Made by a program: the position numbers and the translations under genes
IMG/VR virus record: IMGVR_UViG_3300044641_007115
Location: 62,001-126,000 of that record
Length of the DNA stretch: 64,000 nucleotides
Reading direction: 5' to 3' (one strand)
Part shown: in pieces, positions 1 through 64,000 of the stretch
How the letters are laid out: the number at the start of each line of letters is the position of its first letter
Numbering within the stretch: the stretch's first letter is position 1
The notes under the pieces: model-generated
What the model saw: only the letters and a program-made list of their open reading frames with translations
What the model was told of the DNA's origin: nothing
Database searches by the model: none

Positions 1-572
1 ATGAAGCTATGTCCTTTGCCACCCGGATGGTGTGCGAAGAGATCGGTGGATGCAAGTTCGCATACACCCAAAGCGACGAAGCCAGCTTTCTTGCCACCGA
101 CTACGATACACACGAAACACAGATGTGGTTCGGCGGGAACAAGGCTAAGATCGAAACCATTGCGGCGTCGGCATTCACAGCGTTCTTCAACTACTCCATG
201 ATGAAGATTTCCCCTACTCTCATCGCACAGTTTGATGCCCGCGCCTTCATCATTCCAACACAGCACGAAGTCGTCAACTACTTCATTTGGCGGCAACAGG
301 ATGCCATCCGCAACAGCGTGTCGATGTTGGCCCGTCACCACTTCAGTGCCAAGCGGCTACACAAAGTCTCATCGAAAGATGCTATCGACCTCTTGCGTAA
401 AGAGAAGAAAGTTCGGTGGGAAGAAGATACCCCTGCATGGTTCCGCCGGGGAACTGCCCTCTACAAAAAAGCACCGGGCCGTCACAAAGTCCCAAACTGG
501 TATACTGACAAAAACATCCCGGAGTTCGTCGGGAATCAAAATTTCGTGCGGCAACATATGCCTATCGAATAA
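1..572 (+). CDS. tRNA(His) guanylyltransferase Thg1-like protein (5' part cut by window edge)
   Basis: Thg1/TLP motifs YTQSDE, FDARAF, YFIWRQQDAIRNS, WFRRG. Confidence 0.9.
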   Translation, partial: EAMSFATRMVCEEIGGCKFAYTQSDEASFLATDYDTHETQMWFGGNKAKIETIAASAFTAFFNYSMMKISPTLIAQFDARAFIIPTQHEVVNYFIWRQQDAIRNSVSMLARHHFSAKRLHKVSSKDAIDLLRKEKKVRWEEDTPAWFRRGTALYKKAPGRHKVPNWYTDKNIPEFVGNQNFVRQHMPIE

Positions 573-598
573 AGGAAAGGTGAAACGCCCGTGGTTTT

Positions 599-1441
599 GT
601 GGATTGGTATCGGATCATTTCTGTTAGGGTTGGTCGTAGGATCTGTCATCTGTTTCTTCTACTACCAGAAATCCTTCAGCAAGAAGTTGAAAGGTCTATC
701 AGTTCGTTTTCGCCGCGACTAAATGTCAGCGTGCAACGAATCGACAGACGAATCAAAGGAACTACGATCAATGAACTCTATGCGCCCTATCGGAACGCAT
801 ACGATCTTCTCGAACCGATAAGAGATAGTAGTCTTCGCCCGACCGGTGTATACGACGCCATCATCGCGGATGGTGGCGTCACCAAGAATGGACGCCGGTA
901 CAGCCGCAAGGACTTCCTCAACGCCCAACGTCTATACTTCTCAAACCAGCCTGTCATTGAAGCGGGACAAGATCCTCTTGGCGTCTGCCTTGCCGATGAA
1001 TTCTACCCGGACGGCACGCTACGACTGGATCGCATGATCGGCCAAGTCATCGACATGAAAGTTGTAGACGCGGACAACAGTTGGTATGTGACCATTCGTT
1101 TCGCCATCCATGACATGACCACGCGCGCGAATCCTTGGTACGAAACCATGCAGCCGATCTTCACCAAGCTGCACGGTCACTACAAAGCGATTCCTAGCGG
1201 AATTGTGCCAGACAACTCCGGGGCTATTGTGAACGAGAATGGGGTGGAAGTGGTGACTGGTTTCATGTTGCGGTCGATCATCTTGTCGTGCAACTCCGCA
1301 TTCGAAAAAGCAAACGCGGTTCAGCCGGTATACATGGACGGTGGAAGGATGTCTGCCACCACAACATCCGCGCGCCCGCCGTTGCCACAGCGCCAAACGT
1401 CAATGCAACGCGGGTCAATCTTCGACCGACGACCGATCTAA
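599..1441 (+). CDS. divergent T4 gp21-like prohead protease paralogue, probably inactive
   Basis: TKNGRRYS, EFYP..TLRLDR and NGVEVVTGFML resemble gp21 NRNGRVY, GELxHP..INLDR and G..xV.DF.L; catalytic His and Ser motifs not evident; start uncertain. Confidence 0.5.
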   Translation: MDWYRIISVRVGRRICHLFLLLPEILQQEVERSISSFSPRLNVSVQRIDRRIKGTTINELYAPYRNAYDLLEPIRDSSLRPTGVYDAIIADGGVTKNGRRYSRKDFLNAQRLYFSNQPVIEAGQDPLGVCLADEFYPDGTLRLDRMIGQVIDMKVVDADNSWYVTIRFAIHDMTTRANPWYETMQPIFTKLHGHYKAIPSGIVPDNSGAIVNENGVEVVTGFMLRSIILSCNSAFEKANAVQPVYMDGGRMSATTTSARPPLPQRQTSMQRGSIFDRRPI

Positions 1442-1596
1442 TACGTGACTGTTGCCGTCAACACAGCGGCGGCTATCCAGTATATCGCCCGGCGATAATC
1501 GCCTGAAGCGTAATACCAAACAGCCGCCGCAATGCTCAATCCAATCTGGATTGTTGGGAAAAGTTTCGGTGTGAAAATGATGTCGCGCCAGTTCAT
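1438..1596 (-). CDS. small membrane protein (52 aa, not in ORF track)
   Basis: manual translation MNWRDIIFTPKLFPTIQIGLSIAAAVWYYASGDYRRAIYWIAAAVLTATVTY; abuts upstream gene. Confidence 0.75.
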   Translation of the reverse strand: MNWRDIIFTPKLFPTIQIGLSIAAAVWYYASGDYRRAIYWIAAAVLTATVTY

Positions 1597-1911
1597 TTAG
1601 ACTGCGATTTTCTTACTCATCGCACTCATAATTTTATCGTAACTAGTGAAGGCATCAATTTCCTTTTCGGTCGCCGGACGGACATTCACCTGACCATCCA
1701 CCTTTTGCACCGTGAAGATTCCGCGCGGGTCCTTAAGTTCGACGACTACCGATTGACGTTCCGCCAAAAGCCGGTGAAGCGCCGCCAACATAATTCGCCC
1801 CGTCGCACCCTGATCCAACGCAACGGAAGGTCCACTGTTTGCACTCATTGTCTGTTCTCCTGTTTGCCCAAATTTGGGGTCACCAGTATACTTAGACACA
1901 CTATTCGACAA
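1597..1911 (-). CDS. hypothetical protein
   Basis: ORF tightly coupled to neighbours in a minus-strand run. Confidence 0.6.
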   Translation of the reverse strand: MSNSVSKYTGDPKFGQTGEQTMSANSGPSVALDQGATGRIMLAALHRLLAERQSVVVELKDPRGIFTVQKVDGQVNVRPATEKEIDAFTSYDKIMSAMSKKIAV

Positions 1912-3100
1912 TCAGGCTCATCAGTGACATAGCCGCACGGGTCGTCCCGGCACGCGAAGAAACATAGAAACCGTACTGGCTCCGGGAACTCAGGAAGTCG
2001 CTGTTGACCACGCTGTTGACATCATGCCAATGCACACCGTTCATGGAGATACGGAAGACCCGATCCGCTCCATCGTCTTGGATCTGGAACCAGATCGGCT
2101 GAGCCACCAGACCATACGATGTCGTGAAATATGTCGAGTCAACTGTTGTTTCGTTCGTCCATTTGGTGCCCACCGCACGCAACCATGTGCTTGATCCGAA
2201 GGATGCGCCATAAGTCACAATCCTGCTGTCCGTGCTGTTCCGAAGGAAGATGCCACACTCAGCGGGCGTAGAACCCGTCAGGTATGGATAGAAGGCCGCT
2301 GTGATCTTCCACGGGGCCGCGCTGAGCGATGCTTGCATCAGACGAAGGTTCTCCGACGCTTCCGCCGCCACGGTGTCGATAAACACTCCACCAAGCGAAC
2401 TGGAAGAAACCGCCGATCCGCCTTGGTTGATCCATGAGAACGATCCAAAATTCGGTGTCTCGAACTTCACCAGCGGGCCGAATGATTCGTAGGCAGAACC
2501 CGTTGACCGACGCAAACCGAAACCGGTGCCGGGCAATACCACGCGGCCAGTATTTCCAGTTGCCGGGGAAGGCGCACTTCCATACGCCGTCACGGAAACT
2601 GGATGATCCCACGACCGGCCCGTTGATCCGTCTGTAGACAGGAACCTACCAGCATTGCCACTGGCAGTCGGTAGAAGAGCCGTCACGTCAATCGCAACAC
2701 TGGACGCTGTGGTGATGATACCCTTGGACGACACCTGAACCTGTGCGACCGTCGTGCCGCTTCCATAAGTCGCGCCCGTGACGCCGGAATCGTTTAGATC
2801 GACCGTCGTCTGGTCGTTGCCAGAATCATCCGTCAGAGCGAACCCGGAAGAGAAATTGATCCGGGAACGCTGAGTGAAGGGTGTACCGGCGCGCCGCAAA
2901 GTCTGATATCGAATATCAGTGATATTGGCGATGGTGTGGGTGTGTCCCTCTTTCGACATGGCAAAACCGCCCACTGTCGAGTTGTCGTGAAGGACAAGTG
3001 TCCATTTTGTAGTGTCAACAGTGATTTCGCCAGCCGCGCCGGTAAAGGCGCTGTGGTTCGCAGTTGTACCGCGTCGAAATTGAATCGTGATGCCAGCCAT
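1901..3100 (-). CDS. tail fibre / receptor-binding protein with Mtd_N-like N-terminus
   Basis: N-terminal IQFRRGTTANHSAFTGAAGEITVDT..LHD..TVGG; Ser/Thr/Gly-rich shaft; beta-rich C-terminal domain. Confidence 0.75.
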   Translation of the reverse strand: MAGITIQFRRGTTANHSAFTGAAGEITVDTTKWTLVLHDNSTVGGFAMSKEGHTHTIANITDIRYQTLRRAGTPFTQRSRINFSSGFALTDDSGNDQTTVDLNDSGVTGATYGSGTTVAQVQVSSKGIITTASSVAIDVTALLPTASGNAGRFLSTDGSTGRSWDHPVSVTAYGSAPSPATGNTGRVVLPGTGFGLRRSTGSAYESFGPLVKFETPNFGSFSWINQGGSAVSSSSLGGVFIDTVAAEASENLRLMQASLSAAPWKITAAFYPYLTGSTPAECGIFLRNSTDSRIVTYGASFGSSTWLRAVGTKWTNETTVDSTYFTTSYGLVAQPIWFQIQDDGADRVFRISMNGVHWHDVNSVVNSDFLSSRSQYGFYVSSRAGTTRAAMSLMSLIVE

Positions 3101-3103
3101 GTC

Positions 3104-3361
3104 TTATCGCTCCGTTTGACCGCCCGCGCCCACAATCGGAGCACGCCGGATCATGAATGCGATGGATTCGTCCAGATCCCATACGCCGGGATGACCGACG
3201 ACCAAAGACTGAAGCACACCATTGATCTGATGTTCAAGAGCATCACGCTCCTTGATCCACCGGCGCAAAAGAGTTTGCACAGCGGGTTGAATCGGAAGCT
3301 GGTCGCCTTGTTCGAGTCGGATTTCGGAAGGGGAGTCTTGGTCAACGAAAATAGGTTCCAT
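3104..3361 (-). CDS. hypothetical protein
   Basis: ORF preceded by late-like TCTAAATT 6 nt upstream of ATG. Confidence 0.55.
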   Translation of the reverse strand: MEPIFVDQDSPSEIRLEQGDQLPIQPAVQTLLRRWIKERDALEHQINGVLQSLVVGHPGVWDLDESIAFMIRRAPIVGAGGQTER

Positions 3362-3413
3362 CACTTCAATTTAGACACCACGGAAATGGCATCTTTTGAA
3401 GTGATGGAACCTA

Positions 3414-3632
3414 TTAGACTGGCAGTTGCGATGGTTCGGTCAATTTGGCTTGACACATCATACACGTGTGCTCAACAGCTTGTTCTTCCGTGAACACACG
3501 GCGATACCGGTCCATCGTCACCGGTTCGCCCTTGTGGTTGTTGAACTTGGCGGGCAGACACTTGAAATGCGTGAAACCGCGTTTGGTCAAAGTGCCCGGA
3601 CCACCCAATTCGTAAACCACATGGTATCTCAT
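3414..3632 (-). CDS. hypothetical protein (leaderless start MRYHVVYELGG)
   Basis: ATG 6 nt after a sigma70 -10 element. Confidence 0.6.
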   Translation of the reverse strand: MRYHVVYELGGPGTLTKRGFTHFKCLPAKFNNHKGEPVTMDRYRRVFTEEQAVEHTCMMCQAKLTEPSQLPV

Positions 3633-3638
3633 GACTCC

Positions 3639-3667
3639 ATCATAATGAATCACAAACTATATGTCAA
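3639..3667 (-). promoter_or_regulatory. sigma70-type early promoter TTGACA-17-TATGAT
   Basis: consensus -35 with the phage TTGACATATAG extension. Confidence 0.75.
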
Positions 3668-3906
3668 GCCCCATTTTGGTTGTTGGTGTCGAACTTGATC
3701 CCGATCAGAACTTCGATGCTTTCGATCTTGTGTTTGATCGTTTGCAATTGTTCCGCTACGGACGCCGCGTCCATTTTCACCCACATCCGGCGCAACAACC
3801 GGAACTGATTGTCAATATCGGCAAACAGTTGATCTGCAACGACTCGATTCTCTTCGACGATGTTCAGAAATTTGTTGTGTGGTAATCCTTTATGCGGCAT
3901 GCGCAT
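3664..3906 (-). CDS. hypothetical coiled-coil protein
   Basis: ORF overlaps the stop of the upstream gene. Confidence 0.55.
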   Translation of the reverse strand: MRMPHKGLPHNKFLNIVEENRVVADQLFADIDNQFRLLRRMWVKMDAASVAEQLQTIKHKIESIEVLIGIKFDTNNQNGA

Positions 3907-4666
3907 CGATCCTCAAATGCTTCCTCAAAATGTACCGGGCCAGATCCCGAATGGCTTGCTTATCTGGTTCATCCGGTAGAGAACTTGCGGAAGCTGCTTC
4001 TTTAGATGCTTCTAACAGCCGCAAGATTTCATCCCGGCCTTGCTCATACGTCCACGCGCCTTCGCGGATGGCCTTCAATTCTTCTGCGTCGATCCCGCGC
4101 CGGTCTACCATCAGCACCGCACCATTGCATGAGAAGAACTCTCCGATCATGCGGGCAAGACGAACGGCGTGGTACATGTACTTCGTATCGAAACCGAACT
4201 TGTCACGGATGGCTTTACGCTTGGCACCCATCCGACCAGTCGCCGGGTTGTCTACACCCATCTTCTCAAGCTGGCGGAAAGCGTATCCGGCGAAACTGTC
4301 GATGGCCCTCTTCGAATTGAAAATGCGACGATTTTCGATGAGCACCTGTCCCAACGGGTCAACATGCTCATATTGAGAAACCCACAACAGAGGGATCACG
4401 TTGGGATTGAAATTTTGACAGAGACGCATGAACTTCGTGAGTTCATATGACGTTTCTTCCGACAACAAATTGCCGTCTTCGTCTTTCTCTTTTTTCTCCA
4501 TCGTGCCCTGCGATCCAAACCAGTCGAGTGACAGGTAAACTTGATCGGATGCGGCGACGACTTCCATGAAATCTGTGTCGGATTCCGGTGTCGATGTGCC
4601 ATAAGCATGACTACCGACTTGCGCTCTGATTAGGGTCCTTTCTGGAATTAACTGTGGAACTTGCAT
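3890..4666 (-). CDS. Pol-beta superfamily nucleotidyltransferase (RlaP/YcgL-like)
   Basis: GSHAYGTSTPESDTD motif, NPN, K.MYHAVRL, SSLP..PD. Confidence 0.85.
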   Translation of the reverse strand: MQVPQLIPERTLIRAQVGSHAYGTSTPESDTDFMEVVAASDQVYLSLDWFGSQGTMEKKEKDEDGNLLSEETSYELTKFMRLCQNFNPNVIPLLWVSQYEHVDPLGQVLIENRRIFNSKRAIDSFAGYAFRQLEKMGVDNPATGRMGAKRKAIRDKFGFDTKYMYHAVRLARMIGEFFSCNGAVLMVDRRGIDAEELKAIREGAWTYEQGRDEILRLLEASKEAASASSLPDEPDKQAIRDLARYILRKHLRIDAHAA

Positions 4667-4704
4667 GGGAATATCGAACTAGAGTCCGTATAAACAATCA
4701 TCAC

Positions 4705-5214
4705 ATGGCAAAGAAAACACAACTTTCCTTTTACAAGGTCAATCCCAACGCGGAAGCGCCCGCCTATGGAACCCAAGACTCTGCATGCTTCGATTTCAAA
4801 GCGTGTCTCATCGGTGAACGAGTAAGAGGGTTCGACCGCAACAACAAGGAATTCATCACACCGCTCAGCAACAAAATCGTCATCAATCCCGGCGAACGTG
4901 TTCTGGTCCCGACTGGTTTGATTCTTGACATCCCGGAAGGGTATTCTGTCCGTCTGCACGCCCGTTCCGGGTTGAGTCTCAAGCAAGGTCTGGTCTTAGC
5001 CAATGCGGAAGGCGTCATCGATAGTGACTATGTTGATCCCACGTTCATCATGATTACGAACATGTCCACGGTAATGGCTGACATCAAACACGGCGACCGT
5101 ATCGCACAAGGAGAATTGGTTCCCGTCTACCCGGCAGAGTTCAAGGAAATCAAAGAAGCACCCGGCAAGAAAACTGACCGACAAGGCGGTCTTGGGTCAA
5201 CCGGCGTCAAGTAG
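4705..5214 (+). CDS. dut: trimeric dUTPase
   Basis: motifs ACFD, RSGL, GVIDSDY, RIAQG, RQGGLGSTG. Confidence 0.95.
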   Translation: MAKKTQLSFYKVNPNAEAPAYGTQDSACFDFKACLIGERVRGFDRNNKEFITPLSNKIVINPGERVLVPTGLILDIPEGYSVRLHARSGLSLKQGLVLANAEGVIDSDYVDPTFIMITNMSTVMADIKHGDRIAQGELVPVYPAEFKEIKEAPGKKTDRQGGLGSTGVK

Positions 5215-5220
5215 CCCCGG

Positions 5221-5249
5221 TTGACATATAAGTCGTTCTGTGCTATAAT
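5221..5249 (+). promoter_or_regulatory. perfect sigma70 promoter TTGACA-17-TGnTATAAT, leaderless
   Basis: exact consensus; ATG at 5255. Confidence 0.9.
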
Positions 5250-5254
5250 GGGAT

Positions 5255-5734
5255 ATGCGCCATCTCATCCAGCCCAATTCTAGGACTTGCGGACAAACAT
5301 GCGTTGCGATGGCGGCTGGTATTGACATAGAAGCCGCCATCAAGCTGTTTGGTCACAAACACGGCACCAGCACGCGAAGCATGGTCCGTGTCCTACGTCA
5401 CCTTGGATTCAAACCGGCGGCATGTTTACAAAGGATCACTCCCGACCGGCCCATGCCGAAACGGTCCATTTGCAAGATGCGTTTCCGCCGCCGGGATGGG
5501 CGTGGATGGAAATCCGGGTGGCATTGGGTTCTGATATGGGACGGCGTGTTGTACGATCCGCTTGGTCCTGACTTCGAACACAAAGGGCAGTTCCAACTTT
5601 CCTCATTCTTGGATCTGACCCATCGTACAATAGAGAAGAATGAACTGGAACACAACAAATCTATGGAAGGTCACGTTCGCAACCATCGGCGTCGGCATCT
5701 TCCTGAATGCGATGCACTGGCCGAAAGTCGGTGA
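5255..5734 (+). CDS. C39-like cysteine peptidase
   Basis: Q..TCGQTCVAM, HWVL, YDP. Confidence 0.7.
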   Translation: MRHLIQPNSRTCGQTCVAMAAGIDIEAAIKLFGHKHGTSTRSMVRVLRHLGFKPAACLQRITPDRPMPKRSICKMRFRRRDGRGWKSGWHWVLIWDGVLYDPLGPDFEHKGQFQLSSFLDLTHRTIEKNELEHNKSMEGHVRNHRRRHLPECDALAESR

Positions 5735-5828
5735 ATTCATCGGCATCATCGGCGGCATTGCTTTCATCATAATGTGCTGTGCCCGTTTCGAAGACGTGCA
5801 AAAATTTCTGGACAGAAACAACAAATAG
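5640..5828 (+). CDS. small two-helix membrane protein
   Basis: two hydrophobic segments; overlaps the tail of the previous ORF. Confidence 0.55.
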   Translation: MNWNTTNLWKVTFATIGVGIFLNAMHWPKVGEFIGIIGGIAFIIMCCARFEDVQKFLDRNNK

Positions 5829-5880
5829 CGTCTATATACCTTTCGGATGCCGCATGGCGGGTCCATAGGAGATAGAAACA

Positions 5881-6312
5881 ATGTTCAACAGTCTAGTAAC
5901 TTTCCCTGCCTCTTCAACTCAATGGGGCACCCTTCAAAAAGAAATCTTCGACGCTTTCCGTGACTTCGGTTTCGAGATCATCGGCGGCGATCAGAAGTTC
6001 CCGATCTACAACTGCCGGTACAACGAAGCCAAGGAACTCATCCTTGACTTGGCCGTCGCCGGGTACAGCAAAGATCGCTTGTCCGTCGAACTGGTGGACC
6101 GTGACACGCTGGTAGTCAAGGGAGAGGGTGACACCAACATCTCTTCTGATTTCTTCACCATCCGCAACATCAGCAACAAGAGTTTCACGAAAAGTTTCCG
6201 GCTCTCCCGCGAAGTGGATATCAAATCCGTCACGCTGGAAAACGGAATCCTCAGTGTGACTATGAGTGTGCTTGGTGAGAAGGACAATCGGAAAGTCTTC
6301 AAGCCCGCATAA
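5881..6312 (+). CDS. small heat-shock protein Hsp20
   Basis: P.YN, LAVAGY, FTKSFRL, LENGILSV; AGGAG SD. Confidence 0.9.
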   Translation: MFNSLVTFPASSTQWGTLQKEIFDAFRDFGFEIIGGDQKFPIYNCRYNEAKELILDLAVAGYSKDRLSVELVDRDTLVVKGEGDTNISSDFFTIRNISNKSFTKSFRLSREVDIKSVTLENGILSVTMSVLGEKDNRKVFKPA

Positions 6313-6317
6313 CCCTT

Positions 6318-6350
6318 CGCGCGGGCGTGCTCACGCGGGTGCGCCCGCGC
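6318..6350. terminator. GC-rich hairpin after hsp20
   Basis: gcgcgggcgtgc / gtgcgcccgcgc inverted repeat; no U-tract. Confidence 0.45.
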
Positions 6351-6368
6351 ATCCCATAAATACGTTCG

Positions 6369-7163
6369 ATGCTCAGCTTTCAATCTTTTCTGGCCGAAGT
6401 GTCGAACGCGGAAGCGACCGTAATCAATCTTCTTCGTCTGGCCGATAAACCCGGTACTCCGCAAGAAGGTGCCGTCGCCTTGGCCCAAGCCAAAAAACTG
6501 GCCGCGAAACACGGCTTGAATATCGATGACTTGCGTGCCAAGATGAACGCTCAGCCGCCCCGATCAGCATCCAGCGGCGGATACGATCCACGAAAGAGCG
6601 AAGGTGTGGATGCTGTGTTCGCGATGTGGGAAGCCACCATTCGCGACGCTGATGACCATCATCATGGGTTCCAGTTCACCAAGATGGCCGGTAGTGGTTC
6701 AGACATTTACCGCATCTACAAGAGTTCCAAGTATCCTGATTACGAACTCCGCATCTTCCTCTATCACTTTGAACTGTGGAAGAAAGATCAGGAGATTGCC
6801 AGTGGCACCGGCCACGGTCGAGTAGGCGCATTCCGCATGGTTCTGATTTCGATGGACTACATCAAACGGATCACAGAATGGGCGGAACAAATCCGTACCA
6901 TCGCGGAGAAGGCCGGATACGTGGTCTTCAAAGAACCCGCCGGTCATAACGGATATGAGACATGGTTGCACCACAAAAAGAACAATCGCTTCATCGTGCG
7001 CATCTATGGATACAACACCGACAAAAATGATCGCAGTCGGGGTTCAGCCGTCGCGTTCGATGAGAAGTCCAGTGTACCTATTTTCGCCAAAGCTACAGAA
7101 GACAACCCAAAATCGATCAAGACATTTACCGCCGCTTTGAAAGCCAACAAACCGGTAAAATAG
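6369..7163 (+). CDS. DUF2786-domain protein with capsid-targeting-like N-terminus
   Basis: MLSFQSFLAE; LLRLADKPGTPQEGAVALAQAKKLAAKHGL; late promoter CATAAATA 6 nt upstream. Confidence 0.7.
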   Translation: MLSFQSFLAEVSNAEATVINLLRLADKPGTPQEGAVALAQAKKLAAKHGLNIDDLRAKMNAQPPRSASSGGYDPRKSEGVDAVFAMWEATIRDADDHHHGFQFTKMAGSGSDIYRIYKSSKYPDYELRIFLYHFELWKKDQEIASGTGHGRVGAFRMVLISMDYIKRITEWAEQIRTIAEKAGYVVFKEPAGHNGYETWLHHKKNNRFIVRIYGYNTDKNDRSRGSAVAFDEKSSVPIFAKATEDNPKSIKTFTAALKANKPVK

Positions 7164-7167
7164 AACA

Positions 7168-7482
7168 ATGGAAGGAATCACGACCGATTACTACGATTGC
7201 TCCTGTCACTCTTCGGACCACACGTTGCGGTTCACGCTACACGAAGAGCACATGGGAGACGAACCGGGACTGTACAGTGAAGTACAACTTCAACAATACC
7301 GCCCGTGGTATACGCGCATTTGGCCCGCAATCAAATACATCTTTGGTTACGAATGCCGGTATGGTCATTGGGATTGTTTCCTCTTCGAAAAGGAAACCGC
7401 CATCCGCATGCGCGACTTACTCAACCGGTATCTGAAAATGCTCGAAGAGCACGAAGCTAAGACTTCGCAAGGATCTGATTGA
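7168..7482 (+). CDS. hypothetical phage protein
   Basis: CxCxxxxH near N-terminus; coupled ORF. Confidence 0.7.
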   Translation: MEGITTDYYDCSCHSSDHTLRFTLHEEHMGDEPGLYSEVQLQQYRPWYTRIWPAIKYIFGYECRYGHWDCFLFEKETAIRMRDLLNRYLKMLEEHEAKTSQGSD

Positions 7483-7825
7483 TTTTCTCTTTGTAATTCT
7501 CCACCGGCAAAACGTGAATTGGAACGTGTTCCGTATCCACCATTTTCCAATGGCGTCCCCAATTGTATTGTTTGAAGTTGTGCCCGCGAACAATCTGACC
7601 ACGATTGACTTTGACTAAGCCAATCTTCTCCATCTTCAGAATGCTCTTCAATTCGTTCTTGTTCGCGCCGGGGACATATCCCTCTTTGTCTTTCTTCGAT
7701 ACCGCAACGATCTGCCTGAACAGCTTGGCGTCGTTGACATTGAACACGACACCGCCGGGCAACCGAATTTCCTTCCGTTCCTTTGGTTTGTCTTCCGCTT
7801 CGTTAAAGGCTTGAAAAGATTTCAT
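7457..7825 (-). CDS. putative internal head protein
   Basis: N-terminus MKSFQAFNE resembles T4 capsid-targeting sequence. Confidence 0.65.
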   Translation of the reverse strand: MKSFQAFNEAEDKPKERKEIRLPGGVVFNVNDAKLFRQIVAVSKKDKEGYVPGANKNELKSILKMEKIGLVKVNRGQIVRGHNFKQYNWGRHWKMVDTEHVPIHVLPVENYKEKINQILAKS

Positions 7826-7827
7826 CA

Positions 7828-9339
7828 CTAATCCTTCGGATCGTTGAATTTGTTCTTGAACTGGTTCATCGCCTTCAGAAGTTCTTCAGCGGTATGGCCG
7901 TCTTTCAACGTCAGCGTGCTGTTGCTACCCATACCCATATTCCAATGTTTCTGAAGTGACCAGCGGCCCGTTTTCGGATCAACCACGGCGAAATACTTGC
8001 CGCCTTTGCTGCTGAAATACTCTTTCGTCGGATCGGGCCGATCCAACACTTTGTCGTCCGGGCGGAATCCGAACTGGCCCAAGATGTTGACGATCTTGTC
8101 GAAACCCATTTCGGCTTTCTTCATCAATGCTGATAGCGACCGCTCTAAGGTGTCGGCATCCTTACCCTGTGCTTTGTCACCCAACAGAGATTTGATGTCG
8201 TGGGCGGGCCGCATACCGCCGCCGGGACCCTCTTTACGGACGAACTCAGCCGTAATCATCCACCAGACTTCATCGTCTTTCTTCATCGCGCCGCGCATCT
8301 TGTTCGGACCAAACATGACCCGAAGCATTTCCACGGTGTTTGTCCAGATGTGCTGATTGCCTTGTTTGTCGAAGGGACGGAATCCGAAACTGGTCAACAC
8401 CTTGACCATGTTGTTGATTTCGTTGTGAACCGAGAACGCGGCTTCTCCGCTCTTTCTCTTTGTTGTCACCCACTTCTCAAAAGATTGTGGTCCTTTGTTC
8501 TTCTGGTCGAAACGCTTTGTGTCCAGTTTCCACTTGTTCGAAGCGCTTCCACCCTGACGGGTTTCGTGCCACCAAGCACCATCCGGCCCGACAATCAGCC
8601 GGTATGGATCACTGACCATTTCGCGGTACGATTCTCCCGTGTTGGCGGGTTTCAAAACATATCCGTGCTTCTCTGCGACTCGAACAACAGCTTCAGCTTC
8701 AGCGGTCAGCTTTTGAGCGTTGTTGTATGCCTTCTGTTCCTTTTCCCGTTGTTCCGCTTCCCGTTTGACTCTCAACCCCTTCCAGTCCACGGAGCGAAGC
8801 GCACCGATCAAATCCTGTGCGTTTGTACTCTTGGCAAGCACGTCATCCTTCGAATAACCGCCCGGACGACCGGTCGGGTCGGCATGGACCAAATACCACA
8901 TGATCGGACGTTCTCTTTCATTCTGGATGGGGAGAACAACCAACACAAAGGTTCCCTCATGAGATACACCCCACACAACAACTTCGGAACCGAACTGAGC
9001 ATAGGTGGTCCCGGAACGCATCCGTTCCCCTTTCCCTTTATGGCGGGCACCGGGGACATGACTCATGATGGTGTTGATTTCGATGAACAGCCGGTCAGCC
9101 GGATGAGTAGACGCGGAATTCGACGGCGACCGGCGCACGCTCTGTTGCTTCATCATCGACCGGGCGACTTCCAGATCGATATTGTTCTTTTTCGCTAGTG
9201 CGGTGGCTTGCGCTAAAGCGACTTCGCCTTCGTGGGGAGATCCGGGACGATCAGCAAGCGCCAATAGCTTGATGATGGTGTCCATCGCGTCCCGTTCGCT
9301 CAGAAGTTGTTCACGAAGATAGGTCAGAAAGCCACTCAT
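7828..9339 (-). CDS. DUF2786-domain protein with repeated C-terminal modules, putative internal protein
   Basis: IIKLLALADRPGSPHEGEVALAQATALAKKNNI; late promoter GGTAAATA 6 nt upstream of ATG. Confidence 0.7.
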   Translation of the reverse strand: MSGFLTYLREQLLSERDAMDTIIKLLALADRPGSPHEGEVALAQATALAKKNNIDLEVARSMMKQQSVRRSPSNSASTHPADRLFIEINTIMSHVPGARHKGKGERMRSGTTYAQFGSEVVVWGVSHEGTFVLVVLPIQNERERPIMWYLVHADPTGRPGGYSKDDVLAKSTNAQDLIGALRSVDWKGLRVKREAEQREKEQKAYNNAQKLTAEAEAVVRVAEKHGYVLKPANTGESYREMVSDPYRLIVGPDGAWWHETRQGGSASNKWKLDTKRFDQKNKGPQSFEKWVTTKRKSGEAAFSVHNEINNMVKVLTSFGFRPFDKQGNQHIWTNTVEMLRVMFGPNKMRGAMKKDDEVWWMITAEFVRKEGPGGGMRPAHDIKSLLGDKAQGKDADTLERSLSALMKKAEMGFDKIVNILGQFGFRPDDKVLDRPDPTKEYFSSKGGKYFAVVDPKTGRWSLQKHWNMGMGSNSTLTLKDGHTAEELLKAMNQFKNKFNDPKD

Positions 9340-9368
9340 AGTAGCTATTTACCATTTCCGGGAACAGT

Positions 9369-9680
9369 TCAGGCTACGGTCCAGACATCCCGCTGATGGT
9401 AGTAATTGCCAATCGCGGACAGAACCGGAGTCAATTCCTTCCGAAGTGATGAAAGATTTACCGACTCCCGGACATCCAGTGTTACGTCCACGATAGCGAT
9501 CTGTGATGTCGTTGGACTCCGATCAATCCACGGGCCGGGCACACGGAACTTCCGTCGAACGAAATTTCCATACCCCCGGTCAAACTTTCCGATGTAGACA
9601 GTCGCATACGGATCAGTCGGTTTTGAAAGAACTGGAATCGCCGCGACGATTGGCAGAGCGAACAATTGCCGTCGTGTCAT
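9369..9680 (-). CDS. hypothetical protein with twin-arginine-like signal (MTRRQLFAL)
   Basis: true start likely 9680, 5 nt after TCTAAGTA. Confidence 0.55.
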   Translation of the reverse strand: MTRRQLFALPIVAAIPVLSKPTDPYATVYIGKFDRGYGNFVRRKFRVPGPWIDRSPTTSQIAIVDVTLDVRESVNLSSLRKELTPVLSAIGNYYHQRDVWTVA

Positions 9681-9699
9681 ATTGCTACTTAGATTAACG

Positions 9700-9825
9700 C
9701 AGGGGCGTGACATCCGGCTTAGCGTACCGGAAATGAAGACTGCCATCGCGCGTCAGGCAATCTAACGTCGGACTGTTGATGGAATGTCCGCGCACCGGTT
9801 GATCGATCACTCAATCAACCACCTG
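9700..9825 (-). ncRNA. candidate structured ncRNA downstream of Ro60 (possible non-canonical Y RNA)
   Basis: own late-like promoter GATAAACT (9838-9831); four hairpins with G-U pairs favouring the minus strand; CAGG/CCUG end pairing. Confidence 0.55.
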
Positions 9826-9855
9826 AGATCAGTTTATCATGATCCCGGTCGGCTG

Positions 9856-9888
9856 AAAAACAAAAAGGCCGGACCCGAAGGCCCGGCC
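9856..9888 (-). terminator. intrinsic terminator GGCCGGGCC-TTCG-GGTCCGGCC-TTTTT
   Basis: stem, UUCG loop and U-tract; identical copies at 50286 and 60557. Confidence 0.9.
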
Positions 9889-9907
9889 AGTTTTGTTCCC
9901 CGCCTGT

Positions 9908-11566
9908 TTAGGCGGTCGTGACTTCCGTTTCGTCTTCCGATCCCGAACGGCGGCTGGTGCCACCGCGCATGAAATCGGCCAACAGAACCGGCACGTTGGC
10001 GTCGAAACCAACGAAGTCCATCATACCCATATCCTTCGGATCGGCGATGGAGAACGGCGTCGCCGCCGTTGCGATGACGGCCAGCTTCGCGTTCGGCTTA
10101 TTCCGTTCCTTGCGGTACTTCACAAGCGCTTGCGACGGCTGGATGCTACCGGCCCAAGTTTCGTTGTCCGTGATTACCGTGAAGCAATCGACGTTCAAGT
10201 TGTTCTTGATGCCGTAGATCATCGGCAACGAACAATCCGTACCGCCGCCAAGACCGCGATTCGCCTTCTTCGTTGCCGATTCCAGCGTATCCTTGGCAGT
10301 GATCTTGAGATCGACGAACTGCGTGTCGAACCCACGGATGTCGTAGTTCTGTTCCGTGCGGATGAATACCATCGCTTGCGCGGCGGCAATCATCGCGTGG
10401 GTCAGAGCCGTACCATTCCAACTCATCGTCATCGAACCCGAAAGGTCGATGCCCACCAAAAGGTTCTGTCCGGTCGGCTCCACGTTGGCGAAGGTTCCGT
10501 AGAACGCATCCATCAACGCATCGACAACCGCCGGAACCACCGTCCACGAACCGTTACCACGCTGACCGTGACCGGCACCATAGGTACCGTAGGCCAGCAA
10601 CACCTGAAGCGGGTGGACCCGCGACCGGCGCAAGTATTCGGCATCGCGCAACCGGCTGGCGACCAGCTTGGAAGCATCAGACAGCGGGGCCAACAGGCCA
10701 GACTTCGACATGTTGCCCAAGTTGCGGATCATCGCAGTCAGCGGCATCTTTTGCAAGAGCGCTTCCTGAACCGTCGCGTCGTTGAGGAACTGAGTCGGAA
10801 TCATTTCGCGCGTCAAACCGTAGTCGGACACGATCTTGATGACTTCCTTGGCCGAAGTTGCCTTCTTTGCCAACTCAACGCCGTCGATCACGCGGGACAC
10901 GTCCGGCTTGTACTCACCCTTGGCCGCGTAACGGTAGATCGCGGAGCGAACTTCGTCTTCCGGCTTCGGGTGCGCCAAACGGAGAATGTCGCGCTGTGCC
11001 CATCCTTCACGCTGTTGGTACTTCGCCAACTGGTAGGCCAGATCGCGGGGCGACTTGGCAGAATACCAGTCCTTCACAGCACGGGCCAGAACAGCACCCC
11101 AACCGCGAAGCGAAGTTGCGTAGGAAATGAACGAAAACAGATGCGTGCCCGTGCGCGCGACCACCGGCAACTTGGACGCCGCGTACTGGCGCGTCTCAAT
11201 GACCGGGGAGTCGGTCGGGGACATGGCAAGTGCCAGCGCAAACAACGCCGGATCGTTCTTCGGTGCCCGGCCCGCGTCGCTGATGCCAGCGATCACATCG
11301 ACCGTGCGCTTACCGTCTTCCTTCAGACAGGCGATCACGTTCTTCGCGTGTTCGCGGGTCAGCTTTTCCGCCGAACCACCACTTGCGTAGTAGGCCGGGT
11401 TCTCAGACCCAAGGATCAGGAAGCGCTCCAAGAGCGTCCACTTATCGACGGTGAAAACGAATCCACCGTGGGCGTTCTGCGCCATTTCATTCTCACGTCC
11501 CGGAATCGGCTGATTCTGCGGGGTCGTCTTCCGGCTTGCGCCGTGCAAGCTATAGATGTTTGCCAT
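9908..11566 (-). CDS. rsr: Ro60 / TROVE-domain RNA-binding protein (Rsr orthologue)
   Basis: NAHGGFVF, LERFLILGSE, RTGTHLF, KYQQREGW, ALIRNLG-like AMIRNLG, RVHP, vWA DLSGSM, GGTDCSLPM, ITDNETW, DFVGFDA; start M8 after AAGAGG. Confidence 0.95.
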   Translation of the reverse strand: MANIYSLHGASRKTTPQNQPIPGRENEMAQNAHGGFVFTVDKWTLLERFLILGSENPAYYASGGSAEKLTREHAKNVIACLKEDGKRTVDVIAGISDAGRAPKNDPALFALALAMSPTDSPVIETRQYAASKLPVVARTGTHLFSFISYATSLRGWGAVLARAVKDWYSAKSPRDLAYQLAKYQQREGWAQRDILRLAHPKPEDEVRSAIYRYAAKGEYKPDVSRVIDGVELAKKATSAKEVIKIVSDYGLTREMIPTQFLNDATVQEALLQKMPLTAMIRNLGNMSKSGLLAPLSDASKLVASRLRDAEYLRRSRVHPLQVLLAYGTYGAGHGQRGNGSWTVVPAVVDALMDAFYGTFANVEPTGQNLLVGIDLSGSMTMSWNGTALTHAMIAAAQAMVFIRTEQNYDIRGFDTQFVDLKITAKDTLESATKKANRGLGGGTDCSLPMIYGIKNNLNVDCFTVITDNETWAGSIQPSQALVKYRKERNKPNAKLAVIATAATPFSIADPKDMGMMDFVGFDANVPVLLADFMRGGTSRRSGSEDETEVTTA

Positions 11567-11604
11567 GTTATTTTGACCTCTTTTCAAACACTACACCGTG
11601 TTAA

Positions 11605-12276
11605 CTACTCCTGTTCATCTTCCAAACTACGCATCACGTCTTCGAAAGGCACCAGTTCGGCCCGGCCTTCTTCCACTTCATTGATGCGTTCCTTCATCTC
11701 TGCCAGAAACTCTTCGTTCTCTTTAGGACCGCCGTGAAAGCTGATATCCCAATAGATTCCTTCCAGAAATTCCAACAGACTGAGAACTCTTTTGCCGCTG
11801 AGAATTGATTCCGTCCAGTTCCGGCGGATCGTAAACGTCTCATCGATCACAACCGGGATATGCGCCAACTGGTACATCGGTGAGTACGAAACCGACCAAC
11901 GTTCTCCTTGCGCATCCACTCCAATGAAGTCCGTCGAAATGTTGAAATCATTCGTGCCATCATGCTCGAAAACTTCACCGTAGGAACTGACAACCAATTT
12001 GACCAGCGATTCTTCCAGATCCTTACGTGGCTCACGGGCCTGTGCATGGAATTCATCGATTGCCCCACACCATGCATAATGTGCAACAACTTCCTTGAGA
12101 GTCGGATGTTGATCCACAATCGCAAAAATCTGACCCAAAGTCACGCCGTCGTCAACCTTAACCCGAACTCGAAGATCGGTCAGGCGAAACGGCTTTTCGA
12201 CGTAATCCTTCTTTTCCTTTCCATCCCACTCATACGCCGCTAGGCGGTCGCTGTGGAACACAACGTAATCACTCAT
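11605..12276 (-). CDS. hypothetical phage protein
   Basis: 223-aa ORF in operon with Ro60. Confidence 0.75.
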   Translation of the reverse strand: MSDYVVFHSDRLAAYEWDGKEKKDYVEKPFRLTDLRVRVKVDDGVTLGQIFAIVDQHPTLKEVVAHYAWCGAIDEFHAQAREPRKDLEESLVKLVVSSYGEVFEHDGTNDFNISTDFIGVDAQGERWSVSYSPMYQLAHIPVVIDETFTIRRNWTESILSGKRVLSLLEFLEGIYWDISFHGGPKENEEFLAEMKERINEVEEGRAELVPFEDVMRSLEDEQE

Positions 12277-12713
12277 GTTGGTTCGTATATCTCCAGCCCC
12301 GGTATGAAACCAAGGGAATCCACAATCATGGGTCTAACGACAGACCATTGAAGTCCGCCTAAGCCACAACCGATGGCCGGGATCGCAAGACTCGAAATCT
12401 CATGATCCTTGCACCAGTCAACAAGGACCACCAGACCAGCTTCAATCCACTCTATCTTCGAGGGGTTTCGCCAATGATCCTTGGTCGCAAAGCAGACGAC
12501 CCATTTTGGCGGTGGGGTGGTGTCATGCTGAGGCAACACGATGATGTTGCCCGGAAAAAGCGTTTTTGGTTCAGCACAAGCATGACGATATGAATTTAGC
12601 ACACCCGGAAACCGATTTGCAAACTTTTTTGCAAGACCGGCTCCCATCACTCCCACACAGTTCACCGGGTTGACCCAAACCTGTGCTTGGGACCGGAACA
12701 TATCGCCCGGCAC
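12273..12713 (-). CDS. macrodomain ADP-ribosylglycohydrolase (DarG/TARG1-like)
   Basis: GD.F, NPVNCVGVMGAGLA, FATKDHWR, IPAIGCGLGGL. Confidence 0.9.
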   Translation of the reverse strand: MPGDMFRSQAQVWVNPVNCVGVMGAGLAKKFANRFPGVLNSYRHACAEPKTLFPGNIIVLPQHDTTPPPKWVVCFATKDHWRNPSKIEWIEAGLVVLVDWCKDHEISSLAIPAIGCGLGGLQWSVVRPMIVDSLGFIPGLEIYEPT

Positions 12714-12717
12714 CGGA

Positions 12718-13137
12718 TCACTCCAATTCCTTCAACTGTTTCAACAACTCTTGCCGCTTCCGTTCCTTCTCAGATTCATCCGGGCGTGACGGCATCGACA
12801 GCACGCGGAAATCGGTTACCCAAACACCCGCGTCGCCGCTACATGGTCCGCTGAAATTCGACTTCGTGTAGGTGACTTCAATTTCCTGTTGATCTTCCAT
12901 CACCTTCAGCAACCGCTTGTAGAGAGCTTCGTCTTTGACGCTGAAATGAAACGCGGACCCATTTACTCCACTACCGCCATTGAATCCGCCCCGGACCAGT
13001 TCACCTTCATAGGTGTCACAGACCATTCCATACTGGCCCATCTTAACCACTTGGCCGATCTTCTTGCCGTCGCCGCTTTTGATGCCATAGCCACAACCGA
13101 CCAAGAACAATCCCATCAACACAAGAACGTATCGCAT
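12718..13137 (-). CDS. phage lipoprotein
   Basis: signal peptide with lipobox LVGC; G.VVK..TYEGEL..FHFSV. Confidence 0.75.
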   Translation of the reverse strand: MRYVLVLMGLFLVGCGYGIKSGDGKKIGQVVKMGQYGMVCDTYEGELVRGGFNGGSGVNGSAFHFSVKDEALYKRLLKVMEDQQEIEVTYTKSNFSGPCSGDAGVWVTDFRVLSMPSRPDESEKERKRQELLKQLKELE

Positions 13138-13170
13138 ACATCCATTGTCTATCCGATACCACAGCGCACA

Positions 13171-13209
13171 AAAACAAAAACGCCCCGGCGGAACTCACCG
13201 GGGCGTTTT
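13171..13209 (-). terminator. intrinsic (bidirectional) terminator
   Basis: aaaacgccccgg / ccggggcgtttt. Confidence 0.85.
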
Positions 13210-13235
13210 GTCGTCGGGAACCAGTCCCAACTCTA

Positions 13236-13559
13236 TCACTTCGTTGTGGTTGTGATGAAACCCGAAGTGGCTGGTGTATTTGTGCCGGTTGTCGTACCAA
13301 TCACTTGGTTCGGCCCACACAAAGTCCAACGCTCCCAATTGTTCCAAGGAAAGTACGGCTTCCACACCGGTTGCGGCACTGGCACCGGCGTCGGCACGAA
13401 CTGTACCTTGTCTTTCCCCTTGACTTCTACGACCTTGATTTTCTCCACAACTTTTTGTTTGACTTGCACCTTGACGGTGTTTGTCTCTTGGTCGAAGAAA
13501 ACCTGTGCGTCGTTTGCGCCATCGATCTGAATTTTCAATCCGTTGATGGTGACTTCCAT
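13236..13559 (-). CDS. hypothetical protein
   Basis: coupled to the vWA gene; Pro/Trp/Thr-rich C-terminus. Confidence 0.65.
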   Translation of the reverse strand: MEVTINGLKIQIDGANDAQVFFDQETNTVKVQVKQKVVEKIKVVEVKGKDKVQFVPTPVPVPQPVWKPYFPWNNWERWTLCGPNQVIGTTTGTNTPATSGFITTTTK

Positions 13560-13561
13560 TC

Positions 13562-14230
13562 TTACTTCCTCTTCCCGGTGCCGGTAGTCGTGGTGAACGT
13601 CACGTTGTTTAGAACAGCTTCGTCAACATCTGCCGTCAGATTCATCGACCGGGCGGCACCAGACATTCCTTTCGACACATTCGAAGTGTAGGTGCTCCGA
13701 ACAGCACTGGTCGCATACATCGCTCCCGCTGTGTTCGCCGAAGCGTAATTGACCGAATTCATGATGTTGATGCTCGAAGCCGCCGCCGCCGCGTCCATGT
13801 CCGCGCCGAAGTAGGTGAATCCCCATCCTTGCTTTTGCCGGATGTCGATCAAGGCTTTGATCGCTTCATGGCTGAAGTTCTTCGAAGAGTTCTCCGCACC
13901 ATCGGTGAAGATGTACACCAGAACGTTTTGTTCTCCCTCTTCCGCCGTGTCGATCCGCATGCCGACAGCATCATACAATGCCGTCATTCCATTCGGAGTG
14001 TAATCGGCGGTCCCGATTTCCTTCACTTCGCTCAAGGGCTTGTCAGCAAACACCACTGTAGCTTCAGATGAGAACTTGGTGAGACTGACCGTGTACTCAA
14101 CGTCCTTGGTCTTCTCTTCCTTTCTCATTTCCTGAATCTGTTCATTGAATCCATTGATGACGGTCTTCTGTTGACCTTGCATCGACCCGGATTCGTCCAA
14201 GATAAACTCAACTCTGATTTTGTTCTTCAT
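13562..14230 (-). CDS. vWA-domain protein
   Basis: MIDAS DESGSM, TALYDA, TDG.EN.S; SD AAGGAG. Confidence 0.9.
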   Translation of the reverse strand: MKNKIRVEFILDESGSMQGQQKTVINGFNEQIQEMRKEEKTKDVEYTVSLTKFSSEATVVFADKPLSEVKEIGTADYTPNGMTALYDAVGMRIDTAEEGEQNVLVYIFTDGAENSSKNFSHEAIKALIDIRQKQGWGFTYFGADMDAAAAASSINIMNSVNYASANTAGAMYATSAVRSTYTSNVSKGMSGAARSMNLTADVDEAVLNNVTFTTTTGTGKRK

Positions 14231-14266
14231 GCTCCTTTCCTTGGGTGCATCTTGCCACCCCTATGT

Positions 14267-14446
14267 TTATGTAGACTGTCCACCAACGGTTTTCGTGCGC
14301 AAAGTCGAATTCTTTTCCAACTTTTCACGCAACCGCCGGGCGGCGTCCAGTTTGAGGAAGGCAATCTCATAGTTGCCGTTCTTCTTGGCGGACTCCGCTT
14401 CGAGTTCGCACCGGTCAATTTCAGCTTGAATCAAATCACGATCCAT
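14267..14446 (-). CDS. small helical protein, UVR-motif-like (59 aa, not in ORF track)
   Basis: MDRDLIQAEIDRCELEAESAKKNGNYEIAFLKLDAARRLREKLE... Confidence 0.55.
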   Translation of the reverse strand: MDRDLIQAEIDRCELEAESAKKNGNYEIAFLKLDAARRLREKLEKNSTLRTKTVGGQST

Positions 14447-14474
14447 GACCTTCTCCCAACCCCTAAAATGAACT

Positions 14475-14879
14475 TTACCTACTGGTAGTGCTGACTTCGG
14501 AAAACGAGATCGGTGGTGTGTGCTCGAAATCGTAATCCATCACTTCATCATGAGCAATCATCGCCATTCGGTAGTGATGCCGATCTTTGTGCATGATGAT
14601 GCGAATGATGATATTGTCATCGCTGAAATTCGGCAAGCAATCGACAAGGAACCCATCCACGATATTCTTTTCTTTCGCAACGTTCAGAACCGGCGTCAAT
14701 GCCATCTTGAGTTGCGAACAGGAAAAATTGTCTGTGAATAGACCTAGTTGAGCCGCCCGCTGAACCACACCAAATAGATTGTCGCGCAAACCATTCAGGT
14801 CATTGAACCCGGATGGTATGGGCCACATTTCTTCGGTATCAGCACCGACAACTACATCATTTGATAATCGAAATGCCAT
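14475..14879 (-). CDS. protein resembling the C-terminal domain of T4 gp18 tail sheath
   Basis: AAQLGLF..F..SQL...LTPVL....IVDGFLVDC parallels gp18 AA...LFE.ND.FTR..F...V.P.L...GI.DF.VVC. Confidence 0.45.
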   Translation of the reverse strand: MAFRLSNDVVVGADTEEMWPIPSGFNDLNGLRDNLFGVVQRAAQLGLFTDNFSCSQLKMALTPVLNVAKEKNIVDGFLVDCLPNFSDDNIIIRIIMHKDRHHYRMAMIAHDEVMDYDFEHTPPISFSEVSTTSR

Positions 14880-14903
14880 TGACTTCCTTCATCGTAGCGT
14901 GGA

Positions 14904-15110
14904 CTATCCCAAGCGAAAACTGACAACTTTTCCTTCATTCACCGTGAAGGTTACACGGTTTTGTTTCACGTCATTGGTTAACGGGACCGGCATGCCGGGT
15001 TGAATCACGCGCACTTCCATGCCTAGCTGTGTCGCTTTCGCTGTGGCTTCGGTGATCGGCTGTCCCATGAAATTCTGTTTGACGGCAATCGCTAAGGCTT
15101 CATTCAACAT
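14904..15110 (-). CDS. I78/potato-inhibitor-I-like peptidase inhibitor
   Basis: RVIQPG..LTND...NRVTF.V..G.V....G. Confidence 0.55.
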   Translation of the reverse strand: MLNEALAIAVKQNFMGQPITEATAKATQLGMEVRVIQPGMPVPLTNDVKQNRVTFTVNEGKVVSFRLG

Positions 15111-15369
15111 CTGGTTCTTCCTCTTCATCTTCTTCTTCGTCTTCATCAGGTTCCCGGCTGAGCCAAAGAACAATGACCAATACCAACGCACTGATAGAAA
15201 CAAACGCTCCTGACCATGCGGCAATCACAACAACCGGATTGGACGGGAATGTGTGAATGGACCAATTGACAGAAACGTAGAGCGCTGTCAATAGCAGGAT
15301 AAGAAGATTGATCCCACCGAAAACAGCGGCGTATTCAGCAATGCGTGAACGGATTTTGTCGGGTTGCAC
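15100..15369 (-). CDS. membrane protein with acidic tail
   Basis: two TM segments; GTG 6 nt after TCTAAATC. Confidence 0.7.
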   Translation of the reverse strand: MQPDKIRSRIAEYAAVFGGINLLILLLTALYVSVNWSIHTFPSNPVVVIAAWSGAFVSISALVLVIVLWLSREPDEDEEEDEEEEPDVE

Positions 15370-15384
15370 GTGATGGATTTAGAC

Positions 15385-15801
15385 ACGCCAGAAGACGGCA
15401 TCCCAATCATATTGAGTCTGTTGTGCAATTGCTCGGTTCGGTGGAAATGGAATCTACCTAGCGCGGGCTACTCCGCTAAGTCGATTCCCTTTCGCGTCTG
15501 TCGTGCTTCGGACAGGCGGTCGCCCTTGATCTTGGTGGTCGCTACCAGTGGTTCTCTATCGGTGGCTCCGGGGTCATACCACATTCTTCCAAGTTCCCCA
15601 CTGAAGGGGTCAGGTATGGGTCCGGTAACTGACGACACTCCACACGCCGCTCTACATGGTCTGTTGTGGGTATTCCCACCGTTTGCCAAAAGCCATGCAG
15701 CCGGGTCAATTCCCGACGAACTGCGGTCCTACGTGCCGGGCACCTTTCGGTGCCGATATTCTGCGATTAGGCTTGGGTGACTGAGAACGTCTTGAGCGCC
15801 T
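15385..15801 (-). ncRNA. large structured ncRNA of unknown class (~417 nt)
   Basis: 5'/3' closing helices (AAGACG/CGUCUU; UCUCAGUCA/UGAUUGGGA), many internal stems, GAAA tetraloop, no credible ORF, promoter-like GCTATATA at 15815-15808. Confidence 0.75.
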
Positions 15802-15854
15802 GATTCCTATATAGCATACAGGTTCGTTGTTCAGAACCTAAAACGGCGAAGTCC

Positions 15855-16289
15855 ATGAAAACATTCCAAAGATTCCTTCGAGAGTCATACGAACTCTTGC
15901 CCGGCACCCTGCTCTTGATCGTTCAGGGTGGCGGATTCAGCCGTCGTATCCAGTATGGCGTAACGACCGGGCGGGTGGTTTTCAAAATCAACAACCTTCA
16001 TCAGCACGGTCATGAGTTCAAAGGCACACCGACACATGAAGTGATCGACATCGGCGGAATGCAAACTGAAGTTCTTTTGCCGGGCGTCAAGCCCGGCGAC
16101 ATCATCCAAAGCCATTTGCAGTTGGATGGTCTTCCCGGTGGGTCGATAATTGAATCCACCTTGCCGGGGTCGGACGGCCAGTACAAGAAAACGGATTCGA
16201 TGAAGTGGACCAAGGTTGGTTCTCCGACCGGCGCGAAATTTGACTCGTTTCACTTTGACGCATCGCTTAAATACAAGTGGGTCAAATAA
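15855..16289 (+). CDS. putative internal head protein
   Basis: N-terminus MKTFQRFLRE (capsid-targeting-like). Confidence 0.65.
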   Translation: MKTFQRFLRESYELLPGTLLLIVQGGGFSRRIQYGVTTGRVVFKINNLHQHGHEFKGTPTHEVIDIGGMQTEVLLPGVKPGDIIQSHLQLDGLPGGSIIESTLPGSDGQYKKTDSMKWTKVGSPTGAKFDSFHFDASLKYKWVK

Positions 16290-16292
16290 TCT

Positions 16293-16847
16293 ATGCCAAT
16301 GGACACTACAGCCGAACAACTCATCGGCATCATCAAACGCCAGCCTTCGAACCCCAACTTTTTGAATGCTCATCGTTTTCGGATGGTTCTTCATCGCACG
16401 CCGTCGATGATCTACTTCATGCAAGAAGTCAACCTTCCGGGAATTTCCACTGGTGCGCCGATTCAACCAACGCCGTTTGTGGACATCCCGCATCACGGCG
16501 ACAAGCTGGTGTTTGAAGATTTGACGGTGAGTTTCGCTATCGATGAGGACATGAAGAATTACAGGGAAATCCAACAGTGGTTGTATGGATTGACCTTTCC
16601 GCAACGGTTCGAACAACATGCCGATCTTGTGCAAGGAATGCATAACCGGTACTCCGATATTCTACTGGTGATCCTCAACAGCAACTACAATCCACAACAC
16701 TACGTCATGTTCCGTCAGGCGTGGCCGTCTTCGCTTGGATCGATCCAGTTCAATTCGAAGGATCAGGACGTGGTTGTACAGCCGGTTTCTGTCACATTCA
16801 AGTATGCGTATTATGAATTTTTGGATATCGGCGACGTGTCATCATAA
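16293..16847 (+). CDS. gp3: tail completion / sheath stabiliser (T4 gp3-like)
   Basis: NFL...F...QEVNLPGIS, GDKL.FEDL..F.IDEDMKNY; position upstream of uvsY. Confidence 0.85.
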   Translation: MPMDTTAEQLIGIIKRQPSNPNFLNAHRFRMVLHRTPSMIYFMQEVNLPGISTGAPIQPTPFVDIPHHGDKLVFEDLTVSFAIDEDMKNYREIQQWLYGLTFPQRFEQHADLVQGMHNRYSDILLVILNSNYNPQHYVMFRQAWPSSLGSIQFNSKDQDVVVQPVSVTFKYAYYEFLDIGDVSS

Positions 16848-16880
16848 GTCCTAAGTGATTCACTCACGAAAGGACAACTC

Positions 16881-17459
16881 ATGCTCGAAACAATGCTGGC
16901 TCTAACGGGCCTTGCGTTTTGGACGGTTGCAATCGGCACCGTCATTTTCTGTCTCATCATTATGGCCTTGGTAGAGTACAACCGGCCATTTTGGGCGACG
17001 ACCCTGATGATCGTCACGATCAGCGGATTGGTGTTCGTTACCAAGTACCCGCTGTGGGACGAAATCCGTGCAAACCCTCTTTTGCTGGTCTACTGGACCA
17101 TCGGCTATTTGCTGATCGGTGCCGGTTGGTCTTTATTCAAGTGGTGGCGGTACGTGGATCGGACTGTCAAGCGTTGGTCGAAGAGCGACTATTCCGGTCA
17201 TAAGCGAAATCTGGAAATGATTCGGTCAGCGGATTCAGATTCTACGGTCCAACTGCCATCGGAAATTGATCCGGGGAACAACAAGGATCGTTTCTTCGGC
17301 TGGACCTTATACTGGCCCTTCTCCGGGATCTGGACATTACTGGATGATCCGCTCCGGGCGGCGTTTGAGTTCATGTATGAACAGTTTGGTCAAATCTATA
17401 CCAAGATCGCTCAGCGTGTGGCCCGGCGGATCGCTTCGAGTGTCAAACTGACATCCTAA
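16881..17459 (+). CDS. multi-pass membrane protein
   Basis: three N-terminal TM segments; Y..IGAGWS.FKW; W.LYWPFS. Confidence 0.75.
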   Translation: MLETMLALTGLAFWTVAIGTVIFCLIIMALVEYNRPFWATTLMIVTISGLVFVTKYPLWDEIRANPLLLVYWTIGYLLIGAGWSLFKWWRYVDRTVKRWSKSDYSGHKRNLEMIRSADSDSTVQLPSEIDPGNNKDRFFGWTLYWPFSGIWTLLDDPLRAAFEFMYEQFGQIYTKIAQRVARRIASSVKLTS

Positions 17460-17467
17460 ACACGAAC

Positions 17468-17938
17468 ATGGTACTGGAAGACTACGCGGCTCTGGCAGAC
17501 AAAGAGCTTCGGATTGATGTGACGCGGCTTGTCGAAGAAGCCGCGTCCATCGCCTATCTCCACGGTCGGTGGATGAAGTTCTACGAAGAAGAGAAGAGGC
17601 AATTCCGCCGGATGAAGCGGGAAGTCGCCAAGATGTACACGAAGCGGTTCAACTTCTATCGCGGCACCGGCGACCCTGATGATTTTCCGAATGAGCGCCC
17701 GCCGGATTTGATTCTCGATACATCCATGAAGACCGGCACGAAGAAGCGTAGCCATACGCCGGTCAACGTGGTCGAAATGTACATGGAATCCGACGATCTG
17801 TATCAGGACATGAAAGACAAGCTGGAAGATCAAGAAGTTCTTTTGGACTATCTCGAACAATGTCTCAAGGGTATTGCCTTCCGCCGGAACCAGATCGATA
17901 CCATCAACGAAACCCGCAAGTTCGAGTTTGGAAGGTGA
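17468..17938 (+). CDS. uvsY: recombination mediator UvsY
   Basis: size, FY.G motif, C-terminal R..QI...I...KF..G; synteny with uvsW. Confidence 0.85.
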   Translation: MVLEDYAALADKELRIDVTRLVEEAASIAYLHGRWMKFYEEEKRQFRRMKREVAKMYTKRFNFYRGTGDPDDFPNERPPDLILDTSMKTGTKKRSHTPVNVVEMYMESDDLYQDMKDKLEDQEVLLDYLEQCLKGIAFRRNQIDTINETRKFEFGR

Positions 17939-18035
17939 GCATGGGTGGATTGTTCAAATCAGTGACGGGCTTACAGTGTTGGGGATTGATGTTCTTCTCT
18001 TTTTGCATGGGATTATTGGTAGCGAAGGTGTTTTC

Positions 18036-18251
18036 ATGAGTGCATTCTATTTCCACTTCAACAAACCAGCCACACAGCGCGCCGGGAAAGTGCAAGTCAG
18101 TCTGCACTACAAAGACACTTGTCATGTGATCGATAACATTGACTGTCGCGTGCCCGTGCGCGGGCGCATACGCAAGACTCAACCCCGGTTTGTCATGGCC
18201 GGGAAAGCGAAGTCCGTTCGCTTTGAAGATGGCGTGGCGGTGATCGAATGA
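18036..18251 (+). CDS. hypothetical phage protein
   Basis: MSAFYFHFNKP...QPRFVMAGKA; overlaps the next start. Confidence 0.7.
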   Translation: MSAFYFHFNKPATQRAGKVQVSLHYKDTCHVIDNIDCRVPVRGRIRKTQPRFVMAGKAKSVRFEDGVAVIE

Positions 18252-18571
18252 AAGTCTACCAAGACCCGGTATACCGGTTCAATTTCGACAAGATGACCCG
18301 CCGGGACATGTGGGCCTTTTTGTTGATGCTGGTGACGGCTCCGTCGCTGGCCGTTCAAGCGTGGAAGATGTACAAGGCACCGAAGACGGTTGCCAGTGCA
18401 TTGATGGTTGGCTACAAAGGAACAACTCCATTTGAAGCCGGTTTCTTCTATGCGCCATACATTCCGCTGCAAATGGTTTCGCCCATTCCTACGACAAAAC
18501 CGCCGGTGGCGTTCAAAACTCGATACGGAACATATTCAGGTTCGAGTTACTATAGAAAGGTACAGCTATGA
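18248..18571 (+). CDS. mini-protein carrying a T4 gp23 major-capsid C-terminal segment behind a Tat/TM-like leader
   Basis: VGYKG.TPFEAGFFYAPYIPLQMV...P.VAFKTRYG is the gp23 C-terminal signature. Confidence 0.75.
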   Translation: MKVYQDPVYRFNFDKMTRRDMWAFLLMLVTAPSLAVQAWKMYKAPKTVASALMVGYKGTTPFEAGFFYAPYIPLQMVSPIPTTKPPVAFKTRYGTYSGSSYYRKVQL

Positions 18572-18831
18572 AGAAACTGTTTCTGATTCCTCTTCTTATC
18601 CTTGCCGGGTGCGCCACGACTCCCATGCAAACCCTCTCTACCAACAACCCGGAGTTGCAGATCGATGTTGTCGGTAAAGCGGATGGATGTACCATATATC
18701 GTTTTCGCGACGCCGGTAAGAACCACTATTTTGTCAAGTGTATCGAAGGCACCGCGCAAGCCATGTCGATGCAATCATGCGGTAAGAATTGTCAGTATGA
18801 GGATCGCATTCAGACCGTAACCACGCACTAG
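18568..18831 (+). CDS. small lipoprotein
   Basis: MKKLFLIPLLILAGC lipobox; DGC.IYRF.D. Confidence 0.75.
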   Translation: MKKLFLIPLLILAGCATTPMQTLSTNNPELQIDVVGKADGCTIYRFRDAGKNHYFVKCIEGTAQAMSMQSCGKNCQYEDRIQTVTTH

Positions 18832-18874
18832 ATCCCGCGTCTAGTGCTCAAAATGGCCGCGTATAAACACATGC

Positions 18875-20392
18875 GTGGTCGTCATTCGCAAAGTCAACGA
18901 ATCCTATCTTCAGGTTGACGCCGATCCCGGAATCGTTCGAGAGATCAGCGAAGTTCTAACCTTCGAAGTCCCGAACGCACATCACATGCGCCGCATGATG
19001 GAGAAGCGCGGGCGCAAGATGTACAACAATTGGGATGGGCGCATCAAGCTGTTGGACTATCGCAACGGCGCGGCCTATCTTGGTCTTCACCGTTTCATTC
19101 GTCAGTACTGCGAAGAGAACAACTATGAAGTCCAGTACGAAGACAACTTCGATTCAGAAAACCCTTTCTCCCTGTGGGAAGCCCGTAAGTTCTTCGAGTC
19201 ACTAAACCTGTCTGTACAGGGTAAACCGCTGGATGTGCGCGACTACCAAGAGCGTGCATTTGTTCACGGGGTTCAGCGCCGCCGGGCCATTCTCGTTTCT
19301 CCCACGGCGTCCGGCAAGTCGCTCATCATCTATCTTCTGTTGCGGTATCTGCAAGAGTACAAGATGGGAGACACGGGGAAAATTCTTGTCATTGTTCCCA
19401 CGACATCGCTGGTCGAACAGATGTACTCCGACTTCGCCGATTACAGCGCGGCGGACCCGAATTGGAATGTCGAAGAGAATGTCCATCGCGTCCACTCCGG
19501 GGCGGAACGAAACACCGATCTTCCAATCACTGTGACGACGTGGCAGTCCATTTATCGGATGAACGATGAGTGGTTTTTACAATTCCACGGGGTTGTCGGT
19601 GACGAAGCCCATCAGTTTGACTCCAAATCGCTCAGCAAGATTATGTCGTCGCTGGTGAACGCGGAGTATCGTTTCGCCACGACCGGCACATTGAAGGGAT
19701 CGATGGTCAATGAAATGGTGTTGGAAGGTCTGTTCGGTCAGGTCTACAACGTCACCACGACCCGCGAACTCATGGATGCTGGTACGGTCGCGGATCTGAC
19801 AATCAAAGCGCTGGTGCTCCGTTACTCCGATGAAGATTGTCAAATGGTCCGGGGTGCCGACTTCCATGCGGAGCGGGACTACATTTCCGCACACACGACC
19901 CGCCGGAACTTTGTGCGCAATCTGGTGTTGAGCCTGAAAGGAAACACGCTGGTTCTTTTCGCTCTTGTCGATAAGCAGGGGAAGCCGCTGTATGAGTCGA
20001 TCATGGAGCGGGTGGAACCGGGCCGAAAGGTCTTCTATGTCTCCGGTGAGACGGAAGCCGATGACCGGGAACAGGTGCGTCAGATCACGGAACAGGAAGA
20101 GAACGCCATCATCATTGCCAGCTACGGCGTCTTTTCGACCGGTGTCAATATCCGCAATCTGGACAATCTGGTATTCGCCGCCGGGACGAAATCGAAGATC
20201 CGTACCCTACAAAGCATCGGTCGCGGCCTTCGGAAAAGTGATCGGAAATCCACGGTGACGGTCTTCGACATCGTGGATGATTTGAGCGTTAAGTCTAAGA
20301 AAAATTTCGCCTTAATGCATTTCGCCGAACGCTTGGCGTTCTATGCGGCGGAACAGTTCCGGTACAAGATTTACCGGATCGACCTGTCGTAA
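18875..20392 (+). CDS. uvsW: SF2 DNA/RNA helicase UvsW
   Basis: WDGRIKL, SPTASGKS, DEAH, QSIGRGLR. Confidence 0.95.
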   Translation: MVVIRKVNESYLQVDADPGIVREISEVLTFEVPNAHHMRRMMEKRGRKMYNNWDGRIKLLDYRNGAAYLGLHRFIRQYCEENNYEVQYEDNFDSENPFSLWEARKFFESLNLSVQGKPLDVRDYQERAFVHGVQRRRAILVSPTASGKSLIIYLLLRYLQEYKMGDTGKILVIVPTTSLVEQMYSDFADYSAADPNWNVEENVHRVHSGAERNTDLPITVTTWQSIYRMNDEWFLQFHGVVGDEAHQFDSKSLSKIMSSLVNAEYRFATTGTLKGSMVNEMVLEGLFGQVYNVTTTRELMDAGTVADLTIKALVLRYSDEDCQMVRGADFHAERDYISAHTTRRNFVRNLVLSLKGNTLVLFALVDKQGKPLYESIMERVEPGRKVFYVSGETEADDREQVRQITEQEENAIIIASYGVFSTGVNIRNLDNLVFAAGTKSKIRTLQSIGRGLRKSDRKSTVTVFDIVDDLSVKSKKNFALMHFAERLAFYAAEQFRYKIYRIDLS

Positions 20393-20393
20393 G

Positions 20394-20401
20394 TATAAAT
20401 A
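20394..20401 (+). promoter_or_regulatory. T4 late promoter TATAAATA
   Basis: exact T4 gp55 consensus. Confidence 0.7.
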
Positions 20402-20504
20402 CGGGGATTGTCGTCGCATTTGGAAGGGTGCGGCGAATTCTCTTGGTGAAACGAGTTTTTCAGTGCGACATCGCGCGCTGATAATGGAAGTTAGGTCGGT
20501 GTGT

Positions 20505-20636
20505 CTAGTACCCGAAATGAGCTTTGATAAGGTTCATCACCAAGATGAACCATGCAATGCCAACGACGGACATCAAGATCCATCCGGCGAACAAAGCTAT
20601 CGCGATCTTCAAAGTGAATCGCAGAAAGGATAACAT
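20505..20636 (-). CDS. 43-aa membrane peptide (not in ORF track)
   Basis: MLSFLRFTLKIAIALFAGWILMSVVGIAWFILVMNLIKAHFGY; own sigma70 promoter. Confidence 0.65.
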   Translation of the reverse strand: MLSFLRFTLKIAIALFAGWILMSVVGIAWFILVMNLIKAHFGY

Positions 20637-20644
20637 ATGCTTCA

Positions 20645-20673
20645 AGCATAACAGGGATGGACATATAAGTCAA
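20645..20673 (-). promoter_or_regulatory. sigma70 promoter TTGACT-17-TGnTATGCT overlapping the gp55 start
   Basis: spacing and extended -10. Confidence 0.7.
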
Positions 20674-21251
20674 TGGAGCGCAAGAAAAATCAGTACGTGG
20701 ACAACAAGAAGCTGTACGATGCCCTAGTCGAATGGCTGAAGGACCGGAAGGCGGCACAACGCAATAAGCAAAACCTCCCTCCGCTCCCCGACTATATTGG
20801 TGAGTGTATCTTGTTGATGGCAAACCGTTTGGCTCAAAAAGCCAACTTCGTCAACTACACTTTCAAAGATGACATGATCGGCGATGCGATGGAATCGTGT
20901 TTGCGGTATCTGCACAATTTCAACCCGACGCGGAGCACCAACGCTTTTGCCTATGTGACACAGATCCTTCACAATGCGTTTGTGCGCCGGATTCAGCGGG
21001 AACGGCGGAACAGCTATACCAAGGCGATGTTGATTAGCCACGGTATGCCGGGGTATTCGGTGCAAGAAGGCGACGAAACGGAATACACCAACACCTACGT
21101 CGATTTCCTTCAAGAGAATGTCACCGACGTGATTGAAAAGTTCGAGTCCGCCAAGAAACGGAAGAAGGACCGGCAACAGAAGAAGTTGGGTCTGGAAAGT
21201 TTCTTCGTGGAAGAACCAACCGAACAAGTAGTCGGGGCCGGTTCACAGTAA
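20673..21251 (+). CDS. gp55: late-transcription sigma factor gp55
   Basis: YVDNK, YIGEC, NF.NYT...DMI.D, NAFAY.TQI..NAF.RRIQ.E. Confidence 0.95.
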   Translation: MERKKNQYVDNKKLYDALVEWLKDRKAAQRNKQNLPPLPDYIGECILLMANRLAQKANFVNYTFKDDMIGDAMESCLRYLHNFNPTRSTNAFAYVTQILHNAFVRRIQRERRNSYTKAMLISHGMPGYSVQEGDETEYTNTYVDFLQENVTDVIEKFESAKKRKKDRQQKKLGLESFFVEEPTEQVVGAGSQ

Positions 21252-21272
21252 GAACAATTTTGGTGCGGTAGG

Positions 21273-21311
21273 AAAAGGCGGGATGTGCGCTCCATCCCGC
21301 CTTTTTCTTTT
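21273..21311 (+). terminator. intrinsic terminator
   Basis: aaaaggcgggatg / catcccgcctttttctttt. Confidence 0.9.
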
Positions 21312-21335
21312 GCTCAAAACATACATAGAGTGTGT

Positions 21336-21677
21336 ATGGCCGTTGAAACTGTTTCGACGATGATAGGGTACGATCTTCGGGATCACCGGTGGGTAGCATT
21401 TTGTCCGCACTACGATCTGGACGCGCACGACACGACAATTGAATCTAGTTGGGACCGGCTAGTCGATTTGTGCAACGGGTGGGTCGAATGGTGCCTTCTG
21501 CAAGGATTGCCGGAATTGAGCGAAACACACGCGCCTTATCTCAATGTGATTGAAGAGTCGATCAAAGAACCATATGCGACGGTGGAACTGGCCGGGTTGA
21601 GCATCGAAATGACCGGCTGGCTGATTCTGGATCGGTTGCCGGGTAATTGGCAACAGGGACGAATTCTGGACGCCTAA
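21336..21677 (+). CDS. HicB-like protein
   Basis: W.AFCP.YDL.A..TTIE.....L pattern of the HicB N-domain. Confidence 0.5.
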   Translation: MAVETVSTMIGYDLRDHRWVAFCPHYDLDAHDTTIESSWDRLVDLCNGWVEWCLLQGLPELSETHAPYLNVIEESIKEPYATVELAGLSIEMTGWLILDRLPGNWQQGRILDA

Positions 21678-21685
21678 ATGGATGT

Positions 21686-22135
21686 ATGAGTAAGAAATCA
21701 GGGGCGGCAACCGCCGCCAAAAACGAATACATCCCTCTTGACAAATTCCGTTTGGAGTTCACCAGCATTCCCGGTGTGAAGGAATTGGCTGGTATCAGTC
21801 AAAGTGTCCGACAAGTTAATCTGCCCGGCGGTGAACGTGGTAAGTCGAACACGATGATCTGTGATTCGATGACTGTGACTTTCGTAGAGACGACGGATTT
21901 GAATTTCGTCAAGTTCGTCTCATGGCTCCAAACATCATCCGGTGATCTGGCGACCGCGAAGTTGTACATTCAGAATCAATCGGAAAAAGACGTACTGTGT
22001 GTGTCTATGGAAGGCATGGAGATCACACAGGTGTGTAGTGTTAGCCTTGGCAATTCGGCCTTGATCGGAACGACTGGCAATATGGAATTTGATGTTGTGT
22101 TCCGTGTCGGACGGACCAATTACACCGTCCTCTAA
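21686..22135 (+). CDS. divergent tail tube/gp3-fold paralogue
   Basis: F.L.F..IP, V.QVNLPG, MTVTF, A.L.I.N, FDV.F. Confidence 0.5.
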   Translation: MSKKSGAATAAKNEYIPLDKFRLEFTSIPGVKELAGISQSVRQVNLPGGERGKSNTMICDSMTVTFVETTDLNFVKFVSWLQTSSGDLATAKLYIQNQSEKDVLCVSMEGMEITQVCSVSLGNSALIGTTGNMEFDVVFRVGRTNYTVL

Positions 22136-22150
22136 TTCTCTTCAACATGT

Positions 22151-22188
22151 GTGGCCGCGTTTTCAAAGCGCGGCCACTTTCCATTTTT
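22151..22188 (+). terminator. intrinsic terminator
   Basis: gtggccgcg / cgcggccac followed by a T-rich tract. Confidence 0.7.
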
Positions 22189-22220
22189 GCGGGCGTTTCT
22201 CGATACGACAATAGAGAAAG

Positions 22221-22364
22221 ATGTCGGACCCGCGATACCTTCACAGTGCGGTGGTGATTGCCTTCACCATACTCGTTTCGCTTGGCCCTGTCATCTGTGA
22301 CCGAATGATCGCACTTTACCGACAACATGTGAAGGGAAAGGCCCAATTATCGAGGTTTGAATGA
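22221..22364 (+). CDS. 47-aa membrane peptide (not in ORF track)
   Basis: MSDPRYLHSAVVIAFTILVSLGPVICDRMIALYRQHVKGKAQLSRFE; ATGA overlap with gp47. Confidence 0.6.
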   Translation: MSDPRYLHSAVVIAFTILVSLGPVICDRMIALYRQHVKGKAQLSRFE

Positions 22365-23524
22365 AGATTGCATTGCTGGCGGACACGCATTTCGGCGTCC
22401 GCAACGACATGGCGGCGTTCTATGACACGTTCGATAGTTTCTACACCAAGACGTTTTTTCCGACAATTGATCGGCGCGGGATCAAGCATATTTTGCACTT
22501 GGGTGATGTGTTCGACCGTCGCAAGTACGTCAACTTCCAGACCTTAGAGAAGACCCGTCAGGTGTTTTTCGATCCCATGCGCGCGCGTGGGATGCAGATG
22601 AAAGTCATCTTGGGCAATCACGACGTTTACTACCGATCCACAAACCGGCTGAATGCTGTCTCTTTGCTCTTGGGTGAGTATCTGAAGAATCCGACCAATG
22701 ATCCCAACGAAGGCAAATTGGTTGAAGGTGGGCTACCGCTTCCGTACCTACATGACATCGACGTATACGAACAGCCATGTGAAACCGATATCTTCGGTAT
22801 GGACTGTGTTGTCATGCCGTGGATCAACGGAGAAAATTACGAAGCCGCGATGAAAATTGCGAAGGGCGCGCGCGGTTCGAAACCGGTGTTCGGTCATTTG
22901 GAACTCACCGGATTCAACATGTATCGCAACAGCGTATGCGAACACGGACTGGACCCGAAGGTCTTCAATCGTTTCGACATGGTGTTGACAGGTCACTTTC
23001 ACCACCAATCACAGAAGGGCGGCATCCGCTATGTAGGCGCGCCATACGAAATGATCTGGTCGGACTATGATGATCCGCGTGGTTTCCACATCCTTGACAC
23101 GGAAACGTTCGAGCTTGAGTTTGTCAGGAACCCGGATCAGATGTTCTACAAAGTCCGCTATGATGATTCTGCGGATGTGCCGGGACGTTCCGCTCCGGGG
23201 CCGGACATCGAACCATCGGCGGACTGGAAAGGCAAGTTCATCAAGATCATTGTCATGCGGAAGAAAGATCCGTATGCCTTCGATCAATTCATGGACGCGG
23301 TGTGGGCAACCCAACCACATGATGTGTCGCTGGTCGAAGATGAAACCCTTGACATCGATAAGGTGCTCGAAGGGAAAGATGAAACGCTCATCATCGACGA
23401 CACTCCAACTGTGTTGAATGCATACGTGGATGCGATCACTACACAGGATGTGAACAAACCGGCACTGAAGCGACTGATGTTAGAACTCTACACAGAAGCC
23501 GTGGCGACCAGTGGAAAAGACTGA
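22361..23524 (+). CDS. gp47: Mre11-like recombination nuclease gp47
   Basis: DTHFG, GDVFD.RK, GNHD, GHFH, D.RGFH. Confidence 0.95.
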   Translation: MKIALLADTHFGVRNDMAAFYDTFDSFYTKTFFPTIDRRGIKHILHLGDVFDRRKYVNFQTLEKTRQVFFDPMRARGMQMKVILGNHDVYYRSTNRLNAVSLLLGEYLKNPTNDPNEGKLVEGGLPLPYLHDIDVYEQPCETDIFGMDCVVMPWINGENYEAAMKIAKGARGSKPVFGHLELTGFNMYRNSVCEHGLDPKVFNRFDMVLTGHFHHQSQKGGIRYVGAPYEMIWSDYDDPRGFHILDTETFELEFVRNPDQMFYKVRYDDSADVPGRSAPGPDIEPSADWKGKFIKIIVMRKKDPYAFDQFMDAVWATQPHDVSLVEDETLDIDKVLEGKDETLIIDDTPTVLNAYVDAITTQDVNKPALKRLMLELYTEAVATSGKD

Positions 23525-23709
23525 TGCAATTTGAAGGTCTGGTGTTTCGTTATTGGGTCGATGATGGCATCGGCTATCTTCGAACGAAAGAAGGTTACGT
23601 GTATCTGTTCCGGGATACACGAATTGATGGTGTGGTCGCGAACGGAAAGATTGTTGATTTTGATGTTGAGGGCGATCAAGTTGTCCGGGGCATCGTCAGG
23701 GAAAGATAA
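23524..23709 (+). CDS. cold-shock/OB-fold-like small protein
   Basis: G.V..Y....G.GYL, G..V.F.V; coupled between gp47 and gp46. Confidence 0.5.
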   Translation: MQFEGLVFRYWVDDGIGYLRTKEGYVYLFRDTRIDGVVANGKIVDFDVEGDQVVRGIVRER

Positions 23710-25421
23710 TGCTTGAATTCCAATCCATTCGATACAAAAACTTTCTGAGCACCGGCAACAATGAAACGGTCATTCAGATCAACACGTCGCCAACGACTCT
23801 CATCTTAGGCGACAACGGAAGCGGCAAGTCAACCATGCTGGATGCATTGTGCTTCGGGTTGTTTGGTAAGCCGTATCGCAAGATCAAAAAAGAACAGCTT
23901 ATCAATTCCATCAATCAACGCGATTGTCTGGTGGAGATCGAATTCCATACGCGCGGAGATCACTACAAGATCCGGCGCGGCATCAAGCCGAACTTCTTGA
24001 ACATTCTCAAGAACGGGCAATTGCTCGAAGAGAATGCGGCGGTGAAGGACCAGCAAGAATATCTCGAAACTCACATCCTGAAGCTGTCGATGAAATCCTT
24101 CACTCAGTTGGTCATTCTCGGTTCCGCTAGTTTCGTGCCGTTTATGCAACTGAGCGCGGCTGACCGCCGGGCGCTGGTCGAAGATATCCTTGAGATTCAA
24201 GTCCTGTCAGAAATGAATGAAGTTCTGAAGGGCCGGGTGTCGAAGATCAAGCAAGAAATCGCCTTGGTAGAACAGCAAGTTCTCAGTACCAATGAAGCGA
24301 TTCGGTTGGTGGAAGACTCCATCAATTCCATGAAACAACAGGCCGATCAGGAACGGCAACGGAAGCTGGATCGCATCGCGGAGATTGAAACGCAAATCCA
24401 AGCGATCACAGATGACATACAAGTCAAAACCGAAGAAGTTGAAGGCGTGTTGGCCCGGATTGCCGACGAACCCGCTGTCAATGAGAAGCTGTCTGACTAC
24501 AGCGAAAGAAAGACGAAAATCAAGTCCAAGGCTCAAGAGTTGACGACGGAGATTCGGTTTTTCCAAGACAACGACACATGTCCGACCTGTACACAGCCGA
24601 TCCAGACGGATTTCCGGGACAAGACGATTGCAGACAAGAAGACCTTCTTGGCGAAACTGAAGGACGGTCATACTGCACTGACAGAGAAAGAATCGACCTT
24701 TCTACATCGCCGGGAAGAAATTTCTCAGTGCCGGTCGCAGATTCAATCGATCCGTCAGGAGATCGCGGCGCGCCGGGCTGAGTCCAACACACTCAACACT
24801 GAATCGCGGCGGCTGAGTCTTGACATACAGAAGACGGACAGCACGCTGATCGCCAAGGAAGAAGGAAAACTGGAAGAGTTGCACCGGCGCGAAGAAGAGT
24901 TGGAAGTCATGCGGAAGCATTTGGCGGAAACCAAACAGCTTCAGGATGTGGCCGCTATCATGTTGAAAGATGGAGGGATCAAGACTAGTATCATCCGTCA
25001 ATATCTGCCTGTCATCAACAAGGTGGTCAATCGTTTCCTCTCCGCGTTGAATTTTCCGGTACAATTCAGTTTAGACGAAACATTCAACGAAACCATCAAG
25101 GCGCGACATAGGGATGAGTTCAGCTACCCATCCTTCTCCGAAGGGGAAAAGTTGCGCATCGACTTGGCAATCTTGTTTTGCTGGCGGGAAGTCGCCCGCC
25201 TCAAAAACAGTATGGCAACGAACTTGCTCATTCTTGATGAAGTAGTCGATTCTAGTTTGGATGTGACCGGAATTGACGCCTTCATGACGGTGCTGGCGGA
25301 ATTGTCTGAAACGACTCACGTGTTCGTTATCTCACACAAATCCGATGCCTTGGCCGAAAAGTTTGATCGCACGATCAAATTTGTGAAACGGGCGAACTTC
25401 TCACAGATCCAACTAGCGTAG
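23709..25421 (+). CDS. gp46: Rad50-like ATPase gp46
   Basis: KNFLSTGN, GDNGSGKST, CPTC hook, FSEGEK, LDEV.DSSLD, ISH. Confidence 0.95.
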   Translation: MLEFQSIRYKNFLSTGNNETVIQINTSPTTLILGDNGSGKSTMLDALCFGLFGKPYRKIKKEQLINSINQRDCLVEIEFHTRGDHYKIRRGIKPNFLNILKNGQLLEENAAVKDQQEYLETHILKLSMKSFTQLVILGSASFVPFMQLSAADRRALVEDILEIQVLSEMNEVLKGRVSKIKQEIALVEQQVLSTNEAIRLVEDSINSMKQQADQERQRKLDRIAEIETQIQAITDDIQVKTEEVEGVLARIADEPAVNEKLSDYSERKTKIKSKAQELTTEIRFFQDNDTCPTCTQPIQTDFRDKTIADKKTFLAKLKDGHTALTEKESTFLHRREEISQCRSQIQSIRQEIAARRAESNTLNTESRRLSLDIQKTDSTLIAKEEGKLEELHRREEELEVMRKHLAETKQLQDVAAIMLKDGGIKTSIIRQYLPVINKVVNRFLSALNFPVQFSLDETFNETIKARHRDEFSYPSFSEGEKLRIDLAILFCWREVARLKNSMATNLLILDEVVDSSLDVTGIDAFMTVLAELSETTHVFVISHKSDALAEKFDRTIKFVKRANFSQIQLA

Positions 25422-25431
25422 AAAAAATGAA

Positions 25432-25460
25432 TTGCTTCCTTCATCGGTTTCTGGTATGCT
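25432..25460 (+). promoter_or_regulatory. sigma70-type promoter TTGCTT-17-TGnTATGCT
   Basis: spacing and extended -10. Confidence 0.55.
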
Positions 25461-25537
25461 TGGGATCGACGGAGAGGCGTGCGTACTTTTAGAACTATCG
25501 CCGTTACGTTGGGAAACGTAAAGAAAGAGAGCTTGAT

Positions 25538-25756
25538 ATGGCCCGGAACAATGTGGTTGAGGTTAGACCACCCAAGGGTTCGAACTTGGATACGGTCCTA
25601 GTGGCTTTGCACGGACTACAGGAGCAACAGGCAGAGTTGCGGGAAGGAATCAGTAGCATCCGTTCGCAACTGAACCGTCTGCGGCGACCGGTGCGCAAAT
25701 CTGTCAGTCGTATTCGCGTGGTGCCAGTATCCGGCATTCACGCAATTGCCGGTTAA
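25538..25756 (+). CDS. small basic coiled-coil protein
   Basis: ORF with purine-rich upstream sequence, behind a promoter. Confidence 0.5.
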   Translation: MARNNVVEVRPPKGSNLDTVLVALHGLQEQQAELREGISSIRSQLNRLRRPVRKSVSRIRVVPVSGIHAIAG

Positions 25757-25759
25757 CAC

Positions 25760-25789
25760 TTGACATATAGGTCCGCATCATGCTATCTT
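25760..25789 (+). promoter_or_regulatory. early promoter TTGACATATAGGTC...TGcTATCTT
   Basis: repeated phage motif; ATG 7 nt downstream. Confidence 0.75.
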
Positions 25790-25796
25790 GAGTGTG

Positions 25797-28001
25797 ATGC
25801 GGATCGAAGTAAACGAAACACTAGCCCGGATGCTGGCAACGGAAAATCTTCACATCCGTTACAGTCCATCTACGAAGACTGCCCATTTCGAAGTCAAGAC
25901 CCGTCTCTTGACCCTTCCGCTATACTCCCGCCTAGAACAAATCGTACATTTGCTGTTGGCCGGTCACGAAGCATTCCATGCGTTGTGGACGAAGATAGAT
26001 CGTGCCACCGCTTCGCGCCTGATTGACGCGAACCCGAAGAATGAGAAGCGCGCCGCCCGGTACTTCAACATTTGTGAAGACGTTCGCATCGAAAATTTGG
26101 GCAAGGAACTGTATCCGGGAATGCGCGCGGTTTTCCGTGACGGGTACAAGCTGATGGTCAAGGCCGGATTCTTCGGTGATATGACCAAGATCGACCAGAT
26201 GAGCCTGATCGACCGGGTGAACATCTTCTTCAAGGCCGGGGCGACGGTGAATGTCTCGTTTTCCGAACAAGAAACTCCGCTGGTCCAAGCGATCAATAAA
26301 GCCCGGTCGTTCGATGAAATGATCGCGGCGTGCCGGGCGATCTACGAATACGCCAAGCAACAACAGCAACCCGAAGACGAACCGGATCAGGATCAAGATC
26401 AGGACGACCAGCAACAGCAACAGTCGAAGTCCAAATCGAAAAAGAATCAGAAGGAACGTGAAGAGTCGGAAACCGATGACAGTGACGATTCTGAAGAGTC
26501 TGAAGACGGGGAAGATTCTGAGGATGATGAATCGGATTCCGATCAATCTGAGGACAGCGAAGAGTCTGCCGGTGATGAATCCGGTGATGACGAACAAGAC
26601 GGTGATGATGAATCTGATGCCGGGGATTCGGACGATGCGGACGGTGACGAATCCGATGCCGACGCGGATGATGCGGACGGCGAAAGTGACGATCAACAGG
26701 AAGCCGACAGCGACAAAAAAGAGGCAAAGTCCAAGTCCAAACCGCAAGACAAGAAACCGGAAGAGGGAAGCACCCAAGACGAATTCGATAAGCACCTTGC
26801 CGATCACTGCGATCCGCAACAGTCTTACATCTACACGACTTTGCCGAAGGTCAAGATGGACGCGGCGGTCGTCGATTACAAAATCGTGATGGATGATTTG
26901 ACGAAAGCCTGTGCAAAGGCGTCGTCTGAAACCACGACCCGCCGGACGAAATATGTGCCGAAAAAAGTCTGGTTCGATCATATCATGCGGTCACTCGAAC
27001 CGGATGTGCTGTACATGGTCCAACAGTTCATGATGATGCGCCGGGCAGATCAACACGCGCGCACGCGCACGGCTTCAACCGGGGATCTGGACATGACGAA
27101 GCTGTGGGCGCACCGGATCACCGAAAACATTTTCGCCACCACTGAAATCGTACCTGACGACAAGAATCATGGTTTGGTGCTGGTCGTCGATTGGTCCGGT
27201 TCGATGAAGGGACCGCTGTTTGATGTGCTGGTTCAACTGTTGGCACTGATGTTGTTCTGTCGGAAAGCGGGCATTCCATTCGAAGTGTTCGTCTTCATCA
27301 CGCGCCCGTCTGACAAGGGTGACAGTTTCATCCCGGCGAAAGATTCCGTGTCGGTCAATGGCTTGACCCGGCTCTACAACCTGTTCTCTAGCAGGATGCC
27401 TCAAGCGCACTTCTATCAGATGTGCCTGATGATTTTCAGTTCGTTCGACAATCGGGATTTCAATCCGCCGCTGGCATATCTGGACCCGTCGAAGTATGGC
27501 ACTCCGTTAGGTGAAGCGATGTTGATTGCCAGCGAATTTGTCCCGGAGTTCCAGAAGAAAAACCGGCTTCAGTTCGTTCACACAATCTTCCTCACTGACG
27601 GCGACGGTAATAGCTCCATGACGGTGTGTACGAATCAGCTTGAAGATCAGAAAACACGCCGGACGTATAGCCCTGAACCGAATGAACAGACAGTTGAAAT
27701 TCTTCACCTGTTGCCCCGGATCATCCGTGATCGGACGCGGGCGAAGATGATTGGGTTCTATGTTGGATTGCCGACAGCGCGCATGCTGCAAGACTCGAAG
27801 ACGAAATATCAGGCCGCGAATGACTTGCTTCAAAAAGAGGGCTTCATGTCGGTCAGCGGGACGCATTACGATGCTTTCTACGTGCTGAATCCGGCCATGA
27901 GCGTGCCCACTGTCAGTACCACCGGTGATCCGACCGAACAGATTCAGATGCGCCGCAAATCGCGGGTCATGCTGCAACAGTTTATCAAGATGATCGCTTG
28001 A
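25797..28001 (+). CDS. CobT-like metallopeptidase/vWA protein with acidic linker
   Basis: LARMLATENL, GHEAFHAL, ED.RIE, D/E/S-rich linker, DWSGSM, LTDG. Confidence 0.85.
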   Translation: MRIEVNETLARMLATENLHIRYSPSTKTAHFEVKTRLLTLPLYSRLEQIVHLLLAGHEAFHALWTKIDRATASRLIDANPKNEKRAARYFNICEDVRIENLGKELYPGMRAVFRDGYKLMVKAGFFGDMTKIDQMSLIDRVNIFFKAGATVNVSFSEQETPLVQAINKARSFDEMIAACRAIYEYAKQQQQPEDEPDQDQDQDDQQQQQSKSKSKKNQKEREESETDDSDDSEESEDGEDSEDDESDSDQSEDSEESAGDESGDDEQDGDDESDAGDSDDADGDESDADADDADGESDDQQEADSDKKEAKSKSKPQDKKPEEGSTQDEFDKHLADHCDPQQSYIYTTLPKVKMDAAVVDYKIVMDDLTKACAKASSETTTRRTKYVPKKVWFDHIMRSLEPDVLYMVQQFMMMRRADQHARTRTASTGDLDMTKLWAHRITENIFATTEIVPDDKNHGLVLVVDWSGSMKGPLFDVLVQLLALMLFCRKAGIPFEVFVFITRPSDKGDSFIPAKDSVSVNGLTRLYNLFSSRMPQAHFYQMCLMIFSSFDNRDFNPPLAYLDPSKYGTPLGEAMLIASEFVPEFQKKNRLQFVHTIFLTDGDGNSSMTVCTNQLEDQKTRRTYSPEPNEQTVEILHLLPRIIRDRTRAKMIGFYVGLPTARMLQDSKTKYQAANDLLQKEGFMSVSGTHYDAFYVLNPAMSVPTVSTTGDPTEQIQMRRKSRVMLQQFIKMIA

Positions 28002-28026
28002 CATGTATGTCAATTCCGGGTACAAT
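27998..28026 (+). promoter_or_regulatory. early promoter TTGACA-17-TACAAT with TTGACAT-GT-ATGTCAA palindrome
   Basis: consensus elements; ATG at 28034. Confidence 0.8.
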
Positions 28027-28033
28027 GGGACTG

Positions 28034-29179
28034 ATGACAAAACTGACCAACGAACAAAAGAAGTTTCTGGCGGCGGTGGCGGCGGAATTCAGCACGAACG
28101 GTGAACTCCCTTCATCTATCACCGTTTCGCAAATATCTCTTTTGGTCGGTCGCGGATACAAACGTCCGAACTGGCTCATGACGCGCGACAAGCAAATGTC
28201 AAAAGATCGTTTCATGCTTTCTGAAGCGTTGTGGCAATCGGCGGATTTACAGGCCCCGGAAACCGTTACGACTGCGGGTACACTGGATGATGAAGACACT
28301 GTGCAACCTCTTACCGAATTCATGCCTGACCGTGACCCGCTCTATGTCCCGGAAGGTGCCTACTTCAAACTTGTGAAGTTGTTCAAGTCGAAGCGATGGG
28401 TCCCGATGTGGATCACCGGTCCTACGGGCGTCGCCAAAACAATGAGTATCGAACAGGCGTGTGTCGCCGCCGGGCGGGAATTTTTCCGCATCCAGATCAC
28501 GAAAGAATCGGACGAAGCTGCGTTGTTGGGCACGTTCCATTTGCGGAATGGGGAAACCGAGTTTGTCCAGTCGCGTGTCATTACGGCGATGGAGCGTGGC
28601 GGCGTTCTTCTTCTGGACGAATGCGATTTGGCGTCGGATAAGGCCATGTGCCTTCAGCCGGTGCTTGAAGGGAAGTCGGTGTACCTGACCCGCGCGAATC
28701 GCACGGTGACGCCCGCGCCCGGTTTCCAGTGCGTCGCTACCGCGAACACGAAGGGACGCGGCGATGACACCGGAATGTACTTCGGCACCAACATGGTCAA
28801 CGAAGCCTTTCTGGACCGCATTGCGGCCATGACAGTGGATCACGGGTATCCGAACCCGGCCAATGAGCGCACGATCTTGAAGCGTGTCATGCAAGCGGCG
28901 GGCATCATGGACGAACAGTTCATTGTCCAGCTTGTTGCGTGGGCCGGGAAGTGCCGTGAGAACTATGACCAAGGGGTTATCTCCCACACAATTTCCCCGC
29001 GCCGGTTGTGCCGCATCGTCGAAGCCTACGCCATTTTCGAAGACAAGGATGATGTGGTGGATATGTCGCTGGCCCGCTTCAATTCAGTGGATCGTGCGGC
29101 GATGAAACAGTACTTCACCATGTTCAACGGCACGACGATTCCACCGGATCACTCTTCGAATCAGTCTCAGACGTGGTAA
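28034..29179 (+). CDS. CobS/MoxR-like AAA+ ATPase
   Basis: GPTGVAKT, LLLDECD, ATANTKG.G, NEAFLDR, IS.RRL. Confidence 0.9.
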   Translation: MTKLTNEQKKFLAAVAAEFSTNGELPSSITVSQISLLVGRGYKRPNWLMTRDKQMSKDRFMLSEALWQSADLQAPETVTTAGTLDDEDTVQPLTEFMPDRDPLYVPEGAYFKLVKLFKSKRWVPMWITGPTGVAKTMSIEQACVAAGREFFRIQITKESDEAALLGTFHLRNGETEFVQSRVITAMERGGVLLLDECDLASDKAMCLQPVLEGKSVYLTRANRTVTPAPGFQCVATANTKGRGDDTGMYFGTNMVNEAFLDRIAAMTVDHGYPNPANERTILKRVMQAAGIMDEQFIVQLVAWAGKCRENYDQGVISHTISPRRLCRIVEAYAIFEDKDDVVDMSLARFNSVDRAAMKQYFTMFNGTTIPPDHSSNQSQTW

Positions 29180-29264
29180 GTCGGATTCCAAATTTTACTC
29201 TCCATACCCCGTGATAGCTTGGTCTAAGAGCCACCGATCACGGGGTTCTACTTTTTGGAGAGCA

Positions 29265-29990
29265 ATGTCAATCAAACTCACACCAGACACCATCGCAATT
29301 CTCGAAAACTATGCTGCCATTGCGAAGGGAGTCATCCTCAAGCCGGGCCGGGAACTCAAGACCCTGAGTAAGTCCGGTGCATCGGCGGCGGCGGCAACGA
29401 TCACGGAAGATTTCCCCCATCAGGTTCCGATTCACGACATTCTGAATTTCCTGAATGTCTTGGGCCTGTTCAACGAACCGCTCATCGACTTCAACGAAAA
29501 CAACAACTACATGACCATCACGGACGCGACTGACCCGTCGCGGAGCACGCGGTTCATGTACAGTGCGCCGGAACTCATGCGTTCACCGTCCGGTCGCATC
29601 AAGCCGAAAGGCCCGGAAGTCTGTTTCAAGTTGACCGAATCTCAGTTGTCAGTTCTGGTCAAGGCGACGGCGGTTTTGAAGAAGCCTGAATGGGCGGTCA
29701 TCAGCAACGGCAAGACGATCAAGCTGGTCACCTACAACAGCAAGGAACCGAACAGCAACGACTTCTCACTGATCGTTGAAGGCGAACCGAACGGCGTGGA
29801 ATGCACTTCGGTGTTCAGCTTCGAAAACATCCGCTTGCTCAAGGGCAATTACGATGTGATCGTGACTGAGCAACTTGCGCAATTCACCAACACGGATCGC
29901 GCGTCATCTGGCGGCGAACTGGTCTACTGGATCGGAGTCGAAGCCAGCACGAAGTTCAACACCAAACGCGGCGAAGCCGCCGGGAACTAA
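29265..29990 (+). CDS. gp45: DNA polymerase sliding clamp gp45
   Basis: KL...T..IL.N, I.D...FL, EN..LL.G.Y.V, YWI..E; synteny. Confidence 0.9.
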   Translation: MSIKLTPDTIAILENYAAIAKGVILKPGRELKTLSKSGASAAAATITEDFPHQVPIHDILNFLNVLGLFNEPLIDFNENNNYMTITDATDPSRSTRFMYSAPELMRSPSGRIKPKGPEVCFKLTESQLSVLVKATAVLKKPEWAVISNGKTIKLVTYNSKEPNSNDFSLIVEGEPNGVECTSVFSFENIRLLKGNYDVIVTEQLAQFTNTDRASSGGELVYWIGVEASTKFNTKRGEAAGN

Positions 29991-29998
29991 ACATCCAC

Positions 29999-30940
29999 AT
30001 GGAAACGAACGACCGCCAATTCTTGTGGGTGGAAAAATACCGTCCAACCAAGATCGCGGATTGCATTCTGCCGGAAGCGATGAAGAAAACCTTCGTGGAC
30101 ATCGTTGCTTCCGGCTCAATGCCGAACATGATCTTCTCTGGTCGTCCGGGCATCGGTAAGACTACCGTTGCCCGCGCGCTGTGTGAAGAAATGGACCGCG
30201 ATTACTTGTTCGTTCCGGCCAGCGAACAGGGCAACATTGAAACGCTCCGGTACACCGTTCGGCAATACGCCGGGACGATGGCTTTCAACGGCAAACCCAA
30301 GGCGGTGATCTTCGACGAAGGCGACGGCATGACCAAGGCCGCGCAAGATGCGTTGCGGTCATTCATCGAAGAGTTCTCCGTCAACTGTAACTTCATCTTC
30401 ACGGCCAACAACAAAGGTAAGATCGCGGAAGCGATTCGTGAATCCCGGCTGGTCCCGGTTGACTTCACCATCCCCAAGGTGGAGAAGGCAACGCTGGCCC
30501 GGCAATTTTTCGAACGGGCGAAAGAGATTCTGGATTCGGAGAAGATCGTCTATGATCCGAAGGCCGTCACTCAAATCGTTCTTCGGAACTTCCCCGACTT
30601 CCGTAAGATTCTGAACCAGCTACAGTACCATAGCAAGTCTGGTACTTTGGTCTTCGAAGAAGGTGTCGGGACGGCACAGATCAAAGAGGTCATTGACAAG
30701 CTGGCCGAAAAGGATATGTCCTTTGTCCGGCAATGGGTTGCGCAAAATGCGGAGAATGACACGCAACACATCTACCGCCGGATCTATGACGTGCTCTACG
30801 ATAGGCTGGTACCTTCGACCATTCCCGATGCGATTGTTGCTCTGGCAAAATATCAGCATTGGGCAATCACGGCGGCGAACCAAGAAATCAACCTCATGGC
30901 TTGCTTAGTTGAGATTGCGGTAGTGTGCCAATTCAAGTAA
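29999..30940 (+). CDS. gp44: clamp loader large subunit gp44
   Basis: LWVEKYRP, GIGKTT, ALR.FIEEFS.NC, FPDFR. Confidence 0.95.
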   Translation: METNDRQFLWVEKYRPTKIADCILPEAMKKTFVDIVASGSMPNMIFSGRPGIGKTTVARALCEEMDRDYLFVPASEQGNIETLRYTVRQYAGTMAFNGKPKAVIFDEGDGMTKAAQDALRSFIEEFSVNCNFIFTANNKGKIAEAIRESRLVPVDFTIPKVEKATLARQFFERAKEILDSEKIVYDPKAVTQIVLRNFPDFRKILNQLQYHSKSGTLVFEEGVGTAQIKEVIDKLAEKDMSFVRQWVAQNAENDTQHIYRRIYDVLYDRLVPSTIPDAIVALAKYQHWAITAANQEINLMACLVEIAVVCQFK

Positions 30941-31041
30941 GAAGGACATCATGCAAGAAAATCAACAACCCGATCCAGACGACGTGTTGGCGGACGTAAT
31001 TCGCGCGTTCGCCCCGCACTTCATTCGCTACATGGAAGAAC

Positions 31042-31458
31042 ATGGAACTGAAGGACGTACTGACTAGTCTGTTCAAGACCAAGGAAGACTTGGCAACAGA
31101 GATTGACGGCCAACGGGAACTGGTGGAAGCACCCGGCCCGTGGGTCATCAATCGCATGGTTTCATTGTTCCCGGATTGTGTTGGTGATGTCAACGAAATC
31201 AACACAATCCAAGGGATCGATGCGGTCATGCAATATGACTTCCTTCGGTTCCGGTTGAAACCGCGCGCGAAGACGTTTACACCGTGGCTTAAAGCGGAGA
31301 AGCCGACCGAAGATGTGAAGTTGGTCATGGAGTATTACAAGTACTCCGAAGAGAAGGCGCGCGAAGCGCTGGAACTTCTGACTGACGATCAGTTGGAGTT
31401 GATCCGGGAGTCGTTTTTCGAAGGCGGGGTAGTGAAGAAAAAAGGAAAGAAAGACTAG
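31042..31458 (+). CDS. gp62: clamp loader small subunit gp62
   Basis: INR.S.FPD, MQYDFL, YY.YS.EKA..AL..L. Confidence 0.9.
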   Translation: MELKDVLTSLFKTKEDLATEIDGQRELVEAPGPWVINRMVSLFPDCVGDVNEINTIQGIDAVMQYDFLRFRLKPRAKTFTPWLKAEKPTEDVKLVMEYYKYSEEKAREALELLTDDQLELIRESFFEGGVVKKKGKKD

Positions 31459-31682
31459 CTTTTCGGCGGCGTTTGCGGAATCAACTTCGCAATACGCGGT
31501 TTGAAGATTTTCTGATCGCCCTTGTTTGTATGCGCGACGGGCTGACCATGTTCGTCGCGCGAAAATCCTTTGATCGTCGCCCGGCGATTTTTGAATTTGC
31601 CCACCATCAACTCATCACCGACTTCCAGCTTGGGAAGTTCTAGTTCGGCGATGAACTCAGCGAAAGATTTCACGGGCACCAT
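31455..31682 (-). CDS. putative internal head protein
   Basis: KSFAEFIAE; ACTAAATA 5 nt upstream of ATG; GKFKN motif. Confidence 0.7.
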   Translation of the reverse strand: MVPVKSFAEFIAELELPKLEVGDELMVGKFKNRRATIKGFSRDEHGQPVAHTNKGDQKIFKPRIAKLIPQTPPKS

Positions 31683-31696
31683 GCTAGTATTTAGTT

Positions 31697-32188
31697 ATGG
31701 CCTTCTACATCGAACTTCCTCCCCGTGGTCCGCTGAAAACTCATGAGTTCAAATCGCCACAACAGGCGGATCGAATTCTGTCAGAGATTTTCAAGGGCCG
31801 GAAGTATGAAGAGGGTGAGCACTTCGGCGGGGTGTGGATTTGCGCCGATGGCAACTGCTACTCCGAAACGGAATGGCCGATGAATCAGTACATCGCCGGG
31901 GTGCCGGGGACTGTCGTTCTGACCAACCGTGGACCCGGTTTCTCTTCTGGCGAAATCTCCCGCGCGTGCGCGAACGTATCCCGGAACTGGATGACCATCG
32001 ACGAAGCGGAACAGCACCGCCCGCCGGTCATCCAGATGGAATTGAATGTCAACTACTGCCGGGTGAAGATCATCGGTGAATCGACGCCGGAAGGTATGTT
32101 CTCTGTCGATCCGTTTCTGGATTATGTTCGTTCGACGGCGAAGCAGAATGATGCTGTTGTTGAAATTGAACGGGTCGTCTCTGCCTGA
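31697..32188 (+). CDS. hypothetical protein
   Basis: 163-aa coupled ORF. Confidence 0.6.
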   Translation: MAFYIELPPRGPLKTHEFKSPQQADRILSEIFKGRKYEEGEHFGGVWICADGNCYSETEWPMNQYIAGVPGTVVLTNRGPGFSSGEISRACANVSRNWMTIDEAEQHRPPVIQMELNVNYCRVKIIGESTPEGMFSVDPFLDYVRSTAKQNDAVVEIERVVSA

Positions 32189-32514
32189 TGTCTGGCCGGA
32201 TTGTCCACTGCCGGAAAGAACCCTACGACATCTATATCGGTCGCGGGAAATGTCCGGCGACCGGGAAACCTTCCATATGGGGCAACCCTTATTCTCACAA
32301 ACCTGATACAGCCGCCCGCTTTCGCGTGGAAAGCCGCTCTGAAGCCATCGCCGCCTATGAACGGTACATCCGCTCCCGCCCGGATTTGATCGCAGCCTTG
32401 GCCGATTTACGTGGCAAGACGCTAGGATGCTGGTGCCATCCGAAGCCGTGCCACGGATCGGTACTGATTCGGATGGCCGAAGAATTTCACGGACTGGCTT
32501 CCTTTTTCTCTTGA
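32188..32514 (+). CDS. DUF4326 family protein
   Basis: YDIYIGR, WGNPY, L.GK.LGCWC.P..CHG.VL. Confidence 0.85.
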   Translation: MSGRIVHCRKEPYDIYIGRGKCPATGKPSIWGNPYSHKPDTAARFRVESRSEAIAAYERYIRSRPDLIAALADLRGKTLGCWCHPKPCHGSVLIRMAEEFHGLASFFS

Positions 32515-32539
32515 CATATAGGTCGGATCTTGCTATTCT
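32511..32539 (+). promoter_or_regulatory. early promoter TTGACATATAGGTC...TGcTATTCT
   Basis: 17-nt spacer; leader GGAGAGAACG shared with the 62557 promoter. Confidence 0.8.
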
Positions 32540-32559
32540 GGCAATGGAGAGAACGACCA

Positions 32560-33816
32560 ATGACGACTTCACCCGCTGTCAAAGAAACGATGCCCGCGAT
32601 CACGCTGGCTTACTACCAGATTCCCGATATCAACTTCACCGCTCTTGAAGAGAAGATCGCGAAATTATCGCGTCGCTCCAAGCGCTTCGGGATGGGTGAG
32701 ATCACGATCAATGTCACGAACGTGACTCCGCACGAATCCGGCAAGTACAACTTGTTGACCGTCGAACTCAAAGGTGCTGAGCCGGTCGTCACCGGCTGGT
32801 ACTTCGTCGCCAGCATCAGCCACGATCACGAAACCGGCAACATCCTTCGCTACACCCCGCCGTTCACCGCCGCCAACGTCGATGAGAAGTACCGCACGAC
32901 CGCCGCGATCTGCGAACACTGCAAACTGAACCGCCAGCGCAAAGACACCTACGTCGTCCGACACCAGACCACGGGCGAAGAACGTCAGGTTGGTCGCACG
33001 TGCCTTGGTGAGTTCTTCAACGGTGCGAATCCCCATCACATCGCGGAATACAGCGAAATGTTGGGCAACATCGGCATCCTGATGGACGAAGCGACTAACC
33101 CGCCCGTCGCGACCGGATCGATGATGCGCAAGCCGCTCTTCTACAATCTGAAGAGCCTTCTGACGACCGCCGCCGCTGTGATCCGTGTCAAGGGCCGCTT
33201 CGTGTCGGGTGGTCAGGCTTACAACGACCGGAGCTTGGTTTCGACCGCCAGCATCGTCAAGGACATCCTGTGGTTCGTGAATCCTGAATTGGTGGCGATG
33301 TACGCTCCGACTCCGGCGGACGAAGCGATGGCCGAAGCCGCGATTGAGTGGGGTGCGAACGTCGAAGCCGACGCCAGCAACGACTACCTGTGGAACGTCC
33401 GTGTGCTCTGCACTTCGGAAATGCTGACGACACAGCAGATCGGTTTGGCTGTCAGCATCGTGGGTGTCTACCTTCGGGAAAGCGCTCCGAAGCCCGCTGG
33501 CAACGCTTACGTCGGCACCAAAGGAGAACGGCTGACCTTCACCGGAACGCTTCTGGAGATTCGCCCGACTCAGTTCTCTACGCTCTACAAGTTCGTGGAT
33601 GACGCCGGGAACGTCCTGAAGTGCTTCTCCAAGTCGCTCGAAGTTGAAGTCGGTGCCAAGGGAATCTTCACCGGCACGGTGGTGGATCACAAGGAATGGA
33701 AGGGTGCCAAGGAAACGGTCCTGACCCGCATGATGGTCGGTGCGCCCAAGGCCAAGGCTAAGGCCGATAAGCCAGTGAACACCAAAGAATTTGCCACCGT
33801 CGAAGTGCCCTTCTAA
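32560..33816 (+). CDS. early phage protein with Zn-finger and C-terminal OB-fold
   Basis: CEHC...R.R..TY, QVG.TCL; C-terminal G..GER...G.V..H.E.KG...T.L.R. Confidence 0.7.
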   Translation: MTTSPAVKETMPAITLAYYQIPDINFTALEEKIAKLSRRSKRFGMGEITINVTNVTPHESGKYNLLTVELKGAEPVVTGWYFVASISHDHETGNILRYTPPFTAANVDEKYRTTAAICEHCKLNRQRKDTYVVRHQTTGEERQVGRTCLGEFFNGANPHHIAEYSEMLGNIGILMDEATNPPVATGSMMRKPLFYNLKSLLTTAAAVIRVKGRFVSGGQAYNDRSLVSTASIVKDILWFVNPELVAMYAPTPADEAMAEAAIEWGANVEADASNDYLWNVRVLCTSEMLTTQQIGLAVSIVGVYLRESAPKPAGNAYVGTKGERLTFTGTLLEIRPTQFSTLYKFVDDAGNVLKCFSKSLEVEVGAKGIFTGTVVDHKEWKGAKETVLTRMMVGAPKAKAKADKPVNTKEFATVEVPF

Positions 33817-33856
33817 GGGGCGCTTCGACATATGAATCGGATGTTATACTGATTTC

Positions 33857-34837
33857 GTGAGCACAGAATCGGTCGCTGTAATCGTCGGGAGATTCCAGAT
33901 CCCGTCAATGGATGACGAATTCAAAGTCATGATCCGGCTGGTCAAAGAGGCCCACCAGTTCACGATGTTGATGTTGTCTAGTAACCCGGTGCCCGGAAAC
34001 CGAGAAGAACCGTTGAGTTACGTCATGCGCTGCATGATGATCCATGAAGTCTTTCCAGATTTGTTCATCGCCCCGCTGATGGACATGGCAAGCGCGAAAA
34101 AATGGGTGGCGGTTCTGGAAAGCCGCGTGCGTGAGTCTTTTCCGCTGATGACGGCACGTATCTATGCAGCGCCGGAAATCGTCACCATGTACAAAGACTC
34201 CGGTGGTGTGTTGCCGGTCACTGAATTGACTGGACCCAACATCACCAAAATTCTCCCGGCGGTTCGGGAGAAGATCGTCAACAATACTGATTTCCGCAAG
34301 GGAGTCATCTATGCAACGAATCACACACACAAAAAAGTCCTTTCGACTGTAGACGGAGCAATCATCCGGGGTAACGAAACCCTGTTAGGACGGAAGCACA
34401 ACGAATCGGCATGGCGGTTCATGGGCGGCTTCACGGAAGTGACCAGTGAATCGGATGAAGAGGATCTGAGCCGCGAAGCGATGGAAGAAACCCGCCTCAA
34501 GATCAAGCCCGATGACTGGTATTACCTTGGCCGGGTTCGTGTTAATGACTGGCGATATATCAACAGCGGAGACGTGATTCGCACCGGGTTCTATGTCACA
34601 TTCGATTTTGAAGGGGAACCTGTCGCCGGGGACGATCTGGCGGAAGTTCGTTGGGTGAGTCTGGACGCTGAGTCGGATGAGATCCCGTTGGTCCATGAAC
34701 ACCGGCATCTGTGGGACCGGCTTCAAGCGGCAAGGAACGCGGTGTATGAACAGCACACCGCGAACAAACGCGCGGAAGAGGCCCGGCGGAAGCTGATGGA
34801 ATCGATCACACAACAGGAAGAAGACGTACCATTCTGA
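33857..34837 (+). CDS. NadM-like NMN adenylyltransferase / Nudix fusion (HxGH degenerate)
   Basis: VIVGRFQ, PL....R, DFR.GVIYA, Nudix box GGF...RE..EET, AGDD. Confidence 0.8.
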   Translation: MSTESVAVIVGRFQIPSMDDEFKVMIRLVKEAHQFTMLMLSSNPVPGNREEPLSYVMRCMMIHEVFPDLFIAPLMDMASAKKWVAVLESRVRESFPLMTARIYAAPEIVTMYKDSGGVLPVTELTGPNITKILPAVREKIVNNTDFRKGVIYATNHTHKKVLSTVDGAIIRGNETLLGRKHNESAWRFMGGFTEVTSESDEEDLSREAMEETRLKIKPDDWYYLGRVRVNDWRYINSGDVIRTGFYVTFDFEGEPVAGDDLAEVRWVSLDAESDEIPLVHEHRHLWDRLQAARNAVYEQHTANKRAEEARRKLMESITQQEEDVPF

Positions 34838-34856
34838 AAGGAAGAAAAACAGACGC

Positions 34857-36245
34857 ATGATTTTACGACGGACGGACTCCTACAAGGTAGGACATTTCGG
34901 GCAATACCCGCCGGGAACGAAGATGATTCATTCGTATCTCGAAGCGCGTGGTGGCATGTTTCCACGGACTGTAGTCTTCGGAAACCGCTACTACATGGAA
35001 CGCTACATGGCCGGACAACAGGTGGATTTGCCGTCCATCGATCAAGCGGAGAAGCACGCCTATCATCACTTCGGTAACGGTGACATGTTCAACCGGGCCG
35101 GTTGGCTCCATATCCTCGAAAAGCACAAAGGGCGGCTTCCGTTGCGGATCTGTGCGCCGCCGGAAGGCACGGTGGTTCCGACTGGCAACGTGCTGATGAC
35201 CATTGAAAACACGGATGAAGCCGTTCCGTGGTTGACCAACTACGTCGAAACGATGCTCATGCGGGAATGGTACCCGTACACGGTTGCTTCGCTGAGCTAC
35301 TACTGTCGTGACATCATCCTCAAATACCTGATCGAAACCGGCACGCCGGAAGACATCTGGTTCAAGTTGCATGATTTTGGCGGACGGGGCGGATCGTCCA
35401 CGGAAACCATCGAAATCGGTGGTGCTGCCCACTTGGTCAATTTCAAGGGAACTGACACCCTCGAAGCCATCGACTTCCTGTTCCGGTGGTACGACGCCAA
35501 CTTCGAAAACTATCCGGCCTTCTCTGTCGCCGCGTCTGAACATTCCACGATGACGACGTGGGGCCAGAAACGGGAACGCGACGCTTATGCGAATATGCTG
35601 GAAAAGTATCCGACCGGCATTGTCAGCGTCGTCAGCGATTCGTGGGACATCTTCAACGCGGTAGACAAGATTTGGGGACAGGAACTCAAGGATAAGGTTC
35701 TGAACCGCAACGGGCGTGTAGTCATCCGGCCCGACTCCGGTGAAGTCATCCCGACTTTGATTGCCATTTTCCGGTCACTGGAAGCCCGCTACGGCATGGA
35801 AACGAACGCGAAGGGATACAAGGTCCTTCCGCCGCAAATTCGCGTCCTGCAAGGCGACGGCATCACGTCCTTGACCATCGAACCGATCCTTCAGGCGCTC
35901 AAGGCCGAAGGCTGGTCCGCTGACAACATCGTGTTCGGTATGGGCGGCGGTCTTCTTCAGAAGGTGGACCGGGATACCATGTCGATGGCGCTGAAGTGCT
36001 CCCGCGCCCTCATCGGCGATGAAGAGATCGATGTCTACAAGGCGGCGCGCGGTAAGGGTTCGAAGCGTGGTCGGTTGGCATTGATCGCCAATGGCGACAG
36101 CTTTAGCACGGTGCGTATCAATGAAGCGGAGATCCCCGGCAACGTTCTCAGTCCCATCTTCCTTGACGGTGACAGCACCAGCAAGCCGACCATCTACGAC
36201 ATTCGCAAACGCTCCACCCCGGCACTTCTCCGGGCGGCGGCATGA
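34857..36245 (+). CDS. nadV: nicotinamide phosphoribosyltransferase
   Basis: TDSYK..H, LHDFG.RG, ASEHS, VSDSWD, IRPDSG, QGDG, FGMGGGLLQ. Confidence 0.95.
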   Translation: MILRRTDSYKVGHFGQYPPGTKMIHSYLEARGGMFPRTVVFGNRYYMERYMAGQQVDLPSIDQAEKHAYHHFGNGDMFNRAGWLHILEKHKGRLPLRICAPPEGTVVPTGNVLMTIENTDEAVPWLTNYVETMLMREWYPYTVASLSYYCRDIILKYLIETGTPEDIWFKLHDFGGRGGSSTETIEIGGAAHLVNFKGTDTLEAIDFLFRWYDANFENYPAFSVAASEHSTMTTWGQKRERDAYANMLEKYPTGIVSVVSDSWDIFNAVDKIWGQELKDKVLNRNGRVVIRPDSGEVIPTLIAIFRSLEARYGMETNAKGYKVLPPQIRVLQGDGITSLTIEPILQALKAEGWSADNIVFGMGGGLLQKVDRDTMSMALKCSRALIGDEEIDVYKAARGKGSKRGRLALIANGDSFSTVRINEAEIPGNVLSPIFLDGDSTSKPTIYDIRKRSTPALLRAAA

Positions 36246-36306
36246 ACCAGCGGGTTATTGTCGGAGAGGTCGCGGGTCTGCAAATCAAGTCACAGGAAAA
36301 ATCAGA

Positions 36307-36783
36307 GTGAGAAACAAACTGATTGATGTTGTTCGATTCGTGCGGCACTACCTACCAAGGTGGTGCCGTCCGTATTTTCAATGGACTGTGTACCGGCTCC
36401 GTCGTCTGCATGAGATTCGGTGCTATGGATTGCGCCCCGGCTATCATGACGCGCGCGAACGCATTCTGTACGGATCGTTCGCGGCACTGGTCGATTTTGT
36501 CGAACATGATTGTGCGTGGGAACACCAGCGGTCGGAGAACAAGCCCGGTCGCCGGTCGGTCGAAGATGGATTGATCTATCTGGACTGGTGCGCTGGTCTG
36601 AAAGATGGTCCGCCACATCAAGTAGAGTGTGGACGGCTTGCCAAGGAATTGTACTTGTGGTGGACTGTTGGACGACCGGCCCGGCCTGAAATAGAAACAG
36701 CGGAACAAGAGATTGCGCACGATATGGAAGACCAGACGATGTTGAAAAAATTGGTCAGTATCCGGCTGGATCTATGGACTTAG
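36307..36783 (+). CDS. hypothetical phage protein
   Basis: PGYHD..ERILY..F..LVDFVE; LY.WW...RP.R; start uncertain. Confidence 0.65.
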   Translation: MRNKLIDVVRFVRHYLPRWCRPYFQWTVYRLRRLHEIRCYGLRPGYHDARERILYGSFAALVDFVEHDCAWEHQRSENKPGRRSVEDGLIYLDWCAGLKDGPPHQVECGRLAKELYLWWTVGRPARPEIETAEQEIAHDMEDQTMLKKLVSIRLDLWT

Positions 36784-36804
36784 GGGATGACTAACTAGTT
36801 TGTG

Positions 36805-37041
36805 ATGTCACACGAACTAGATCAAGAAATCGATTCTACACTCAAGAATTTCAAATTCCACATCGGCACGGTGGATTTCCAAGACGGTGCCGGGTATCAA
36901 GTCGTTGTGTATTTGGCTGAAAAGAACTTGGCACTGTGCCTTTCGCCGGAAGGTGCCCGTTCGATGGCCTACGCTTTGACGCGGTGCGCGGATGAATTGC
37001 AGCCGCCCATGATTGAATTGGACGATACGGAAGTGGATTGA
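36805..37041 (+). CDS. hypothetical protein
   Basis: coupled ORF. Confidence 0.6.
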   Translation: MSHELDQEIDSTLKNFKFHIGTVDFQDGAGYQVVVYLAEKNLALCLSPEGARSMAYALTRCADELQPPMIELDDTEVD

Positions 37042-37514
37042 TGCCGTCTTTCTCGACAATCACAAAACAGCCAAACGAAGCCGCTGGTGTGCTTCCCATT
37101 TGTGTGAAGACACAGCGGATGTGTTTCTTGTGGCGCGCGCCGGGATCGGACTTTGGTAACGTGTGGGGATTGCCCGGCGGCGGTATGGATGAGGGAGAGA
37201 CACCGGAGCAATCGGCCCGGCGGGAGTTGATCGAAGAAACCGGCTACGAAGGTCCGTTGAAATTGGTTCCCTCTTACGTGTACGAATCGGAAAAGCTCAT
37301 CTTCCATAACTTCATCGGATTGGTGCCGCAAGAGTTCTCATTCCGTCCGAAGGACTTTGAGTTTGCTCAAGAACACACCCGGATGGAGTGGATGTCGTGG
37401 ATTCAATTCTGTGCCCGGCTGGATGCGAACATCAAAAATTTCCATCCCGGCATCGTTGAATTTTTCTTCCATCATCAGGACGACATCAAGAAGCACATTC
37501 GATACCAGTGTTGA
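37041..37514 (+). CDS. Nudix hydrolase
   Basis: WGLPGGGMDEGETPEQSARRELIEETG. Confidence 0.9.
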   Translation: MPSFSTITKQPNEAAGVLPICVKTQRMCFLWRAPGSDFGNVWGLPGGGMDEGETPEQSARRELIEETGYEGPLKLVPSYVYESEKLIFHNFIGLVPQEFSFRPKDFEFAQEHTRMEWMSWIQFCARLDANIKNFHPGIVEFFFHHQDDIKKHIRYQC

Positions 37515-37539
37515 CATATAGGTGTTAATGTGACAAGAT
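37511..37539 (+). promoter_or_regulatory. early promoter with TTGACATATAGGT motif
   Basis: -35 motif clear, -10 (CAAGAT) weak. Confidence 0.55.
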
Positions 37540-37548
37540 GGTAGTTCT

Positions 37549-37800
37549 ATGAAGGAATACTGGCTCAACGGGCGGAAGGTCGCCTTCACCACTTCGTACA
37601 CTCCCGGATTTGGGTTCTCTAAAGTCGGGGACGTTCAAGTGATGGAAGAGACTATCATCGGGATCGGTGATGATGATCCTCCTTCTACCATACGGTATCA
37701 ACACACCGCATCGTTCATTGTGATGGGCGATGCGGTGACGTATTTGCGCGGCAAGTACCCGGCGGCGGAAGAGCGTATGACCAGAAAGGTGGTGTCGTGA
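37549..37800 (+). CDS. hypothetical protein
   Basis: first ORF after the promoter. Confidence 0.6.
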   Translation: MKEYWLNGRKVAFTTSYTPGFGFSKVGDVQVMEETIIGIGDDDPPSTIRYQHTASFIVMGDAVTYLRGKYPAAEERMTRKVVS

Positions 37801-37976
37801 TGGCGAAACGATTGGAAGATCAGTTGGCGATGTGTGAGCGGGATATGTCCCGGCTGTTGTCGATGAACGACCGCCGGTGGATGACATCCACGTTCCAACT
37901 GATCGACGGGAAGATCACGACGTTGAAGAAAAAGATCGCAGCGCGGGAGAGAAAGAGAAATGGCAAAGTCACGTAG
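37800..37976 (+). CDS. 58-aa basic helical protein (not in ORF track)
   Basis: MAKRLEDQLAMCERDMSRLL...; overlaps both neighbours. Confidence 0.55.
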   Translation: MAKRLEDQLAMCERDMSRLLSMNDRRWMTSTFQLIDGKITTLKKKIAARERKRNGKVT

Positions 37977-38625
37977 CCAGTCGAACGGCAAGCTCATCGA
38001 TACATGGTGGTATGAGTACAGTGGCGTCCCGGCGCATCAAAGCGATGACCCGGACGCTGAGCCGGAAGTCAAGCCGATCAAGGTGCCGGTCAAGCTGTAC
38101 ATCCTGAAGAAGTTCAAAGGGGATACGCCGCCGCTGGCGACCAAGGAAGTTTGGTTTGAAGTGGTGTGTGAGAACCCGGAGTTCTCTTTCCAAGGGCCGG
38201 ATATCGAATCACTCCGGGCGACCATGTGGGGAGAACTGAACGATCACTACAAGGTCGGGTGGGAAGAGTACTACCTTGTCAGCATTGACCACCGTGCGCC
38301 CTATGAAGGTATGGGAACCGGTCTGTCGTTCGGCTATGAGACGGTGTGGAAGGGCACCGCATTTGACGGCACCCTGTTGTTGAAGCAATACCGCTACGGT
38401 CGCGGTGAAGTGATTGAACCGTGGCCCGGTGAGTTCAAAGACAAACAGGGAAATGTCACGGCATGCATCCCGGCTAACAAATCGAATCGTGGATCGCTTG
38501 AAGAGTTCTCCCGCCGAATCGATATCCTTCGGGAGAAACTGGTCGATCTGGTGCGCCCGGAGAAGATCGACCAGACGTTGTTAACGTTGGCTACCAACAA
38601 GCTGTTGCCGTCAGGCGACGACTAG
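37960..38625 (+). CDS. hypothetical protein
   Basis: 221-aa ORF with phage-like codon usage. Confidence 0.7.
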   Translation: MAKSRSQSNGKLIDTWWYEYSGVPAHQSDDPDAEPEVKPIKVPVKLYILKKFKGDTPPLATKEVWFEVVCENPEFSFQGPDIESLRATMWGELNDHYKVGWEEYYLVSIDHRAPYEGMGTGLSFGYETVWKGTAFDGTLLLKQYRYGRGEVIEPWPGEFKDKQGNVTACIPANKSNRGSLEEFSRRIDILREKLVDLVRPEKIDQTLLTLATNKLLPSGDD

Positions 38626-39170
38626 GCCGGAAGGGTACCAATCTCACTCCACACAGCCGCGTGTTCCAAGCTGATCTTGCCTTCTTTGATGGAGTTGATG
38701 ATGTTGACGGTCGATTCGGTGTTGTTTTTGTGATAGACAGCCACCCCGCCCGCGCGCGCCCATTCGCGCACGTTGGTTTGATTGTCATCGATCAACACGT
38801 TGCGCGTTCCATCCAGATTGCGGGCAAAATGGAACTTGTCTTCGCGCATACATACCTTGACTTTCCAGTCGGGGATCAACAGTTCGCGCCGGACCCATTC
38901 CAGTTTGCCGATGATGGTGGACTGCATGACTTCTTTGTTGTAGGCACTCAAGATCCACGGGTCCATCGATTTGACAGCTTCCCACAGTTCCCGCCCGCCC
39001 GGTTGCCATTCCATGTGCGCCCAAAAGTCCGTGTCATATTCGATCATCTTCCAGTGGTGGTCTTCGATGTCATACCACCCCGACCCGTCCGGTTTGAAGC
39101 CCCATTTGTCGCATGCTCGTTTATCGAAAAAGCACAGAACGCCATCCATGTCGCAGTAAATTCGTGTCAT
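38622..39170 (-). CDS. HAD-family 5'(3')-deoxyribonucleotidase
   Basis: DMDGVL, K..WV, LIDD...N..EW...GG. Confidence 0.85.
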   Translation of the reverse strand: MTRIYCDMDGVLCFFDKRACDKWGFKPDGSGWYDIEDHHWKMIEYDTDFWAHMEWQPGGRELWEAVKSMDPWILSAYNKEVMQSTIIGKLEWVRRELLIPDWKVKVCMREDKFHFARNLDGTRNVLIDDNQTNVREWARAGGVAVYHKNNTESTVNIINSIKEGKISLEHAAVWSEIGTLPA

Positions 39171-39216
39171 TCTGTTTCTAGTTTATGAGTGGAGAAACGC
39201 ACGGTAAATTGGAAAC

Positions 39217-41805
39217 GTGCAACCTTTCTACACATGGGTCGGACGGCATCGCGATGAAATTTTGGTTCGGGAAGTGCGGGATGGGAAACGCAAGAATTTT
39301 CAAGTCAATCATAAGCCCACCCTCTATACACCGGCCCCGCCCGGCGAATCCTACGAACTGACCACGCTTGAAGGTCGCGGCGTCGTTCCTCTTCATTTTG
39401 ACTCCATGAGTGCCGCCCGGCGGCACGTGCAAGAATCTGCCGGGGTTGACGGATACACGTTGTACGGCAACGACATGTATCAGTATGTCTACATTGCCGA
39501 AAACTACCCCGGCCACATTGAATACGATCCCAAACAGATCGTTATCGCCAACGTCGATATCGAAGTCGGAGCGAAGAACGGGTTCCTGTCGGCACTCAAC
39601 ACCGTTGATACGCCGGAAGAAGTGACAGCTATCACGATGAAGCTGTCCACCGAAAACAAGTTCCGGGTGTTCGGTATGAAGGATTTCATGCCGACCGAAG
39701 AGATCGAATACATCCATTGTGACGACGAAGGCGATTTGTTGGAACAGTTCTTGGCCGCGTGGATCGCCACGTACCCGGACGGCATGACCGGCTGGAACAT
39801 CACCGGTTACGATATCCCGTATTTGGTCAATCGGATCACCAAGCGGCTGGATAAGAAGCGCGCCGCCAAGCTGTCGCCTTTCGGACACATCCGTCAAATC
39901 ACATTGCGCCGGTTCGATTCGGAGTACATCAGCTATTCCATTGCGGGCGTCAACAATCTTGACTACCGCGAACTCTACCGCAAGAACGTTCTTGAGCCGC
40001 TGGAATCATATCGGTTGGATTACGTGGCGGAAATTGAGTTGAGTGAACGCAAACTGGACTACTCCGAATACAGGAATCTGTGGGAGATGTACCAGAAGAA
40101 TCACCAGAAATTCATCGAATATAACGTCCATGACGTTCGTCTGGTGGATCGGCTGGAAGCCAAGAAGCGCATCATCGATCTGCAAATGCTTGTCGCGTAT
40201 CGCTCGAAAGTGAACATGGAAGACGTGATGAGCCAAGTCCGCACGTGGGACGCGGCCATCTACAACCATCTTCGAGACAGGAACATTGTGGTGCCGTTCC
40301 GCGAAATTGACGACAAAGATACACAGTATGAAGGCGCGTTCGTCAAAGAGCCGGTCCCGAAGCTCTACAAATGGGTTGTCAGTTTCGACGTGAACTCTCT
40401 GTATCCGTCGTTGATCGCCGCATTGAACATCGGAGTCGAAACAAAGATTGACCGGGAAATGTGGGAACCCGCACAGCGGAAAGTCGTTGACACGATGAGT
40501 GCTCATCGCATGCTCCAAGGCCCACCGGAATGGTCTTTATTTGAAGGGTTGAACATTTCGATGGGATCGAACGGGGCGACCTACGACAGAGGGAAGAACT
40601 CGATTTTCACCACCATGATTATTGAGTTGTTGGCCGCGCGTAAGGAATTCCGTAAGATCGCGGAGTCGTCTGAAAAGGAACTCGAAGAAATCAAGCGTCA
40701 GTTGAAAGATACGCCGGATGACCCGGAACTGAAGCGGCGCTACAACGAACTGGACTACACCAAGAGTGAGTTCGACCTGAAACAGAAAATGACCAAGGTC
40801 CTGAACAACAGTCTCTATGGTTGTGTGGGAAACGAGTTCTTCCGGTTTTACGACACTGAGAACGCGGAAGCCATCACTGTCACCGGCCAGTTCGTCATTC
40901 AGTACGTCGAACAGTCGTTGAATCGCTTCTTGAACAAGAGTTTTGGCACCGGTGATTTCAACTATGTCATCGCGGCGGACACGGACTCGAACTACATCAA
41001 CCTTGATCCAATGGTTCAGAAGTATCTTCCGAATGAGAAGGACCCGAAGAAGATCGTGGACTACATCGACAAGGTGTGCAAGAAGATCATCGAACCGGAG
41101 ATTGACCGGATCTTCGCGGAGATTCGTGACGTGTTCATCCACGGCAATGGCAACTACCTTGCAATGAAGCGCGAAGTCATCGCGGAGAAGGGCATCTGGA
41201 CGAAGAAGAAGCGCTATGTGCTGTCGATTTGGGACAAGGAAGGTATCCGCTACGACAAGCCCAAATTGAAGTACACCGGGCTGGAAATGAAGCGGTCAGA
41301 TACGCCGAAGACGTGCCGGGTTGCAATGATGAAGTGCTGTGAGTACATCATGCACGGGACACAAGAAGAACTGTATGAGTATGTCGGCAAGTACTATCAG
41401 GAATTCATGGCATTGCCAATTGAGGATATTGCGAAGCCCAAAGGCGTGAAAGAATTCAAAGAGAAGTACATTGACCCGCGTTCGGTGACGGCACATGGGT
41501 GCCCGCAACATGTTCGCGCGGCGCTGTGGCACAACCACTTGATTAAAGAGAAGGGATTGGAATCGGTATACCCGCCCATCCTCGAAGGTGACAAGATCAA
41601 GCTGGCCTATCTCAAGATGCCCAATCCCACGGATCAGAATGCGATTGGGTTCGTTGGTAATCTCCCGCCCGAATTTGGGCTGGACAAGTATGTGGATCGG
41701 GAAGCCTTGTATGAGAAAAATTTCCTCGAACCGATGGCCCGGATCGCGGACGCGGCGGAATGGAAATTGGTCAAAAAAGCCAATATAGCTGACCTGTTTT
41801 CGTAG
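39217..41805 (+). CDS. gp43: family B DNA polymerase gp43
   Basis: DIEV, GWN..YDIPY, SFDVNSLYPS, K...NSLYG, DTDS, KKRY. Confidence 0.97.
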   Translation: MQPFYTWVGRHRDEILVREVRDGKRKNFQVNHKPTLYTPAPPGESYELTTLEGRGVVPLHFDSMSAARRHVQESAGVDGYTLYGNDMYQYVYIAENYPGHIEYDPKQIVIANVDIEVGAKNGFLSALNTVDTPEEVTAITMKLSTENKFRVFGMKDFMPTEEIEYIHCDDEGDLLEQFLAAWIATYPDGMTGWNITGYDIPYLVNRITKRLDKKRAAKLSPFGHIRQITLRRFDSEYISYSIAGVNNLDYRELYRKNVLEPLESYRLDYVAEIELSERKLDYSEYRNLWEMYQKNHQKFIEYNVHDVRLVDRLEAKKRIIDLQMLVAYRSKVNMEDVMSQVRTWDAAIYNHLRDRNIVVPFREIDDKDTQYEGAFVKEPVPKLYKWVVSFDVNSLYPSLIAALNIGVETKIDREMWEPAQRKVVDTMSAHRMLQGPPEWSLFEGLNISMGSNGATYDRGKNSIFTTMIIELLAARKEFRKIAESSEKELEEIKRQLKDTPDDPELKRRYNELDYTKSEFDLKQKMTKVLNNSLYGCVGNEFFRFYDTENAEAITVTGQFVIQYVEQSLNRFLNKSFGTGDFNYVIAADTDSNYINLDPMVQKYLPNEKDPKKIVDYIDKVCKKIIEPEIDRIFAEIRDVFIHGNGNYLAMKREVIAEKGIWTKKKRYVLSIWDKEGIRYDKPKLKYTGLEMKRSDTPKTCRVAMMKCCEYIMHGTQEELYEYVGKYYQEFMALPIEDIAKPKGVKEFKEKYIDPRSVTAHGCPQHVRAALWHNHLIKEKGLESVYPPILEGDKIKLAYLKMPNPTDQNAIGFVGNLPPEFGLDKYVDREALYEKNFLEPMARIADAAEWKLVKKANIADLFS

Positions 41806-41902
41806 GGCGGTTATATAGCGACCCGCTGATTTTTGAGGGTTCGGGTGCTAAATCATTCCGAATTCCGATCAGCCGATTCAAGGCTACACTAGGAGACAAA
41901 TC

Positions 41903-43123
41903 ATGGCAAAGAAGAAAGGAACTGAAGAAAACGATCAACGCAAAGCCGACAAGAAAGCCAAGGCGAAGAAAGCCGCCGGGCTGTTTTCCAAGCTAGGCGA
42001 AATCATGAAGAACCCGCTTGCGGCACCCGCAAGCGCTGAGCATCATTCCGGGTTGACCAATGGATTCATTGACACCGGATGCTACTTGCTCAATGCACTC
42101 ATCAGCGGATCGATGCATGGCGGCTTTCCCGGCAACCACATCACCGCACTGGCGGGCGCGCCGTCCACCGGCAAGACCTATTTCGCATTGACAGCCGTCA
42201 AGCGCTTCCTCGACAAGAACCCGGAAGGTTATGTCCTGTACGTGGAAACGGAAGGCGCGGTCTACAAGGAAATGCTGGAAGAGTGGGACATTGATACGGA
42301 ACGCTGCATCATCGTCCCGCTGAACACTGTCGAAGAACTCAAGCATCAGCTTTCGAATTTCATCGCGGCCTATCGCAAAGAAGACAATGCTGTGCCCTGT
42401 TTCGTCGTGCTGGACTCCGCTGGTATGCTTTCCACGACCAAGGAAGTCACGGACGCCTTGGAAGGCAAACAGGCCCGCGACATGACCCGCGCGCAACTGT
42501 TGCGCGGCGCTATGCGCATCCTGACCTATCCCTTGCGTCAGGCGCAAGTACCCTTCCTGTTCACCAATCACACCTACGATGTTCCCGGAGCATATGTGCC
42601 GACCAAGAATATGGCGGGCGGTGATGGTCTGGTCTACGCCGCTTCGGTGGTGATCGAACTTGACAACCGCCGGTTGAAGGAAGGTCACAAGGACGTTGCA
42701 ACCAAGGAATTCACTGCGAAGGATGCGGTGGGTGGAGCGGCTGAGAAGAAGGCCAAGGATGTGGTTGCCAACATCGTCAAGGTGAAGCTGAAGAAGGGCC
42801 GGTTCACGCGCGACGGCAAGGAGATCGAAGTTTATCTGGATCACCGGCGCGGCCTGTTACCGTACTTCGGTCTGGTGGAGTTCGGATTGAAGCACGGCAT
42901 CTTGAAGAAGGAAGGCAACTACGTGCATTTCCCGACCGGTGCCAAGGGTTTTGTAAGTGCGATCAACACGAAGCCCGAAGATTATTTCACCGACGAAGTG
43001 ATGGCTAAACTGGAAGAAGCCTGTATCGCAGAGTTCACTTTCAAGGGTCGGCTTTCAAGGCCGGATGAAGTCGAAATCGAAGCGGTGACAGGAGAAGAAG
43101 AGGAACAACCCGAAAATGAGTAA
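41903..43123 (+). CDS. uvsX: RecA-like recombinase UvsX
   Basis: DTG.Y.LNAL.SGS, G..STGKT, DMTRAQ, TNHTY. Confidence 0.95.
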   Translation: MAKKKGTEENDQRKADKKAKAKKAAGLFSKLGEIMKNPLAAPASAEHHSGLTNGFIDTGCYLLNALISGSMHGGFPGNHITALAGAPSTGKTYFALTAVKRFLDKNPEGYVLYVETEGAVYKEMLEEWDIDTERCIIVPLNTVEELKHQLSNFIAAYRKEDNAVPCFVVLDSAGMLSTTKEVTDALEGKQARDMTRAQLLRGAMRILTYPLRQAQVPFLFTNHTYDVPGAYVPTKNMAGGDGLVYAASVVIELDNRRLKEGHKDVATKEFTAKDAVGGAAEKKAKDVVANIVKVKLKKGRFTRDGKEIEVYLDHRRGLLPYFGLVEFGLKHGILKKEGNYVHFPTGAKGFVSAINTKPEDYFTDEVMAKLEEACIAEFTFKGRLSRPDEVEIEAVTGEEEEQPENE

Positions 43124-43514
43124 CGACCGCGCCTTTGAGAATTATGACGACGCATATGAAGTCGTCGAACATCCTTCAATGGCGGCGGGTAACTACTGCA
43201 TCCGGTTCCGGCAAGCACCATTTGCCGGAACCGTGATCGCACCAAAGACCTTCCAGTTGACAGGTGTTGAAGGGACCGAAGAGATGAAGATGGACTTCGA
43301 ATACGATATCCTCGAATCACCTACCGGCCCATCAGACGAATTAGAGAAAGACCCGACTTTCCAGTTGCATGTTGGTCGCATCATCCTGAACCTGTATGAG
43401 CGCACGATGGCGACGGTCATTGAGCCGGGTGAGACAGTCGTACATGACGACGGAACTGTTGAAGTCCAGTATGAGATCAGTGACGCGCGCCCGCACGGAG
43501 AGGTAGTCGAATGA
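43116..43514 (+). CDS. conserved T4-like protein (gp40-like position)
   Basis: lies between uvsX and gp41; PF.G, FEYDI, G.I..L. Confidence 0.55.
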   Translation: MSNDRAFENYDDAYEVVEHPSMAAGNYCIRFRQAPFAGTVIAPKTFQLTGVEGTEEMKMDFEYDILESPTGPSDELEKDPTFQLHVGRIILNLYERTMATVIEPGETVVHDDGTVEVQYEISDARPHGEVVE

Positions 43515-43813
43515 CACTCGAAGAGTATCTGGAACGACAACAGGTTTGGTCAGAAGCAACATTTGGTCCCGGCCAGCGTACCGGCGGGATCACCAAGCAC
43601 ATCGAAAAAGAGATCAATGAAGTGCGGGAGAACCCGCGCGACTTGTCCGAATGGATCGATGTGATGATTCTTGCTATGGATGGCTATTGGCGACATGGTG
43701 GAACCCCGGAAACCCTGATGCGGGACCTGATCGCTAAGCAAGCTGAAAATTTCAGTCGCCGATATGTGCCGCCCACATCGGAAGACGAACCATCGGAGCA
43801 CATTCGCACATGA
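43511..43813 (+). CDS. DUF550 dATP/dGTP pyrophosphohydrolase
   Basis: WS..TFG, KH..KE..E, EW.D..IL..DG, K...N..R, HIR. Confidence 0.85.
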   Translation: MTLEEYLERQQVWSEATFGPGQRTGGITKHIEKEINEVRENPRDLSEWIDVMILAMDGYWRHGGTPETLMRDLIAKQAENFSRRYVPPTSEDEPSEHIRT

Positions 43814-44181
43814 TCCGCCAAGAAACAACAGATCGTGCCGTGGAGATCACCAAAAAGAGCTTCCCGGATCGTGCCTTCAACAAAGACACGTTTGATCGTT
43901 TGATGGCCCGTCTGTTGGAAGAGGGCGGTGAGTTGTCCGGGGCCATTCGATCCTACTTCGGGCGGAAATACCGGCCCGATGTTGCTACCGGCAATATCGA
44001 AAATGTGAAGGGTGAAATCGGCGATATCCTGACAGTGATGAATGGTGTTTGCACACTCTTCGGCATCACGATGGACGAATGCCTGTCGATGGCGAACGAC
44101 AAACTACAGCGGCGATACGATCAGGAACAAATGCGTGTCGCCGCCGCTGCGCTTCCTCCGTTTGAGCGGATCGATCACTAA
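43810..44181 (+). CDS. MazG-like nucleotide pyrophosphohydrolase
   Basis: L.EE.GEL..AI, EIGDIL, KL..RY. Confidence 0.8.
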   Translation: MIRQETTDRAVEITKKSFPDRAFNKDTFDRLMARLLEEGGELSGAIRSYFGRKYRPDVATGNIENVKGEIGDILTVMNGVCTLFGITMDECLSMANDKLQRRYDQEQMRVAAAALPPFERIDH

Positions 44182-44217
44182 GAAGCGTCCGGCATAAACC
44201 ACCTATAGAAGAGGCCA

Positions 44218-45693
44218 ATGAGCATTAGCCCTACACGTGTGGAACCACTTATTTTGCGCGAACTCTTTAGAAATGAAGAGTTTATGCGGAAGGTGAGTCC
44301 TTTTCTCAAACCCGACTACTTCGACGACAAGGCCGAACGGTTGGTGTATGAAGCCGCGTCGAAACACATTCAGGAGTACAATCACGCCCCTTCGACCGAA
44401 GTTATCCGCCTGAATTTCAGTCAGCGCGGCATGGACGGAAAAGAGTTCGCTGATTGCATGGAAGTCGTTGGCGAATTGGAAAACGAGATTCCGAAAGCGG
44501 AACCGGTCCAATTGAAATGGATGTTGGACACCACCGAAAAATGGTGTAAGGATCAAGCCATCGCGAACGCAGTACTTAAAGCGGTAGAGATTCTGGAAGA
44601 GAAGAGCGGCAAAGACCGTGGTCATATCCCCGGTATGCTGTCCGAAGCCCTTGCCATCAGTTTCGATAACAAGATTGGGCATCGTTACTTTGACGAAGCC
44701 AGCGACCGGTACGACAGTTATCACCTGAAAGAATCGAAGATGCCATTCAACATCGGTAACTTCAACCGGGTGACGGATGGTGGTGTGCCTTCGAAAACGC
44801 TGAACATTGTCATGGCGGGCACCGGCGTCGGTAAGTCGTTGTTCCTCTGTCATCATTCCGCGCACTGTCTCAAGATGGGGAAGAACGTGCTTTACATCAC
44901 GCTCGAACTCTCTGAGAAGGCAGTCGGTGAGCGTATCGACGAAAATCTGTTGAGGATGACCCGTGAAGATTTGCGGGGCATGGAAAAGGAACAGTATCTT
45001 GCTGAACTTGCCAAGATGCAAGAACAGTACAAGAGTCATCTGGTGATCCGGGAGTTCCCGACATCATCCGCGCACGTCGGTCATTTCCGGGCTTTGTTGA
45101 ATGAGTTGCTGTTGAAGCAAAAGTTCAAGCCGGATGTCATCATGATCGACTACTTGAACATCTGTGCCAGTCAGCGCTACAAGAGCATTGAATCGTCGTA
45201 CAGCTACGTCAAGGCCATCGCGGAAGAGGTTCGCGGTCTGGCGGTCGAATTCGATGTGCCGATCTTCTCCGCGACTCAGGTCAATCGGGGCGGCTTCAAT
45301 GATGTGGATATCGATCTGACTGACACTTCGGAATCGTTCGGTTTGCCGTTCACGGCAGATTTCTTCTTCGCGCTCATCGAAACTGAAGAGTACAAAACGA
45401 TGAAGAAGCTGAAGGTCAAGGTGCTGAAGAATCGTTACGGTACCCTTGGCAATCCGTTCATCATTGGCGTGGACAAGGCCCGGATGATGCTCTTCGAAGC
45501 GGAAGACGAAGCCCAAGCCGACATTCATAACAGTGATGTTTCTATCGCCAAGTATGAGCAAAAGAAAGCGACGCTGCGCATGAATCCCGAAGATGCGGAA
45601 ACGGATTCGGAGAAAAAATTTCAAGCCCGTTTTTCGCGTGGGATGCAAATCATGTCACAATTGACGGGCGGTAAGGATGATATGAAATGGTAG
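44218..45693 (+). CDS. gp41: replicative helicase gp41
   Basis: AGTGVGKSL, IDYLNIC, ATQ.NR, TSESFGLP.TAD, KNRY. Confidence 0.95.
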   Translation: MSISPTRVEPLILRELFRNEEFMRKVSPFLKPDYFDDKAERLVYEAASKHIQEYNHAPSTEVIRLNFSQRGMDGKEFADCMEVVGELENEIPKAEPVQLKWMLDTTEKWCKDQAIANAVLKAVEILEEKSGKDRGHIPGMLSEALAISFDNKIGHRYFDEASDRYDSYHLKESKMPFNIGNFNRVTDGGVPSKTLNIVMAGTGVGKSLFLCHHSAHCLKMGKNVLYITLELSEKAVGERIDENLLRMTREDLRGMEKEQYLAELAKMQEQYKSHLVIREFPTSSAHVGHFRALLNELLLKQKFKPDVIMIDYLNICASQRYKSIESSYSYVKAIAEEVRGLAVEFDVPIFSATQVNRGGFNDVDIDLTDTSESFGLPFTADFFFALIETEEYKTMKKLKVKVLKNRYGTLGNPFIIGVDKARMMLFEAEDEAQADIHNSDVSIAKYEQKKATLRMNPEDAETDSEKKFQARFSRGMQIMSQLTGGKDDMKW

Positions 45694-45706
45694 GGGTACA
45701 CCACAA

Positions 45707-46279
45707 ATGAGTTTCATCAGTGATTACATTCGCGTCTATCACAATGTTCTTCCTCTCAATCTTTGTCAGGAGTTGATCGTCCGGTTCGACGAACATCCGG
45801 CGGTGATTGAAGGGGCGATCAACACAGAGCATGGCGAACACAAAGAAGAGATCCGGCGCTGCACGGAACTCAACATCAGCCGTCAGGATGATCTGAAAAA
45901 TCATCATGACGCCCTCACCAAGATTGGACAGGTCGCATTGGCGAAGTACCAGTCGGACATCAAACATGCGATCTTCCCGGCGCAATACGGATTCGAAGCC
46001 TTTCGCATGAAGAAGTATGCGCCGGAACGCGGCGATCATTTTGCTCTTCATGTCGATGTGGCGGACTATGCCAGCGCCCGGCGGTTCTTGGCTTTCTTCT
46101 GGTATCTCAACGATGTGGAAAAAGGCGGGGAAACATACTTCCCCGACATGAACATCCAAGTTCGCCCGCGCGCGGGAAGCCTCTTGATGTTCCCGCCGCT
46201 TTGGATGTATCCGCACATCGGCCAGAAACCGATCAGCAACAACAAGTACATCGTCGGAAGCTACGCTCACTATCTGTAA
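45707..46279 (+). CDS. 2OG-Fe(II) oxygenase
   Basis: HVD, YLNDV..GGET.F, FPP.W.YPH, KY. Confidence 0.9.
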   Translation: MSFISDYIRVYHNVLPLNLCQELIVRFDEHPAVIEGAINTEHGEHKEEIRRCTELNISRQDDLKNHHDALTKIGQVALAKYQSDIKHAIFPAQYGFEAFRMKKYAPERGDHFALHVDVADYASARRFLAFFWYLNDVEKGGETYFPDMNIQVRPRAGSLLMFPPLWMYPHIGQKPISNNKYIVGSYAHYL

Positions 46280-46296
46280 AGAAAGGAACCAAGGGA

Positions 46297-46605
46297 ATGA
46301 TTACTCCCGCTCTTCTGTCCGATCTTCGGACGATCATGAGGATTCTGAAGGAACAAGCGACCAAGTATGTCGCAGAGACGACGAACAAGACAACGTTAGG
46401 CCGGTTCATGATTGCCCGGTTGGATACGTTGAATCGGATTGATGTTTACATCACCGCCGCTTCGCCCGGCGATTCCATCGGAGAACTCCGCGACTCCATC
46501 GGCATGATTCGGGATGAACGATTGGCTGAGATCGACGGTAGTGAAGAAGTCGAAACGCTTGCCGTCTACATGACAGCCAAAGAGTTTTGGAACTACTTGG
46601 GTTAG
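46297..46605 (+). CDS. hypothetical protein
   Basis: SD AAGGGA upstream; followed by terminator. Confidence 0.6.
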   Translation: MITPALLSDLRTIMRILKEQATKYVAETTNKTTLGRFMIARLDTLNRIDVYITAASPGDSIGELRDSIGMIRDERLAEIDGSEEVETLAVYMTAKEFWNYLG

Positions 46606-46624
46606 GCAAAATCGGAGAGTTCCA

Positions 46625-46661
46625 AAGGGCGCTCGACAGAAATGTCGGGCGCTTTCCTTTT
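46625..46661 (+). terminator. intrinsic terminator with GAAA loop
   Basis: gggcgctcgaca-gaaa-tgtcgggcgctt followed by a T tract. Confidence 0.8.
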
Positions 46662-46667
46662 GTTAGG

Positions 46668-47144
46668 ATGGTTTTAGTGCAAGTTACAGCCTTCTACACC
46701 CGCCGAATGGTTGATCCTAAATCGGCTGATTTCCTTCAACAGTGGTTCGATGAAAATGAGATACCGAATACCATCCCGGTAGACCAACTTCACTGTTCGG
46801 TCATCACGGCGATGGAAGAGATTCCTTCCTATCGACCCGATCCGGTGCCGGTGTTGATCCGCCCCAAAGAATACCGGCTCACGTTCCTGAAGGAAGCACT
46901 GGTTATCGCGTTTGATTCGCCGATGTTGAAGCGGGCTTGGGACCGGGCGGTCCAGATGGGTGTGGGGCTGAAGTATCCAAAATACGTGGGGCACGTGAGT
47001 GTATCCTACTCCGTGCCCCTTGAGTTTGAATTGTCCGAAGTGAAACCGCCTACGTTTCCGATCCGGCTGTTAGCCGAAGAGTCCGCGCCGGTCACTCCAC
47101 TGTGGTTTAGTGCAAGCCCAACTTCTGAACCTGTAGCGGCGTAA
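46668..47144 (+). CDS. acb1: 2H phosphodiesterase, anti-CBASS Acb1 / T4 gp57B-like
   Basis: two HxS motifs (LHCSV, GHVSVSY) in Acb1-like context; start may be GTG 46677. Confidence 0.75.
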   Translation: MVLVQVTAFYTRRMVDPKSADFLQQWFDENEIPNTIPVDQLHCSVITAMEEIPSYRPDPVPVLIRPKEYRLTFLKEALVIAFDSPMLKRAWDRAVQMGVGLKYPKYVGHVSVSYSVPLEFELSEVKPPTFPIRLLAEESAPVTPLWFSASPTSEPVAA

Positions 47145-47886
47145 GTGCCCACTTACTATCCATATCAAGTTCACCATTGCTGCGGACTAGTTCTTGATAC
47201 CACTTACCTCTTTTGGTCTTGTAGACATATGCTCCTTTGTAACCATTAGACCGGTCTTTTTTGCCTAGTGCCGTCATGAACTGTGATGTGGTGAAAAACT
47301 TGTAGTCCGCGTATTCATTGCCGAACTTCTTGAAGTGTTCGTCCGCGTCGATGCCTTCCGTCAATTTGCCTTTCGGTTCAAACGAATTGGCAAACGATGT
47401 AATCGGCGACCGGCTACCACGACCCTTGTTGTAATCGGACGGCCACGGCATGCGCTGATTAAACTTCGCATCCTTTTCCGCCTTGCTCATCGGTTTCTTT
47501 TCGACTGCCTTGAAGCCTTTGTGGTCCGGGTTGGGTTGCGGCGTCACAATCCCGCCAATGCTCTTGGCGTAGTGATTCGCGGCATTTTTGTCAGCGAATT
47601 CGCGCGCACCGACCCACACATGCTGTGGAGCTTCTTTCAGCTTTGCCGCGTTGGTCCATTCATCGACTTTCTGTTGCTTGGCGGCTGAGAACAAATCGAT
47701 TTCCGGGTTGATGATGATGTCTTCTTTTTCGCCGGACGGTTCAGACAGTTCTTCTTGGTCGTCTTCGTTTACTTCCGCACAGCCGCATGTGCCAGCTTCG
47801 TCGCCGCATACTTCACATACCGGCATGTTGTCAATCACTTCGCGGATCGACTTTAGAACGGCTTCGTCAACTTGCATGAGGTTCAT
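47107..47886 (-). CDS. late protein, probably virion-internal
   Basis: GATAAATA 6 nt upstream of ATG; LxE-type processing-like sites. Confidence 0.6.
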   Translation of the reverse strand: MNLMQVDEAVLKSIREVIDNMPVCEVCGDEAGTCGCAEVNEDDQEELSEPSGEKEDIIINPEIDLFSAAKQQKVDEWTNAAKLKEAPQHVWVGAREFADKNAANHYAKSIGGIVTPQPNPDHKGFKAVEKKPMSKAEKDAKFNQRMPWPSDYNKGRGSRSPITSFANSFEPKGKLTEGIDADEHFKKFGNEYADYKFFTTSQFMTALGKKDRSNGYKGAYVYKTKRGKWYQELVRSNGELDMDSKWALTPLQVQKLGLH

Positions 47887-48002
47887 GTTCTTTATTTATC
47901 GCCCGGCGTTGATATCCAAGAACATATAGCCGATCCACCCCCACCCCTACCCCTCGAAAATGATGTGTCTCTAAATAGAATTGGAGGTTTCCTCAAGACA
48001 AT

Positions 48003-50264
48003 ATGAGTTGGTCACTAACACAACCACCCAATTGGGTACCGGATGCAATCGCGACGGATCGTGGATGGGTTGATCCCGCCACGGGCGAATTGATTGTTGC
48101 AATTCGTGGATTGAACGTCAAGAATGCTGGTCCCGCCGTCGTGAAGGTTTCACGTATCGGCAACATCACAAAGTATGGCCGGACGACTACACTGTCGTTC
48201 CGCGTCAAGTTTAACGAAGTCGTCGTGGTTACGGGTACGCCGCGTATCCCATTGACGATTGGTGCGAATAGCAGTTTGTTTGCGACGTATGCATCTGGAA
48301 CCGGCTCTTCGAGCTTGGTTTTCAGCTATGCGATTCAGAACGTCGATTCTGGCGCGATTTCGATTGCAAGCCCGATTGCTTTGAACAGCGGCACGATCTT
48401 GGATGCGTCAAACACCCCGGCGGTGTTGACCTTTACCCCGCCGAACACGGCGGGCATGACGGTAGACACCACGTTGCCGACCGCTGATGATTCGGAAGAC
48501 ATCACCCCCACGGCTTTTGTGACAGGAGACAACATCGATGTCATCGTCAATTTCAGTGAGCCGGTGGCTGTGACTGGTGTTCCGCGCGTCGAACTGGATT
48601 TTAACGGAACTCAGAAATTTGCGAATTATGCATCAGGTTCCGGTACCAGCGCTTTGACGTTCCGGTACACCGTACAAGAAGCTGACTCGGTTAATGCTGG
48701 TGATTTCGATGTTGTGAACACGACGGGTGATGCAACCATCGACTTGAACGGCGGTACGATCAAGGACTTGGCTGGTAACTCAACCGGTACGCCGGACTTT
48801 ACCATTCCGACCAACTTGGCGTCTGTTTCGGTGAATTCGACTGCCGCCCCGACGATTACGGGTGTGACGTTCGATTCCGGCAACGGCCCGCACAGCTTGG
48901 CGAAGACCAGTCTTCTGAACTTCACGGTCAACTTCAGCAAAGCTGTTGTTGTGACTGGTTCTCCGCGCATGACTCTTTCGGTCAACGGAAACGCCAAGAA
49001 CGCCACCTATTTGAGCGGATCTGGTTCGAAGGCTTTGGTCTTCCAGTATGCTGTTGTTTCGGGTGACAATGCGACGGCTAGCCAGTTCAGTGCTTCTAGC
49101 CCGTTGACGTTGAACGGCGGAACGATCAAGGACATCTACGGCACTAATGCCACATTGTCCTTCACCGCTCCTACCACTTCAGGCGTTGTGATCGACAACA
49201 CAGCACCCGCCGCTCCGTCTGTTGCATTCGTACAGGGTGCGGGCAACTACAACGCTGGCGACGTGTTCGAGTTCACGGCAACCTATGTCGGCAATATCGC
49301 CGTGGTTGGTTCGCCGCGCATTCCGTTCACGATCAACGGAGTTCAGCGTTATGCGTTGTTCTCAAGTGTTGCATCGAACGTAGCGACGTTCTCTTACACG
49401 GTTCAGGCGTCGGACGCCGCGACCAGCGGTCAGATTGTCTTGACTTCGCCTATCGATTTGAATGGCGGAACGATCAAGGATCTGGCGGAAAACAATGCTG
49501 TTGTGACCTTCACCCCGCCGTCGATGTCGGGTGTTGTGATCGACAACGTTGCGCCGGTCATCAACACGGTGACGGGTCCGTCCGGTGGTCCGAACTACAA
49601 GTTGGGCGACACGTTGACCTTGACAGCGACCTTCAGCGAAGCTGTTACGGTTACGGGCACCCCGCGCATTGCGATGGACGTGAACTTCACGACCAAGTAT
49701 GCGACCTACGCTTCGGGAACTGGTACTTCGACTTTGACCTTCACCTACACGGTGGCGTCGAACGACAATGCCAATTTGCCGGGTCAGTTCGCACTGATTT
49801 CGCCGATGCAATTGAACGGTGGAACGATTGTGGACGCCGCTGGCAACCCGATCACGAACCTCAGCTTCAACTTGCCGGACAATTCCGCCAAGCGTGTTGA
49901 CGGCGTGGCACCGGCATCCCCGGTTGTTACGATCAGCGGCGACACGGCCAATGCGTTTGTCACTGGCAACGTGTTGACCTTGACGGCAACCTTCAACGAA
50001 GCTGTAGTGGTGACCAACACTCCGCGTATCGCTGTGACTATCGGTAGCAATACCCGTCAGGCGAACTACGCTTCGGGTTCTGGAACCAATGCGTTGGTCT
50101 TCCAGTACACCATCGTCGGTGGCGACAGCGCAACGGCTGGCAACGTCACGACGGGCGCGGTGATCGATCTGAACACCACGGGAACGGTCAAGGACGTGGT
50201 TGGAAACAACGCTACCTTGTCCTTCTTGCAACCCAACTTCATCGTCGCAAAGACGGTCAACTAA
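48003..50264 (+). CDS. virion surface protein with about six tandem Ig-like repeats
   Basis: repeated F.E.V.VTG.PR...A.YASGSGT..L.F.YTV...LNGGTIKD..GN unit of ~120 aa; late promoter TCTAAATA. Confidence 0.8.
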   Translation: MSWSLTQPPNWVPDAIATDRGWVDPATGELIVAIRGLNVKNAGPAVVKVSRIGNITKYGRTTTLSFRVKFNEVVVVTGTPRIPLTIGANSSLFATYASGTGSSSLVFSYAIQNVDSGAISIASPIALNSGTILDASNTPAVLTFTPPNTAGMTVDTTLPTADDSEDITPTAFVTGDNIDVIVNFSEPVAVTGVPRVELDFNGTQKFANYASGSGTSALTFRYTVQEADSVNAGDFDVVNTTGDATIDLNGGTIKDLAGNSTGTPDFTIPTNLASVSVNSTAAPTITGVTFDSGNGPHSLAKTSLLNFTVNFSKAVVVTGSPRMTLSVNGNAKNATYLSGSGSKALVFQYAVVSGDNATASQFSASSPLTLNGGTIKDIYGTNATLSFTAPTTSGVVIDNTAPAAPSVAFVQGAGNYNAGDVFEFTATYVGNIAVVGSPRIPFTINGVQRYALFSSVASNVATFSYTVQASDAATSGQIVLTSPIDLNGGTIKDLAENNAVVTFTPPSMSGVVIDNVAPVINTVTGPSGGPNYKLGDTLTLTATFSEAVTVTGTPRIAMDVNFTTKYATYASGTGTSTLTFTYTVASNDNANLPGQFALISPMQLNGGTIVDAAGNPITNLSFNLPDNSAKRVDGVAPASPVVTISGDTANAFVTGNVLTLTATFNEAVVVTNTPRIAVTIGSNTRQANYASGSGTNALVFQYTIVGGDSATAGNVTTGAVIDLNTTGTVKDVVGNNATLSFLQPNFIVAKTVN

Positions 50265-50285
50265 GGTTGATTTTTTCCCTCTACA

Positions 50286-50317
50286 GGCCGGGCCTTCGGG
50301 TCCGGCCTTTTTCTTTT
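50286..50317 (+). terminator. intrinsic terminator (copy 2)
   Basis: GGCCGGGCCTTCGGGTCCGGCCTTTTT. Confidence 0.9.
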
Positions 50318-50351
50318 CAACAGTCTCGTTTCGCGAAGAGTAAATATCGGT

Positions 50352-51839
50352 GTGAAACGGATAATCTACGAAGCCCCGACGTGTGACCCCAACCATGTCG
50401 TTACACAATCAGATTTGGATGCTCTTGAACGGCATCTGGACAAAGTATGGAACAAGTTGGGGATCGATATTGCCTTCACGCGGCATTTCTTGGACCGGGT
50501 GAACGACGCCCGGAACGGAAAACAGATCACGCTCTGTGAACTGGCCCGAATTTTTCTGGAAACATTCCGTCAACACGGAAAGAAGTTGACCGGCATCAGC
50601 ACCCGTGATTGGGAAGCTGTGTTGTCAGACAAGATAACGAATGTGAACGTGCCGTTCGTTCTGAAACATAATGGCAAAGAAGTGGAGATCGTGGCGAAGA
50701 CGGTGATGCGGAAGCCCAATTTCCACACGCCCGATCCGAAATTGGTAGTGGCGCATTTCCGTCAGGGAGACAACAAGATGTCGAAAACATTGCGTGAGTG
50801 GACCGGTCTAGGTCTGCCTCAGAATGATCCTGTGGCCGGTGTCTATGCCGTCGATGATGTCGATGTCAACCCGTCCCAAATCGATGACCCGGAAGTACTC
50901 ACGATGTTGAACGGCTTCCTTGCGTCATTGACCAAGAAAACGTTCATCAACCCGTACTACCCGGTACAACAGGCGTTTGCCAAACTGAGCGCGGTCGGAC
51001 TTTCCTTCCAGCTTCGTGGTTTGGATTTGGGCGGCGATACGGGTGTGGTGCTCATCCCGGTTTCTCATTTTGGTGGTCGTTTGGGGCGGAACCTTGATGG
51101 GTCTTGGGCGGACAACGATGGAATTTCAGAGAAGATCCCCGGCGGCATTTTCCTGAAGGTCACTTACACACAAACCAACGGAGAGTTTGTGGTGAACATG
51201 CAGTTGGTCCCGGCGGAAGAAGGTGTGGAACTGGACACCACCGACATCGAAGAGGATGTCACTACCGGCACGTCCGATGCGACGACTGATGAGTATCCGT
51301 TCGATTCTGATTTCCAACCGACACAAGACGGAGAAACCATTTTTGATGCGGTGAACTTCGAGTCGTTCATTCAGAGGGGCCGGAAGATTGCGGAAGCAGC
51401 AAATAGTATCACTGTCAAGCCTTCGACGCGGAAGAAGGGAATGTATGATGTCATCGTCGGAAACATCCCACGGGTCACCAAGCCCACTGTGAAGGGTGCC
51501 AATGGTTATGCCAGCCGCATCGCCAAGGAAAATCCGCATATGAGTTTCACCCCGCTCAAAGAAGCGGAACTGAACGAAGCGGATGCGAAAGTGGTGTTGA
51601 ACATTCCCGGCGTTCCCTCGAACTATGCCAATTTACCGCTTGGTCGAAAGATGGATCATCACGCCGCCATCAAGAAGTTCAAGGATGAAGCCAAGCGTAC
51701 TCACTTCGGTGCAAAGGGCAAACCGATCATGAAAGCCTTTGGAGAATTCAAGCGACTAAACAATGTTAGCCAATGGTACTTCTTGGATCGCGGGCCGCAA
51801 GGGATGAAAGACGATTCCGTGGAGATTTGGTACAAGTAA
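50352..51839 (+). CDS. conserved T4-like multidomain late protein
   Basis: FTRHFLDRVND.RN, AKTVMRK domain; GTAAATA upstream. Confidence 0.7.
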   Translation: MKRIIYEAPTCDPNHVVTQSDLDALERHLDKVWNKLGIDIAFTRHFLDRVNDARNGKQITLCELARIFLETFRQHGKKLTGISTRDWEAVLSDKITNVNVPFVLKHNGKEVEIVAKTVMRKPNFHTPDPKLVVAHFRQGDNKMSKTLREWTGLGLPQNDPVAGVYAVDDVDVNPSQIDDPEVLTMLNGFLASLTKKTFINPYYPVQQAFAKLSAVGLSFQLRGLDLGGDTGVVLIPVSHFGGRLGRNLDGSWADNDGISEKIPGGIFLKVTYTQTNGEFVVNMQLVPAEEGVELDTTDIEEDVTTGTSDATTDEYPFDSDFQPTQDGETIFDAVNFESFIQRGRKIAEAANSITVKPSTRKKGMYDVIVGNIPRVTKPTVKGANGYASRIAKENPHMSFTPLKEAELNEADAKVVLNIPGVPSNYANLPLGRKMDHHAAIKKFKDEAKRTHFGAKGKPIMKAFGEFKRLNNVSQWYFLDRGPQGMKDDSVEIWYK

Positions 51840-51846
51840 GTTTCGC

Positions 51847-52254
51847 ATGGATTTCGCTAATCTGACAAATGATAACGTGTTGCTCTACGCGATACGCGCC
51901 TACGACAACCCTTCGGCTCACGGGTCGAAGGAATTTGAAGAAGACTTCGAGCGCTTCAAATACGTCAAACGACTGTTGAAGCGCTACGTGAAGAAAGGCG
52001 TTATCAAGGAACGGCTGGTACTGAATCACATTCAAATTCTGTACAACGTTTTCGGGCTGTCATCCACACGAATTCTGTTTCTGAAAATGGAGCCGGACCT
52101 GTATCCGGCTCTGAAAACATTTTTGATCGCGATCAGTTTTATGCCGGACACGGTACCGGGAATCAATGGGAAGACGATTCGTTCGAGCGACATTATGCCG
52201 GACCCAATTCTAGTCAATCTCATTCGGAACAGCACACGGGCAATCGCAGCATGA
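51847..52254 (+). CDS. conserved T4-like hypothetical protein
   Basis: EF.ED..RFKY.KRL..RY, LNHI..LYNVFG. Confidence 0.8.
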   Translation: MDFANLTNDNVLLYAIRAYDNPSAHGSKEFEEDFERFKYVKRLLKRYVKKGVIKERLVLNHIQILYNVFGLSSTRILFLKMEPDLYPALKTFLIAISFMPDTVPGINGKTIRSSDIMPDPILVNLIRNSTRAIAA

Positions 52255-52817
52255 GCATTATTGACACATGGATCGTTTATCGCGTACTTCGAATCCTCTC
52301 TACGTCTTGGGACGAAATGGATGCATTCAAGTATGGGATCATCGACGCCAGTGGTCACGTTCTCAGGAAGCAAAAGGAACTCCGAAAGTCGGAAGAGAAA
52401 AGCGCATACACGCTTTTACACCGTCTGGTTTTCAACCTGAAACGAATCTTGGAGAAATTGCCGTTCGGCAAAACCAAGCTGGCCCGGTACGCGACCGCGC
52501 TTTTCTTATTGAAAGAGCATGTGAAGACACGAAGAGGTAAATGGATGTTGGAAGAAGGATTCAAGTCATTTCTGGCAAAGCATGCCAATGAAGCCGTGGT
52601 CATCAAGGAATCCGCGCCCGTTGGCCTACCGGCTGGCCGGTACAAGATCCTAAACCATATGCTCGATGCTGACTCCCGAATTGTGAAGGCTGGATCGGTC
52701 ATCAGCGTTCGGAAACCGGTCAGAGGTCAGTTTGTGATGGGTGTGGAAGTGTTTCCGGTGATGACCACGACCGGGCAAGAACTTGCCGTCAGTCACGACG
52801 ATATTGAGGCAGTGTGA
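52251..52817 (+). CDS. conserved T4-like hypothetical protein
   Basis: AFK.GIID..G, AYT..HRLVFNLKR, YA.ALFLLKE. Confidence 0.8.
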   Translation: MSIIDTWIVYRVLRILSTSWDEMDAFKYGIIDASGHVLRKQKELRKSEEKSAYTLLHRLVFNLKRILEKLPFGKTKLARYATALFLLKEHVKTRRGKWMLEEGFKSFLAKHANEAVVIKESAPVGLPAGRYKILNHMLDADSRIVKAGSVISVRKPVRGQFVMGVEVFPVMTTTGQELAVSHDDIEAV

Positions 52818-53500
52818 TGAAGACCTATCGACAGTTCAAAGAAGAAATTGGCAATACCGCCGGTAGCGGGGCTATCGCTGGTATCGGGGTTGGTCCACAA
52901 GGCGAACCCGGTGTGAGTATGAAGGACGATGAGTTGCGTTCCAGTTCATTGGCGGCGAAGACTCCGGTCTGGCCGATGATGAAGCGAAAGAAGCCGACCG
53001 GTCTGGATGAAGATGTCAAACTCAATCCCGGTGAACTCAACATTCTGGACCTGTTCGTCACAGAAACACTGTTCTTGAAGGGATCAAAGGTTGGAAAGAT
53101 CAAGCGCCGGATCAGCGGCGAACAGGTGAAGTCAAGGACGCTGGAATCGTTGCTTGACAAGAAAATGATCGACTTCCAAGTCAATACCAATGTCGGGGAA
53201 GGTTATGCGGCAACCCCGTTGGGTTTCGAGTACTGGAAGAAGAGCAAGCAACTCAAAGAGGATTTGTTCGCCGGTGCGGAAGTGTTTGACGTGTCGCCGG
53301 AAGTCTTTTCGAACTGCCGTCTTGGGAAACTACGATATCATCGGTGGGCGCGGTACGTTGGCGACGACATGATCGGTCAAAAGATCCGCGACTACGGTAT
53401 TGCCAATCCGAACAAAAGCATCGTGATCCGGGACAAGCGTACCGGGGCTATGATGTTCCTACGGCACGCCGCCCTTCCGTCATTTGCTTCGTTTTGCTAG
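52817..53500 (+). CDS. conserved T4-like late protein with capsid-targeting-like N-terminus
   Basis: MKTYRQFKEE; FAG..VF.V, TGAM.FLR. Confidence 0.75.
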   Translation: MKTYRQFKEEIGNTAGSGAIAGIGVGPQGEPGVSMKDDELRSSSLAAKTPVWPMMKRKKPTGLDEDVKLNPGELNILDLFVTETLFLKGSKVGKIKRRISGEQVKSRTLESLLDKKMIDFQVNTNVGEGYAATPLGFEYWKKSKQLKEDLFAGAEVFDVSPEVFSNCRLGKLRYHRWARYVGDDMIGQKIRDYGIANPNKSIVIRDKRTGAMMFLRHAALPSFASFC

Positions 53501-54333
53501 ATCAGGCCGCAATCTTGAAGTAGGTCAAGATCCTTGTTGGTGCTGGTGAGCAATTCCACGTTTTTCTTTTCGACAGCATCCAGCATTTTTACACCAAGCT
53601 GGTCTTCCGGCACCATTTTCCGATATATTTCCTCGAAGGCGGCAAAATCTTTGATGAAGCAATGTCCGCCCGCTCCCCGGCCACTTTTGTGCATCGGGTC
53701 CAAGTGCGTTGCTCCCAAACGCGGATCGGCGGCGATAGCGTCCTTGATCGGCTTCCAGTCCAGATAGAGAGATTGGGAAAGATCGTATAGGATGTTGGTG
53801 AAGATCACCTTCAGATACAACAGACAGTTGCCCGCATACTTGACCAGTTCCGCCGATGAACTATCCATGACGGCGTTGAAAGGAGCCTTCGGCAACACAC
53901 TGAGCACAGCTTCCGCTTTCTCCCGATAAGTTTCATTGTCCACCGGAATGCCAATGATGTTACGCATCGGATTGGCTGCATCGTGTTTGGCCGTCGCTTC
54001 CACTAGGAATTCAGGCGAATGGAAGACGAATAGATCCGGGAAACGATGTTGTAGGGCCTTGGTCGTTCCGGGGATCATCGTTGATTTGATGACGGCAGTA
54101 GTGCCGGGGTTGAGAAGTTTTAGGCATGCCGCGACGATGGATGCGTCAAATCCTTCCGCTGTGGTGGGCGTCGGGACTGCAATGAAAACGATGTCGCAAT
54201 TCTTGATTGCTTCTCGATTTTCATTGTACGGCGGTTCGAGTGCGTAACGGGTGACCGGGAAGCCTCTGCTTTCAAGGTCGTCTGAGTAGTTCTTACCAAT
54301 CCATCCCTGTCCGATGAAACCGATTTTGTGCAT
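53497..54333 (-). CDS. UDP-glucose/GDP-mannose dehydrogenase family protein (short form)
   Basis: GQGWIG, AVPTP, KST..PGTT, PEFL, AE..KY, GGHCFIKD. Confidence 0.85.
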   Translation of the reverse strand: MHKIGFIGQGWIGKNYSDDLESRGFPVTRYALEPPYNENREAIKNCDIVFIAVPTPTTAEGFDASIVAACLKLLNPGTTAVIKSTMIPGTTKALQHRFPDLFVFHSPEFLVEATAKHDAANPMRNIIGIPVDNETYREKAEAVLSVLPKAPFNAVMDSSSAELVKYAGNCLLYLKVIFTNILYDLSQSLYLDWKPIKDAIAADPRLGATHLDPMHKSGRGAGGHCFIKDFAAFEEIYRKMVPEDQLGVKMLDAVEKKNVELLTSTNKDLDLLQDCGLI

Positions 54334-54366
54334 ATCTGAAGGTATCTATCATAAAGAGAGTCTTCA

Positions 54367-55458
54367 ATGAGCCTACTGACCGATATCCAATTCGCGGGCC
54401 GGGTGTCAGTCTACGTCCGTAACTTCAAGCAAAAAGGGGACTTCATTTGGAATTTCTCTTGTCCGATCTGTGGAGATTCCAAGAAGAAACGGGGCAAGGC
54501 GCGTGGCTATCTCTATCGGGTCGAAGATCGACTGTTATTCAAATGTCACAATTGTGAATTGCCGCCCATGTCATTGGGACGGTTCTTCCAACAGATCGAC
54601 GAAAGCCTCTACAAAGAATACATCGTCGCATCGGCCATAGAACGCAACAAAGGCCGCATAGGGCGACCGAAGAAGGATTGGAAGGAACAGATCCGGGACA
54701 TGGACTTCAGTCGTCCTGTGGTCGCTGTAGACCCATTTGCGGGCCTTCCTACGCTGGCATCACTCCCGGACGATCATCCCGCCAAGTCGTACATCGTCAA
54801 CCGTAAGATACCAAACTCGTTTCTCAACGTGCTGTTGTATGCGGAAGACTTTGCGGCGGTGGTGGACAAGTGGAAACCGAACGGCCCGGCGTTGGTCCAC
54901 GAACCTCGAATCATTATTCCATTCCGCAACCGAAAACGAATCTTGGCGATCCAAGGACGGAGTTTGGAGCCGGACGCCGCTCTACGGTATATCACGATCA
55001 AAGCGGATGATGACACCCCCAAGATTTTCGGGTTAGACAGGATCGATCTGACGGCGGATCGCATCTATGTGCTCGAAGGTCCCTTCGACAGCATGTTTTT
55101 GCCGAACGCGCTGGCAATGGCGGGCGCGGATTTGCCGAAGATTCTACCCAAACACAAGACGATTGTGGTGTATGACGACGAACCACACAATGCGGAGATC
55201 GTCGCCAAGATGGACGCGGCAATCCGGTATGGATACCGGGTATGCATCTGGCCGCGCCGCCAACAGAACACAGGACGAAAGGACATCAATCAGATGGTTT
55301 TGGACGGTCAAACGCCGGAAGAGATCCAGCAGATCATCGAAGAAAACAGCTATTCAGGGACGGCGGCTAAGATGTGGCTGACTAAATGGAGAAGAGACGA
55401 TTATGAACGACGAACTCAGCAAAATCGAAGCAACCGAAACGGAATTGCCGGGAACTGA
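54367..55458 (+). CDS. gp61: DNA primase gp61
   Basis: CPICGDS, KCHNC, QGR, EGPFDS.F, KDIN.M. Confidence 0.95.
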   Translation: MSLLTDIQFAGRVSVYVRNFKQKGDFIWNFSCPICGDSKKKRGKARGYLYRVEDRLLFKCHNCELPPMSLGRFFQQIDESLYKEYIVASAIERNKGRIGRPKKDWKEQIRDMDFSRPVVAVDPFAGLPTLASLPDDHPAKSYIVNRKIPNSFLNVLLYAEDFAAVVDKWKPNGPALVHEPRIIIPFRNRKRILAIQGRSLEPDAALRYITIKADDDTPKIFGLDRIDLTADRIYVLEGPFDSMFLPNALAMAGADLPKILPKHKTIVVYDDEPHNAEIVAKMDAAIRYGYRVCIWPRRQQNTGRKDINQMVLDGQTPEEIQQIIEENSYSGTAAKMWLTKWRRDDYERRTQQNRSNRNGIAGN

Positions 55459-55711
55459 AGCGCTGGACGCGGATGGTCTGGAAGAGTACGAACTGACACT
55501 GAACAACATGGATGGAGTGGACGGATACGACACTCTCATGGAAAGCCAGTTTGAAGAACGTACCATTTACACGAAGGCCCGGAGTCTGGAAGAAGCAACA
55601 GAGAAATTCACAGCGTATTTTGACCAATTGGTTGAAGCTCATGGATACAACGGCGCGCGCCCGATGACGTTGTGGTTGTTTCAGCGGATTGAAGACGGAA
55701 CACGAATTTGA
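55403..55711 (+). CDS. acidic hypothetical protein
   Basis: SD GGAG/GAGAG upstream. Confidence 0.6.
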   Translation: MNDELSKIEATETELPGTEALDADGLEEYELTLNNMDGVDGYDTLMESQFEERTIYTKARSLEEATEKFTAYFDQLVEAHGYNGARPMTLWLFQRIEDGTRI

Positions 55712-55729
55712 TCGCCCGAAGATCGCGAT

Positions 55730-55918
55730 ATGTTGGATCTAGTGCAAGTATCTGATGAGTTGATCGCACAGATGACGATTCGCCAACGCGAAGAGTTTCT
55801 GACTATTCTCGAACAACAAAAGGCATTGGTCGGGAAGACCATTTCTTTGCTGGAACAGGTGGCGAAAAATCATATCGTGATCGCTTCGCGCCGTCGTTGT
55901 ACCCACAGAAAAATATGA
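55730..55918 (+). CDS. small helical protein
   Basis: ATGA overlap with thyX. Confidence 0.55.
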   Translation: MLDLVQVSDELIAQMTIRQREEFLTILEQQKALVGKTISLLEQVAKNHIVIASRRRCTHRKI

Positions 55919-57204
55919 ATCTACGCATTCTCAAGAAAGAGGCCGTACCAGAAACAGGTGATCTGAGCCGGGTCCTGTTCCTACTTCCATCCGAAAACGA
56001 ACCGACTGCCGAAGACCTTGCAATGCTGCAAGCTCTTTACTCACGCGATCCACGGCCAATCGACGCGGCGGTGAAGTTGCTGAAGACATCCAAGTCAGGC
56101 GATTTCATGAACAAGTTCTACGTCGGTTATGGTCATGAATCCATCGCCGAACTTGGTGATGTCGTGATCGCTGTTGAAAACGTCCCGATGCCGGTAGCGA
56201 AGCTCATTCAGCACTACCAGCTTTACAAGGGTCAGGAGTGTTCCACACGGTATATCGACTTCAGCAATCAACCTTTCATCGCGCGCACGGACGCGGGGAA
56301 GGCATACCAAGAGAAGTTGCGGTCGTTCTATCTCAAGGCATTGGAGCCGACGACGGAACATTTGATCGCCCGGTTTGGTATTGATCGTGACAACGCCAAT
56401 GAAATGCGCGGCGCAAAGGCGGCGGCATTTGACGTGCTTCGTGGGTTCCTGCCTAACGGTGCGGTTACGAATCTGGCGTGGAAGACTGATCTTCGCTACC
56501 TGAACAACCGTTTGCATGCATTGAGCGATCACATCGAAGATTTCCCGGAACTCAAGGTGGTCATCGACAAGATCCGTGCGCTGGCGATGAAAGCCTTCCC
56601 CAATTCGATCCGTGAAGAGCGCAACGTCAACACCGATCCGCTCGAATGGCCTTTCGGCGGGGATATGGCAGAGTTCTGGATGTCGGATGTCAAGTACATC
56701 CCATTACGTCCCGTCAACGGAGAACAGCGCGGCATTATCGAATGGACCGATACCATCGACTTTGCCTCATGGCGCGATCTGGCCCGGCACCGGAGCGTCT
56801 ATCAGACCTTCCCGGTCATCGGTACCGACTACGGCTTTGAATGGTGGTACCACGATCAATTGCCGCCATCTTTGCAAGAAGAAGCCGAAGCCTTGGTCGA
56901 AGAAGGCCGCGCTATCAAAGACGATGTGTACGCCATCCCGATGGGGTTCAAAGTACCGTTCGTGGTGTCCGGCCCGTTGGAGAAATTCCGCTACATCATC
57001 CGGCTTCGTTCCGGGCTGACAGTTCATCCGACTCTTCGTGAGGCAATCTATTCTTTGGCTGGCCGTCTCACGGCACAATATGGATTGACTTTCTCCCGGC
57101 TGAATAGTTTGGCTTGGGTTGTAGGTGGGAAACGGGGCACACAGGACATCGTTCAGAAGGAAGAACAACCCCGTAATCCAGTGCTGCTACAGGAGAACGA
57201 ATAA
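55915..57204 (+). CDS. thyX: FAD-dependent thymidylate synthase (long, tandem-domain ThyX)
   Basis: A.YSR, GYGHESIAE, E.STRY, R.FLP, DLARHRS. Confidence 0.8.
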   Translation: MNLRILKKEAVPETGDLSRVLFLLPSENEPTAEDLAMLQALYSRDPRPIDAAVKLLKTSKSGDFMNKFYVGYGHESIAELGDVVIAVENVPMPVAKLIQHYQLYKGQECSTRYIDFSNQPFIARTDAGKAYQEKLRSFYLKALEPTTEHLIARFGIDRDNANEMRGAKAAAFDVLRGFLPNGAVTNLAWKTDLRYLNNRLHALSDHIEDFPELKVVIDKIRALAMKAFPNSIREERNVNTDPLEWPFGGDMAEFWMSDVKYIPLRPVNGEQRGIIEWTDTIDFASWRDLARHRSVYQTFPVIGTDYGFEWWYHDQLPPSLQEEAEALVEEGRAIKDDVYAIPMGFKVPFVVSGPLEKFRYIIRLRSGLTVHPTLREAIYSLAGRLTAQYGLTFSRLNSLAWVVGGKRGTQDIVQKEEQPRNPVLLQENE

Positions 57205-58025
57205 TGAGCGGAACAGGAACAGCCAAGGCACTTGAGGCGGCGGTAGAGAATATCACCCCGCCCGTCGCCCGCGACTATCTGAAGCTGAACAAATCCAACA
57301 ACCGGCCCATGAGCAACACCATTGTTCGTAGCTACCGGATGGATATGCTCAGCTACAACTTCAAACTGACGGGAGAACCCATTCAGTTTGATGTGAATGG
57401 TGTATTGGTCAACGGACAGCACCGCATGGAAGCGTTGGCGGGAATCGCGGATGACACTTTCTCGGTTCCCATGCTGGTCGTGCGGAATGTCCCGGAAGAT
57501 GCTTTCCGCTACATGGACAATGGTCTTCGTCGGTCCACTTCACAGGTTGCACAGATGGAGAACATTCCCTATGCATCGACTGTGGCGGCGGTCGGTCGCA
57601 TCATGTACATCATGGAGAACTATGGCCCGCACTACTTGAAGGGCGGAAAGAATCCTACCCGGATTCAGATCCTTGATTATGTGCGCAACAACTTCGAAAT
57701 GATTCAACGGGCCGCACAGATCGCGGATAGCTGTCGGGATCTGGTCATGCAGAGCGTTACCGGTGCATGCTTCTGCCTCTTCTACAAACAGAGCGGGCCG
57801 TCCGCTGAAACATTTTTCGAACGCTTGCGCACCGGCATCAATTTGACGGAATCGGACGCGGTGTATCATCTTCGCCAAAGGCTGATCGCCAACCGTGCCC
57901 GGCGCGGTAAGCTGGCTCAAGTCGATTTGATGGCTCTGTTCATTCTGGCTTGGAAGGCATTTCTGAATGGAAAGCCGATGCGTAAACTATACTGGAAAGA
58001 AGGGACAGAATTCCCAACACTCTAA
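57204..58025 (+). CDS. ParB-N-like (NGQHR) DNA-binding protein
   Basis: N..NR, GEPIQFD..G.L.NGQHR, D.G..R. Confidence 0.75.
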   Translation: MSGTGTAKALEAAVENITPPVARDYLKLNKSNNRPMSNTIVRSYRMDMLSYNFKLTGEPIQFDVNGVLVNGQHRMEALAGIADDTFSVPMLVVRNVPEDAFRYMDNGLRRSTSQVAQMENIPYASTVAAVGRIMYIMENYGPHYLKGGKNPTRIQILDYVRNNFEMIQRAAQIADSCRDLVMQSVTGACFCLFYKQSGPSAETFFERLRTGINLTESDAVYHLRQRLIANRARRGKLAQVDLMALFILAWKAFLNGKPMRKLYWKEGTEFPTL

Positions 58026-58027
58026 CT

Positions 58028-58528
58028 ATGCGTTTACTCATCACATCGTTTCTCTTCGTCGCGTCCGTGTTCGGTCAGACGAAGAATGATCTGTTCGTTA
58101 TGGCCGGGTCCAGTTTTTTCAGGCCCGGTCTGGCGGCGAAATCCTCTTTCAATCTTGGCTATGGTTATCTGCCAGACAAGTTGAAAGGCAACAAATTCAT
58201 CAATGAATTGACGGTTGGCTACACCTATGAGAACTGTGGTTCCGGGTTTTGGCCGACCGGAAATGGTGGTTGTCACACCCCGGCGGTTGGTGTCATGCGA
58301 AACTTTGACGTGCATCCGAAAATCACTCTCTACGGGTGGGTACAGGCGGGTGCAACTGGCATCACAGGCGGTAAAGATGTGGCGTGGCGATTCTATTCTG
58401 GCTACAGCGCTGGAATGATATATAAGCTACCACACAACTATTCCATCTGGACGCAAGTGACTCTAAACAAAGTAGTTACCGCGCCGGTGTATCCGAATGT
58501 GATGACAGGTTTGACGAAGAGTTGGTAG
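58028..58528 (+). CDS. secreted outer-membrane beta-barrel-like protein
   Basis: Sec signal peptide, alternating aromatic/Gly strands, C-terminal W. Confidence 0.55.
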   Translation: MRLLITSFLFVASVFGQTKNDLFVMAGSSFFRPGLAAKSSFNLGYGYLPDKLKGNKFINELTVGYTYENCGSGFWPTGNGGCHTPAVGVMRNFDVHPKITLYGWVQAGATGITGGKDVAWRFYSGYSAGMIYKLPHNYSIWTQVTLNKVVTAPVYPNVMTGLTKSW

Positions 58529-58668
58529 TGCTCCAATCTTCTAAATACCCGACAGCTTTCAGGATTCGATAGTTTTCAAACCGACAGAATCTTATTGGCG
58601 GGCGCGTCAGCCATCGCTGCCTGACGCGCCATTTTTGTCGCCAAAAATACGTGGCGAAGGAAGGAGTA

Positions 58669-60534
58669 ATGAATAAAGACTGGTCTAATCTTGCGAAGAT
58701 TGTCTATCGCAGAACGTATTCCCGACGTGATACGGGAGTTTTAGAGGGATGGAAAGAGACGGTTGACAGAGTGATCGCCGGGAACACCCGAACTGTTCCG
58801 GTGAGCGATCAAGAGAAGGAACGATTGCGGTATTTCATGATGAACCGCAAGGCGATTCCTGCCGGTCGCGGCTTGTGGTTTTCGGGTGCTCCGTCGCATG
58901 AGAAGATCGGCGGTTGTGCTCTGAACAACTGCTACTACTTCAACACAGCCGACTGGAACAACTTCGTGATCGCTCAAGACATGTTGATGTTGGGCGGCGG
59001 TGTTGGCATGAGTGTTGAGAACCGGTTCGTGTCGAAGTTGCCCAAGGTCAAGCGTGATGTCACGATTGTCCACAAGGACACGAACGATGCCGACTACATC
59101 GTGCCGGACTCCCGCGAAGGTTGGTGTGAGCTAACGCGCCGCGTGCTCGAATCGTTCTTCGTGACCGGAAAGTCCTTTTCGTATTCCACGGTTTGCATTC
59201 GTGGATATGGTCAGAAGATCAAAGGGTTTGGTGGTGTTGCATCCGGGCCGATTCCGTTGATTGGCTTCGTGGAGAAGCTGTGTGCCATTCTCAAGGAACG
59301 GGAAGGCAAGCATATTCGCCCGCTGGACGCGGCGGACATGATCTGTGTCACTGGTGAAATGGTCGTTGCTGGCAATGTCCGCCGTTCTGCCATCATCGTT
59401 CTTGGCGATCCTTACGACAAGGTGTATTTGGCGGCGAAACGCTGGTCCCTTGGCAACATTCCGACGTACCGGGCCTTTGCCAATTTCAGTGTCGTTGTAG
59501 ATGATGTGGAAGACCTTCATCCAGCGTTCTGGAAGACCTACGAAGATGGTGAACCGTTCGGTATCGTCAACCGCACGAACATCCAGAAGTATGGCCGTAT
59601 GGGTGAGTTGAAGCCGGATACAGCGGAAGGCGTCAATCCGTGCGCTGAAGCGACATTGGAGTCGGGTGAGAACTGCAATCTTCAGGAACTCCCGCTGATG
59701 AATCTCGAAGACGAAGGGGAATTCATTGAAGGCGCGCGGCTCATGCATCGGTATGGTAAGCGTGTTGCGATGGAAACCTACCATCAGCCGTCGATTCAAT
59801 CCGTTGTGCATCGGAACATGCGTATCGGGACCGGCATCACGGGATGCTTGGCAAGCCCGCTGTTCAACCCGAAGACGTTGGATAAGGTCTATGCCGCTAT
59901 CCAAGATGAGAATGTTCGCTACTCCAAGGAACTGAAGGTGCCGGAATCGATCCGCACCACGGTTGTCAAGCCGTCCGGCACGGTCAGCAAGTTGCTTGAC
60001 CAGCAAGGATATGAAGGCATTCATCCGGCGTTCTCCCGCTACATCATCCAGCGTGTGCGCTTCGCGGCGAACGATCCGTTGATTCCGATTCTTCGTGCTG
60101 CTAAGCATCAGATGGAACCGGTGATCCGTTTCGATGGCACCTACGACAACAACACGATAGTGGTAGACTTCTACGTCGAAGCACCGGAAGGCATGCCGGT
60201 CGCTGATGAAGATTGGGATACGTGGAAGCAACTGGATGTCGTCAAGATGGCCCAAGAACATTGGGCGGATCAGTCGGTGTCTGTGACGGTCTACTACAAG
60301 AAGGAAGAGATCCCGGAACTGAAGGCGTGGTTGGCTGAGAATCTTCAATACATCAAGACGATCAGTTTCTTGTGTCATTCTGACCACGGGTTCAAGCAAG
60401 CCCCGAAGGAAAAGATCAGCAAGGAGCAATTCCAGCGTTTGTCTTCGCGGGTCAAAGCTATCGACTTCGATCAGATTGCCGAAGGTGATTTGGAGTCTCA
60501 AGAATGTGTTTCGGGCGCTTGCCCGATTCGCTAA
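58669..60534 (+). CDS. nrdJ: class II (adenosylcobalamin-dependent, monomeric RTPR-type) ribonucleotide reductase
   Basis: RTYSR, GRGLW, NNC, GNVRRSA, NPCAE, KPSGT, C-terminal C.SGACP. Confidence 0.85.
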   Translation: MNKDWSNLAKIVYRRTYSRRDTGVLEGWKETVDRVIAGNTRTVPVSDQEKERLRYFMMNRKAIPAGRGLWFSGAPSHEKIGGCALNNCYYFNTADWNNFVIAQDMLMLGGGVGMSVENRFVSKLPKVKRDVTIVHKDTNDADYIVPDSREGWCELTRRVLESFFVTGKSFSYSTVCIRGYGQKIKGFGGVASGPIPLIGFVEKLCAILKEREGKHIRPLDAADMICVTGEMVVAGNVRRSAIIVLGDPYDKVYLAAKRWSLGNIPTYRAFANFSVVVDDVEDLHPAFWKTYEDGEPFGIVNRTNIQKYGRMGELKPDTAEGVNPCAEATLESGENCNLQELPLMNLEDEGEFIEGARLMHRYGKRVAMETYHQPSIQSVVHRNMRIGTGITGCLASPLFNPKTLDKVYAAIQDENVRYSKELKVPESIRTTVVKPSGTVSKLLDQQGYEGIHPAFSRYIIQRVRFAANDPLIPILRAAKHQMEPVIRFDGTYDNNTIVVDFYVEAPEGMPVADEDWDTWKQLDVVKMAQEHWADQSVSVTVYYKKEEIPELKAWLAENLQYIKTISFLCHSDHGFKQAPKEKISKEQFQRLSSRVKAIDFDQIAEGDLESQECVSGACPIR

Positions 60535-60556
60535 ACTGAGAGCGATTCCGTCAAGA

Positions 60557-60583
60557 GGCCGGGCCTTCGGGTCCGGCCTTTTT
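60557..60583 (+). terminator. intrinsic terminator (copy 3)
   Basis: GGCCGGGCCTTCGGGTCCGGCCTTTTT. Confidence 0.9.
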
Positions 60584-60617
60584 GTGTCTAACATACGGGT
60601 TCCTGTAAATATCGGTG

Positions 60618-60899
60618 ATGGCAGAACCGATCAGCATTTCCGTGGAGTTTGCTTCGTATAGCCGCACCAAGGACAACGAATATCTTGGCGAAGAGAAATT
60701 CACCGGCACTCGTTTAACACAATTGGCGCATAGCATCGCGGCGCATCTTCTCCCGCTCGAACGGTTCCATTCCGGTGTCGAATTTGAGATCGTCTCCTAT
60801 CATCGGCATGACGTGTCTTTCGACTCCCGGTGCAAACGACAACTGGAAGGAATGACGGAGCTTTTTCGAGTCCTTGTAGATCAAGTACTTAAGAGATAA
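60618..60899 (+). CDS. hypothetical late protein
   Basis: ATG 6 nt after TGTAAATA. Confidence 0.6.
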   Translation: MAEPISISVEFASYSRTKDNEYLGEEKFTGTRLTQLAHSIAAHLLPLERFHSGVEFEIVSYHRHDVSFDSRCKRQLEGMTELFRVLVDQVLKR

Positions 60900-60944
60900 C
60901 CGCACTTGTATGTCAAAAATTGCGGACGCCTAAACAGTGTCAGC

Positions 60945-61118
60945 ATGAGTGACTTTCGGAAACTTAGCATCATTTGCCAGTACTGTGAATCGACGTTTGT
61001 GTTGCGATTCGACGAAGCCTTTGACGGGCCACAATTCTGCCCATTTTGCGGAGAGCCACTGGACCTAGAAGAAGATGACGATGACCTAGAACCAGCGGAT
61101 GAGGATGATGACGACTAA
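60945..61118 (+). CDS. small zinc-ribbon protein with acidic tail
   Basis: CQYC...CPFCG followed by a D/E tail. Confidence 0.7.
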   Translation: MSDFRKLSIICQYCESTFVLRFDEAFDGPQFCPFCGEPLDLEEDDDDLEPADEDDDD

Positions 61119-61291
61119 AGCCAGTTCCATGTCCGACGCTTCCAGATGTGATGAGCAGCAATCATTTTTCCATCAATTCGAAAAGAACCATATCGACCAT
61201 TGGATGACAGACACCCTGTCCATTTCCAACAGGTTTCACTTTTCTGAACTTTTGACCAAAACCGGTTTTGGTGTTCGGCGGTAACTAGCAT
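61115..61291 (-). pseudogene. internally deleted HNH homing endonuclease remnant (58 aa)
   Basis: RFWSKV.K..TCW.WTG....YG.F...GK...AH joined directly to C-terminal I..RRTW.WL; HNH core absent. Confidence 0.7.
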
Positions 61292-61862
61292 GTGTCGTTA
61301 TGTAGTTGGAATAGATTACAGTATGACATGTCCGGCGGGCGTCTGCATCGATATGCACGCGCCAGCCGATTTTGCATCTACCAAGTTCATCTACGTGATG
61401 GATTCGAAGAAGGCGTCGCCATTGAAAAACATTGAAGCGGTTCCATACCCGGAAACCGATTCACAGGAAGCCCGGTTCGATTTCCTTGCACAGACTTTCG
61501 TGGGATGGATCGATATGGAAACCGGCGGCGATGTGGAAGTGTGGCTGGAAGACTACGCTTTCAACGCACGCGGGAAGGTGTTCCACATCGGTGAGAATAC
61601 CGGCCTGTTGAAGCATCATCTGTGGATGAAGGGTCGGACGTTTCATGTCATTGCTCCCACGGTCGCAAAAAAGCATGGAACGGGCAAAGGGACAGCCGAC
61701 AAACCGGCAATGTATGAGGCTTTTAGCAAGCGCATAAACATGGATTTGAAGAGCGTGTATGGGTCGAAAATGAAAGGAACAGGTAGTCCCTTCTCAGACC
61801 TTGCGGACGCCTACTTCATCGCACAGTATGGTGCGACCCAAGTTCTATGCCGAAAACCTTAA
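61290..61862 (+). CDS. RuvC-like nuclease / Holliday junction resolvase
   Basis: GIDYS, LEDY, I.ENTG.LK, G.G.A.K, D..DAY. Confidence 0.8.
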   Translation: MCRYVVGIDYSMTCPAGVCIDMHAPADFASTKFIYVMDSKKASPLKNIEAVPYPETDSQEARFDFLAQTFVGWIDMETGGDVEVWLEDYAFNARGKVFHIGENTGLLKHHLWMKGRTFHVIAPTVAKKHGTGKGTADKPAMYEAFSKRINMDLKSVYGSKMKGTGSPFSDLADAYFIAQYGATQVLCRKP

Positions 61863-62560
61863 TCGTTGCTGATATCCACGAAGACGACATCTATCTTCAA
61901 CAGGCCGAAGAGCGCGCGGCGCAAGCCGATGCGGTCGTTTGCCTTGGAGACTATTGGGATTCGTGGAACGGTGTGACGGAAGTCACCCACACGATCACTG
62001 AATGGGTCAAGAAGAAGCTGTATGACCCGAAGTGGACGATGCTGTGGGGAAATCACGATCTTCACTACGCATTCGATATCCGGGCCTTCCGTTGCTCTGG
62101 ATACTCTTCCTTGCGTGCGTCGATCATCAAACCGAAATACACCATGAAAGATTGGGCGCGGATGCGTTGTCATGCTTTCGTGGATGGTTGGTTGTTAACG
62201 CATGCCGGGGTTGTGCCGCAATTGGTGACGGTGCCGGATGGAATGTCCTTTCCAGACTGGATGCATCAACAGGAAGCGGATATTCGCCGGGCACTAGGTC
62301 AGGCGGTTCCGCACCCGTGGCTTGAGGCTGGCCGGTCGCGTGGTGGAAGTTTCCACAACGTCTATGGCGGTCTGGTGTGGGCGGACTGGTCGGAGATGGG
62401 TGTGATTCCCGGTGTCAATCAGTTGGTCGGTCACACCGAAGCCCGGCAAGTCCGGCGCATCGAAGTGGACGGATTCCAGTCTGTTTGCATGGACACACAA
62501 CGTCGTCATTTTGCTTGGATCGAAGATGGTATTCTGAAGTTCGAGCAAGTGAAGAATTGA
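61847..62560 (+). CDS. calcineurin-like metallophosphoesterase
   Basis: DIH, GDY.D, GNHD, THAG, GHT. Confidence 0.9.
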   Translation: MPKTLIVADIHEDDIYLQQAEERAAQADAVVCLGDYWDSWNGVTEVTHTITEWVKKKLYDPKWTMLWGNHDLHYAFDIRAFRCSGYSSLRASIIKPKYTMKDWARMRCHAFVDGWLLTHAGVVPQLVTVPDGMSFPDWMHQQEADIRRALGQAVPHPWLEAGRSRGGSFHNVYGGLVWADWSEMGVIPGVNQLVGHTEARQVRRIEVDGFQSVCMDTQRRHFAWIEDGILKFEQVKN

Positions 62561-62585
62561 CATATAGGTCGGTATGATGTATACT
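62557..62585 (+). promoter_or_regulatory. early promoter TTGACATATAGGTC...TATACT
   Basis: 17-nt spacer; leader GGAGAGAACG. Confidence 0.85.
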
Positions 62586-62601
62586 GACTTTGGAGAGAAC
62601 G

Positions 62602-62991
62602 ATGCCGGATCAGGAATTAGTCATGCCTAAACCGCGCCGGGCCGCACGCCCCGTTGTGAAAAATTTTCGTTTGGTTCCGCCCGTAGTTGATCCAGCCAGC
62701 TTCCTTGGCTCTTTGAATGCGCGGGCGGAATTTCACGTCAAGTTGTTGAAGGTGATCGAATCGAATGGAACGCGCTACTGGAAAGTGGAAACCCGCGAAC
62801 ACAAGATTGGAATCATCCCGGAGTCTGCGGTATCCTATGCGTCAATGGTTGAAATTGTTGAAGTGAATGATTGCTTCCTGATGTCGGGCACTGTTCAGCG
62901 ACAAGCCGCGACGGAATCGGGCGAAGCGCAAACGTTTTTCCGTGACGTAGAGATCACACGGAACTTCGGAACACCTACGAAAGCGAAGTGA
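62602..62991 (+). CDS. OB-fold-like hypothetical protein
   Basis: first ORF after the early promoter, SD GGAGAG. Confidence 0.6.
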   Translation: MPDQELVMPKPRRAARPVVKNFRLVPPVVDPASFLGSLNARAEFHVKLLKVIESNGTRYWKVETREHKIGIIPESAVSYASMVEIVEVNDCFLMSGTVQRQAATESGEAQTFFRDVEITRNFGTPTKAK

Positions 62992-62995
62992 TGGT

Positions 62996-63655
62996 ATGAA
63001 AAAGGTTCGAACCGAACCATTCTTTCGGGGCGATACATTCACCGGATCTGTCTCTGAAGCTCTGACATGGTATCGCAAGAACAGTACGGCCACCCAACAA
63101 AAACAATGGGTGATCGACTTCCTCATCTATCACAACCGCATAACTCGGTTACCGTTCACTGACGAAAAGCCATTCCCCGCTGATGTAGTGGATCGCGCCC
63201 GCGCGTGTGATGAGCACGGGTGTATAGGCGTCGGATCTGTTGCCCGACTGTTGACCAAAGGGGTCCCGCTGGACAAGAAAACGGTCACCCGCCTATACGA
63301 TCACATCCGGTCGCTGAAACCCAAACCGCCCCGTGCCGCCCGGCCCGTCGAAGACTCCGAACTCACCAAAATTCGCTACTACATCGATGGTGTGATCGAT
63401 GATATCTGTCTTCATCGAAAACCCAAACTACCGTCGCCAAATCGGGAGAAGTGGCGGGAGTCTTTGACATTGGAACAGCGGGCGATATTGGCCCGCGTTT
63501 ACCAGAAGACCTACGATGAGATTTTCGCGGCGGCATCGGAAGAAGACGAAGAGTTGATGGAAGCCTACAGCAATATGAGTGTTTTCCAGATGGATGCGCT
63601 GGTCAACTATTTGCAAAGCATCGTGGTCTACAAGAAAGCGAAGGCGGGCAAATGA
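62996..63655 (+). CDS. hypothetical T4-like protein
   Basis: AL.WY; DEEL.EAYS.M. Confidence 0.65.
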   Translation: MKKVRTEPFFRGDTFTGSVSEALTWYRKNSTATQQKQWVIDFLIYHNRITRLPFTDEKPFPADVVDRARACDEHGCIGVGSVARLLTKGVPLDKKTVTRLYDHIRSLKPKPPRAARPVEDSELTKIRYYIDGVIDDICLHRKPKLPSPNREKWRESLTLEQRAILARVYQKTYDEIFAAASEEDEELMEAYSNMSVFQMDALVNYLQSIVVYKKAKAGK

Positions 63656-64000
63656 CCGAAGAACAAGTACGGGCGATTGCGGTGCGCATCTATTCCGTGA
63701 TTCGTGCTCTGAACAATGAGTTTGGGAAGTTGTACCCTGCATGGGAGCACGCCGGGGATGACCAGCAAACTACGTTTATTGAAGGTGTCCGTTTTCATCT
63801 GAACAACCCGGACATGACGCCGAAGGAAACGCACGATTGGTGGATGGAAGACAAGGCGGCGAAGGGATGGACCTATGGGCCGGTCAAAGATGAAGTCGCT
63901 AAGCATCATCCAAGCATGATCCCTTACGAAGACCTTTCCGAACTGGAACGCGGCAAGGATGTGGTGTTCATCGAACTGTGCCGAATCCTTTCTTCGCTGG
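63652..64000 (+). CDS. RyR-domain protein (3' end cut by window edge)
   Basis: manual translation: H..WM..K...GW.YGPVKD...K.HP.M.PY..L...ER.KD. Confidence 0.8.
   Translation, partial: MTEEQVRAIAVRIYSVIRALNNEFGKLYPAWEHAGDDQQTTFIEGVRFHLNNPDMTPKETHDWWMEDKAAKGWTYGPVKDEVAKHHPSMIPYEDLSELERGKDVVFIELCRILSSL

What the first reader, a model, noticed from the sequence alone, without database searches (positions are those of the whole stretch)
1..12713. Dispersed RNA-repair toolkit: Thg1-like, RlaP-type nucleotidyltransferase, Ro60 and macrodomain
Seen: all four genes lie within 13 kb. Established: Thg1-like proteins repair tRNA 5' ends by 3'-5' polymerisation, and RlaP and Ro60 associate with RNA ligase/repair operons. 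No RtcB or Rnl ligase is visible in this window. Inference: a counter-measure to tRNA-cleaving abortive-infection systems.
Basis: partly seen in the sequence, partly recalled or inferred. Interest (0 to 1): 0.6.

Follow-up and report, generated by a model that had tools for sequence, protein, structure and literature searches.

The report
Ligase-less phage RNA-care genes, plus anti-DarT
The four genes are really there in a large freshwater T4-like phage, but they are separate accessory genes rather than one tRNA-repair machine: two mend RNA ends, one (Ro60) pairs with about ten small Y RNAs hidden among the phage's tRNA genes, and the macrodomain is a known type of counter-defence against DNA ADP-ribosylation.

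Summary
Observation confirmed. A bacterial-type Thg1-like protein (TLP), an RlaP nucleotidyltransferase, a full-length Ro60/Rsr and a macrodomain lie within 13 kb. The 224-kb, about 96% complete phage genome has no RtcB, Rnl1 or Rnl2 ligase.

Interpretation partly supported. The genes sit in three transcription units on both strands, mixed with tail-fibre, dUTPase, Hsp20 and lipoprotein genes. Only close relatives keep all four. Among 12 distant Ro60 phage records, Thg1 occurs in 1, RlaP in 3 and Macro in 0. Among 35 large TLP records, Ro60 occurs in 3-4 and RlaP in 14-15.

The macrodomain is DarG-type and 36% identical to PhiKZ AdfM, a proven DarT2 antagonist that acts on DNA. TLP, RlaP and a distant CCA-adding/HD enzyme can heal RNA ends but cannot reseal cut anticodon loops.

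New here: the phage carries about ten YrlA-like Y RNAs, none near Ro60. All lie in its tRNA islands, 33-137 kb away. Three are tRNA-shaped, with an acceptor stem and an encoded CCA end. Their motif forms arrays beside Ro60 in other phages and forms no arrays in Ro60-less ones.

The gene repertoire itself was described for jumbo phages in 2021. I rate this a new variant of a known kind, of moderate interest.

The parts
1..572 (+). Thg1-like protein (TLP, bacterial type), 3' part. The full 241-aa ORF starts 153 nt before the window.
   Evidence: Pfam Thg1/Thg1C and phrog_4717. PDB best match is 4KGK, the B. thuringiensis TLP, at E=3.6e-53 over residues 3-237, against about 1e-12 for eukaryotic Thg1. 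The RIDG and SDE carboxylate motifs align.
599..1441 (+). 280-aa protein of unknown function, directly after TLP on the same strand.
   Evidence: No Pfam, PHROG, NCBIfam or PADLOC hit. Kept next to TLP only in L011-L014. Absent from 76 other TLP loci.
3890..4666 (-). RlaP-family Pol-beta nucleotidyltransferase.
   Evidence: PF10127 E=1.1e-16 and phrog_388 E=2.5e-44. The GS...DxD motif is present (G17 S18 ... D29 T D31). It is the only copy in the genome. It is a distant relative of T4 NrdC.11.
9867..9888 (-). Intrinsic terminator that closes the Ro60 operon.
   Evidence: 9-bp stem with 8 G-C pairs plus a T-run. Conserved in L012 and L109.
9908..11587 (-). Ro60/Rsr orthologue (TROVE ring plus vWA domain with a MIDAS motif).
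   Evidence: Pfam. NCBIfam Rsr E=8e-138. End-to-end alignment to D. radiodurans Rsr (2NVO, E=6e-107) and to vertebrate Ro60; the DxSGS motif is conserved.
11605..12276 (-). 223-aa protein of unknown function between Macro and Ro60.
   Evidence: No family hit. 29 metagenomic homologues. AlphaFold pLDDT 93.5 but no PDB fold match. The Macro-u223-Ro60 order is kept in L109. More distant homologues sit next to a Pif1 helicase, without Ro60 or Macro.
12273..12713 (-). Stand-alone DarG-type macrodomain (AdfM-like).
   Evidence: PADLOC DarG E=1.1e-49. NCBIfam antitoxin_DarG E=5.6e-51, covering only the macro half. PDB best matches are 5M3I and 5M31, which I recognise from my own knowledge, not from a paper read here, as the DarG macrodomains of M. 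tuberculosis and T. aquaticus. 36% identity, E=1e-27, to PhiKZ gp104 (AdfM); the Asn aligned with AdfM N23 is kept.
12718..13137 (-). 139-aa lipoprotein, first gene of the operon.
   Evidence: Signal peptide with lipobox LVGC. Weak OB-like fold.
13177..13209 (-). Intrinsic terminator upstream of the operon. It separates the operon from the vWA-containing unit.
   Evidence: 14-bp stem plus a T-run.
13562..14230 (-). Stand-alone vWA protein in the upstream transcription unit.
   Evidence: Pfam VWA/VWA_2 (weak) and phrog_7371 E=1e-40. Homologues lie within a few kb of Ro60 in 5 of 12 distant Ro60 loci.

Best explanation
This is not one system. It is the accessory-gene region of a freshwater T4-like jumbo phage and holds at least three independent functions.

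1. TLP (3'-5' templated polymerase) and RlaP (adds one or two nucleotides to RNA 3' ends). With a CCA-adding/HD enzyme and a small AAA_33 kinase encoded elsewhere, they form a ligase-free RNA-end maintenance set. Its most likely job is to keep the acceptor ends of the phage's roughly 35-40 tRNAs, of host tRNAs and of tRNA-shaped Y RNAs intact. (Enzyme classes are shown by homology. Substrates are inferred.)

2. Ro60 is the protein half of a Ro60-Y RNA particle. Its RNA partners are about ten YrlA-like genes embedded in the three tRNA islands. By analogy with Thermus phage phiLo, the particle probably docks on host PNPase and alters RNA decay. (The RNA family and its link to Ro60 are shown by comparative evidence. 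Binding and effect are inferred.)

3. The macrodomain is an AdfM-like orphan DarG. It most likely strips DarT2-made ADP-ribose from phage DNA. (Inferred from 36% identity to the tested PhiKZ enzyme.)

The Macro and Ro60 genes share an operon with a lipoprotein and an unknown protein. I read this as co-expression of accessory genes, not a pathway.
For: Gene identities.

Three transcription units on two strands, with strong terminators bracketing u139-Macro-u223-Ro60. The first operon gene is a lipoprotein.

No RtcB, Rnl1, Rnl2 or KptA in the genome. A CCA-adding enzyme with an HD domain at genome 172453-173895 and an AAA_33 kinase at 206554-207033, neither with a ligase neighbour.

Co-occurrence: 12 distant Ro60 records: Thg1 in 1, RlaP in 3, Macro in 0; 35 TLP records: TROVE in 3-4, RlaP in 14-15. 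RlaP lies within 10 kb of TLP in 10 of 76 loci.

Y RNAs:
- The motif GCCG-N7-11-GGTTATC occurs 11 times against 0.7 in shuffles. Ten copies lie in the tRNA islands, on the tRNA strand.
- Two or more same-strand hits occur in 9 of 16 Ro60-positive records and 0 of 32 Ro60-negative records, Fisher P=7e-6. The arrays lie 60-900 nt from Ro60 on its strand.
- A perfect 7-bp terminal helix is present in 23 of 37 elements against 16% in the control, P=2e-10.
- Compensatory changes occur in the terminal helix and the T arm.
- Genome 130932-131061 folds into the YrlA layout of V, T, AS and D arms.

Published function: AdfM, PMC13309987. RlaP, bioRxiv 10.64898/2025.12.29.696909. phiLo Ro60-Yrl-PNPase, PMC12135203.
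Against: - All four genes stay together in the close relatives. The L099/L106 lineage packs RlaP, CCA, Pnk-phosphatase-Rnl1, a DarG-like macrodomain and TLP into one cassette, so a functional link between these families is plausible in some phages.
- RlaP lies within 10 kb of TLP more often than random placement would give.
- A host RtcB could supply the missing ligase. The host is unknown.
- No expression data exist, because only DNA runs from lake-water metagenomes hold the sequence.
- The Y RNAs score far below the Rfam YrlA threshold (23 bits against 69).
- No binding or activity was tested.
Confidence: 0.6

Rival explanations
1. The four genes work together as an anti-abortive-infection tRNA repair kit. 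RlaP and TLP restore nucleotides lost at cleaved ends, Ro60 holds the damaged tRNA, the macrodomain clears ADP-ribose by-products, and a host ligase such as RtcB seals the break.
For: The concept is published for jumbo phages (PMC7824862). RlaP restores function of over-trimmed tRNA in vitro. The L099/L106 cassette joins the same families to a Pnk-phosphatase-Rnl1 fusion. Synteny is kept in close relatives.
Against: - No ligase in the genome.
- PMC7824862 states that RlaP distribution in jumbo phages mirrors that of the ligases; that does not hold here.
- Three transcription units with unrelated genes between them.
- The macrodomain is DarG/AdfM-type, whose shown substrate is DNA. There is no KptA to make the ADP-ribose by-product.
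- Ro60 and Macro rarely accompany TLP or RlaP.
Confidence: 0.2
2. The Macro-u223-Ro60 operon is a functional unit acting on ADP-ribosylated RNA. The macrodomain removes ADP-ribose put on RNA by host RNA-targeting ADP-ribosyltransferases, while Ro60 with its Y RNAs captures the modified or misfolded RNA.
For: The tight operon is bracketed by terminators. The Macro-u223-Ro60 order is conserved down to a relative whose u223 homologue is 52% identical. A DarG-like macrodomain also lies near RNA-repair genes in L099. From my own knowledge, TARG1/DarG-class macrodomains can remove ADP-ribose from nucleic-acid ends.
Against: - None of 12 distant Ro60 phage records has any Macro gene.
- The operon starts with a lipoprotein.
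- u223 relatives occur without Ro60 or Macro.
- The nearest tested enzyme, AdfM, acts on DNA.
Confidence: 0.1
3. The set is housekeeping only. TLP, RlaP, the CCA enzyme and Ro60 mature and quality-control the phage's own unusual tRNA and Y RNA transcripts, with no role in conflict with host defences.
For: There are about 35-40 tRNA genes, a tmRNA and about ten Y RNAs, including tRNA-shaped ones with encoded CCA. Ro60 is classically an RNA quality-control factor.
Against: Host enzymes normally suffice for tRNA maturation. Many phages with large tRNA sets lack TLP or Ro60. The phiLo work points to interference with host PNPase.
Confidence: 0.1

Closest known systems
Jumbo-phage RNA-repair repertoire (Iyer, Anantharaman, Krishnan, Burroughs & Aravind 2021, PMC7824862; Burroughs & Aravind 2016)
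   Same: The same families are listed there as phage counter-measures: RlaP, the CCA-adding enzyme, Thg1, ROT/TROVE (Ro60), Macro, and many tRNAs.
   Different: In that survey RlaP tracks the RNA ligases. This phage has RlaP, TLP, CCA and Ro60 but no ligase. Its Macro is the DarG type.
Phage T4 Pnkp plus Rnl1 heal-and-seal repair of PrrC-cut tRNA-Lys
   Same: Both are T4-like phages, both act on tRNA, and T4 also carries an RlaP member (NrdC.11).
   Different: No Rnl1, Rnl2 or Pnkp phosphatase-ligase is found here. Only a stand-alone AAA_33 kinase is present.
L099/L106 viral contigs (IMG/VR): RlaP-CCA-[kinase+Metallophos+Rnl1]-macro-TLP cassette
   Same: The same four enzyme families, with 30-40% identity to the window's proteins.
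   Different: There they form one co-directional 8-kb cassette with a ligase, flanked by NAD-salvage genes. Here they are dispersed, have no ligase, and Ro60 is added.
PhiKZ AdfM (gp104), a DarG2-like anti-DarT factor (PMC13309987)
   Same: A stand-alone macrodomain of about 150 aa, 36% identical, with the catalytic Asn kept and no DarT-binding C-terminal domain.
   Different: It is encoded by a T4-like phage, not a nucleus-forming chimallivirus. It is co-transcribed with Ro60. Its activity is untested.
Bacillus thuringiensis Thg1-like protein (PDB 4KGK)
   Same: Full-length alignment at E=3.6e-53; bacterial TLP clade.
   Different: It is phage-encoded. The phage has no convincing tRNA-His gene: the ARAGORN call at genome 132149-132227 is poor and Rfam does not call it.
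Ro60-Y RNA particles: Salmonella rsr-yrlBA-rtcBA, D. radiodurans Rsr-Yrn1-PNPase, Thermus phage phiLo Ro60-Yrl1/2 (PMC4201824, PMC12135203)
   Same: A full-length Ro60. RNAs with the GNCGA... and YUAY motifs, a terminal helix, and V, T, AS and D arms.
   Different: Published Y RNAs were defined as lying within 4 kb of Ro60. Here none is within 33 kb, and all sit in tRNA islands. Three have tRNA gene order, with an open acceptor stem, an encoded CCA end, and the Ro-binding stem closed by a GNRA loop.

Membership tests
Thg1/TLP (PF04446 plus PF14413) | Thg1 catalytic domain scoring above the Pfam cut-off | tested here: met
   102.9 bits against a cut-off of 29.2 on the full ORF.
Thg1/TLP (PF04446 plus PF14413) | Bacterial TLP clade rather than eukaryotic tRNA-His-specific Thg1 | tested here: met
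   4KGK (BtTLP) at E=3.6e-53, against 3WBZ and 3OTB at about 1e-12.
Thg1/TLP (PF04446 plus PF14413) | 3'-5' nucleotide addition on tRNA | not testable with these tools
   Needs an enzyme assay.
RlaP (PF10127) | Pfam match above the cut-off, with the Pol-beta GS...DxD motif | tested here: met
   61.7 bits against a cut-off of 23, but only profile positions 19-158 of 249. G17 S18 ... D29 x D31 present.
RlaP (PF10127) | Genomic association with an RNA ligase (the origin of the family name) | tested here: not met
   No RtcB, PF09414 or PF09511 anywhere in the genome.
Ro60/Rsr | TROVE HEAT-repeat ring plus a vWA domain with MIDAS, full length | tested here: met
Ro60/Rsr | A Y RNA encoded within 4 kb on the same strand | tested here: not met
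   No Rfam hit at E<=10 in window 1-16000. No motif in non-coding DNA near Ro60. The Y RNA present after Ro60 in relative L109 is absent from the window and L012.
Ro60/Rsr | Y RNA partners encoded somewhere in the genome | tested here: met
   About ten elements in the tRNA islands. Physical binding was not tested.
YrlA-type Y RNA (RF02553) | GNCGAAN0-1G-like motif near the 5' end, and YUAY about 20 nt downstream | tested here: met
   GCCGA/GCCGT/GCCGG followed by GG-TTAT-C. The motif is enriched 16-fold over shuffles.
YrlA-type Y RNA (RF02553) | T arm, acceptor-like hairpin and D arm in that order, inside a terminal helix | tested here: met
   Met for genome 130932-131061 and 137392-137540. 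Other copies are shorter or have tRNA gene order.
YrlA-type Y RNA (RF02553) | Rfam gathering score of 69 bits | tested here: not met
   The best score is 23.4 bits.
DarG/AdfM macrodomain | DarG-type macrodomain with the catalytic Asn and Lys | tested here: met
   PADLOC E=1e-49 and NCBIfam E=6e-51. N18 aligns with AdfM N23. The Lys of the 'ATK' motif aligns with 'PTK' of DarG.
DarG/AdfM macrodomain | C-terminal DarT-binding domain of the full DarG antitoxin | tested here: not met
   The 146-aa protein covers only profile positions 6-149 of 338 and scores 173.8 bits against the 250-bit cut-off. AdfM has the same architecture.
DarG/AdfM macrodomain | Removes DarT2 ADP-ribose from ssDNA | not testable with these tools
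   Needs an enzyme assay and a toxicity-rescue assay.
RNA repair operon or cassette (RtcB- or Pnkp/Rnl-centred) | A ligase together with end-healing enzymes in one transcription unit | tested here: not met
   Contrast with L099.

The most novel reading that the evidence does not exclude
This phage has moved its Y RNA genes away from Ro60 and multiplied them inside its tRNA islands. Some have become true tRNA-shaped molecules, with an open acceptor stem, an encoded CCA end, and the Ro60-binding stem in place of or beside the anticodon arm. These chimeras would be handled by tRNA enzymes (RNase P, the CCA enzyme, TLP, perhaps synthetases). They would let Ro60 be tethered to the tRNA-handling or decay machinery. 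TLP, RlaP, CCA and Ro60 would then be linked through a shared substrate class (tRNA-like acceptor ends) rather than through ligation.
Probability: 0.2. Interest if true: 0.7.

Novelty: new variant of a known kind. Interest (0 to 1): 0.45.

Why it matters
First, co-location of 'RNA-repair' families in a phage should not be read as a heal-and-seal system unless a ligase is present. A macrodomain should be sub-typed before it is assigned to RNA metabolism, because here it is an anti-DarT factor.

Second, Y RNAs have been searched for only next to Ro60. Finding about ten of them among tRNA genes, some mis-called as tRNAs by ARAGORN, suggests that phage Y RNA repertoires are under-counted. It also gives a simple motif for finding them. 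The tRNA-order copies give a direct way to test why bacterial Y RNAs mimic tRNA.

Tried and rejected
- Rfam at gathering thresholds on the whole genome, and at E<=10 or E<=0.5 on window 1-16000 and the tRNA islands: no Y RNA family reported.
- A possible Y RNA directly after Ro60 (window about 9765-9857, 'CAGCCGACC...GATAAAC'): rejected. The motif is not kept in L012, and the alignment to L109 shows that the true Y RNA there is missing here. The region keeps a hairpin with two pair-preserving changes and is more likely a promoter and 5' UTR.
- The 244-nt 'gap' at 14231-14474 holds a conserved small ORF, not an RNA.
- u223: no family, no Atlas feature hit, and no fold match despite a confident model. 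The Atlas structure library was not available.
- u139: only a weak OB-like match.
- DGR hypothesis for the Mtd_N-like tail fibre gene: no template repeat in the genome.
- A search of the cultured-phage collection with the 13-kb DNA found nothing similar.
- Expression: no RNA run holds the sequence.
- tRNA-His as the TLP substrate: the only ARAGORN call is poor and Rfam does not support it.
- No baseline frequency of the four families in size-matched phages was computed, so enrichment of the TLP-RlaP pair is judged only against random placement.
Full report
**Where the window lies.** The window is bases 62001-126000 of a 224,490-bp IMG/VR virus record that CheckV estimates to be 96% complete. 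The rest of the window carries a T4-type replication and nucleotide module:
- helicase, SbcCD, a family-B DNA polymerase (40% identical to those of cyanomyoviruses), ribonucleotide reductase, NAMPT and a CobS-like ATPase.

The sequence occurs only in DNA runs of lake-water metagenomes. No cultured phage has similar DNA. The genome has about 35-40 tRNA genes in three islands (34.8-39.2 kb on the minus strand; 129.8-138.4 kb and 209-212 kb on the plus strand) and a permuted tmRNA. The window itself has no tRNA.

**Observation.** All four genes are real.
- The Thg1 gene is cut by the window start. Its full ORF is 241 aa.
- The genome has no RtcB, Rnl2-type (PF09414) or Rnl1-type (PF09511) ligase, and no KptA.
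- Elsewhere it encodes a CCA-adding enzyme with an HD domain (genome 172453-173895, minus strand) and a 159-aa AAA_33 kinase (206554-207033, minus strand). Neither has a ligase as a neighbour.

**Anatomy.** The 15 kb holds several transcription units.
- TLP and a 280-aa unknown protein are on the plus strand.
- RlaP is on the minus strand, upstream of small ORFs and an Mtd_N-type tail-fibre gene. It is divergent from a dUTPase.
- A consensus sigma-70 promoter at 5221-5249 precedes the plus-strand genes that include the Hsp20 and DUF2786 genes.
- Two strong intrinsic terminators (13209-13177 and 9888-9867, minus strand) bracket a four-gene operon: u139, Macro, u223, Ro60.
- u139 is a lipoprotein with the lipobox LVGC. 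u223 has a confident predicted fold with no known relative.

The four genes of the finding therefore lie in three units on two strands, among unrelated genes.

**What each gene is.**
- **TLP.** It belongs to the bacterial Thg1-like clade. It matches the B. thuringiensis TLP (4KGK) at E=3.6e-53 over its full length, against about 1e-12 for eukaryotic Thg1. From established knowledge of this family, TLPs extend 5'-truncated tRNAs in a templated 3'-5' reaction. The phage has no convincing tRNA-His gene.
- **RlaP.** It has the Pol-beta motif. Relatives occur in 579 cultured phage records, including T4 NrdC.11. Pseudomonas RlaPs add one or two NMPs to RNA 3'-OH ends and help restore over-trimmed tRNA.
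- **Ro60.** It aligns end to end with D. radiodurans Rsr and with vertebrate Ro60, and its MIDAS motif is intact.
- **Macrodomain.** It is of the DarG type. It matches PADLOC DarG at 1e-49 and NCBIfam antitoxin_DarG at 6e-51 over the macro half only. Its best PDB matches are 5M3I and 5M31, which I recognise from my own knowledge as DarG macrodomains. It is 36% identical (E=1e-27) to PhiKZ gp104, with the catalytic Asn kept. That protein, AdfM, removes DarT2 ADP-ribose from DNA and rescues DarT2 toxicity (PMC13309987). The best-supported role for the window's macrodomain is therefore counter-defence on DNA, not RNA repair.

- Close relatives (L011-L014) keep all four genes in order. A more distant relative (L109; its u223 homologue is 52% identical) keeps Macro-u223-Ro60.
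- In 12 more distant Ro60-bearing viral records, Thg1 occurs in 1, RlaP in 3 (two of these records are near-duplicates) and Macro in 0.
- In 35 large TLP-bearing records, TROVE occurs in 3-4 and RlaP in 14-15.
- Within 10 kb of TLP in 76 loci, RlaP occurs in 10, a CCA enzyme in 8, and Macro in 3.
- So TLP, RlaP and CCA tend to share a neighbourhood, while Ro60 and Macro do not.
- One lineage (L099/L106) has a true cassette, all on one strand: PRPP synthetase, NAMPT, HTH, RlaP, CCA, a kinase-Metallophos-Rnl1 fusion, a DarG-like macrodomain, GP88, TLP and NAD synthase. That shows what a complete heal-and-seal version looks like, and what is missing here.

**Where are the Y RNAs?** Published bacterial and phage Y RNAs (YrlA) lie within 4 kb of Ro60 on the same strand. 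They carry a GNCGAAN0-1G motif, a YUAY about 20 nt further on, and V, T, AS and D arms (PMC4201824).

Nothing of this kind lies near Ro60 in the window. In L109 a 62-nt Y RNA follows Ro60, but that segment is missing from the window and from L012.

Other Ro60 phage loci showed odd 118-128-nt 'tRNA' hits right next to Ro60. They led to the shared motif GCCG-N7-11-GGTTATC. The evidence for this motif as a Y RNA signature is as follows.
- In this genome it occurs 11 times against 0.7 in shuffles (maximum 4). Ten copies lie in the tRNA islands, on the tRNA strand.
- Across 48 other viral records, two or more same-strand copies occur in 9 of 16 Ro60-positive records and in 0 of 32 Ro60-negative records (Fisher P=7e-6). 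The arrays lie 60-900 nt from Ro60 on its strand.
- The 7 nt before the motif pair perfectly with a 7-mer 45-190 nt downstream in 23 of 37 elements, against 16% for shuffled 7-mers (P=2e-10). There are 31 different helix sequences.
- RNAalifold keeps the terminal helix and the T arm with compensatory changes in an alignment that includes genome 130932-131061.
- That element folds, with MFE equal to centroid and z=-2.6, into terminal helix, V, T, AS and D arms. This is the YrlA layout. Genome 137392-137540 is similar.

Three further elements have tRNA gene order: 131365-131496, 131504-131628 and 38001-38099 (minus strand). Each has a 7-bp acceptor stem, a discriminator base plus CCA, D and T arms, and the motif-bearing stem closed by a GNRA tetraloop. 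Similar tRNA-order copies sit next to Ro60 in L018/L019, L021 and L022.

The Rfam YrlA model scores these elements at only 23 bits or less. ARAGORN mis-calls two of them, as tRNA-Cys (130925-131002) and as 'tRNA-???' (209412-209500).

I therefore conclude that Ro60 has cognate RNAs in this phage and that they are dispersed 33-137 kb from the gene. Binding is inferred, not shown.

**Mechanism.** The only experimentally studied phage Ro60 (Thermus phage phiLo) binds phage Y-like RNAs and host PNPase and dampens PNPase activity (PMC12135203). I take that as the most likely mode here. TLP, RlaP, the CCA/HD enzyme and the kinase can heal 5' and 3' ends but cannot join two halves. Without a ligase, the phage alone cannot reverse anticodon-loop cleavage. 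A host RtcB could do so, but the host is unknown.

**Comparison and novelty.** The repertoire (RlaP, CCA enzyme, Thg1, TROVE, Macro, many tRNAs) was described for jumbo phages in 2021 (PMC7824862). AdfM-type macrodomains were described in 2026. Three things differ here:
- the absence of any ligase despite the presence of RlaP;
- the co-transcription of an AdfM-like gene with Ro60;
- the relocation and multiplication of Y RNA genes in the tRNA islands, including tRNA-order forms.

**Verdict.**
- Observation: confirmed.
- Interpretation: partly supported.
- Novelty: new variant of a known kind.
- Interest: 0.45.

Noticed in passing
L020:10407-10724 (IMGVR_UViG_3300018031_000005, 168.6 kb, direct terminal repeats): A phage-encoded bacterial class A RNase P RNA (RF00010, 165.7 bits) lies inside a dense tRNA array. 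The array is a few kb from Ro60 and three Y RNA motifs.
   Followed up: no
L099:540-11558 (and the near-identical L106): A one-strand cassette of PRPP synthetase, NAMPT, HTH, RlaP, CCA enzyme, a 735-aa AAA_33 kinase + Metallophos + Rnl1 ligase fusion, a DarG-like macrodomain, GP88, TLP and NAD synthase. RNA repair and NAD salvage genes are interleaved.
   Followed up: partly
Phage genome 130925-131002, 209412-209500 and 132149-132227 (outside the window): The ARAGORN calls for tRNA-Cys and 'tRNA-???' are parts of Y RNA-like elements. The tRNA-His call has a mismatched acceptor stem and Rfam does not support it.
   Followed up: partly
window 1901-3100 (-): A tail-fibre-like protein with an Mtd_N (major tropism determinant) N-terminal domain. 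No template repeat exists anywhere in the genome, so it is not a diversity-generating retroelement target here.
   Followed up: yes
window 11605-12276 (-): u223 has a very confident predicted fold (pLDDT 93.5) but no match in the PDB (best Z 3.2). The family is conserved in T4-like metagenomic phages, often after a Pif1 helicase and near aminoacyl-tRNA synthetase genes.
   Followed up: partly
window 13562-14230 (-): Homologues of this stand-alone vWA protein lie within a few kb of Ro60 in 5 of 12 distant Ro60 phage loci (L016, L017, L020, L021, L026). This may be a recurrent partner of Ro60, or of the CobS-like ATPase at 27998-29179.
   Followed up: no
window 9747-9860 (-): A conserved non-coding stretch lies after the Ro60 terminator. 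It has a 10-bp hairpin and a second helix that keeps pairing through two substitutions in L012. It is probably the promoter and 5' UTR of the next gene, which has a Tat-like or lipoprotein-like N-terminus.
   Followed up: partly
window 3350-3415 and 5221-5249: An 18-bp perfect hairpin lies between two minus-strand genes. A perfect TTGACA-17-TATAAT promoter with an extended TG lies ahead of the plus-strand genes that include the Hsp20 gene.
   Followed up: no
window 34857-36245 (+): A NAMPT (NAD salvage) gene lies in the same window as the DarG-type macrodomain. Both fit an NAD/ADP-ribose conflict theme.
   Followed up: no
window 14231-14474 (-): An unannotated conserved ORF of about 59 aa (MDRDLIQAEID...) fills what looks like an intergenic gap.
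   Followed up: partly

What the first reader, a model, noticed from the sequence alone, without database searches (positions are those of the whole stretch)
599..22135. A set of degenerate structural-protein paralogues (protease, sheath, capsid, tube): possible decoy arsenal
Seen: four dispersed ORFs each resemble part of a T4 virion or assembly protein: 599-1441 (gp21), 14475-14879 (gp18 C-domain), 18248-18571 (gp23 C-terminus) and 21686-22135 (tube/gp3 fold). All lie outside a morphogenesis cluster and all are open reading frames. Established: prohead protease, tail tube and capsid proteins are known triggers of CBASS, DSR2 and CapRel respectively. Inference: a systematic strategy of expressing non-functional mimics of the phage's own immune triggers. 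Except for the gp23 piece, the homologies are by-eye.
Basis: inference. Interest (0 to 1): 0.75.

Follow-up and report, generated by a model that had tools for sequence, protein, structure and literature searches.

The report
Exported copies of phage head-protein pieces
All four flagged genes of this lake-water T4-like phage do resemble virion proteins, but they are not one decoy set: one is probably an ordinary tail part, two are odd extra paralogues, and the capsid piece belongs to an unusual trio of small genes that join an export-type leader to a copied capsid or portal contact surface.

Summary
The window lies in a 224-kb T4-like phage from lake water. Full-length sheath, tube, portal, protease, scaffold and capsid genes sit in one cluster outside it. 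All four by-eye resemblances hold at fold or sequence level, but they are unlike things.
- ORF 14475-14879 has the gp25 / sheath-handshake fold, is gp25-sized and strongly constrained, and is the only gp25 candidate found. It is probably the sheath initiator.
- ORF 21686-22135 has a tail-tube fold, but it is an extra copy in an insertion slot and changes amino acids six times faster than its neighbours.
- ORF 731-1441 has the prohead-protease fold without the canonical His/Ser pair.
- ORF 18248-18571 is a real 63%-identical copy of the phage's own capsid C-terminus behind a twin-arginine-type hydrophobic leader.

Two more genes outside the window share that design: a second capsid piece and a portal clip-domain piece. 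All three copy protein contact surfaces, are under purifying selection, and are lost or truncated in close relatives. No cultured phage has them. The decoy idea is untested and fits poorly with the predicted export. The leader-plus-fragment trio looks new.

The parts
731..1441 (+). The canonical catalytic His and Ser are not conserved.
   Evidence: Family of 8 homologues at 44-93% identity. AF2 model core pLDDT ~70. Best match T4 gp21 5JBL, then herpesvirus assemblins; BFVD prohead proteases; Atlas S78/S77 feature hits. Anchored on the shared NGRxY motif, gp21 GELN-H-P falls on xxD/E-P and gp21 GV-S-SRG falls on a variable position. CTAAATG lies 12 nt upstream.
9369..9680 (-). Fourth small ORF with the same type of leader (MTRRQLFALPIVAAIPVL...). 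The origin of its C-terminal ~80 aa is unknown.
   Evidence: Leader scan. The BLAST hit to a 605-aa protein was judged spurious. No hit in phages. Found only in the same phage. CTAAGTA lies 12 nt upstream.
14475..14879 (-). ORF2: 134-aa protein with the gp25 / sheath C-terminal 'handshake' fold (two helices plus a four-stranded sheet). Probable sheath initiator.
   Evidence: AF2 pLDDT 77.5, core ~90. Atlas, PDB and VIA matches to the sheath C-domain, a baseplate-cup chain and T4 gp25. No Pfam GPW_gp25, Sheath_initiator or Baseplate_J hit anywhere in the genome. No gp25 in the gp53-gp4-gp2-gp48-hub region. omega 0.065 against L018. 85% identical in L017-L019.
16293..16847 (+). gp3 orthologue (tail completion / sheath stabiliser), a tube-fold core gene.
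   Evidence: 36-42% identical to cyanophage gp3. Weak Pfam gp19 hit. CTTAAATA upstream.
17468..17938 (+). uvsY, first gene of the block that contains the gp23 piece.
   Evidence: The L007 homologue carries Pfam UvsY. 98% identical in L018. CTAAACA lies 12 nt upstream.
18039..18251 (+). Unannotated 70-aa ORF whose stop overlaps the start of the gp23 piece (ATGA).
   Evidence: Read from the alignment. 73% identical but truncated in L017-L019.
18248..18571 (+). gp23 piece ('mini-gp23a'), 107 aa. It has a short N-terminal stretch, a twin-arginine-type hydrophobic leader (residues 16-39, window 18293-18364) and a copy of the phage's own MCP residues 369-444 (core at window 18401-18538).
   Evidence: Family of 6 full-length homologues at 52-97% identity. 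Conserved slot between uvsY and uvsW. pN 0.20-0.29 against saturated pS. Absent in L017-L019 except for a 66-nt inverted remnant. Identical in independent lake metagenome contigs.
18568..18831 (+). 87-aa lipoprotein (MKKLFLIPLLILAGC...), overlapping the stop of the gp23 piece.
   Evidence: Sequence. Retained at 64% identity in L017-L019, which lack the gp23 piece.
18875..20392 (+). uvsW helicase
   Evidence: Pfam UvsW_N, DEAD and ResIII on the L007 and L009 homologues. 97% identical in L018.
20673..21251 (+). gp55 late sigma factor
   Evidence: 46% identical to the cyanophage Bellamy late transcription sigma factor.
21285..21677 (+). 130-aa ORF of unknown function. With ORF4 it fills a slot between gp55 and gp47 that is empty in cyanophage Bellamy.
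21686..22135 (+). ORF4: 149-aa tail-tube-fold protein, an extra paralogue that evolves fast.
   Evidence: Atlas TM 0.74-0.81 to tube clusters. No Pfam, PHROG or tblastn hit. Tiny family. omega 0.38 against 0.063 for the flanking gp55 and gp47 at the same dS of 1.07. 51-52% identical where the neighbours are 83-92%. CTAAATG lies 12 nt upstream.
22361..23524 (+). gp47 recombination nuclease subunit (context)
   Evidence: Metallophos on the homologues; gene order as in Bellamy.

Best explanation
The four ORFs are four different things, not one system.

(1) ORF 14475-14879 is most likely the phage's own highly diverged gp25-type sheath initiator, a normal baseplate part whose fold is by nature the same as the sheath C-terminal domain.

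(2) ORF 21686-22135 is a fourth tail-tube-fold protein besides gp19, gp3 and a gp48-like protein. It sits in an insertion slot and changes amino acids about six times faster than its neighbours. I read it as a lineage-specific tail or accessory protein of unknown role.

(3) ORF 731-1441 is a conserved protein with the prohead-protease fold that has lost the canonical His/Ser pair. It is probably a non-catalytic head-assembly or internal head protein (inferred).

(4) ORF 18248-18571 is a real gene born from a copy of the C-terminal P-domain part of the phage's own major capsid protein, joined to a twin-arginine-type hydrophobic leader.

ORF 18248-18571 is one of three such genes in this genome. 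A second copies the capsid P-domain strand and acidic helix. The third copies the portal clip domain behind a lipoprotein-type leader. Shown: the copies, the leaders as sequence features, purifying selection, and gain and loss among relatives. Inferred: the leader sends these small proteins into or across the inner membrane, where they act as accessory envelope-associated factors of the kind phages keep in variable slots, and they keep the ability to bind whatever the copied contact surface binds.
For: Genome inventory.
ORF2: fold; no other gp25; omega 0.065.
ORF4: fold; slot empty in cyanophage Bellamy; omega 0.38 at the same dS as its neighbours.
ORF1: fold; catalytic positions not conserved.
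gp23 piece.
Trio: leader scan; second MCP piece with Pfam Gp23 at 35 bits and 49% identity to own MCP 190-228; portal piece 34% identical to own portal 255-317 and hitting annotated portals in 6 phage records.
Selection: omega 0.17 and 0.12.
Loss or truncation in relatives.
No cultured phage has a full-length counterpart, and the MCP-derived part is closest to the phage's own MCP (63% against 48% at most).
By my arithmetic, all 3 head-fragment ORFs fall among the only 4 RR-leader ORFs of about 313 genes, p about 8e-7.
Interface mapping.
Against: - No expression or localisation data; no RNA run holds the phage.
- The Tat label is motif-level only. Pfam TAT_signal and NCBIfam models do not fire.
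- The ORF2 fold matches are of middling strength, and pantothenate-synthetase C-domains score similarly. ORF2 is not in a baseplate gene cluster.
- The ORF1 catalytic-residue call rests on a motif-anchored alignment at about 13% identity and a model with mean pLDDT 55. The family keeps an invariant His148 and Ser189 that could form another active site.
- If the copied motifs were merely recycled sequence, there is no obvious reason for the invariant residues of the mini-gp23 family to coincide with the MCP's own conserved residues.
Confidence: 0.55

Rival explanations
1. The phage expresses non-functional mimics of its own immune triggers (protease, sheath, capsid, tube) to titrate host sensors such as CBASS, DSR2, CapRel or Avs.
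For: ORF1 lacks the catalytic pair. ORF4 is an extra copy with a raised omega, as expected in an arms race. The true fragment genes copy the most conserved MCP and portal motifs and come and go among relatives, as anti-defence genes do. Capsid, portal and tube proteins are documented sensor targets (SpbK-YonE).
Against: ORF2 is under core-gene-level constraint and is the only gp25 candidate. ORF1, ORF2 and ORF4 share no detectable sequence with the phage's own gp21, gp18 or gp19, so a sensor tuned to those proteins need not see them. The fragment genes carry export-type leaders, while the named sensors are cytoplasmic. Avs sensors recognise folded cores, not 40-75-aa pieces. There is no functional data.
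Confidence: 0.12
2. The three fragment genes are interface-mimic inhibitors. By presenting the capsid inter-capsomer contact elements and the portal clip, they bind MCP, terminase or neck proteins and disturb head assembly or DNA packaging. The target would be co-infecting related phages, or the phage's own assembly as a timing device. The leader keeps them membrane-bound or removes them.
For: The portal piece covers the T4 gp20 clip tip region. A 24-aa peptide of gp20 residues 288-311 binds gp17 and inhibits packaging (PMC4493910; mapping). The second MCP piece covers the basic strand and acidic helix that make capsomer-capsomer contacts, where head-length mutations map (PMC9958956; mapping). 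The residues conserved in the mini-gp23 family are the MCP's own conserved residues. A satellite-encoded TerL inhibitor is a precedent.
Against: The predicted topology (RR on the N-terminal side) puts the copied part outside the cytoplasm. They would also poison the phage's own assembly.
Confidence: 0.18
3. The gp23 piece and its relatives are decaying remnants of recombination or duplication with no function.
For: They are short and mosaic: different MCP pieces are arranged differently in L007 and in the window. They sit in variable slots and are deleted or truncated in close relatives.
Against: Open frames are kept over 52-97% identity. omega is 0.12-0.17, and pN is 0.2-0.29 against saturated pS. 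The leader is conserved. The rival opposite-strand frame is broken in a relative.
Confidence: 0.05
4. The gp23 piece and the following lipoprotein form a two-component spanin (an inner-membrane type II protein plus an outer-membrane lipoprotein) for lysis.
For: Adjacent, overlapping genes: a leader/anchor protein followed by a lipoprotein.
Against: L017-L019 keep the lipoprotein (64% identical) but have lost the gp23 piece. The periplasmic part is a beta-rich capsid fragment, not a coiled coil.
Confidence: 0.03

Closest known systems
T4 gp25 (sheath polymerisation initiator) and its relation to the gp18 C-terminal domain
   Same: ORF2 is 134 aa (T4 gp25 is 132 aa, from knowledge). It has two helices and a four-stranded sheet that match T4 gp25, a phage baseplate-cup chain and tail-sheath C-terminal domains.
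   Different: It has no sequence-level match to GPW_gp25 or Sheath_initiator. It lies among small unknown genes near a Ro60-like gene, not in a baseplate cluster.
T4 tube-fold paralogues gp19, gp3, gp48 and gp54
   Same: ORF4 has the tube fold, and the genome also has gp19, gp3 and a gp48-like protein.
   Different: ORF4 is not detectable by the gp19 HMM. It sits in a slot that is empty in a cyanophage and has omega 0.38 against 0.063 for its neighbours, which is unlike a core tube-initiator.
T4 gp21 / HK97-type prohead proteases and herpesvirus assemblins
   Same: ORF1 shares the fold (Z 8.5 to 5JBL, 140 residues aligned), an N-terminal NGRxY motif and a disordered C-terminal tail.
   Different: The canonical His and Ser positions are not conserved. 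It has no S77 or S78 HMM hit, and it lies far from the head cluster, next to an Mtd_N tail-fibre-like gene.
Small exported phage accessory proteins (T4 Sp and Imm, T5 Llp; from knowledge)
   Same: They are about 80-110 aa with a signal or lipoprotein leader. They sit in variable slots between core genes and are dispensable among relatives.
   Different: None of those is known to be built from a fragment of the phage's own capsid or portal protein.
The gp20 288-311 peptide that binds terminase gp17 and blocks T4 DNA packaging (cited in PMC4493910), and the satellite TerL inhibitor Gpi (bioRxiv 10.1101/2024.04.22.590561)
   Same: The portal piece copies the same clip region. This would be a natural analogue of a packaging-motor binder.
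   Different: The T4 peptide is a laboratory reagent and Gpi is unrelated in sequence. Here the piece is a phage gene with a lipoprotein-type leader, and binding is untested.

Membership tests
Major capsid protein Gp23 (PF07068), for ORF 18248-18571 | Significant match to the family profile | tested here: met
   46.8 bits against a cut-off of 24.4, E 3.8e-12; phrog_138 major head protein at 7.7e-11.
Major capsid protein Gp23 (PF07068), for ORF 18248-18571 | Complete HK97-type capsid fold (whole profile covered) | tested here: not met
   Only profile positions 291-353 of 376 are covered, equal to own MCP residues 369-444. It is a fragment, not a capsid protein.
Prohead protease S77/S78 (assemblin fold), for ORF1 | Assemblin fold | tested here: met
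   5JBL is the top match (probability 0.99-1.0, Z 8.5), followed by 17 herpesvirus protease entries and 87 BFVD hits. The model is only moderate (pLDDT 55, core ~70).
Prohead protease S77/S78 (assemblin fold), for ORF1 | Catalytic His and Ser at the canonical positions | tested here: not met
   Anchored on NGRxY, the His of GELNHP falls on D/E and the Ser of GVSSRG falls on a position that varies S/Q/C/T. The alignment is at very low identity, so this is provisional.
Prohead protease S77/S78 (assemblin fold), for ORF1 | Family profile match | tested here: not met
   No Pfam hit for any of the 8 family members. S77 matches only the true gp21. hhalign probability 0.1.
gp25 / sheath initiator (PF04965, PF10934), for ORF2 | Family profile match | tested here: not met
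   No match in any frame of the genome at E up to 1.
gp25 / sheath initiator (PF04965, PF10934), for ORF2 | Single-domain protein of about 130 aa with the handshake fold shared with the sheath C-domain | tested here: met
   The Z and TM values are middling.
gp25 / sheath initiator (PF04965, PF10934), for ORF2 | Component of the baseplate that starts sheath polymerisation | not testable with these tools
   Needs virion proteomics or cryo-EM.
Tail sheath C-terminal domain (PF17482) as a copy of gp18, for ORF2 | Sequence similarity to the phage's own sheath | tested here: not met
   BLASTP found nothing. PF17482 matches only gp18.
T4 gp19 tail-tube family (PF06841 / PF23849), for ORF4 | Family profile match | tested here: not met
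   hhalign to own gp19 and gp3 is not significant.
T4 gp19 tail-tube family (PF06841 / PF23849), for ORF4 | Tube fold | tested here: met
   TM 0.74-0.81 by query to six tube-family clusters; Atlas model pTM 0.78.
Twin-arginine (Tat) signal peptides, for the leaders of the fragment genes | S/T-R-R-x-hydrophobic-hydrophobic motif, an uncharged h-region, and an AxA or lipobox end | tested here: met
   TRRDMW...AVQA, TRRGLF...AKA, TRRNLF...TTGC, and NRRSFF...SVGC in L030.
Twin-arginine (Tat) signal peptides, for the leaders of the fragment genes | Recognition by a curated signal model | tested here: not met
   Pfam and NCBIfam gave no TAT_signal hit. Short models are easily filtered out, so this is weak evidence.
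Twin-arginine (Tat) signal peptides, for the leaders of the fragment genes | Tat-dependent export | not testable with these tools
   Needs reporter fusions in wild-type and tat-deficient laboratory strains.
Anti-defence decoy of an immune trigger | Binds or blocks a host sensor of the mimicked protein | not testable with these tools
Two-component spanin (gp23 piece plus lipoprotein) | Both partners kept together | tested here: not met
   L017-L019 keep the lipoprotein and lack the gp23 piece.

The most novel reading that the evidence does not exclude
This phage lineage keeps a dedicated set of leader-tagged mimic peptides cut from the contact surfaces of its own head machinery: the capsid P-domain (two pieces) and the portal clip that docks terminase and neck. 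It may also keep a catalytically dead protease-fold protein and a fast-evolving extra tube-fold protein for the same purpose. These would titrate host sensors of conserved virion motifs, or the assembly and packaging partners of competing phages. That would be a mimicry-based counter-defence or competition strategy not described so far.
Probability: 0.2. Interest if true: 0.85.

Novelty: new variant of a known kind. Interest (0 to 1): 0.58.

Why it matters
If the leader-plus-fragment genes are functional mimics, they would show a simple evolutionary route. A phage copies a 40-75-residue contact surface of its own capsid or portal, adds a targeting leader, and gains a new accessory factor. They would also give natural, ready-made probes for capsomer-capsomer contacts and for the portal-terminase docking site. 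Independently, the work shows that highly diverged T4-like phages hide core parts (gp25) and extra paralogues (tube fold, dead protease fold) that only structure comparison reveals. This is a caution for both annotation and 'decoy' claims.

Tried and rejected
- Megablast of the region against cultured phages found no match.
- BLASTP and hhalign of ORF1 against own gp21, ORF2 against own sheath, and ORF4 against own gp19 and gp3 found nothing significant.
- PDB sequence searches with the ORF1 and ORF4 family profiles found nothing.
- Pfam on all 8 ORF1 family members found nothing.
- The apparent similarity of the fourth leader ORF (9369-9680) to a 605-aa protein runs through its pre-start region with many gaps, so I rejected it as noise. 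tblastn of its C-terminal part against phages found no match even at E of 1.
- The strict T4 late promoter TATAAATA has only 4 sites, which is chance level. It was replaced by the empirically derived NTAAATA.
- Curated Tat-signal models did not fire.
- RNA evidence: no RNA run holds this phage. The read-laying run was therefore spent on DNA runs, which only confirm that the locus is real.
- The spanin reading was rejected because the partners are not co-conserved.
- The 'ORF4 is simply the standard fourth tube gene' reading was downgraded after the cyanophage gene-order comparison and the dN/dS result.

Full report
CONTEXT. The window is bases 62001-126000 of a 224,490-bp virus record that is about 96% complete. 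GC content is about 52%. The phage is a distant T4-like phage. Its major capsid protein (MCP) is at most 59% identical to any cultured phage, and the nearest are Pelagibacter, Methylophilales, Stenotrophomonas and cyanobacterial T4-like phages. The same DNA is present, identical, in 156-kb and 132-kb contigs of independent lake-water metagenome runs, so the locus is not an assembly artefact. A head and tail cluster outside the window encodes sheath gp18 (genome 148172-150502), tube gp19 (151810-152352), portal gp20 (153397-155325), protease gp21 (157710-158372), scaffold gp22 and MCP gp23 (159899-161233), all with strong Pfam matches.

THE OBSERVATION. All four ORFs exist. Only the gp23 piece is recognisable by sequence (Pfam Gp23 E 3.8e-12; PHROG major head protein). 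The other three have no Pfam or PHROG hit and no BLAST or profile similarity to the phage's own gp21, gp18 or gp19. Structure comparison nevertheless bears out each by-eye call; details are given per ORF below.

ORF2 (14475-14879). Only two small homologues exist among 1.84 billion representative proteins. The AF2 model is confident in its core (pLDDT about 90) and shows two helices followed by a four-stranded antiparallel sheet. Its best matches are:
- a Phage_sheath_1C cluster (TM 0.61/0.69, rmsd 2.5 A), with Mu GP46, Sheath_initiator/GPW_gp25 and TssC clusters also listed;
- tail sheath Lin1278 (Z 8.7), a 135-aa phage baseplate-cup chain (Z 7.9), T4 gp25 (Z 6.6) and an R-type bacteriocin sheath (Z 6.5).
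This is the handshake fold that gp25 and the sheath C-domain share (established knowledge). The scores are middling, and pantothenate-synthetase C-domains score similarly. The genome has no GPW_gp25, Sheath_initiator or Baseplate_J profile match in any frame. The recognisable gp53-gp4-gp2-gp48-hub region contains no gp25 candidate. ORF2 is under the same constraint as gp47 and gp55 (omega 0.065 against 0.063) and is kept at 85% identity in a related lineage. The simplest reading is that ORF2 is the phage's own gp25, not a sheath decoy.

ORF4 (21686-22135). The Atlas model (pTM 0.78) matches six tail-tube clusters at TM 0.74-0.81. Profiles detect three other tube-fold genes: gp19, gp3 (window 16293-16847, 36-42% identical to cyanophage gp3) and a 289-aa gp48-like protein. 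I first read ORF4 as the fourth member that T4 also has, but two results argue against a plain core role. In the annotated cyanophage Bellamy, gp55 is followed directly by gp47, so ORF4 and the 130-aa ORF before it fill an insertion slot. Against relative L009, ORF4 has dN 0.405 at dS 1.07 (omega 0.38), while the flanking gp55 and gp47 have omega 0.063 at the same dS. That means faster amino-acid change and not mosaic replacement. Its sequence family is tiny, and no cultured phage has a homologue. Its role is open.

ORF1 (731-1441). It has a family of eight proteins of 223-240 aa at 44-93% identity. The AF2 model is moderate (mean pLDDT 55, core about 70). The best solved match is T4 gp21 (5JBL; Foldseek probability 0.99-1.0; VIA Z 8.5 over 140 residues), followed by 17 herpesvirus assemblin entries. 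87 viral models match at E below 0.001, many of them named prohead protease, and the Atlas feature hits agree. The 5JBL chain carries Ala where the phage's own gp21 has the His of GELNHP and the first Ser of GVSSRG, which marks the catalytic pair. When the alignment is anchored on the shared NGRxY motif, these positions are Asp/Glu and a variable S/Q/C/T position in the ORF1 family. So this is a protease-fold protein without the canonical dyad. The call is provisional, because identity is about 13% and the family keeps an invariant His148 and Ser189. It ends in a disordered tail with a conserved ...SIFDRRxI end and has a conserved Mtd_N tail-fibre-like neighbour.

THE gp23 PIECE. The 107-aa product has three parts: about 15 residues at the N-terminus, then KMTRRDMWAFLLMLVTAPSLAVQAWK, then a copy of own MCP residues 369-444 that is 63% identical over the core and alignable to the MCP's last residues. 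Six full-length homologues at 52-97% identity exist in metagenomes, always between uvsY and uvsW. Twenty of the family's invariant residues are also identical in the MCP. pN is 0.20-0.29 against saturated pS. The capsid-derived part is closer to the phage's own MCP (63%) than to any of 788 other MCPs (48% at most), and no cultured phage has a full-length counterpart. In the close relatives L017-L019 (UvsY 98%, gp3 97% identical) the gene is gone apart from a 66-nt inverted remnant, while the downstream lipoprotein stays. This rules out a spanin pair and shows the gene is accessory.

A TRIO. A six-frame screen of the genome for fragments of long proteins found two more:
- MCP residues 190-228 are copied at genome 211455-211571 (49% identical; Pfam Gp23 at 35 bits, above the cut-off).
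- Portal residues 255-317 are copied at genome 35310-35507 on the minus strand (34% over 67 aa). Portal_T4 is below its cut-off but hits the same profile positions in two homologues, and the piece independently hits annotated portal genes in six phage records.
Both ORFs start with the same kind of leader: MKFTRRGLFGLIAGAVTGTTTAKA and MTRRNLFAVIAGAFAFSTTGC, and in relative L030 MNRRSFFAVIAGVFSSVGC, which is a lipoprotein-type end. A scan for RR plus an uncharged hydrophobic run with a nearby start codon finds only four plausible genes in the genome. They are these three and window 9369-9680, whose C-terminal part has no detectable source. By my arithmetic, the chance that the three head-fragment ORFs all fall among four leader ORFs of about 313 genes is about 8e-7. 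Both extra genes are under purifying selection (omega 0.17 and 0.12). The second MCP piece is kept at 77% identity in the lineage that lost the first. The portal piece is truncated before its portal-like half in L031 and L032. Curated Tat-signal models do not fire, so 'Tat-type' is a motif-level inference.

WHAT WAS COPIED. Alignment to solved T4 proteins places each fragment as follows:
- The portal piece falls at about gp20 residues 276-338. [quoted passage not shown] A 24-residue peptide of gp20 288-311 binds gp17 and inhibits packaging (PMC4493910).
- The second MCP piece falls at about gp23 residues 252-290. This covers the basic strand and the short acidic P-domain helix (including A275) that make capsomer-capsomer contacts near the quasi-threefold axes, where head-length mutations cluster (PMC9958956).
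- The window's piece falls at about gp23 residues 434-521. By HK97-fold topology this is the C-terminal P-domain strands (from knowledge, not verified here).
All three are therefore protein-protein contact elements.

EXPRESSION. Known late genes share NTAAATA. For CTAAATA, 21 of 25 sites lie within 100 nt upstream of a same-strand start, against 2.2 of 12.3 for composition-matched 7-mers. One-off variants at a fixed spacing of 12-13 nt precede ORF1 and ORF4 (CTAAATG), the portal piece (CTAAACT), the fourth leader ORF (CTAAGTA) and uvsY (CTAAACA). This suggests late-type transcription but does not prove it. No RNA run holds the phage.

INTERPRETATION. ORF2 is best explained as an ordinary, very diverged gp25. 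ORF1 and ORF4 are real oddities of unknown role: a dead-looking protease fold and an extra, fast-evolving tube fold. The gp23 piece is a true copy and belongs to a trio of leader-plus-interface-fragment genes. I commit, at moderate confidence, to these being membrane- or periplasm-targeted accessory proteins born from head-gene fragments that retain the binding properties of the copied surface. An immune-decoy role is not excluded, but it conflicts with the predicted export. An interface-mimic role against assembly or packaging partners is the most interesting rival. Full-text searches found no description of such genes. Portals and capsids are known sensor targets, and a satellite TerL inhibitor is known.

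LIMITS. The host, expression and localisation are all unknown. The structural models come from shallow alignments. The ORF1 active-site call is provisional. Statements about T4 gp25 size, HK97 topology, Sp, Imm and Llp, and CapRel, DSR2 and CBASS triggers rest on general knowledge, not on tests here.

Noticed in passing
genome 211335-211586 (+), outside the window; locus L003:1456-1707: Second leader-plus-MCP-fragment gene (MKFTRRGLF... plus a copy of MCP 190-228). Pfam Gp23 is above its cut-off, relatives keep it at 77% identity, and omega is 0.17.
   Followed up: yes
genome 35304-35591 (-), outside the window; locus L005:2304-2591: Lipoprotein-type leader plus a copy of the portal clip region (own portal residues 255-317). 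L030 has a 72% homologue, and the gene is truncated in L031 and L032. It is flanked by another signal-anchor ORF, a ClpP-like gene (genome 35953-36546) and a small ORF with an anti-sigma-like zinc motif (34932-35135).
   Followed up: partly
window 9369-9680 (-): Fourth ORF with the same MTRRxLF-type leader. No source was found for its C-terminal 80 aa. It occurs only in this phage and a near-identical contig.
   Followed up: partly
L017-L019 (for example L018:6001-6066): In close relatives the mini-gp23 gene is replaced by a 66-nt remnant of its 5' end, inverted relative to uvsY and uvsW and next to a GC-rich hairpin-like sequence (GCCCGTGCGCGGGC). An extra 88-aa ORF is present there.
   Followed up: partly
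L007:10001-10318 against window 18248-18571: The mini-gp23 genes are mosaics. L007's copy carries an extra stretch resembling MCP 340-358 after the FKTRYG motif. The window's copy has a KVYQDPVYRF stretch (compare MCP KVFVDPYF) before the leader.
   Followed up: partly
whole genome; for example window 31683-31694 and 47971-47977: The phage's late promoter appears to be NTAAATA (CTAAATA, GTAAATA or ATAAATA), often only 12-16 nt from the start codon and often overlapping the stop codon of the upstream gene. The T4 consensus TATAAATA is not used.
   Followed up: yes
window 9908-11587 (-): 559-aa Ro60/TROVE-type RNA-binding protein (phrog_850; TROVE and vWA_Ro60 on the L007 homologue). I did not look for a partner Y-RNA-like gene.
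   Followed up: no
window 1901-3100 (-) and genome 14238-15884: Two proteins share an Mtd_N (major tropism determinant N-terminal) domain. I did not look for a diversity-generating retroelement.
   Followed up: no
window 48003-50264 (+) and genome 36582-37067 (-): A 753-aa protein with several internal repeats of about 55 aa, and a 161-aa paralogue of its N-terminus. Both lie behind exact CTAAATA late promoters.
   Followed up: no
genome 24974-29086 (+): 1370-aa protein with Peptidase_M23 and glucosaminidase domains, next to the baseplate hub and the gp48-like gene. It is probably the cell-puncturing or tape-measure-type protein.
   Followed up: no
window 18039-18251 (+): A 70-aa ORF between uvsY and the gp23 piece that my own codon-usage gene call did not pick. 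It is coupled to the gp23 piece by an ATGA overlap and is truncated in L017-L019.
   Followed up: partly

Follow-up and report, generated by a model that had tools for sequence, protein, structure and literature searches.

Gp55-type late-promoter boxes fused to start codons and probable leaderless expression in an uncultured T4-like phage

The late box of T4, TATAAATA, occupies positions -13 to -6 (PMC1524935, PMC2988020). Degeneracy of late-box positions is documented in Aeh1, RB49, KVP40 and S-PM2, and natural late boxes of the CTAAATA type have been reported for phage Aeh1 (PMC1524935). Leaderless genes have an accepted marker, a -10-type signal some 10-12 nt upstream of the start codon (PMC3160421), which has been confirmed experimentally in Deinococcus (PMC12340547). 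Here we describe a phage in which a box of the first kind is found at the position of the second, an arrangement not described before for T4-like phages.

The DNA analyzed (the window; 64,000 nt) is part of the 224,490-bp genome of an uncultured freshwater T4-like myovirus with a GC content of 52.7% and about 40 tRNAs, the proteins of which show best identities of only about 40% to those of cultured phages. The common gene order UvsY, UvsW, gp55, gp47, gp46, peptidase, CobS, gp45, gp44 and gp62, continuing further on with gp43, UvsX and gp41, is shared with Kyanoviridae (marine cyanomyoviruses, pelagimyophages and phage Melnitz). As in Kyanoviridae, no MotA or AsiA was detected in the phage, and like Melnitz it has a permuted tmRNA; unlike Kyanoviridae, the phage genome contains no psbA, and its GC content and number of tRNAs set it apart as well.

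We found a box with the core TAA(A/G)(T/C)N and the consensus (C/G/A)(C/A)TAAATA 4-10 nt upstream of the ATG or GTG of approximately 58 of the approximately 305 genes (about a fifth), mostly at a distance of 5 or 6 nt. Counted from the first T of the box, the start codon lies at 11-12 nt in 39 genes and at 13-16 nt in 18 more. The close boxes in the window are as follows:

718-733, plus strand: box ACTAAATG, 5-nt spacer, GTG start of ORF 731-1441 (236 aa)
3359-3375, minus strand: box TCTAAATT, 6-nt spacer, ATG 3361 of ORF 3104-3361
4689-4707, plus strand: box TATAAACA, 8-nt spacer, ATG of ORF 4705-5214, head of a divergent unit
6355-6371, plus strand: box CATAAATA, 6-nt spacer, ATG of ORF 6369-7163 (264 aa, phrog_421)
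9337-9353, minus strand: box GGTAAATA, 6-nt spacer, ATG 9339 of ORF 7828-9339 (503 aa)
15367-15383, minus strand: box TCTAAATC, 6-nt spacer, GTG 15369 of ORF 15100-15369, head of a divergent unit
17455-17470, plus strand: box CCTAAACA, 5-nt spacer, ATG of uvsY (17468-17938; phrog_231, E 4e-24, alignment from residue 1)
18862-18877, plus strand: box TATAAACA, 5-nt spacer, GTG of the UvsW-type helicase gene (18875-20392)
21673-22177, plus strand: self-contained unit of box CCTAAATG, 5-nt spacer, ATG 21686 of an ORF to 22135, and a 12-bp-stem terminator (22151-22177) followed by a T run
29986-30001, plus strand: box ACTAAACA, 5-nt spacer, ATG of the gp44 clamp-loader gene (29999-30940); its TAA is the gp45 stop codon
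31680-31695, minus strand: box ACTAAATA, 5-nt spacer, ATG 31682 of ORF 31455-31682
39168-39219, no single strand: divergent intergenic space of 46 nt with two back-to-back boxes
within 39168-39219, minus strand: box CATAAACT, 9-nt spacer, ATG 39170 of the 5'-3' deoxyribonucleotidase gene
within 39168-39219, plus strand: box GGTAAATT, 6-nt spacer, GTG 39217 of the gp43 DNA polymerase gene
47884-47900, minus strand: box GATAAATA, 6-nt spacer, ATG 47886 of ORF 47107-47886
50339-50354, plus strand: box AGTAAATA, 5-nt spacer, GTG of ORF 50352-51839 (495 aa)
60604-60620, plus strand: box TGTAAATA, 6-nt spacer, in-frame ATG 60618 of an ORF to 60899 (93 aa)
60929-60947, plus strand: box CCTAAACA, 8-nt spacer, ATG 60945 of a 57-aa ORF, the weakest member

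An earlier, sequence-only reading of this DNA had cited 12 such boxes; all 12 are in place, each followed after 5-6 nt by an ATG or GTG that opens an ORF of 75-862 aa. The genes at 731, 3361 (minus strand), 4705, 39170 (minus strand) and 60945 extend that list. The reading had also named UvsY (17468), the UvsW-type helicase (18875), gp44 (29999) and gp43 (39217), and we confirmed these identities and the presence of replication and recombination genes among the box genes. Its word 'pervasive' fits about one gene in five and does not extend to the most abundant virion proteins, whose genes keep a leader with a strong SD.

Pentamer, hexamer and TAAATN enrichment were tested over the whole genome without using gene calls. 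TAAAT ranked first among the 1024 pentamers for lying 11-12 nt before the start of a long ORF (at least 60 aa), as 35 of its 115 copies (30%) did so, compared with 2.8% for the median pentamer and 5.2% at the 95th percentile (binomial p 8e-26); TAAAC ranked fourth (13/131, p 1e-4). TAAATA occurred 55 times on both strands, and an ORF of at least 60 aa started 5-6 nt behind 19 of the copies and 5-9 nt behind 33 of them, while control hexamers gave a flat spacing profile in the same test. RTG was found at spacer 5 or 6 after TAAATN at 37 of 115 sites versus 7.7 expected, and 35 of these 37 opened at least 60 aa. Additionally, a de novo search for k-mers enriched in the sequences preceding ORF starts ranked TAAAT first and GGAGA/AGGAG second. 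The positional enrichment over background implied by the sequence-only reading is thus present genome-wide.

The mean anti-SD duplex energy was -1.6 kcal/mol for box genes, -4.7 kcal/mol for other genes and -2.3 kcal/mol for random positions, so that the earlier statement that these genes have no SD was corroborated by values weaker than random; energies of -6 kcal/mol or stronger were reached by 3% of box genes versus 43% of the others. A pyrimidine at -1 preceded the purine at +1 in 33 of 39 box genes, versus 129 of 247 genes elsewhere (p 1e-5). GTG was the start codon in 12 of 21 genes at spacer 5, in none of 18 at spacers 7-10 and in 24 of 247 other genes (p 7e-7), and TTG was never used by box genes. 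PHROG or tblastn alignments beginning at residues 1-5 supported the starts of UvsY, gp44, gp43, portal, gp4, gp53 and tail tube.

In sequence and surroundings, the box resembled the late promoter of T4. The machinery for such promoters is encoded by the phage:

20673-21251, plus strand: gp55 late sigma factor gene (phrog_234, E 3e-54), without a close box, its start abutted by GGACATATAAGTCA
29265-29990, plus strand: gp45 sliding clamp gene (phrog_223, E 1e-49), SD-led with ggagagca before the ATG

Both clamp-loader subunits, gp44 and gp62, are also encoded, and a gp33 homologue (E 4e-6 to Melnitz gp33) was assigned with the help of its synteny beside gp59, the weakest of these assignments. 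The same core, the absence of a -35 element and the attachment to virion genes are likewise shared with T4 late promoters; positions -25 to -3 upstream of the box carried no information in an alignment of 39 sites. The core TAAATA corresponds to octamer positions 3-8 of TATAAATA, that is, to -11 to -6, and with a 5-nt spacer the start codon's first base would therefore be +1. Positions 1 and 2 of the box are degenerate (C/G/A, then C/A, position 2 never being T), so that the first two octamer positions of T4 are not conserved, as in CTAAATA of Aeh1. The earlier description of the promoters as 'relaxed' holds for T4 octamer positions 1-2 and 6-8, although the CTAAATA type was already known from Aeh1 (PMC1524935). 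The region downstream of T4 late boxes is AT-rich (PMC2988020), whereas the spacer between box and start codon in the phage is not.

Box genes headed divergent units in 26 of 58 cases, versus 44 of 247 for other genes. Many of these heads have only 34-62 nt of intergenic DNA without another conserved element, and in four divergent pairs two opposed boxes lie within 46-50 nt.

Close-box genes include those for UvsY, UvsW, gp44, gp43, terminase, portal, gp48, gp53, gp4, and baseplate, tail and tail-fibre proteins. Before the capsid, scaffold, sheath and tube genes, the box is placed 25-45 nt upstream and is combined with a strong SD; these genes thus keep the classical leader of T4 late genes. 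Leadered boxes and the contrasting early class are represented in the window by the following features:

41847-41905, plus strand: leadered box GCTAAATC, 48 nt before the uvsX ATG 41903, with SD TAGGAGAC in the leader
47970-48005, plus strand: leadered box TCTAAATA, 25 nt before ATG 48003 of a 753-aa ORF, with GGAGG in the leader
32511-32562, plus strand: early promoter TTGACAtataggtc, then N, TATTCT, a short leader with the SD GGAGAGA, and ATG 32560

Further early-promoter copies in the window lie near 3664 (minus strand), 5224, 25760, 37514 and 62560. These sigma-70-type promoters (TTGACA, 17 nt, TAtTCT) are always followed by an SD leader (GGAGAGA).

The box cores showed 0 changes in 36 compared with a relative that has diverged by 12% in intergenic DNA and by 28% at third codon positions. 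In the 71%-identical relative L015, both boxes of the 39168-39219 space are kept while the sequence between them has diverged. This conservation points to selection on the box cores. The same 5-6-nt spacing was found in the uncultured relative L023 and in part in L026 and L027, whereas a T4-like phage, cyanophage S-CAM3 and phage Melnitz, analyzed in the same way, had no peak at this spacing. In the T4-like control, 14-29 nt separate the TATAAATA boxes from the start codon and the leader contains an SD, in contrast to the mostly 5-6 nt and missing SD seen here. Judged from this distribution, the close spacing is a trait of the lineage. The only 'RNA' runs contained short contigs of 90-95% relatives and are probably DNA.

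We consider it likely, with a probability of roughly 0.68, that gp55-type late boxes fused to about a fifth of the genes yield leaderless or near-leaderless mRNAs. With only 5-6 nt between box and start codon and no ribosome-binding site, the box genes are probably expressed from leaderless mRNAs. Phage gp55, gp33 and gp45 would recognize the six-base core TAA(A/G)(T/C)N close to about 40-58 genes, 5-6 nt and less often 7-10 nt before the ATG or GTG, and RNA polymerase would start on the start-codon purine or 1-4 nt upstream. The resulting mRNA would be too short at its 5' end for an SD and would be translated by an SD-independent route from a 5'-terminal start codon. The 18 genes with 7-10-nt spacers would have 2-5-nt leaders and would not be strictly leaderless. 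Two further points count against this reading: the spacer is not AT-rich, and E. coli translates leaderless mRNAs that begin with GUG poorly. The role of the box as a gp55 promoter in the phage, the transcription start and the mode of translation are inferred from the sequence. To this extent, the earlier proposal of gp55 promoters making leaderless mRNAs is upheld, as the box behaves like a gp55-type element with +1 predicted at or near the start codon; the 'late' timing of the box genes is an assumption.

A less probable reading, which nevertheless deserves some weight, is that gp55 does start transcription at the boxes, but that longer transcripts of upstream early or late promoters supply most of the protein. 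Ribosomes would then depend on coupling by termination and reinitiation or on weak internal initiation without an SD, and the leaderless transcripts would be a minor by-product of compact packing. Such a reading would suit the 32 of 58 box genes with a same-strand upstream neighbour, 13 of which are no more than 15 nt away, and the eight cases with 8-9 nt between genes in which the TAA of the box is the stop codon of the upstream gene, such as gp44, which starts 8 nt after gp45 downstream of the early promoter at 25760. Because of these neighbours and shared stop codons, read-through polycistronic mRNAs with translational coupling could serve some genes. However, the 26 genes at the heads of divergent units, many with the short intergenic DNA noted above, do not fit this reading; compaction alone would not give the -1 pyrimidine, the GTG excess at the 5-nt spacer or the SD avoidance, and the 21673-22177 unit has box, ORF and terminator on its own.

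It is improbable that the boxes are -10-only promoters for the host primary sigma factor, as in leaderless genes of Actinobacteria and Deinococcus, even though their geometry is identical to that of TANNNT-led leaderless genes (PMC3160421, PMC12340547). Leaderless genes of Actinobacteria and Deinococcus-Thermus share with the box genes an element about 11-12 nt before the start (about 10-12 nt for the accepted signal), no SD, and ATG and GTG starts that public gene callers often misplace (PMC3160421, PMC12340547). Their promoters are read by the primary sigma factor of the host (TANNNT), whereas 26 of 39 sites here have A at position 6 of the hexamer and only 5 have the T that is near-invariant in TANNNT. 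The sigma-70-type promoters of the phage itself differ from the box and are all SD-led, the box is attached to virion genes like T4 late promoters, and gp55 and gp33 are encoded by the phage.

Slightly less probable still is that the A/T-rich box is a translation signal in the mRNA, an S1-binding or unstructured enhancer in place of the SD, and not a promoter. The box does occupy the ribosome-site position and replaces the SD, and the first 40 nt of box ORFs fold weakly, but the 5' coding ends of SD-led genes fold just as weakly and the box has no complementarity to the 16S 3' end. In front of the SD-led capsid, scaffold, sheath, tube and uvsX genes, the box is 25-48 nt away, beyond the reach of a ribosome footprint, and thus cannot act there as a ribosome site. 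Additionally, it agrees with the late promoter of the gp55 family to which the phage's own factor belongs and marks the heads of divergent units, where a promoter is needed.

Chance, or an artefact of picking start codons beside TAA-containing words, was rejected as highly improbable, because although the box helped to choose start codons for the final gene set, the enrichment tests made no use of gene calls, starts were confirmed by profile alignments and the three comparator phages were flat.

The fused-box reading can also be compared with Thermus phages phiYS40 and P23-45, which reportedly have mostly leaderless middle and late transcripts. These unrelated phages resemble ours in that the later temporal classes are largely leaderless and another class is not. 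Their hosts are rich in leaderless mRNAs and the host sigma factor serves the phage promoters, whereas the host-dependent early genes of our phage point to an SD-using host. The earlier suggestion that the pattern reflects the host's translation style finds no support in these early genes, all of which have a strong GGAGAGA SD.

Three expression designs seem to coexist in the phage. Early genes would have a sigma-70-type promoter, a leader of approximately 13 nt and a strong SD; middle and late proteins of moderate copy number (replication, recombination, terminase, portal, baseplate) would be made from boxes fused to the start codon; and for the very abundant capsid, scaffold, sheath and tube proteins, a leader of 25-45 nt with a strong SD would separate this box from the start codon. 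The T4 genes uvsW and uvsY already have late promoters, and the contrast with T4 drawn in the sequence-only reading is therefore limited to the spacing and to genes 43 and 44, which the box precedes here. The presence of gp55-type boxes on the polymerase and clamp-loader genes suggests a middle-plus-late class. If these genes depended only on clamp-activated late transcription, the phage would face a start-up problem, which counts against the fused-box reading unless basal gp55 transcription is enough or there are other promoters.

Enrichment was tested first without gene calls, in order to avoid circularity. The sequence-only reading had proposed relaxed gp55 promoters 5-6 nt before start codons, with no Shine-Dalgarno (SD) sequence and with leaderless mRNAs; all 12 of the boxes it cited were present, and an ATG or GTG came 5-6 nt after every one of them. 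TAAATA occurred in 55 copies genome-wide on both strands, and a start codon opening at least 60 codons followed after 5-6 nt for 19 of these copies and after 5-9 nt for 33; no comparable peak was seen for control hexamers in the same genome. The positional enrichment over background was likewise borne out, as TAAAT was the top pentamer of all 1024 at 11-12 nt before such starts (35/115, 30%, versus a pentamer median of 2.8% and a 95th percentile of 5.2%; binomial p 8e-26), and TAAAC was fourth in the same ranking. When k-mers preceding ORF starts were searched without bias, two signals emerged, with TAAAT first and GGAGA/AGGAG next. The box observation is real and highly non-random.

In our own gene model of 305 genes, TAAA(T/C) was found 4-10 nt before the start codon in 58 (box genes), with spacers of 5 nt (n=21), 6 nt (n=18), 7-10 nt (n=18) and 4 nt (n=1); the remaining 247 are referred to as other genes. 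Substitution analysis revealed a working core of TAA(A/G)(T/C)N, with positions 1-3 essentially fixed. Two possible variant boxes lay outside the strict pattern: GGTAAAATA (7154-7170), with a 5-nt spacer and ATG at 7168, and CATAAAGA (54334-54366), where a 9-nt spacer leads to ATG 54367 and the divergent genes are 33 nt apart.

The 64-kb window corresponds to bases 62001-126000 of a single contig of 224,490 bp (GC 52.7%), which was assembled from lake-water metagenomes and was 96% complete according to CheckV. By its sequence, the phage is a T4-like myovirus, and the replication and recombination genes that had been named beforehand (gp43, gp44, UvsY and the UvsW-type helicase) were all identified by sequence matches.

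Genes of the window identified by sequence matches
17468, UvsY (PHROG profile)
18875, UvsW-type helicase (PHROG profile)
20673-21251, gp55 late sigma factor (PHROG profile, E 3e-54)
within the window, gp47, gp46, peptidase and CobS (PHROG profiles)
29265, gp45 (PHROG profile)
29999, gp44 (PHROG profile)
31042, gp62 (PHROG profile)
39217-41805 (+), gp43 DNA polymerase (40% identity to Synechococcus myovirus gp43)

The order UvsY-UvsW-gp55-gp47-gp46-peptidase-CobS-gp45-gp44-gp62 was the same as in the marine cyanophage S-CAM3. The nearest cultured phages were only about 40% identical at gp43 or gp55, and psbA was not found in the phage genome. Other window genes encoded ThyX (55915), a class II ribonucleotide reductase (58669), a UDP-glucose dehydrogenase-like protein (53497, -) and what looks like an NAD salvage pair, a NUDIX gene beside a nicotinamide phosphoribosyltransferase gene (33908-36245). 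A Ro60/TROVE and vWA protein gene (9908-11566, -) was followed by a strong terminator and a 568-nt gene-free stretch (9340-9907), which folded unusually well (z -3.5) with no Rfam match and may be a Y-RNA-like partner RNA. About 40 tRNA genes were present in four clusters on the genome stretches L002, L003, L005 and L009 (genome 34.8-39.2, 129.8-138.5 and 209-212 kb), together with a permuted tmRNA at L003:8855-9219 (-) with the tag ANSNVLAMAA, nearest to the betaproteobacterial permuted type but under the Rfam threshold for that family, and, as called by ARAGORN, an unusual tRNA whose anticodon has two bases (L009:11912-12000).

Late transcription of T4 is a textbook case. To our knowledge every described T4-type late mRNA has a leader with a ribosome-binding site, and no paper in the literature searched connects leaderless mRNAs with late promoters of the T4 type. 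The same analysis gave no spacing peak for phage Melnitz, for S-CAM3 or for a T4-like phage examined in its early region. The late region of the latter had 13 TATAAATA boxes 14-29 nt (one 73 nt) before annotated starts, with an SD evident in nearly all leaders, and none of the 13 was within 10 nt of a start.

The T4 late box TATAAATA is located at -13 to -6 and varies in nature, for instance to CTAAATA in phage Aeh1 (PMC1524935; PMC2988020). Positions 3-8 of this octamer match the core of the present phage. The AT-rich spacer of T4 was not found (47% A+T). No -35 element was detected in 39 aligned box sites. The phage encodes gp55, gp45, gp44 and gp62, and a gp33 homologue adjoins gp59; the 89-aa product of a box gene (genome position 44409) was rejected as gp33, being a tail-fibre-type protein. 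Among the box genes were those for terminase, portal, gp48, gp53 and gp4 and for tail and fibre proteins. Perfect TAAATA occurred at 55 sites, of which 29 abutted a start codon, 10 lay 11-54 nt upstream of mostly SD-led gene starts (including sheath, tube, scaffold and capsid), and only 3 were inside genes in the sense direction. Divergent units were headed by 26/58 box genes versus 44/247 other genes, and in four divergent pairs, including 39170/39217 in the window, the 46-50 nt between the genes held two boxes facing opposite ways. One self-contained unit was also found:

21673-22177, box, ORF and strong terminator

A generic sigma-70 and terminator scan did not exceed shuffled controls, and only individual sites from it were used. 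The assignment of the box as a gp55-type promoter is well supported. 'Late' timing is assumed; since the polymerase and clamp-loader genes also carry boxes, the class may be a combined middle-plus-late one, as would be expected for a phage without a MotA/AsiA middle mode. Searches for AsiA, MotA and RegA were negative, and their absence is only suggested because the searches were run without positive controls. The gp55 start codon itself was directly abutted by GGACATATAAGTCA (20659-20675), half of the early-promoter motif, with no matching -10 following.

If the box ends at -6, +1 would coincide with the first start-codon base at a spacer of 5 nt and lie one base before it at a spacer of 6 nt. 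A pyrimidine at -1 was present in 33 of 39 box-gene cases (p 1.4e-5) versus 129/247 other genes, and box-gene start codons always began with a purine, TTG never being used. GTG starts numbered 12/21 at 5 nt, 4/18 at 6 nt and 0/18 at 7-10 nt, compared with 24/247 in other genes (Fisher p 7e-7). Such a tie between start-codon identity and box distance would follow if transcription initiated on the codon's first base, and it is hard to explain otherwise. Profile or tblastn alignments began at residues 1-5 for UvsY, gp44, gp43, portal, gp4, gp53 and tail tube, which independently supported the start codons. A -10-type signal near the start codon is an accepted computational marker of leaderless genes (PMC3160421), later verified experimentally in Deinococcus (PMC12340547). 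We consider leaderless transcription the best explanation for the box genes, with a probability of roughly two in three; the 18 genes with 7-10-nt spacers would have leaders of 2-5 nt.

A real alternative, or addition, for box genes close behind a same-strand gene is polycistronic mRNA with translational coupling: 13 box genes were within 15 nt of such an upstream gene, and in 8 of these the TAA of the box was its stop codon. As a mere upstream stop codon, the box was rejected, since its TAA served in this way in only 8 of the 58. The RTG might also belong to a DNA motif; it followed at a 5- or 6-nt spacer at 37/115 TAAATN sites versus 7.7 expected, and 35 of the 37 opened ORFs of at least 60 aa, so it is a start codon rather than a motif component.

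The claimed lack of an SD at box genes held, as their mean pairing with the 16S 3' end was -1.6 kcal/mol, weaker than at random genomic positions (-2.3), versus -4.7 kcal/mol for other genes. Weak 5' structure was discarded as a mark of leaderless genes, SD-led genes being equally weak. About 35 early-type units were found genome-wide (e.g. genome 165917-220178), each consisting of cTTGACATATAgGTC, about 9 nt, gcTAtTCT and then tatGGAGAGAcgacATG.

Early promoter-leader cassettes of very uniform sequence
3664 (-), cassette
5224, cassette
25760, cassette
32511, cassette
37514, cassette
62560, cassette

Between divergent early genes, palindromic cassettes TTGACATATATGTCAA were also observed, in which a pair of opposed -35 boxes stands back to back. 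The near-identical early leader suggests a shared regulatory target. The major capsid gene carried GCTAAATA, 20 nt, AGGAGA, 5 nt and ATG, and, judging from such leaders, the phage is clearly able to use SD sequences. The earlier suggestion that the box architecture mirrors the translation style of the host was unsupported, because the host-dependent early genes carry strong SDs.

In a relative with 95% identical gp43, box cores showed 0/36 changes, against a divergence of 12% elsewhere between genes and 28% at third positions of codons. In the 71% relative L015, the gp43 intergenic region had diverged except for both boxes and their spacers. Among relatives found via the portal protein, L023 (280 kb, portal identity 64%) carried this architecture at 12 sites within 21.7 kb, L026 and L027 did so at some genes, and L024 and L025 had mostly the leadered form in the region sampled. 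Public gene calls of relatives (P0005, P0006) appeared to misplace box-adjacent starts; at L024:4657-4704 the portal start was set 45 nt before the ATG after TCTAAATA, and the called gene runs into the neighbouring early promoter. Three wastewater 'RNA' runs compared with 38500-44400 gave only short contigs, 90-95% alike, and no read ends, and were uninformative on transcription starts; the material in these libraries labelled RNA-Seq (X24, X25) is probably DNA of relatives, which therefore occur outside lakes. The other sequencing runs found were lake DNA metagenomes only.

A more economical reading is one of dosage, in which virion proteins made in large amounts retain leader and SD, and those needed in fewer copies are leaderless. 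A broader proposal, which we regard as improbable, is that genes of this uncultured freshwater T4-like clade are split into two translation regimes. Early genes share the near-identical SD leader tatGGAGAGAcgacATG, and gp55-driven genes would have none. After the early phase, the phage could switch off SD-dependent translation or win out over it, for host mRNAs and its own early genes alike. A putative factor would target the SD, the anti-SD or the leader common to the early genes, with leaderless messages still being translated; promoter-to-start-codon spacing would then be a built-in dial for protein copy number.

If the box genes are truly leaderless, compact divergent promoter pairs would be on hand for studying gp55-type initiation, and errors in start codons would be expected from standard gene callers in such phage genomes, as public gene calls of relatives already show. 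Box-to-start spacing would be a simple sequence rule dividing high-copy from lower-copy late proteins, and SD-independent translation would carry a large share of the programme of a virulent phage in an apparently SD-using host.
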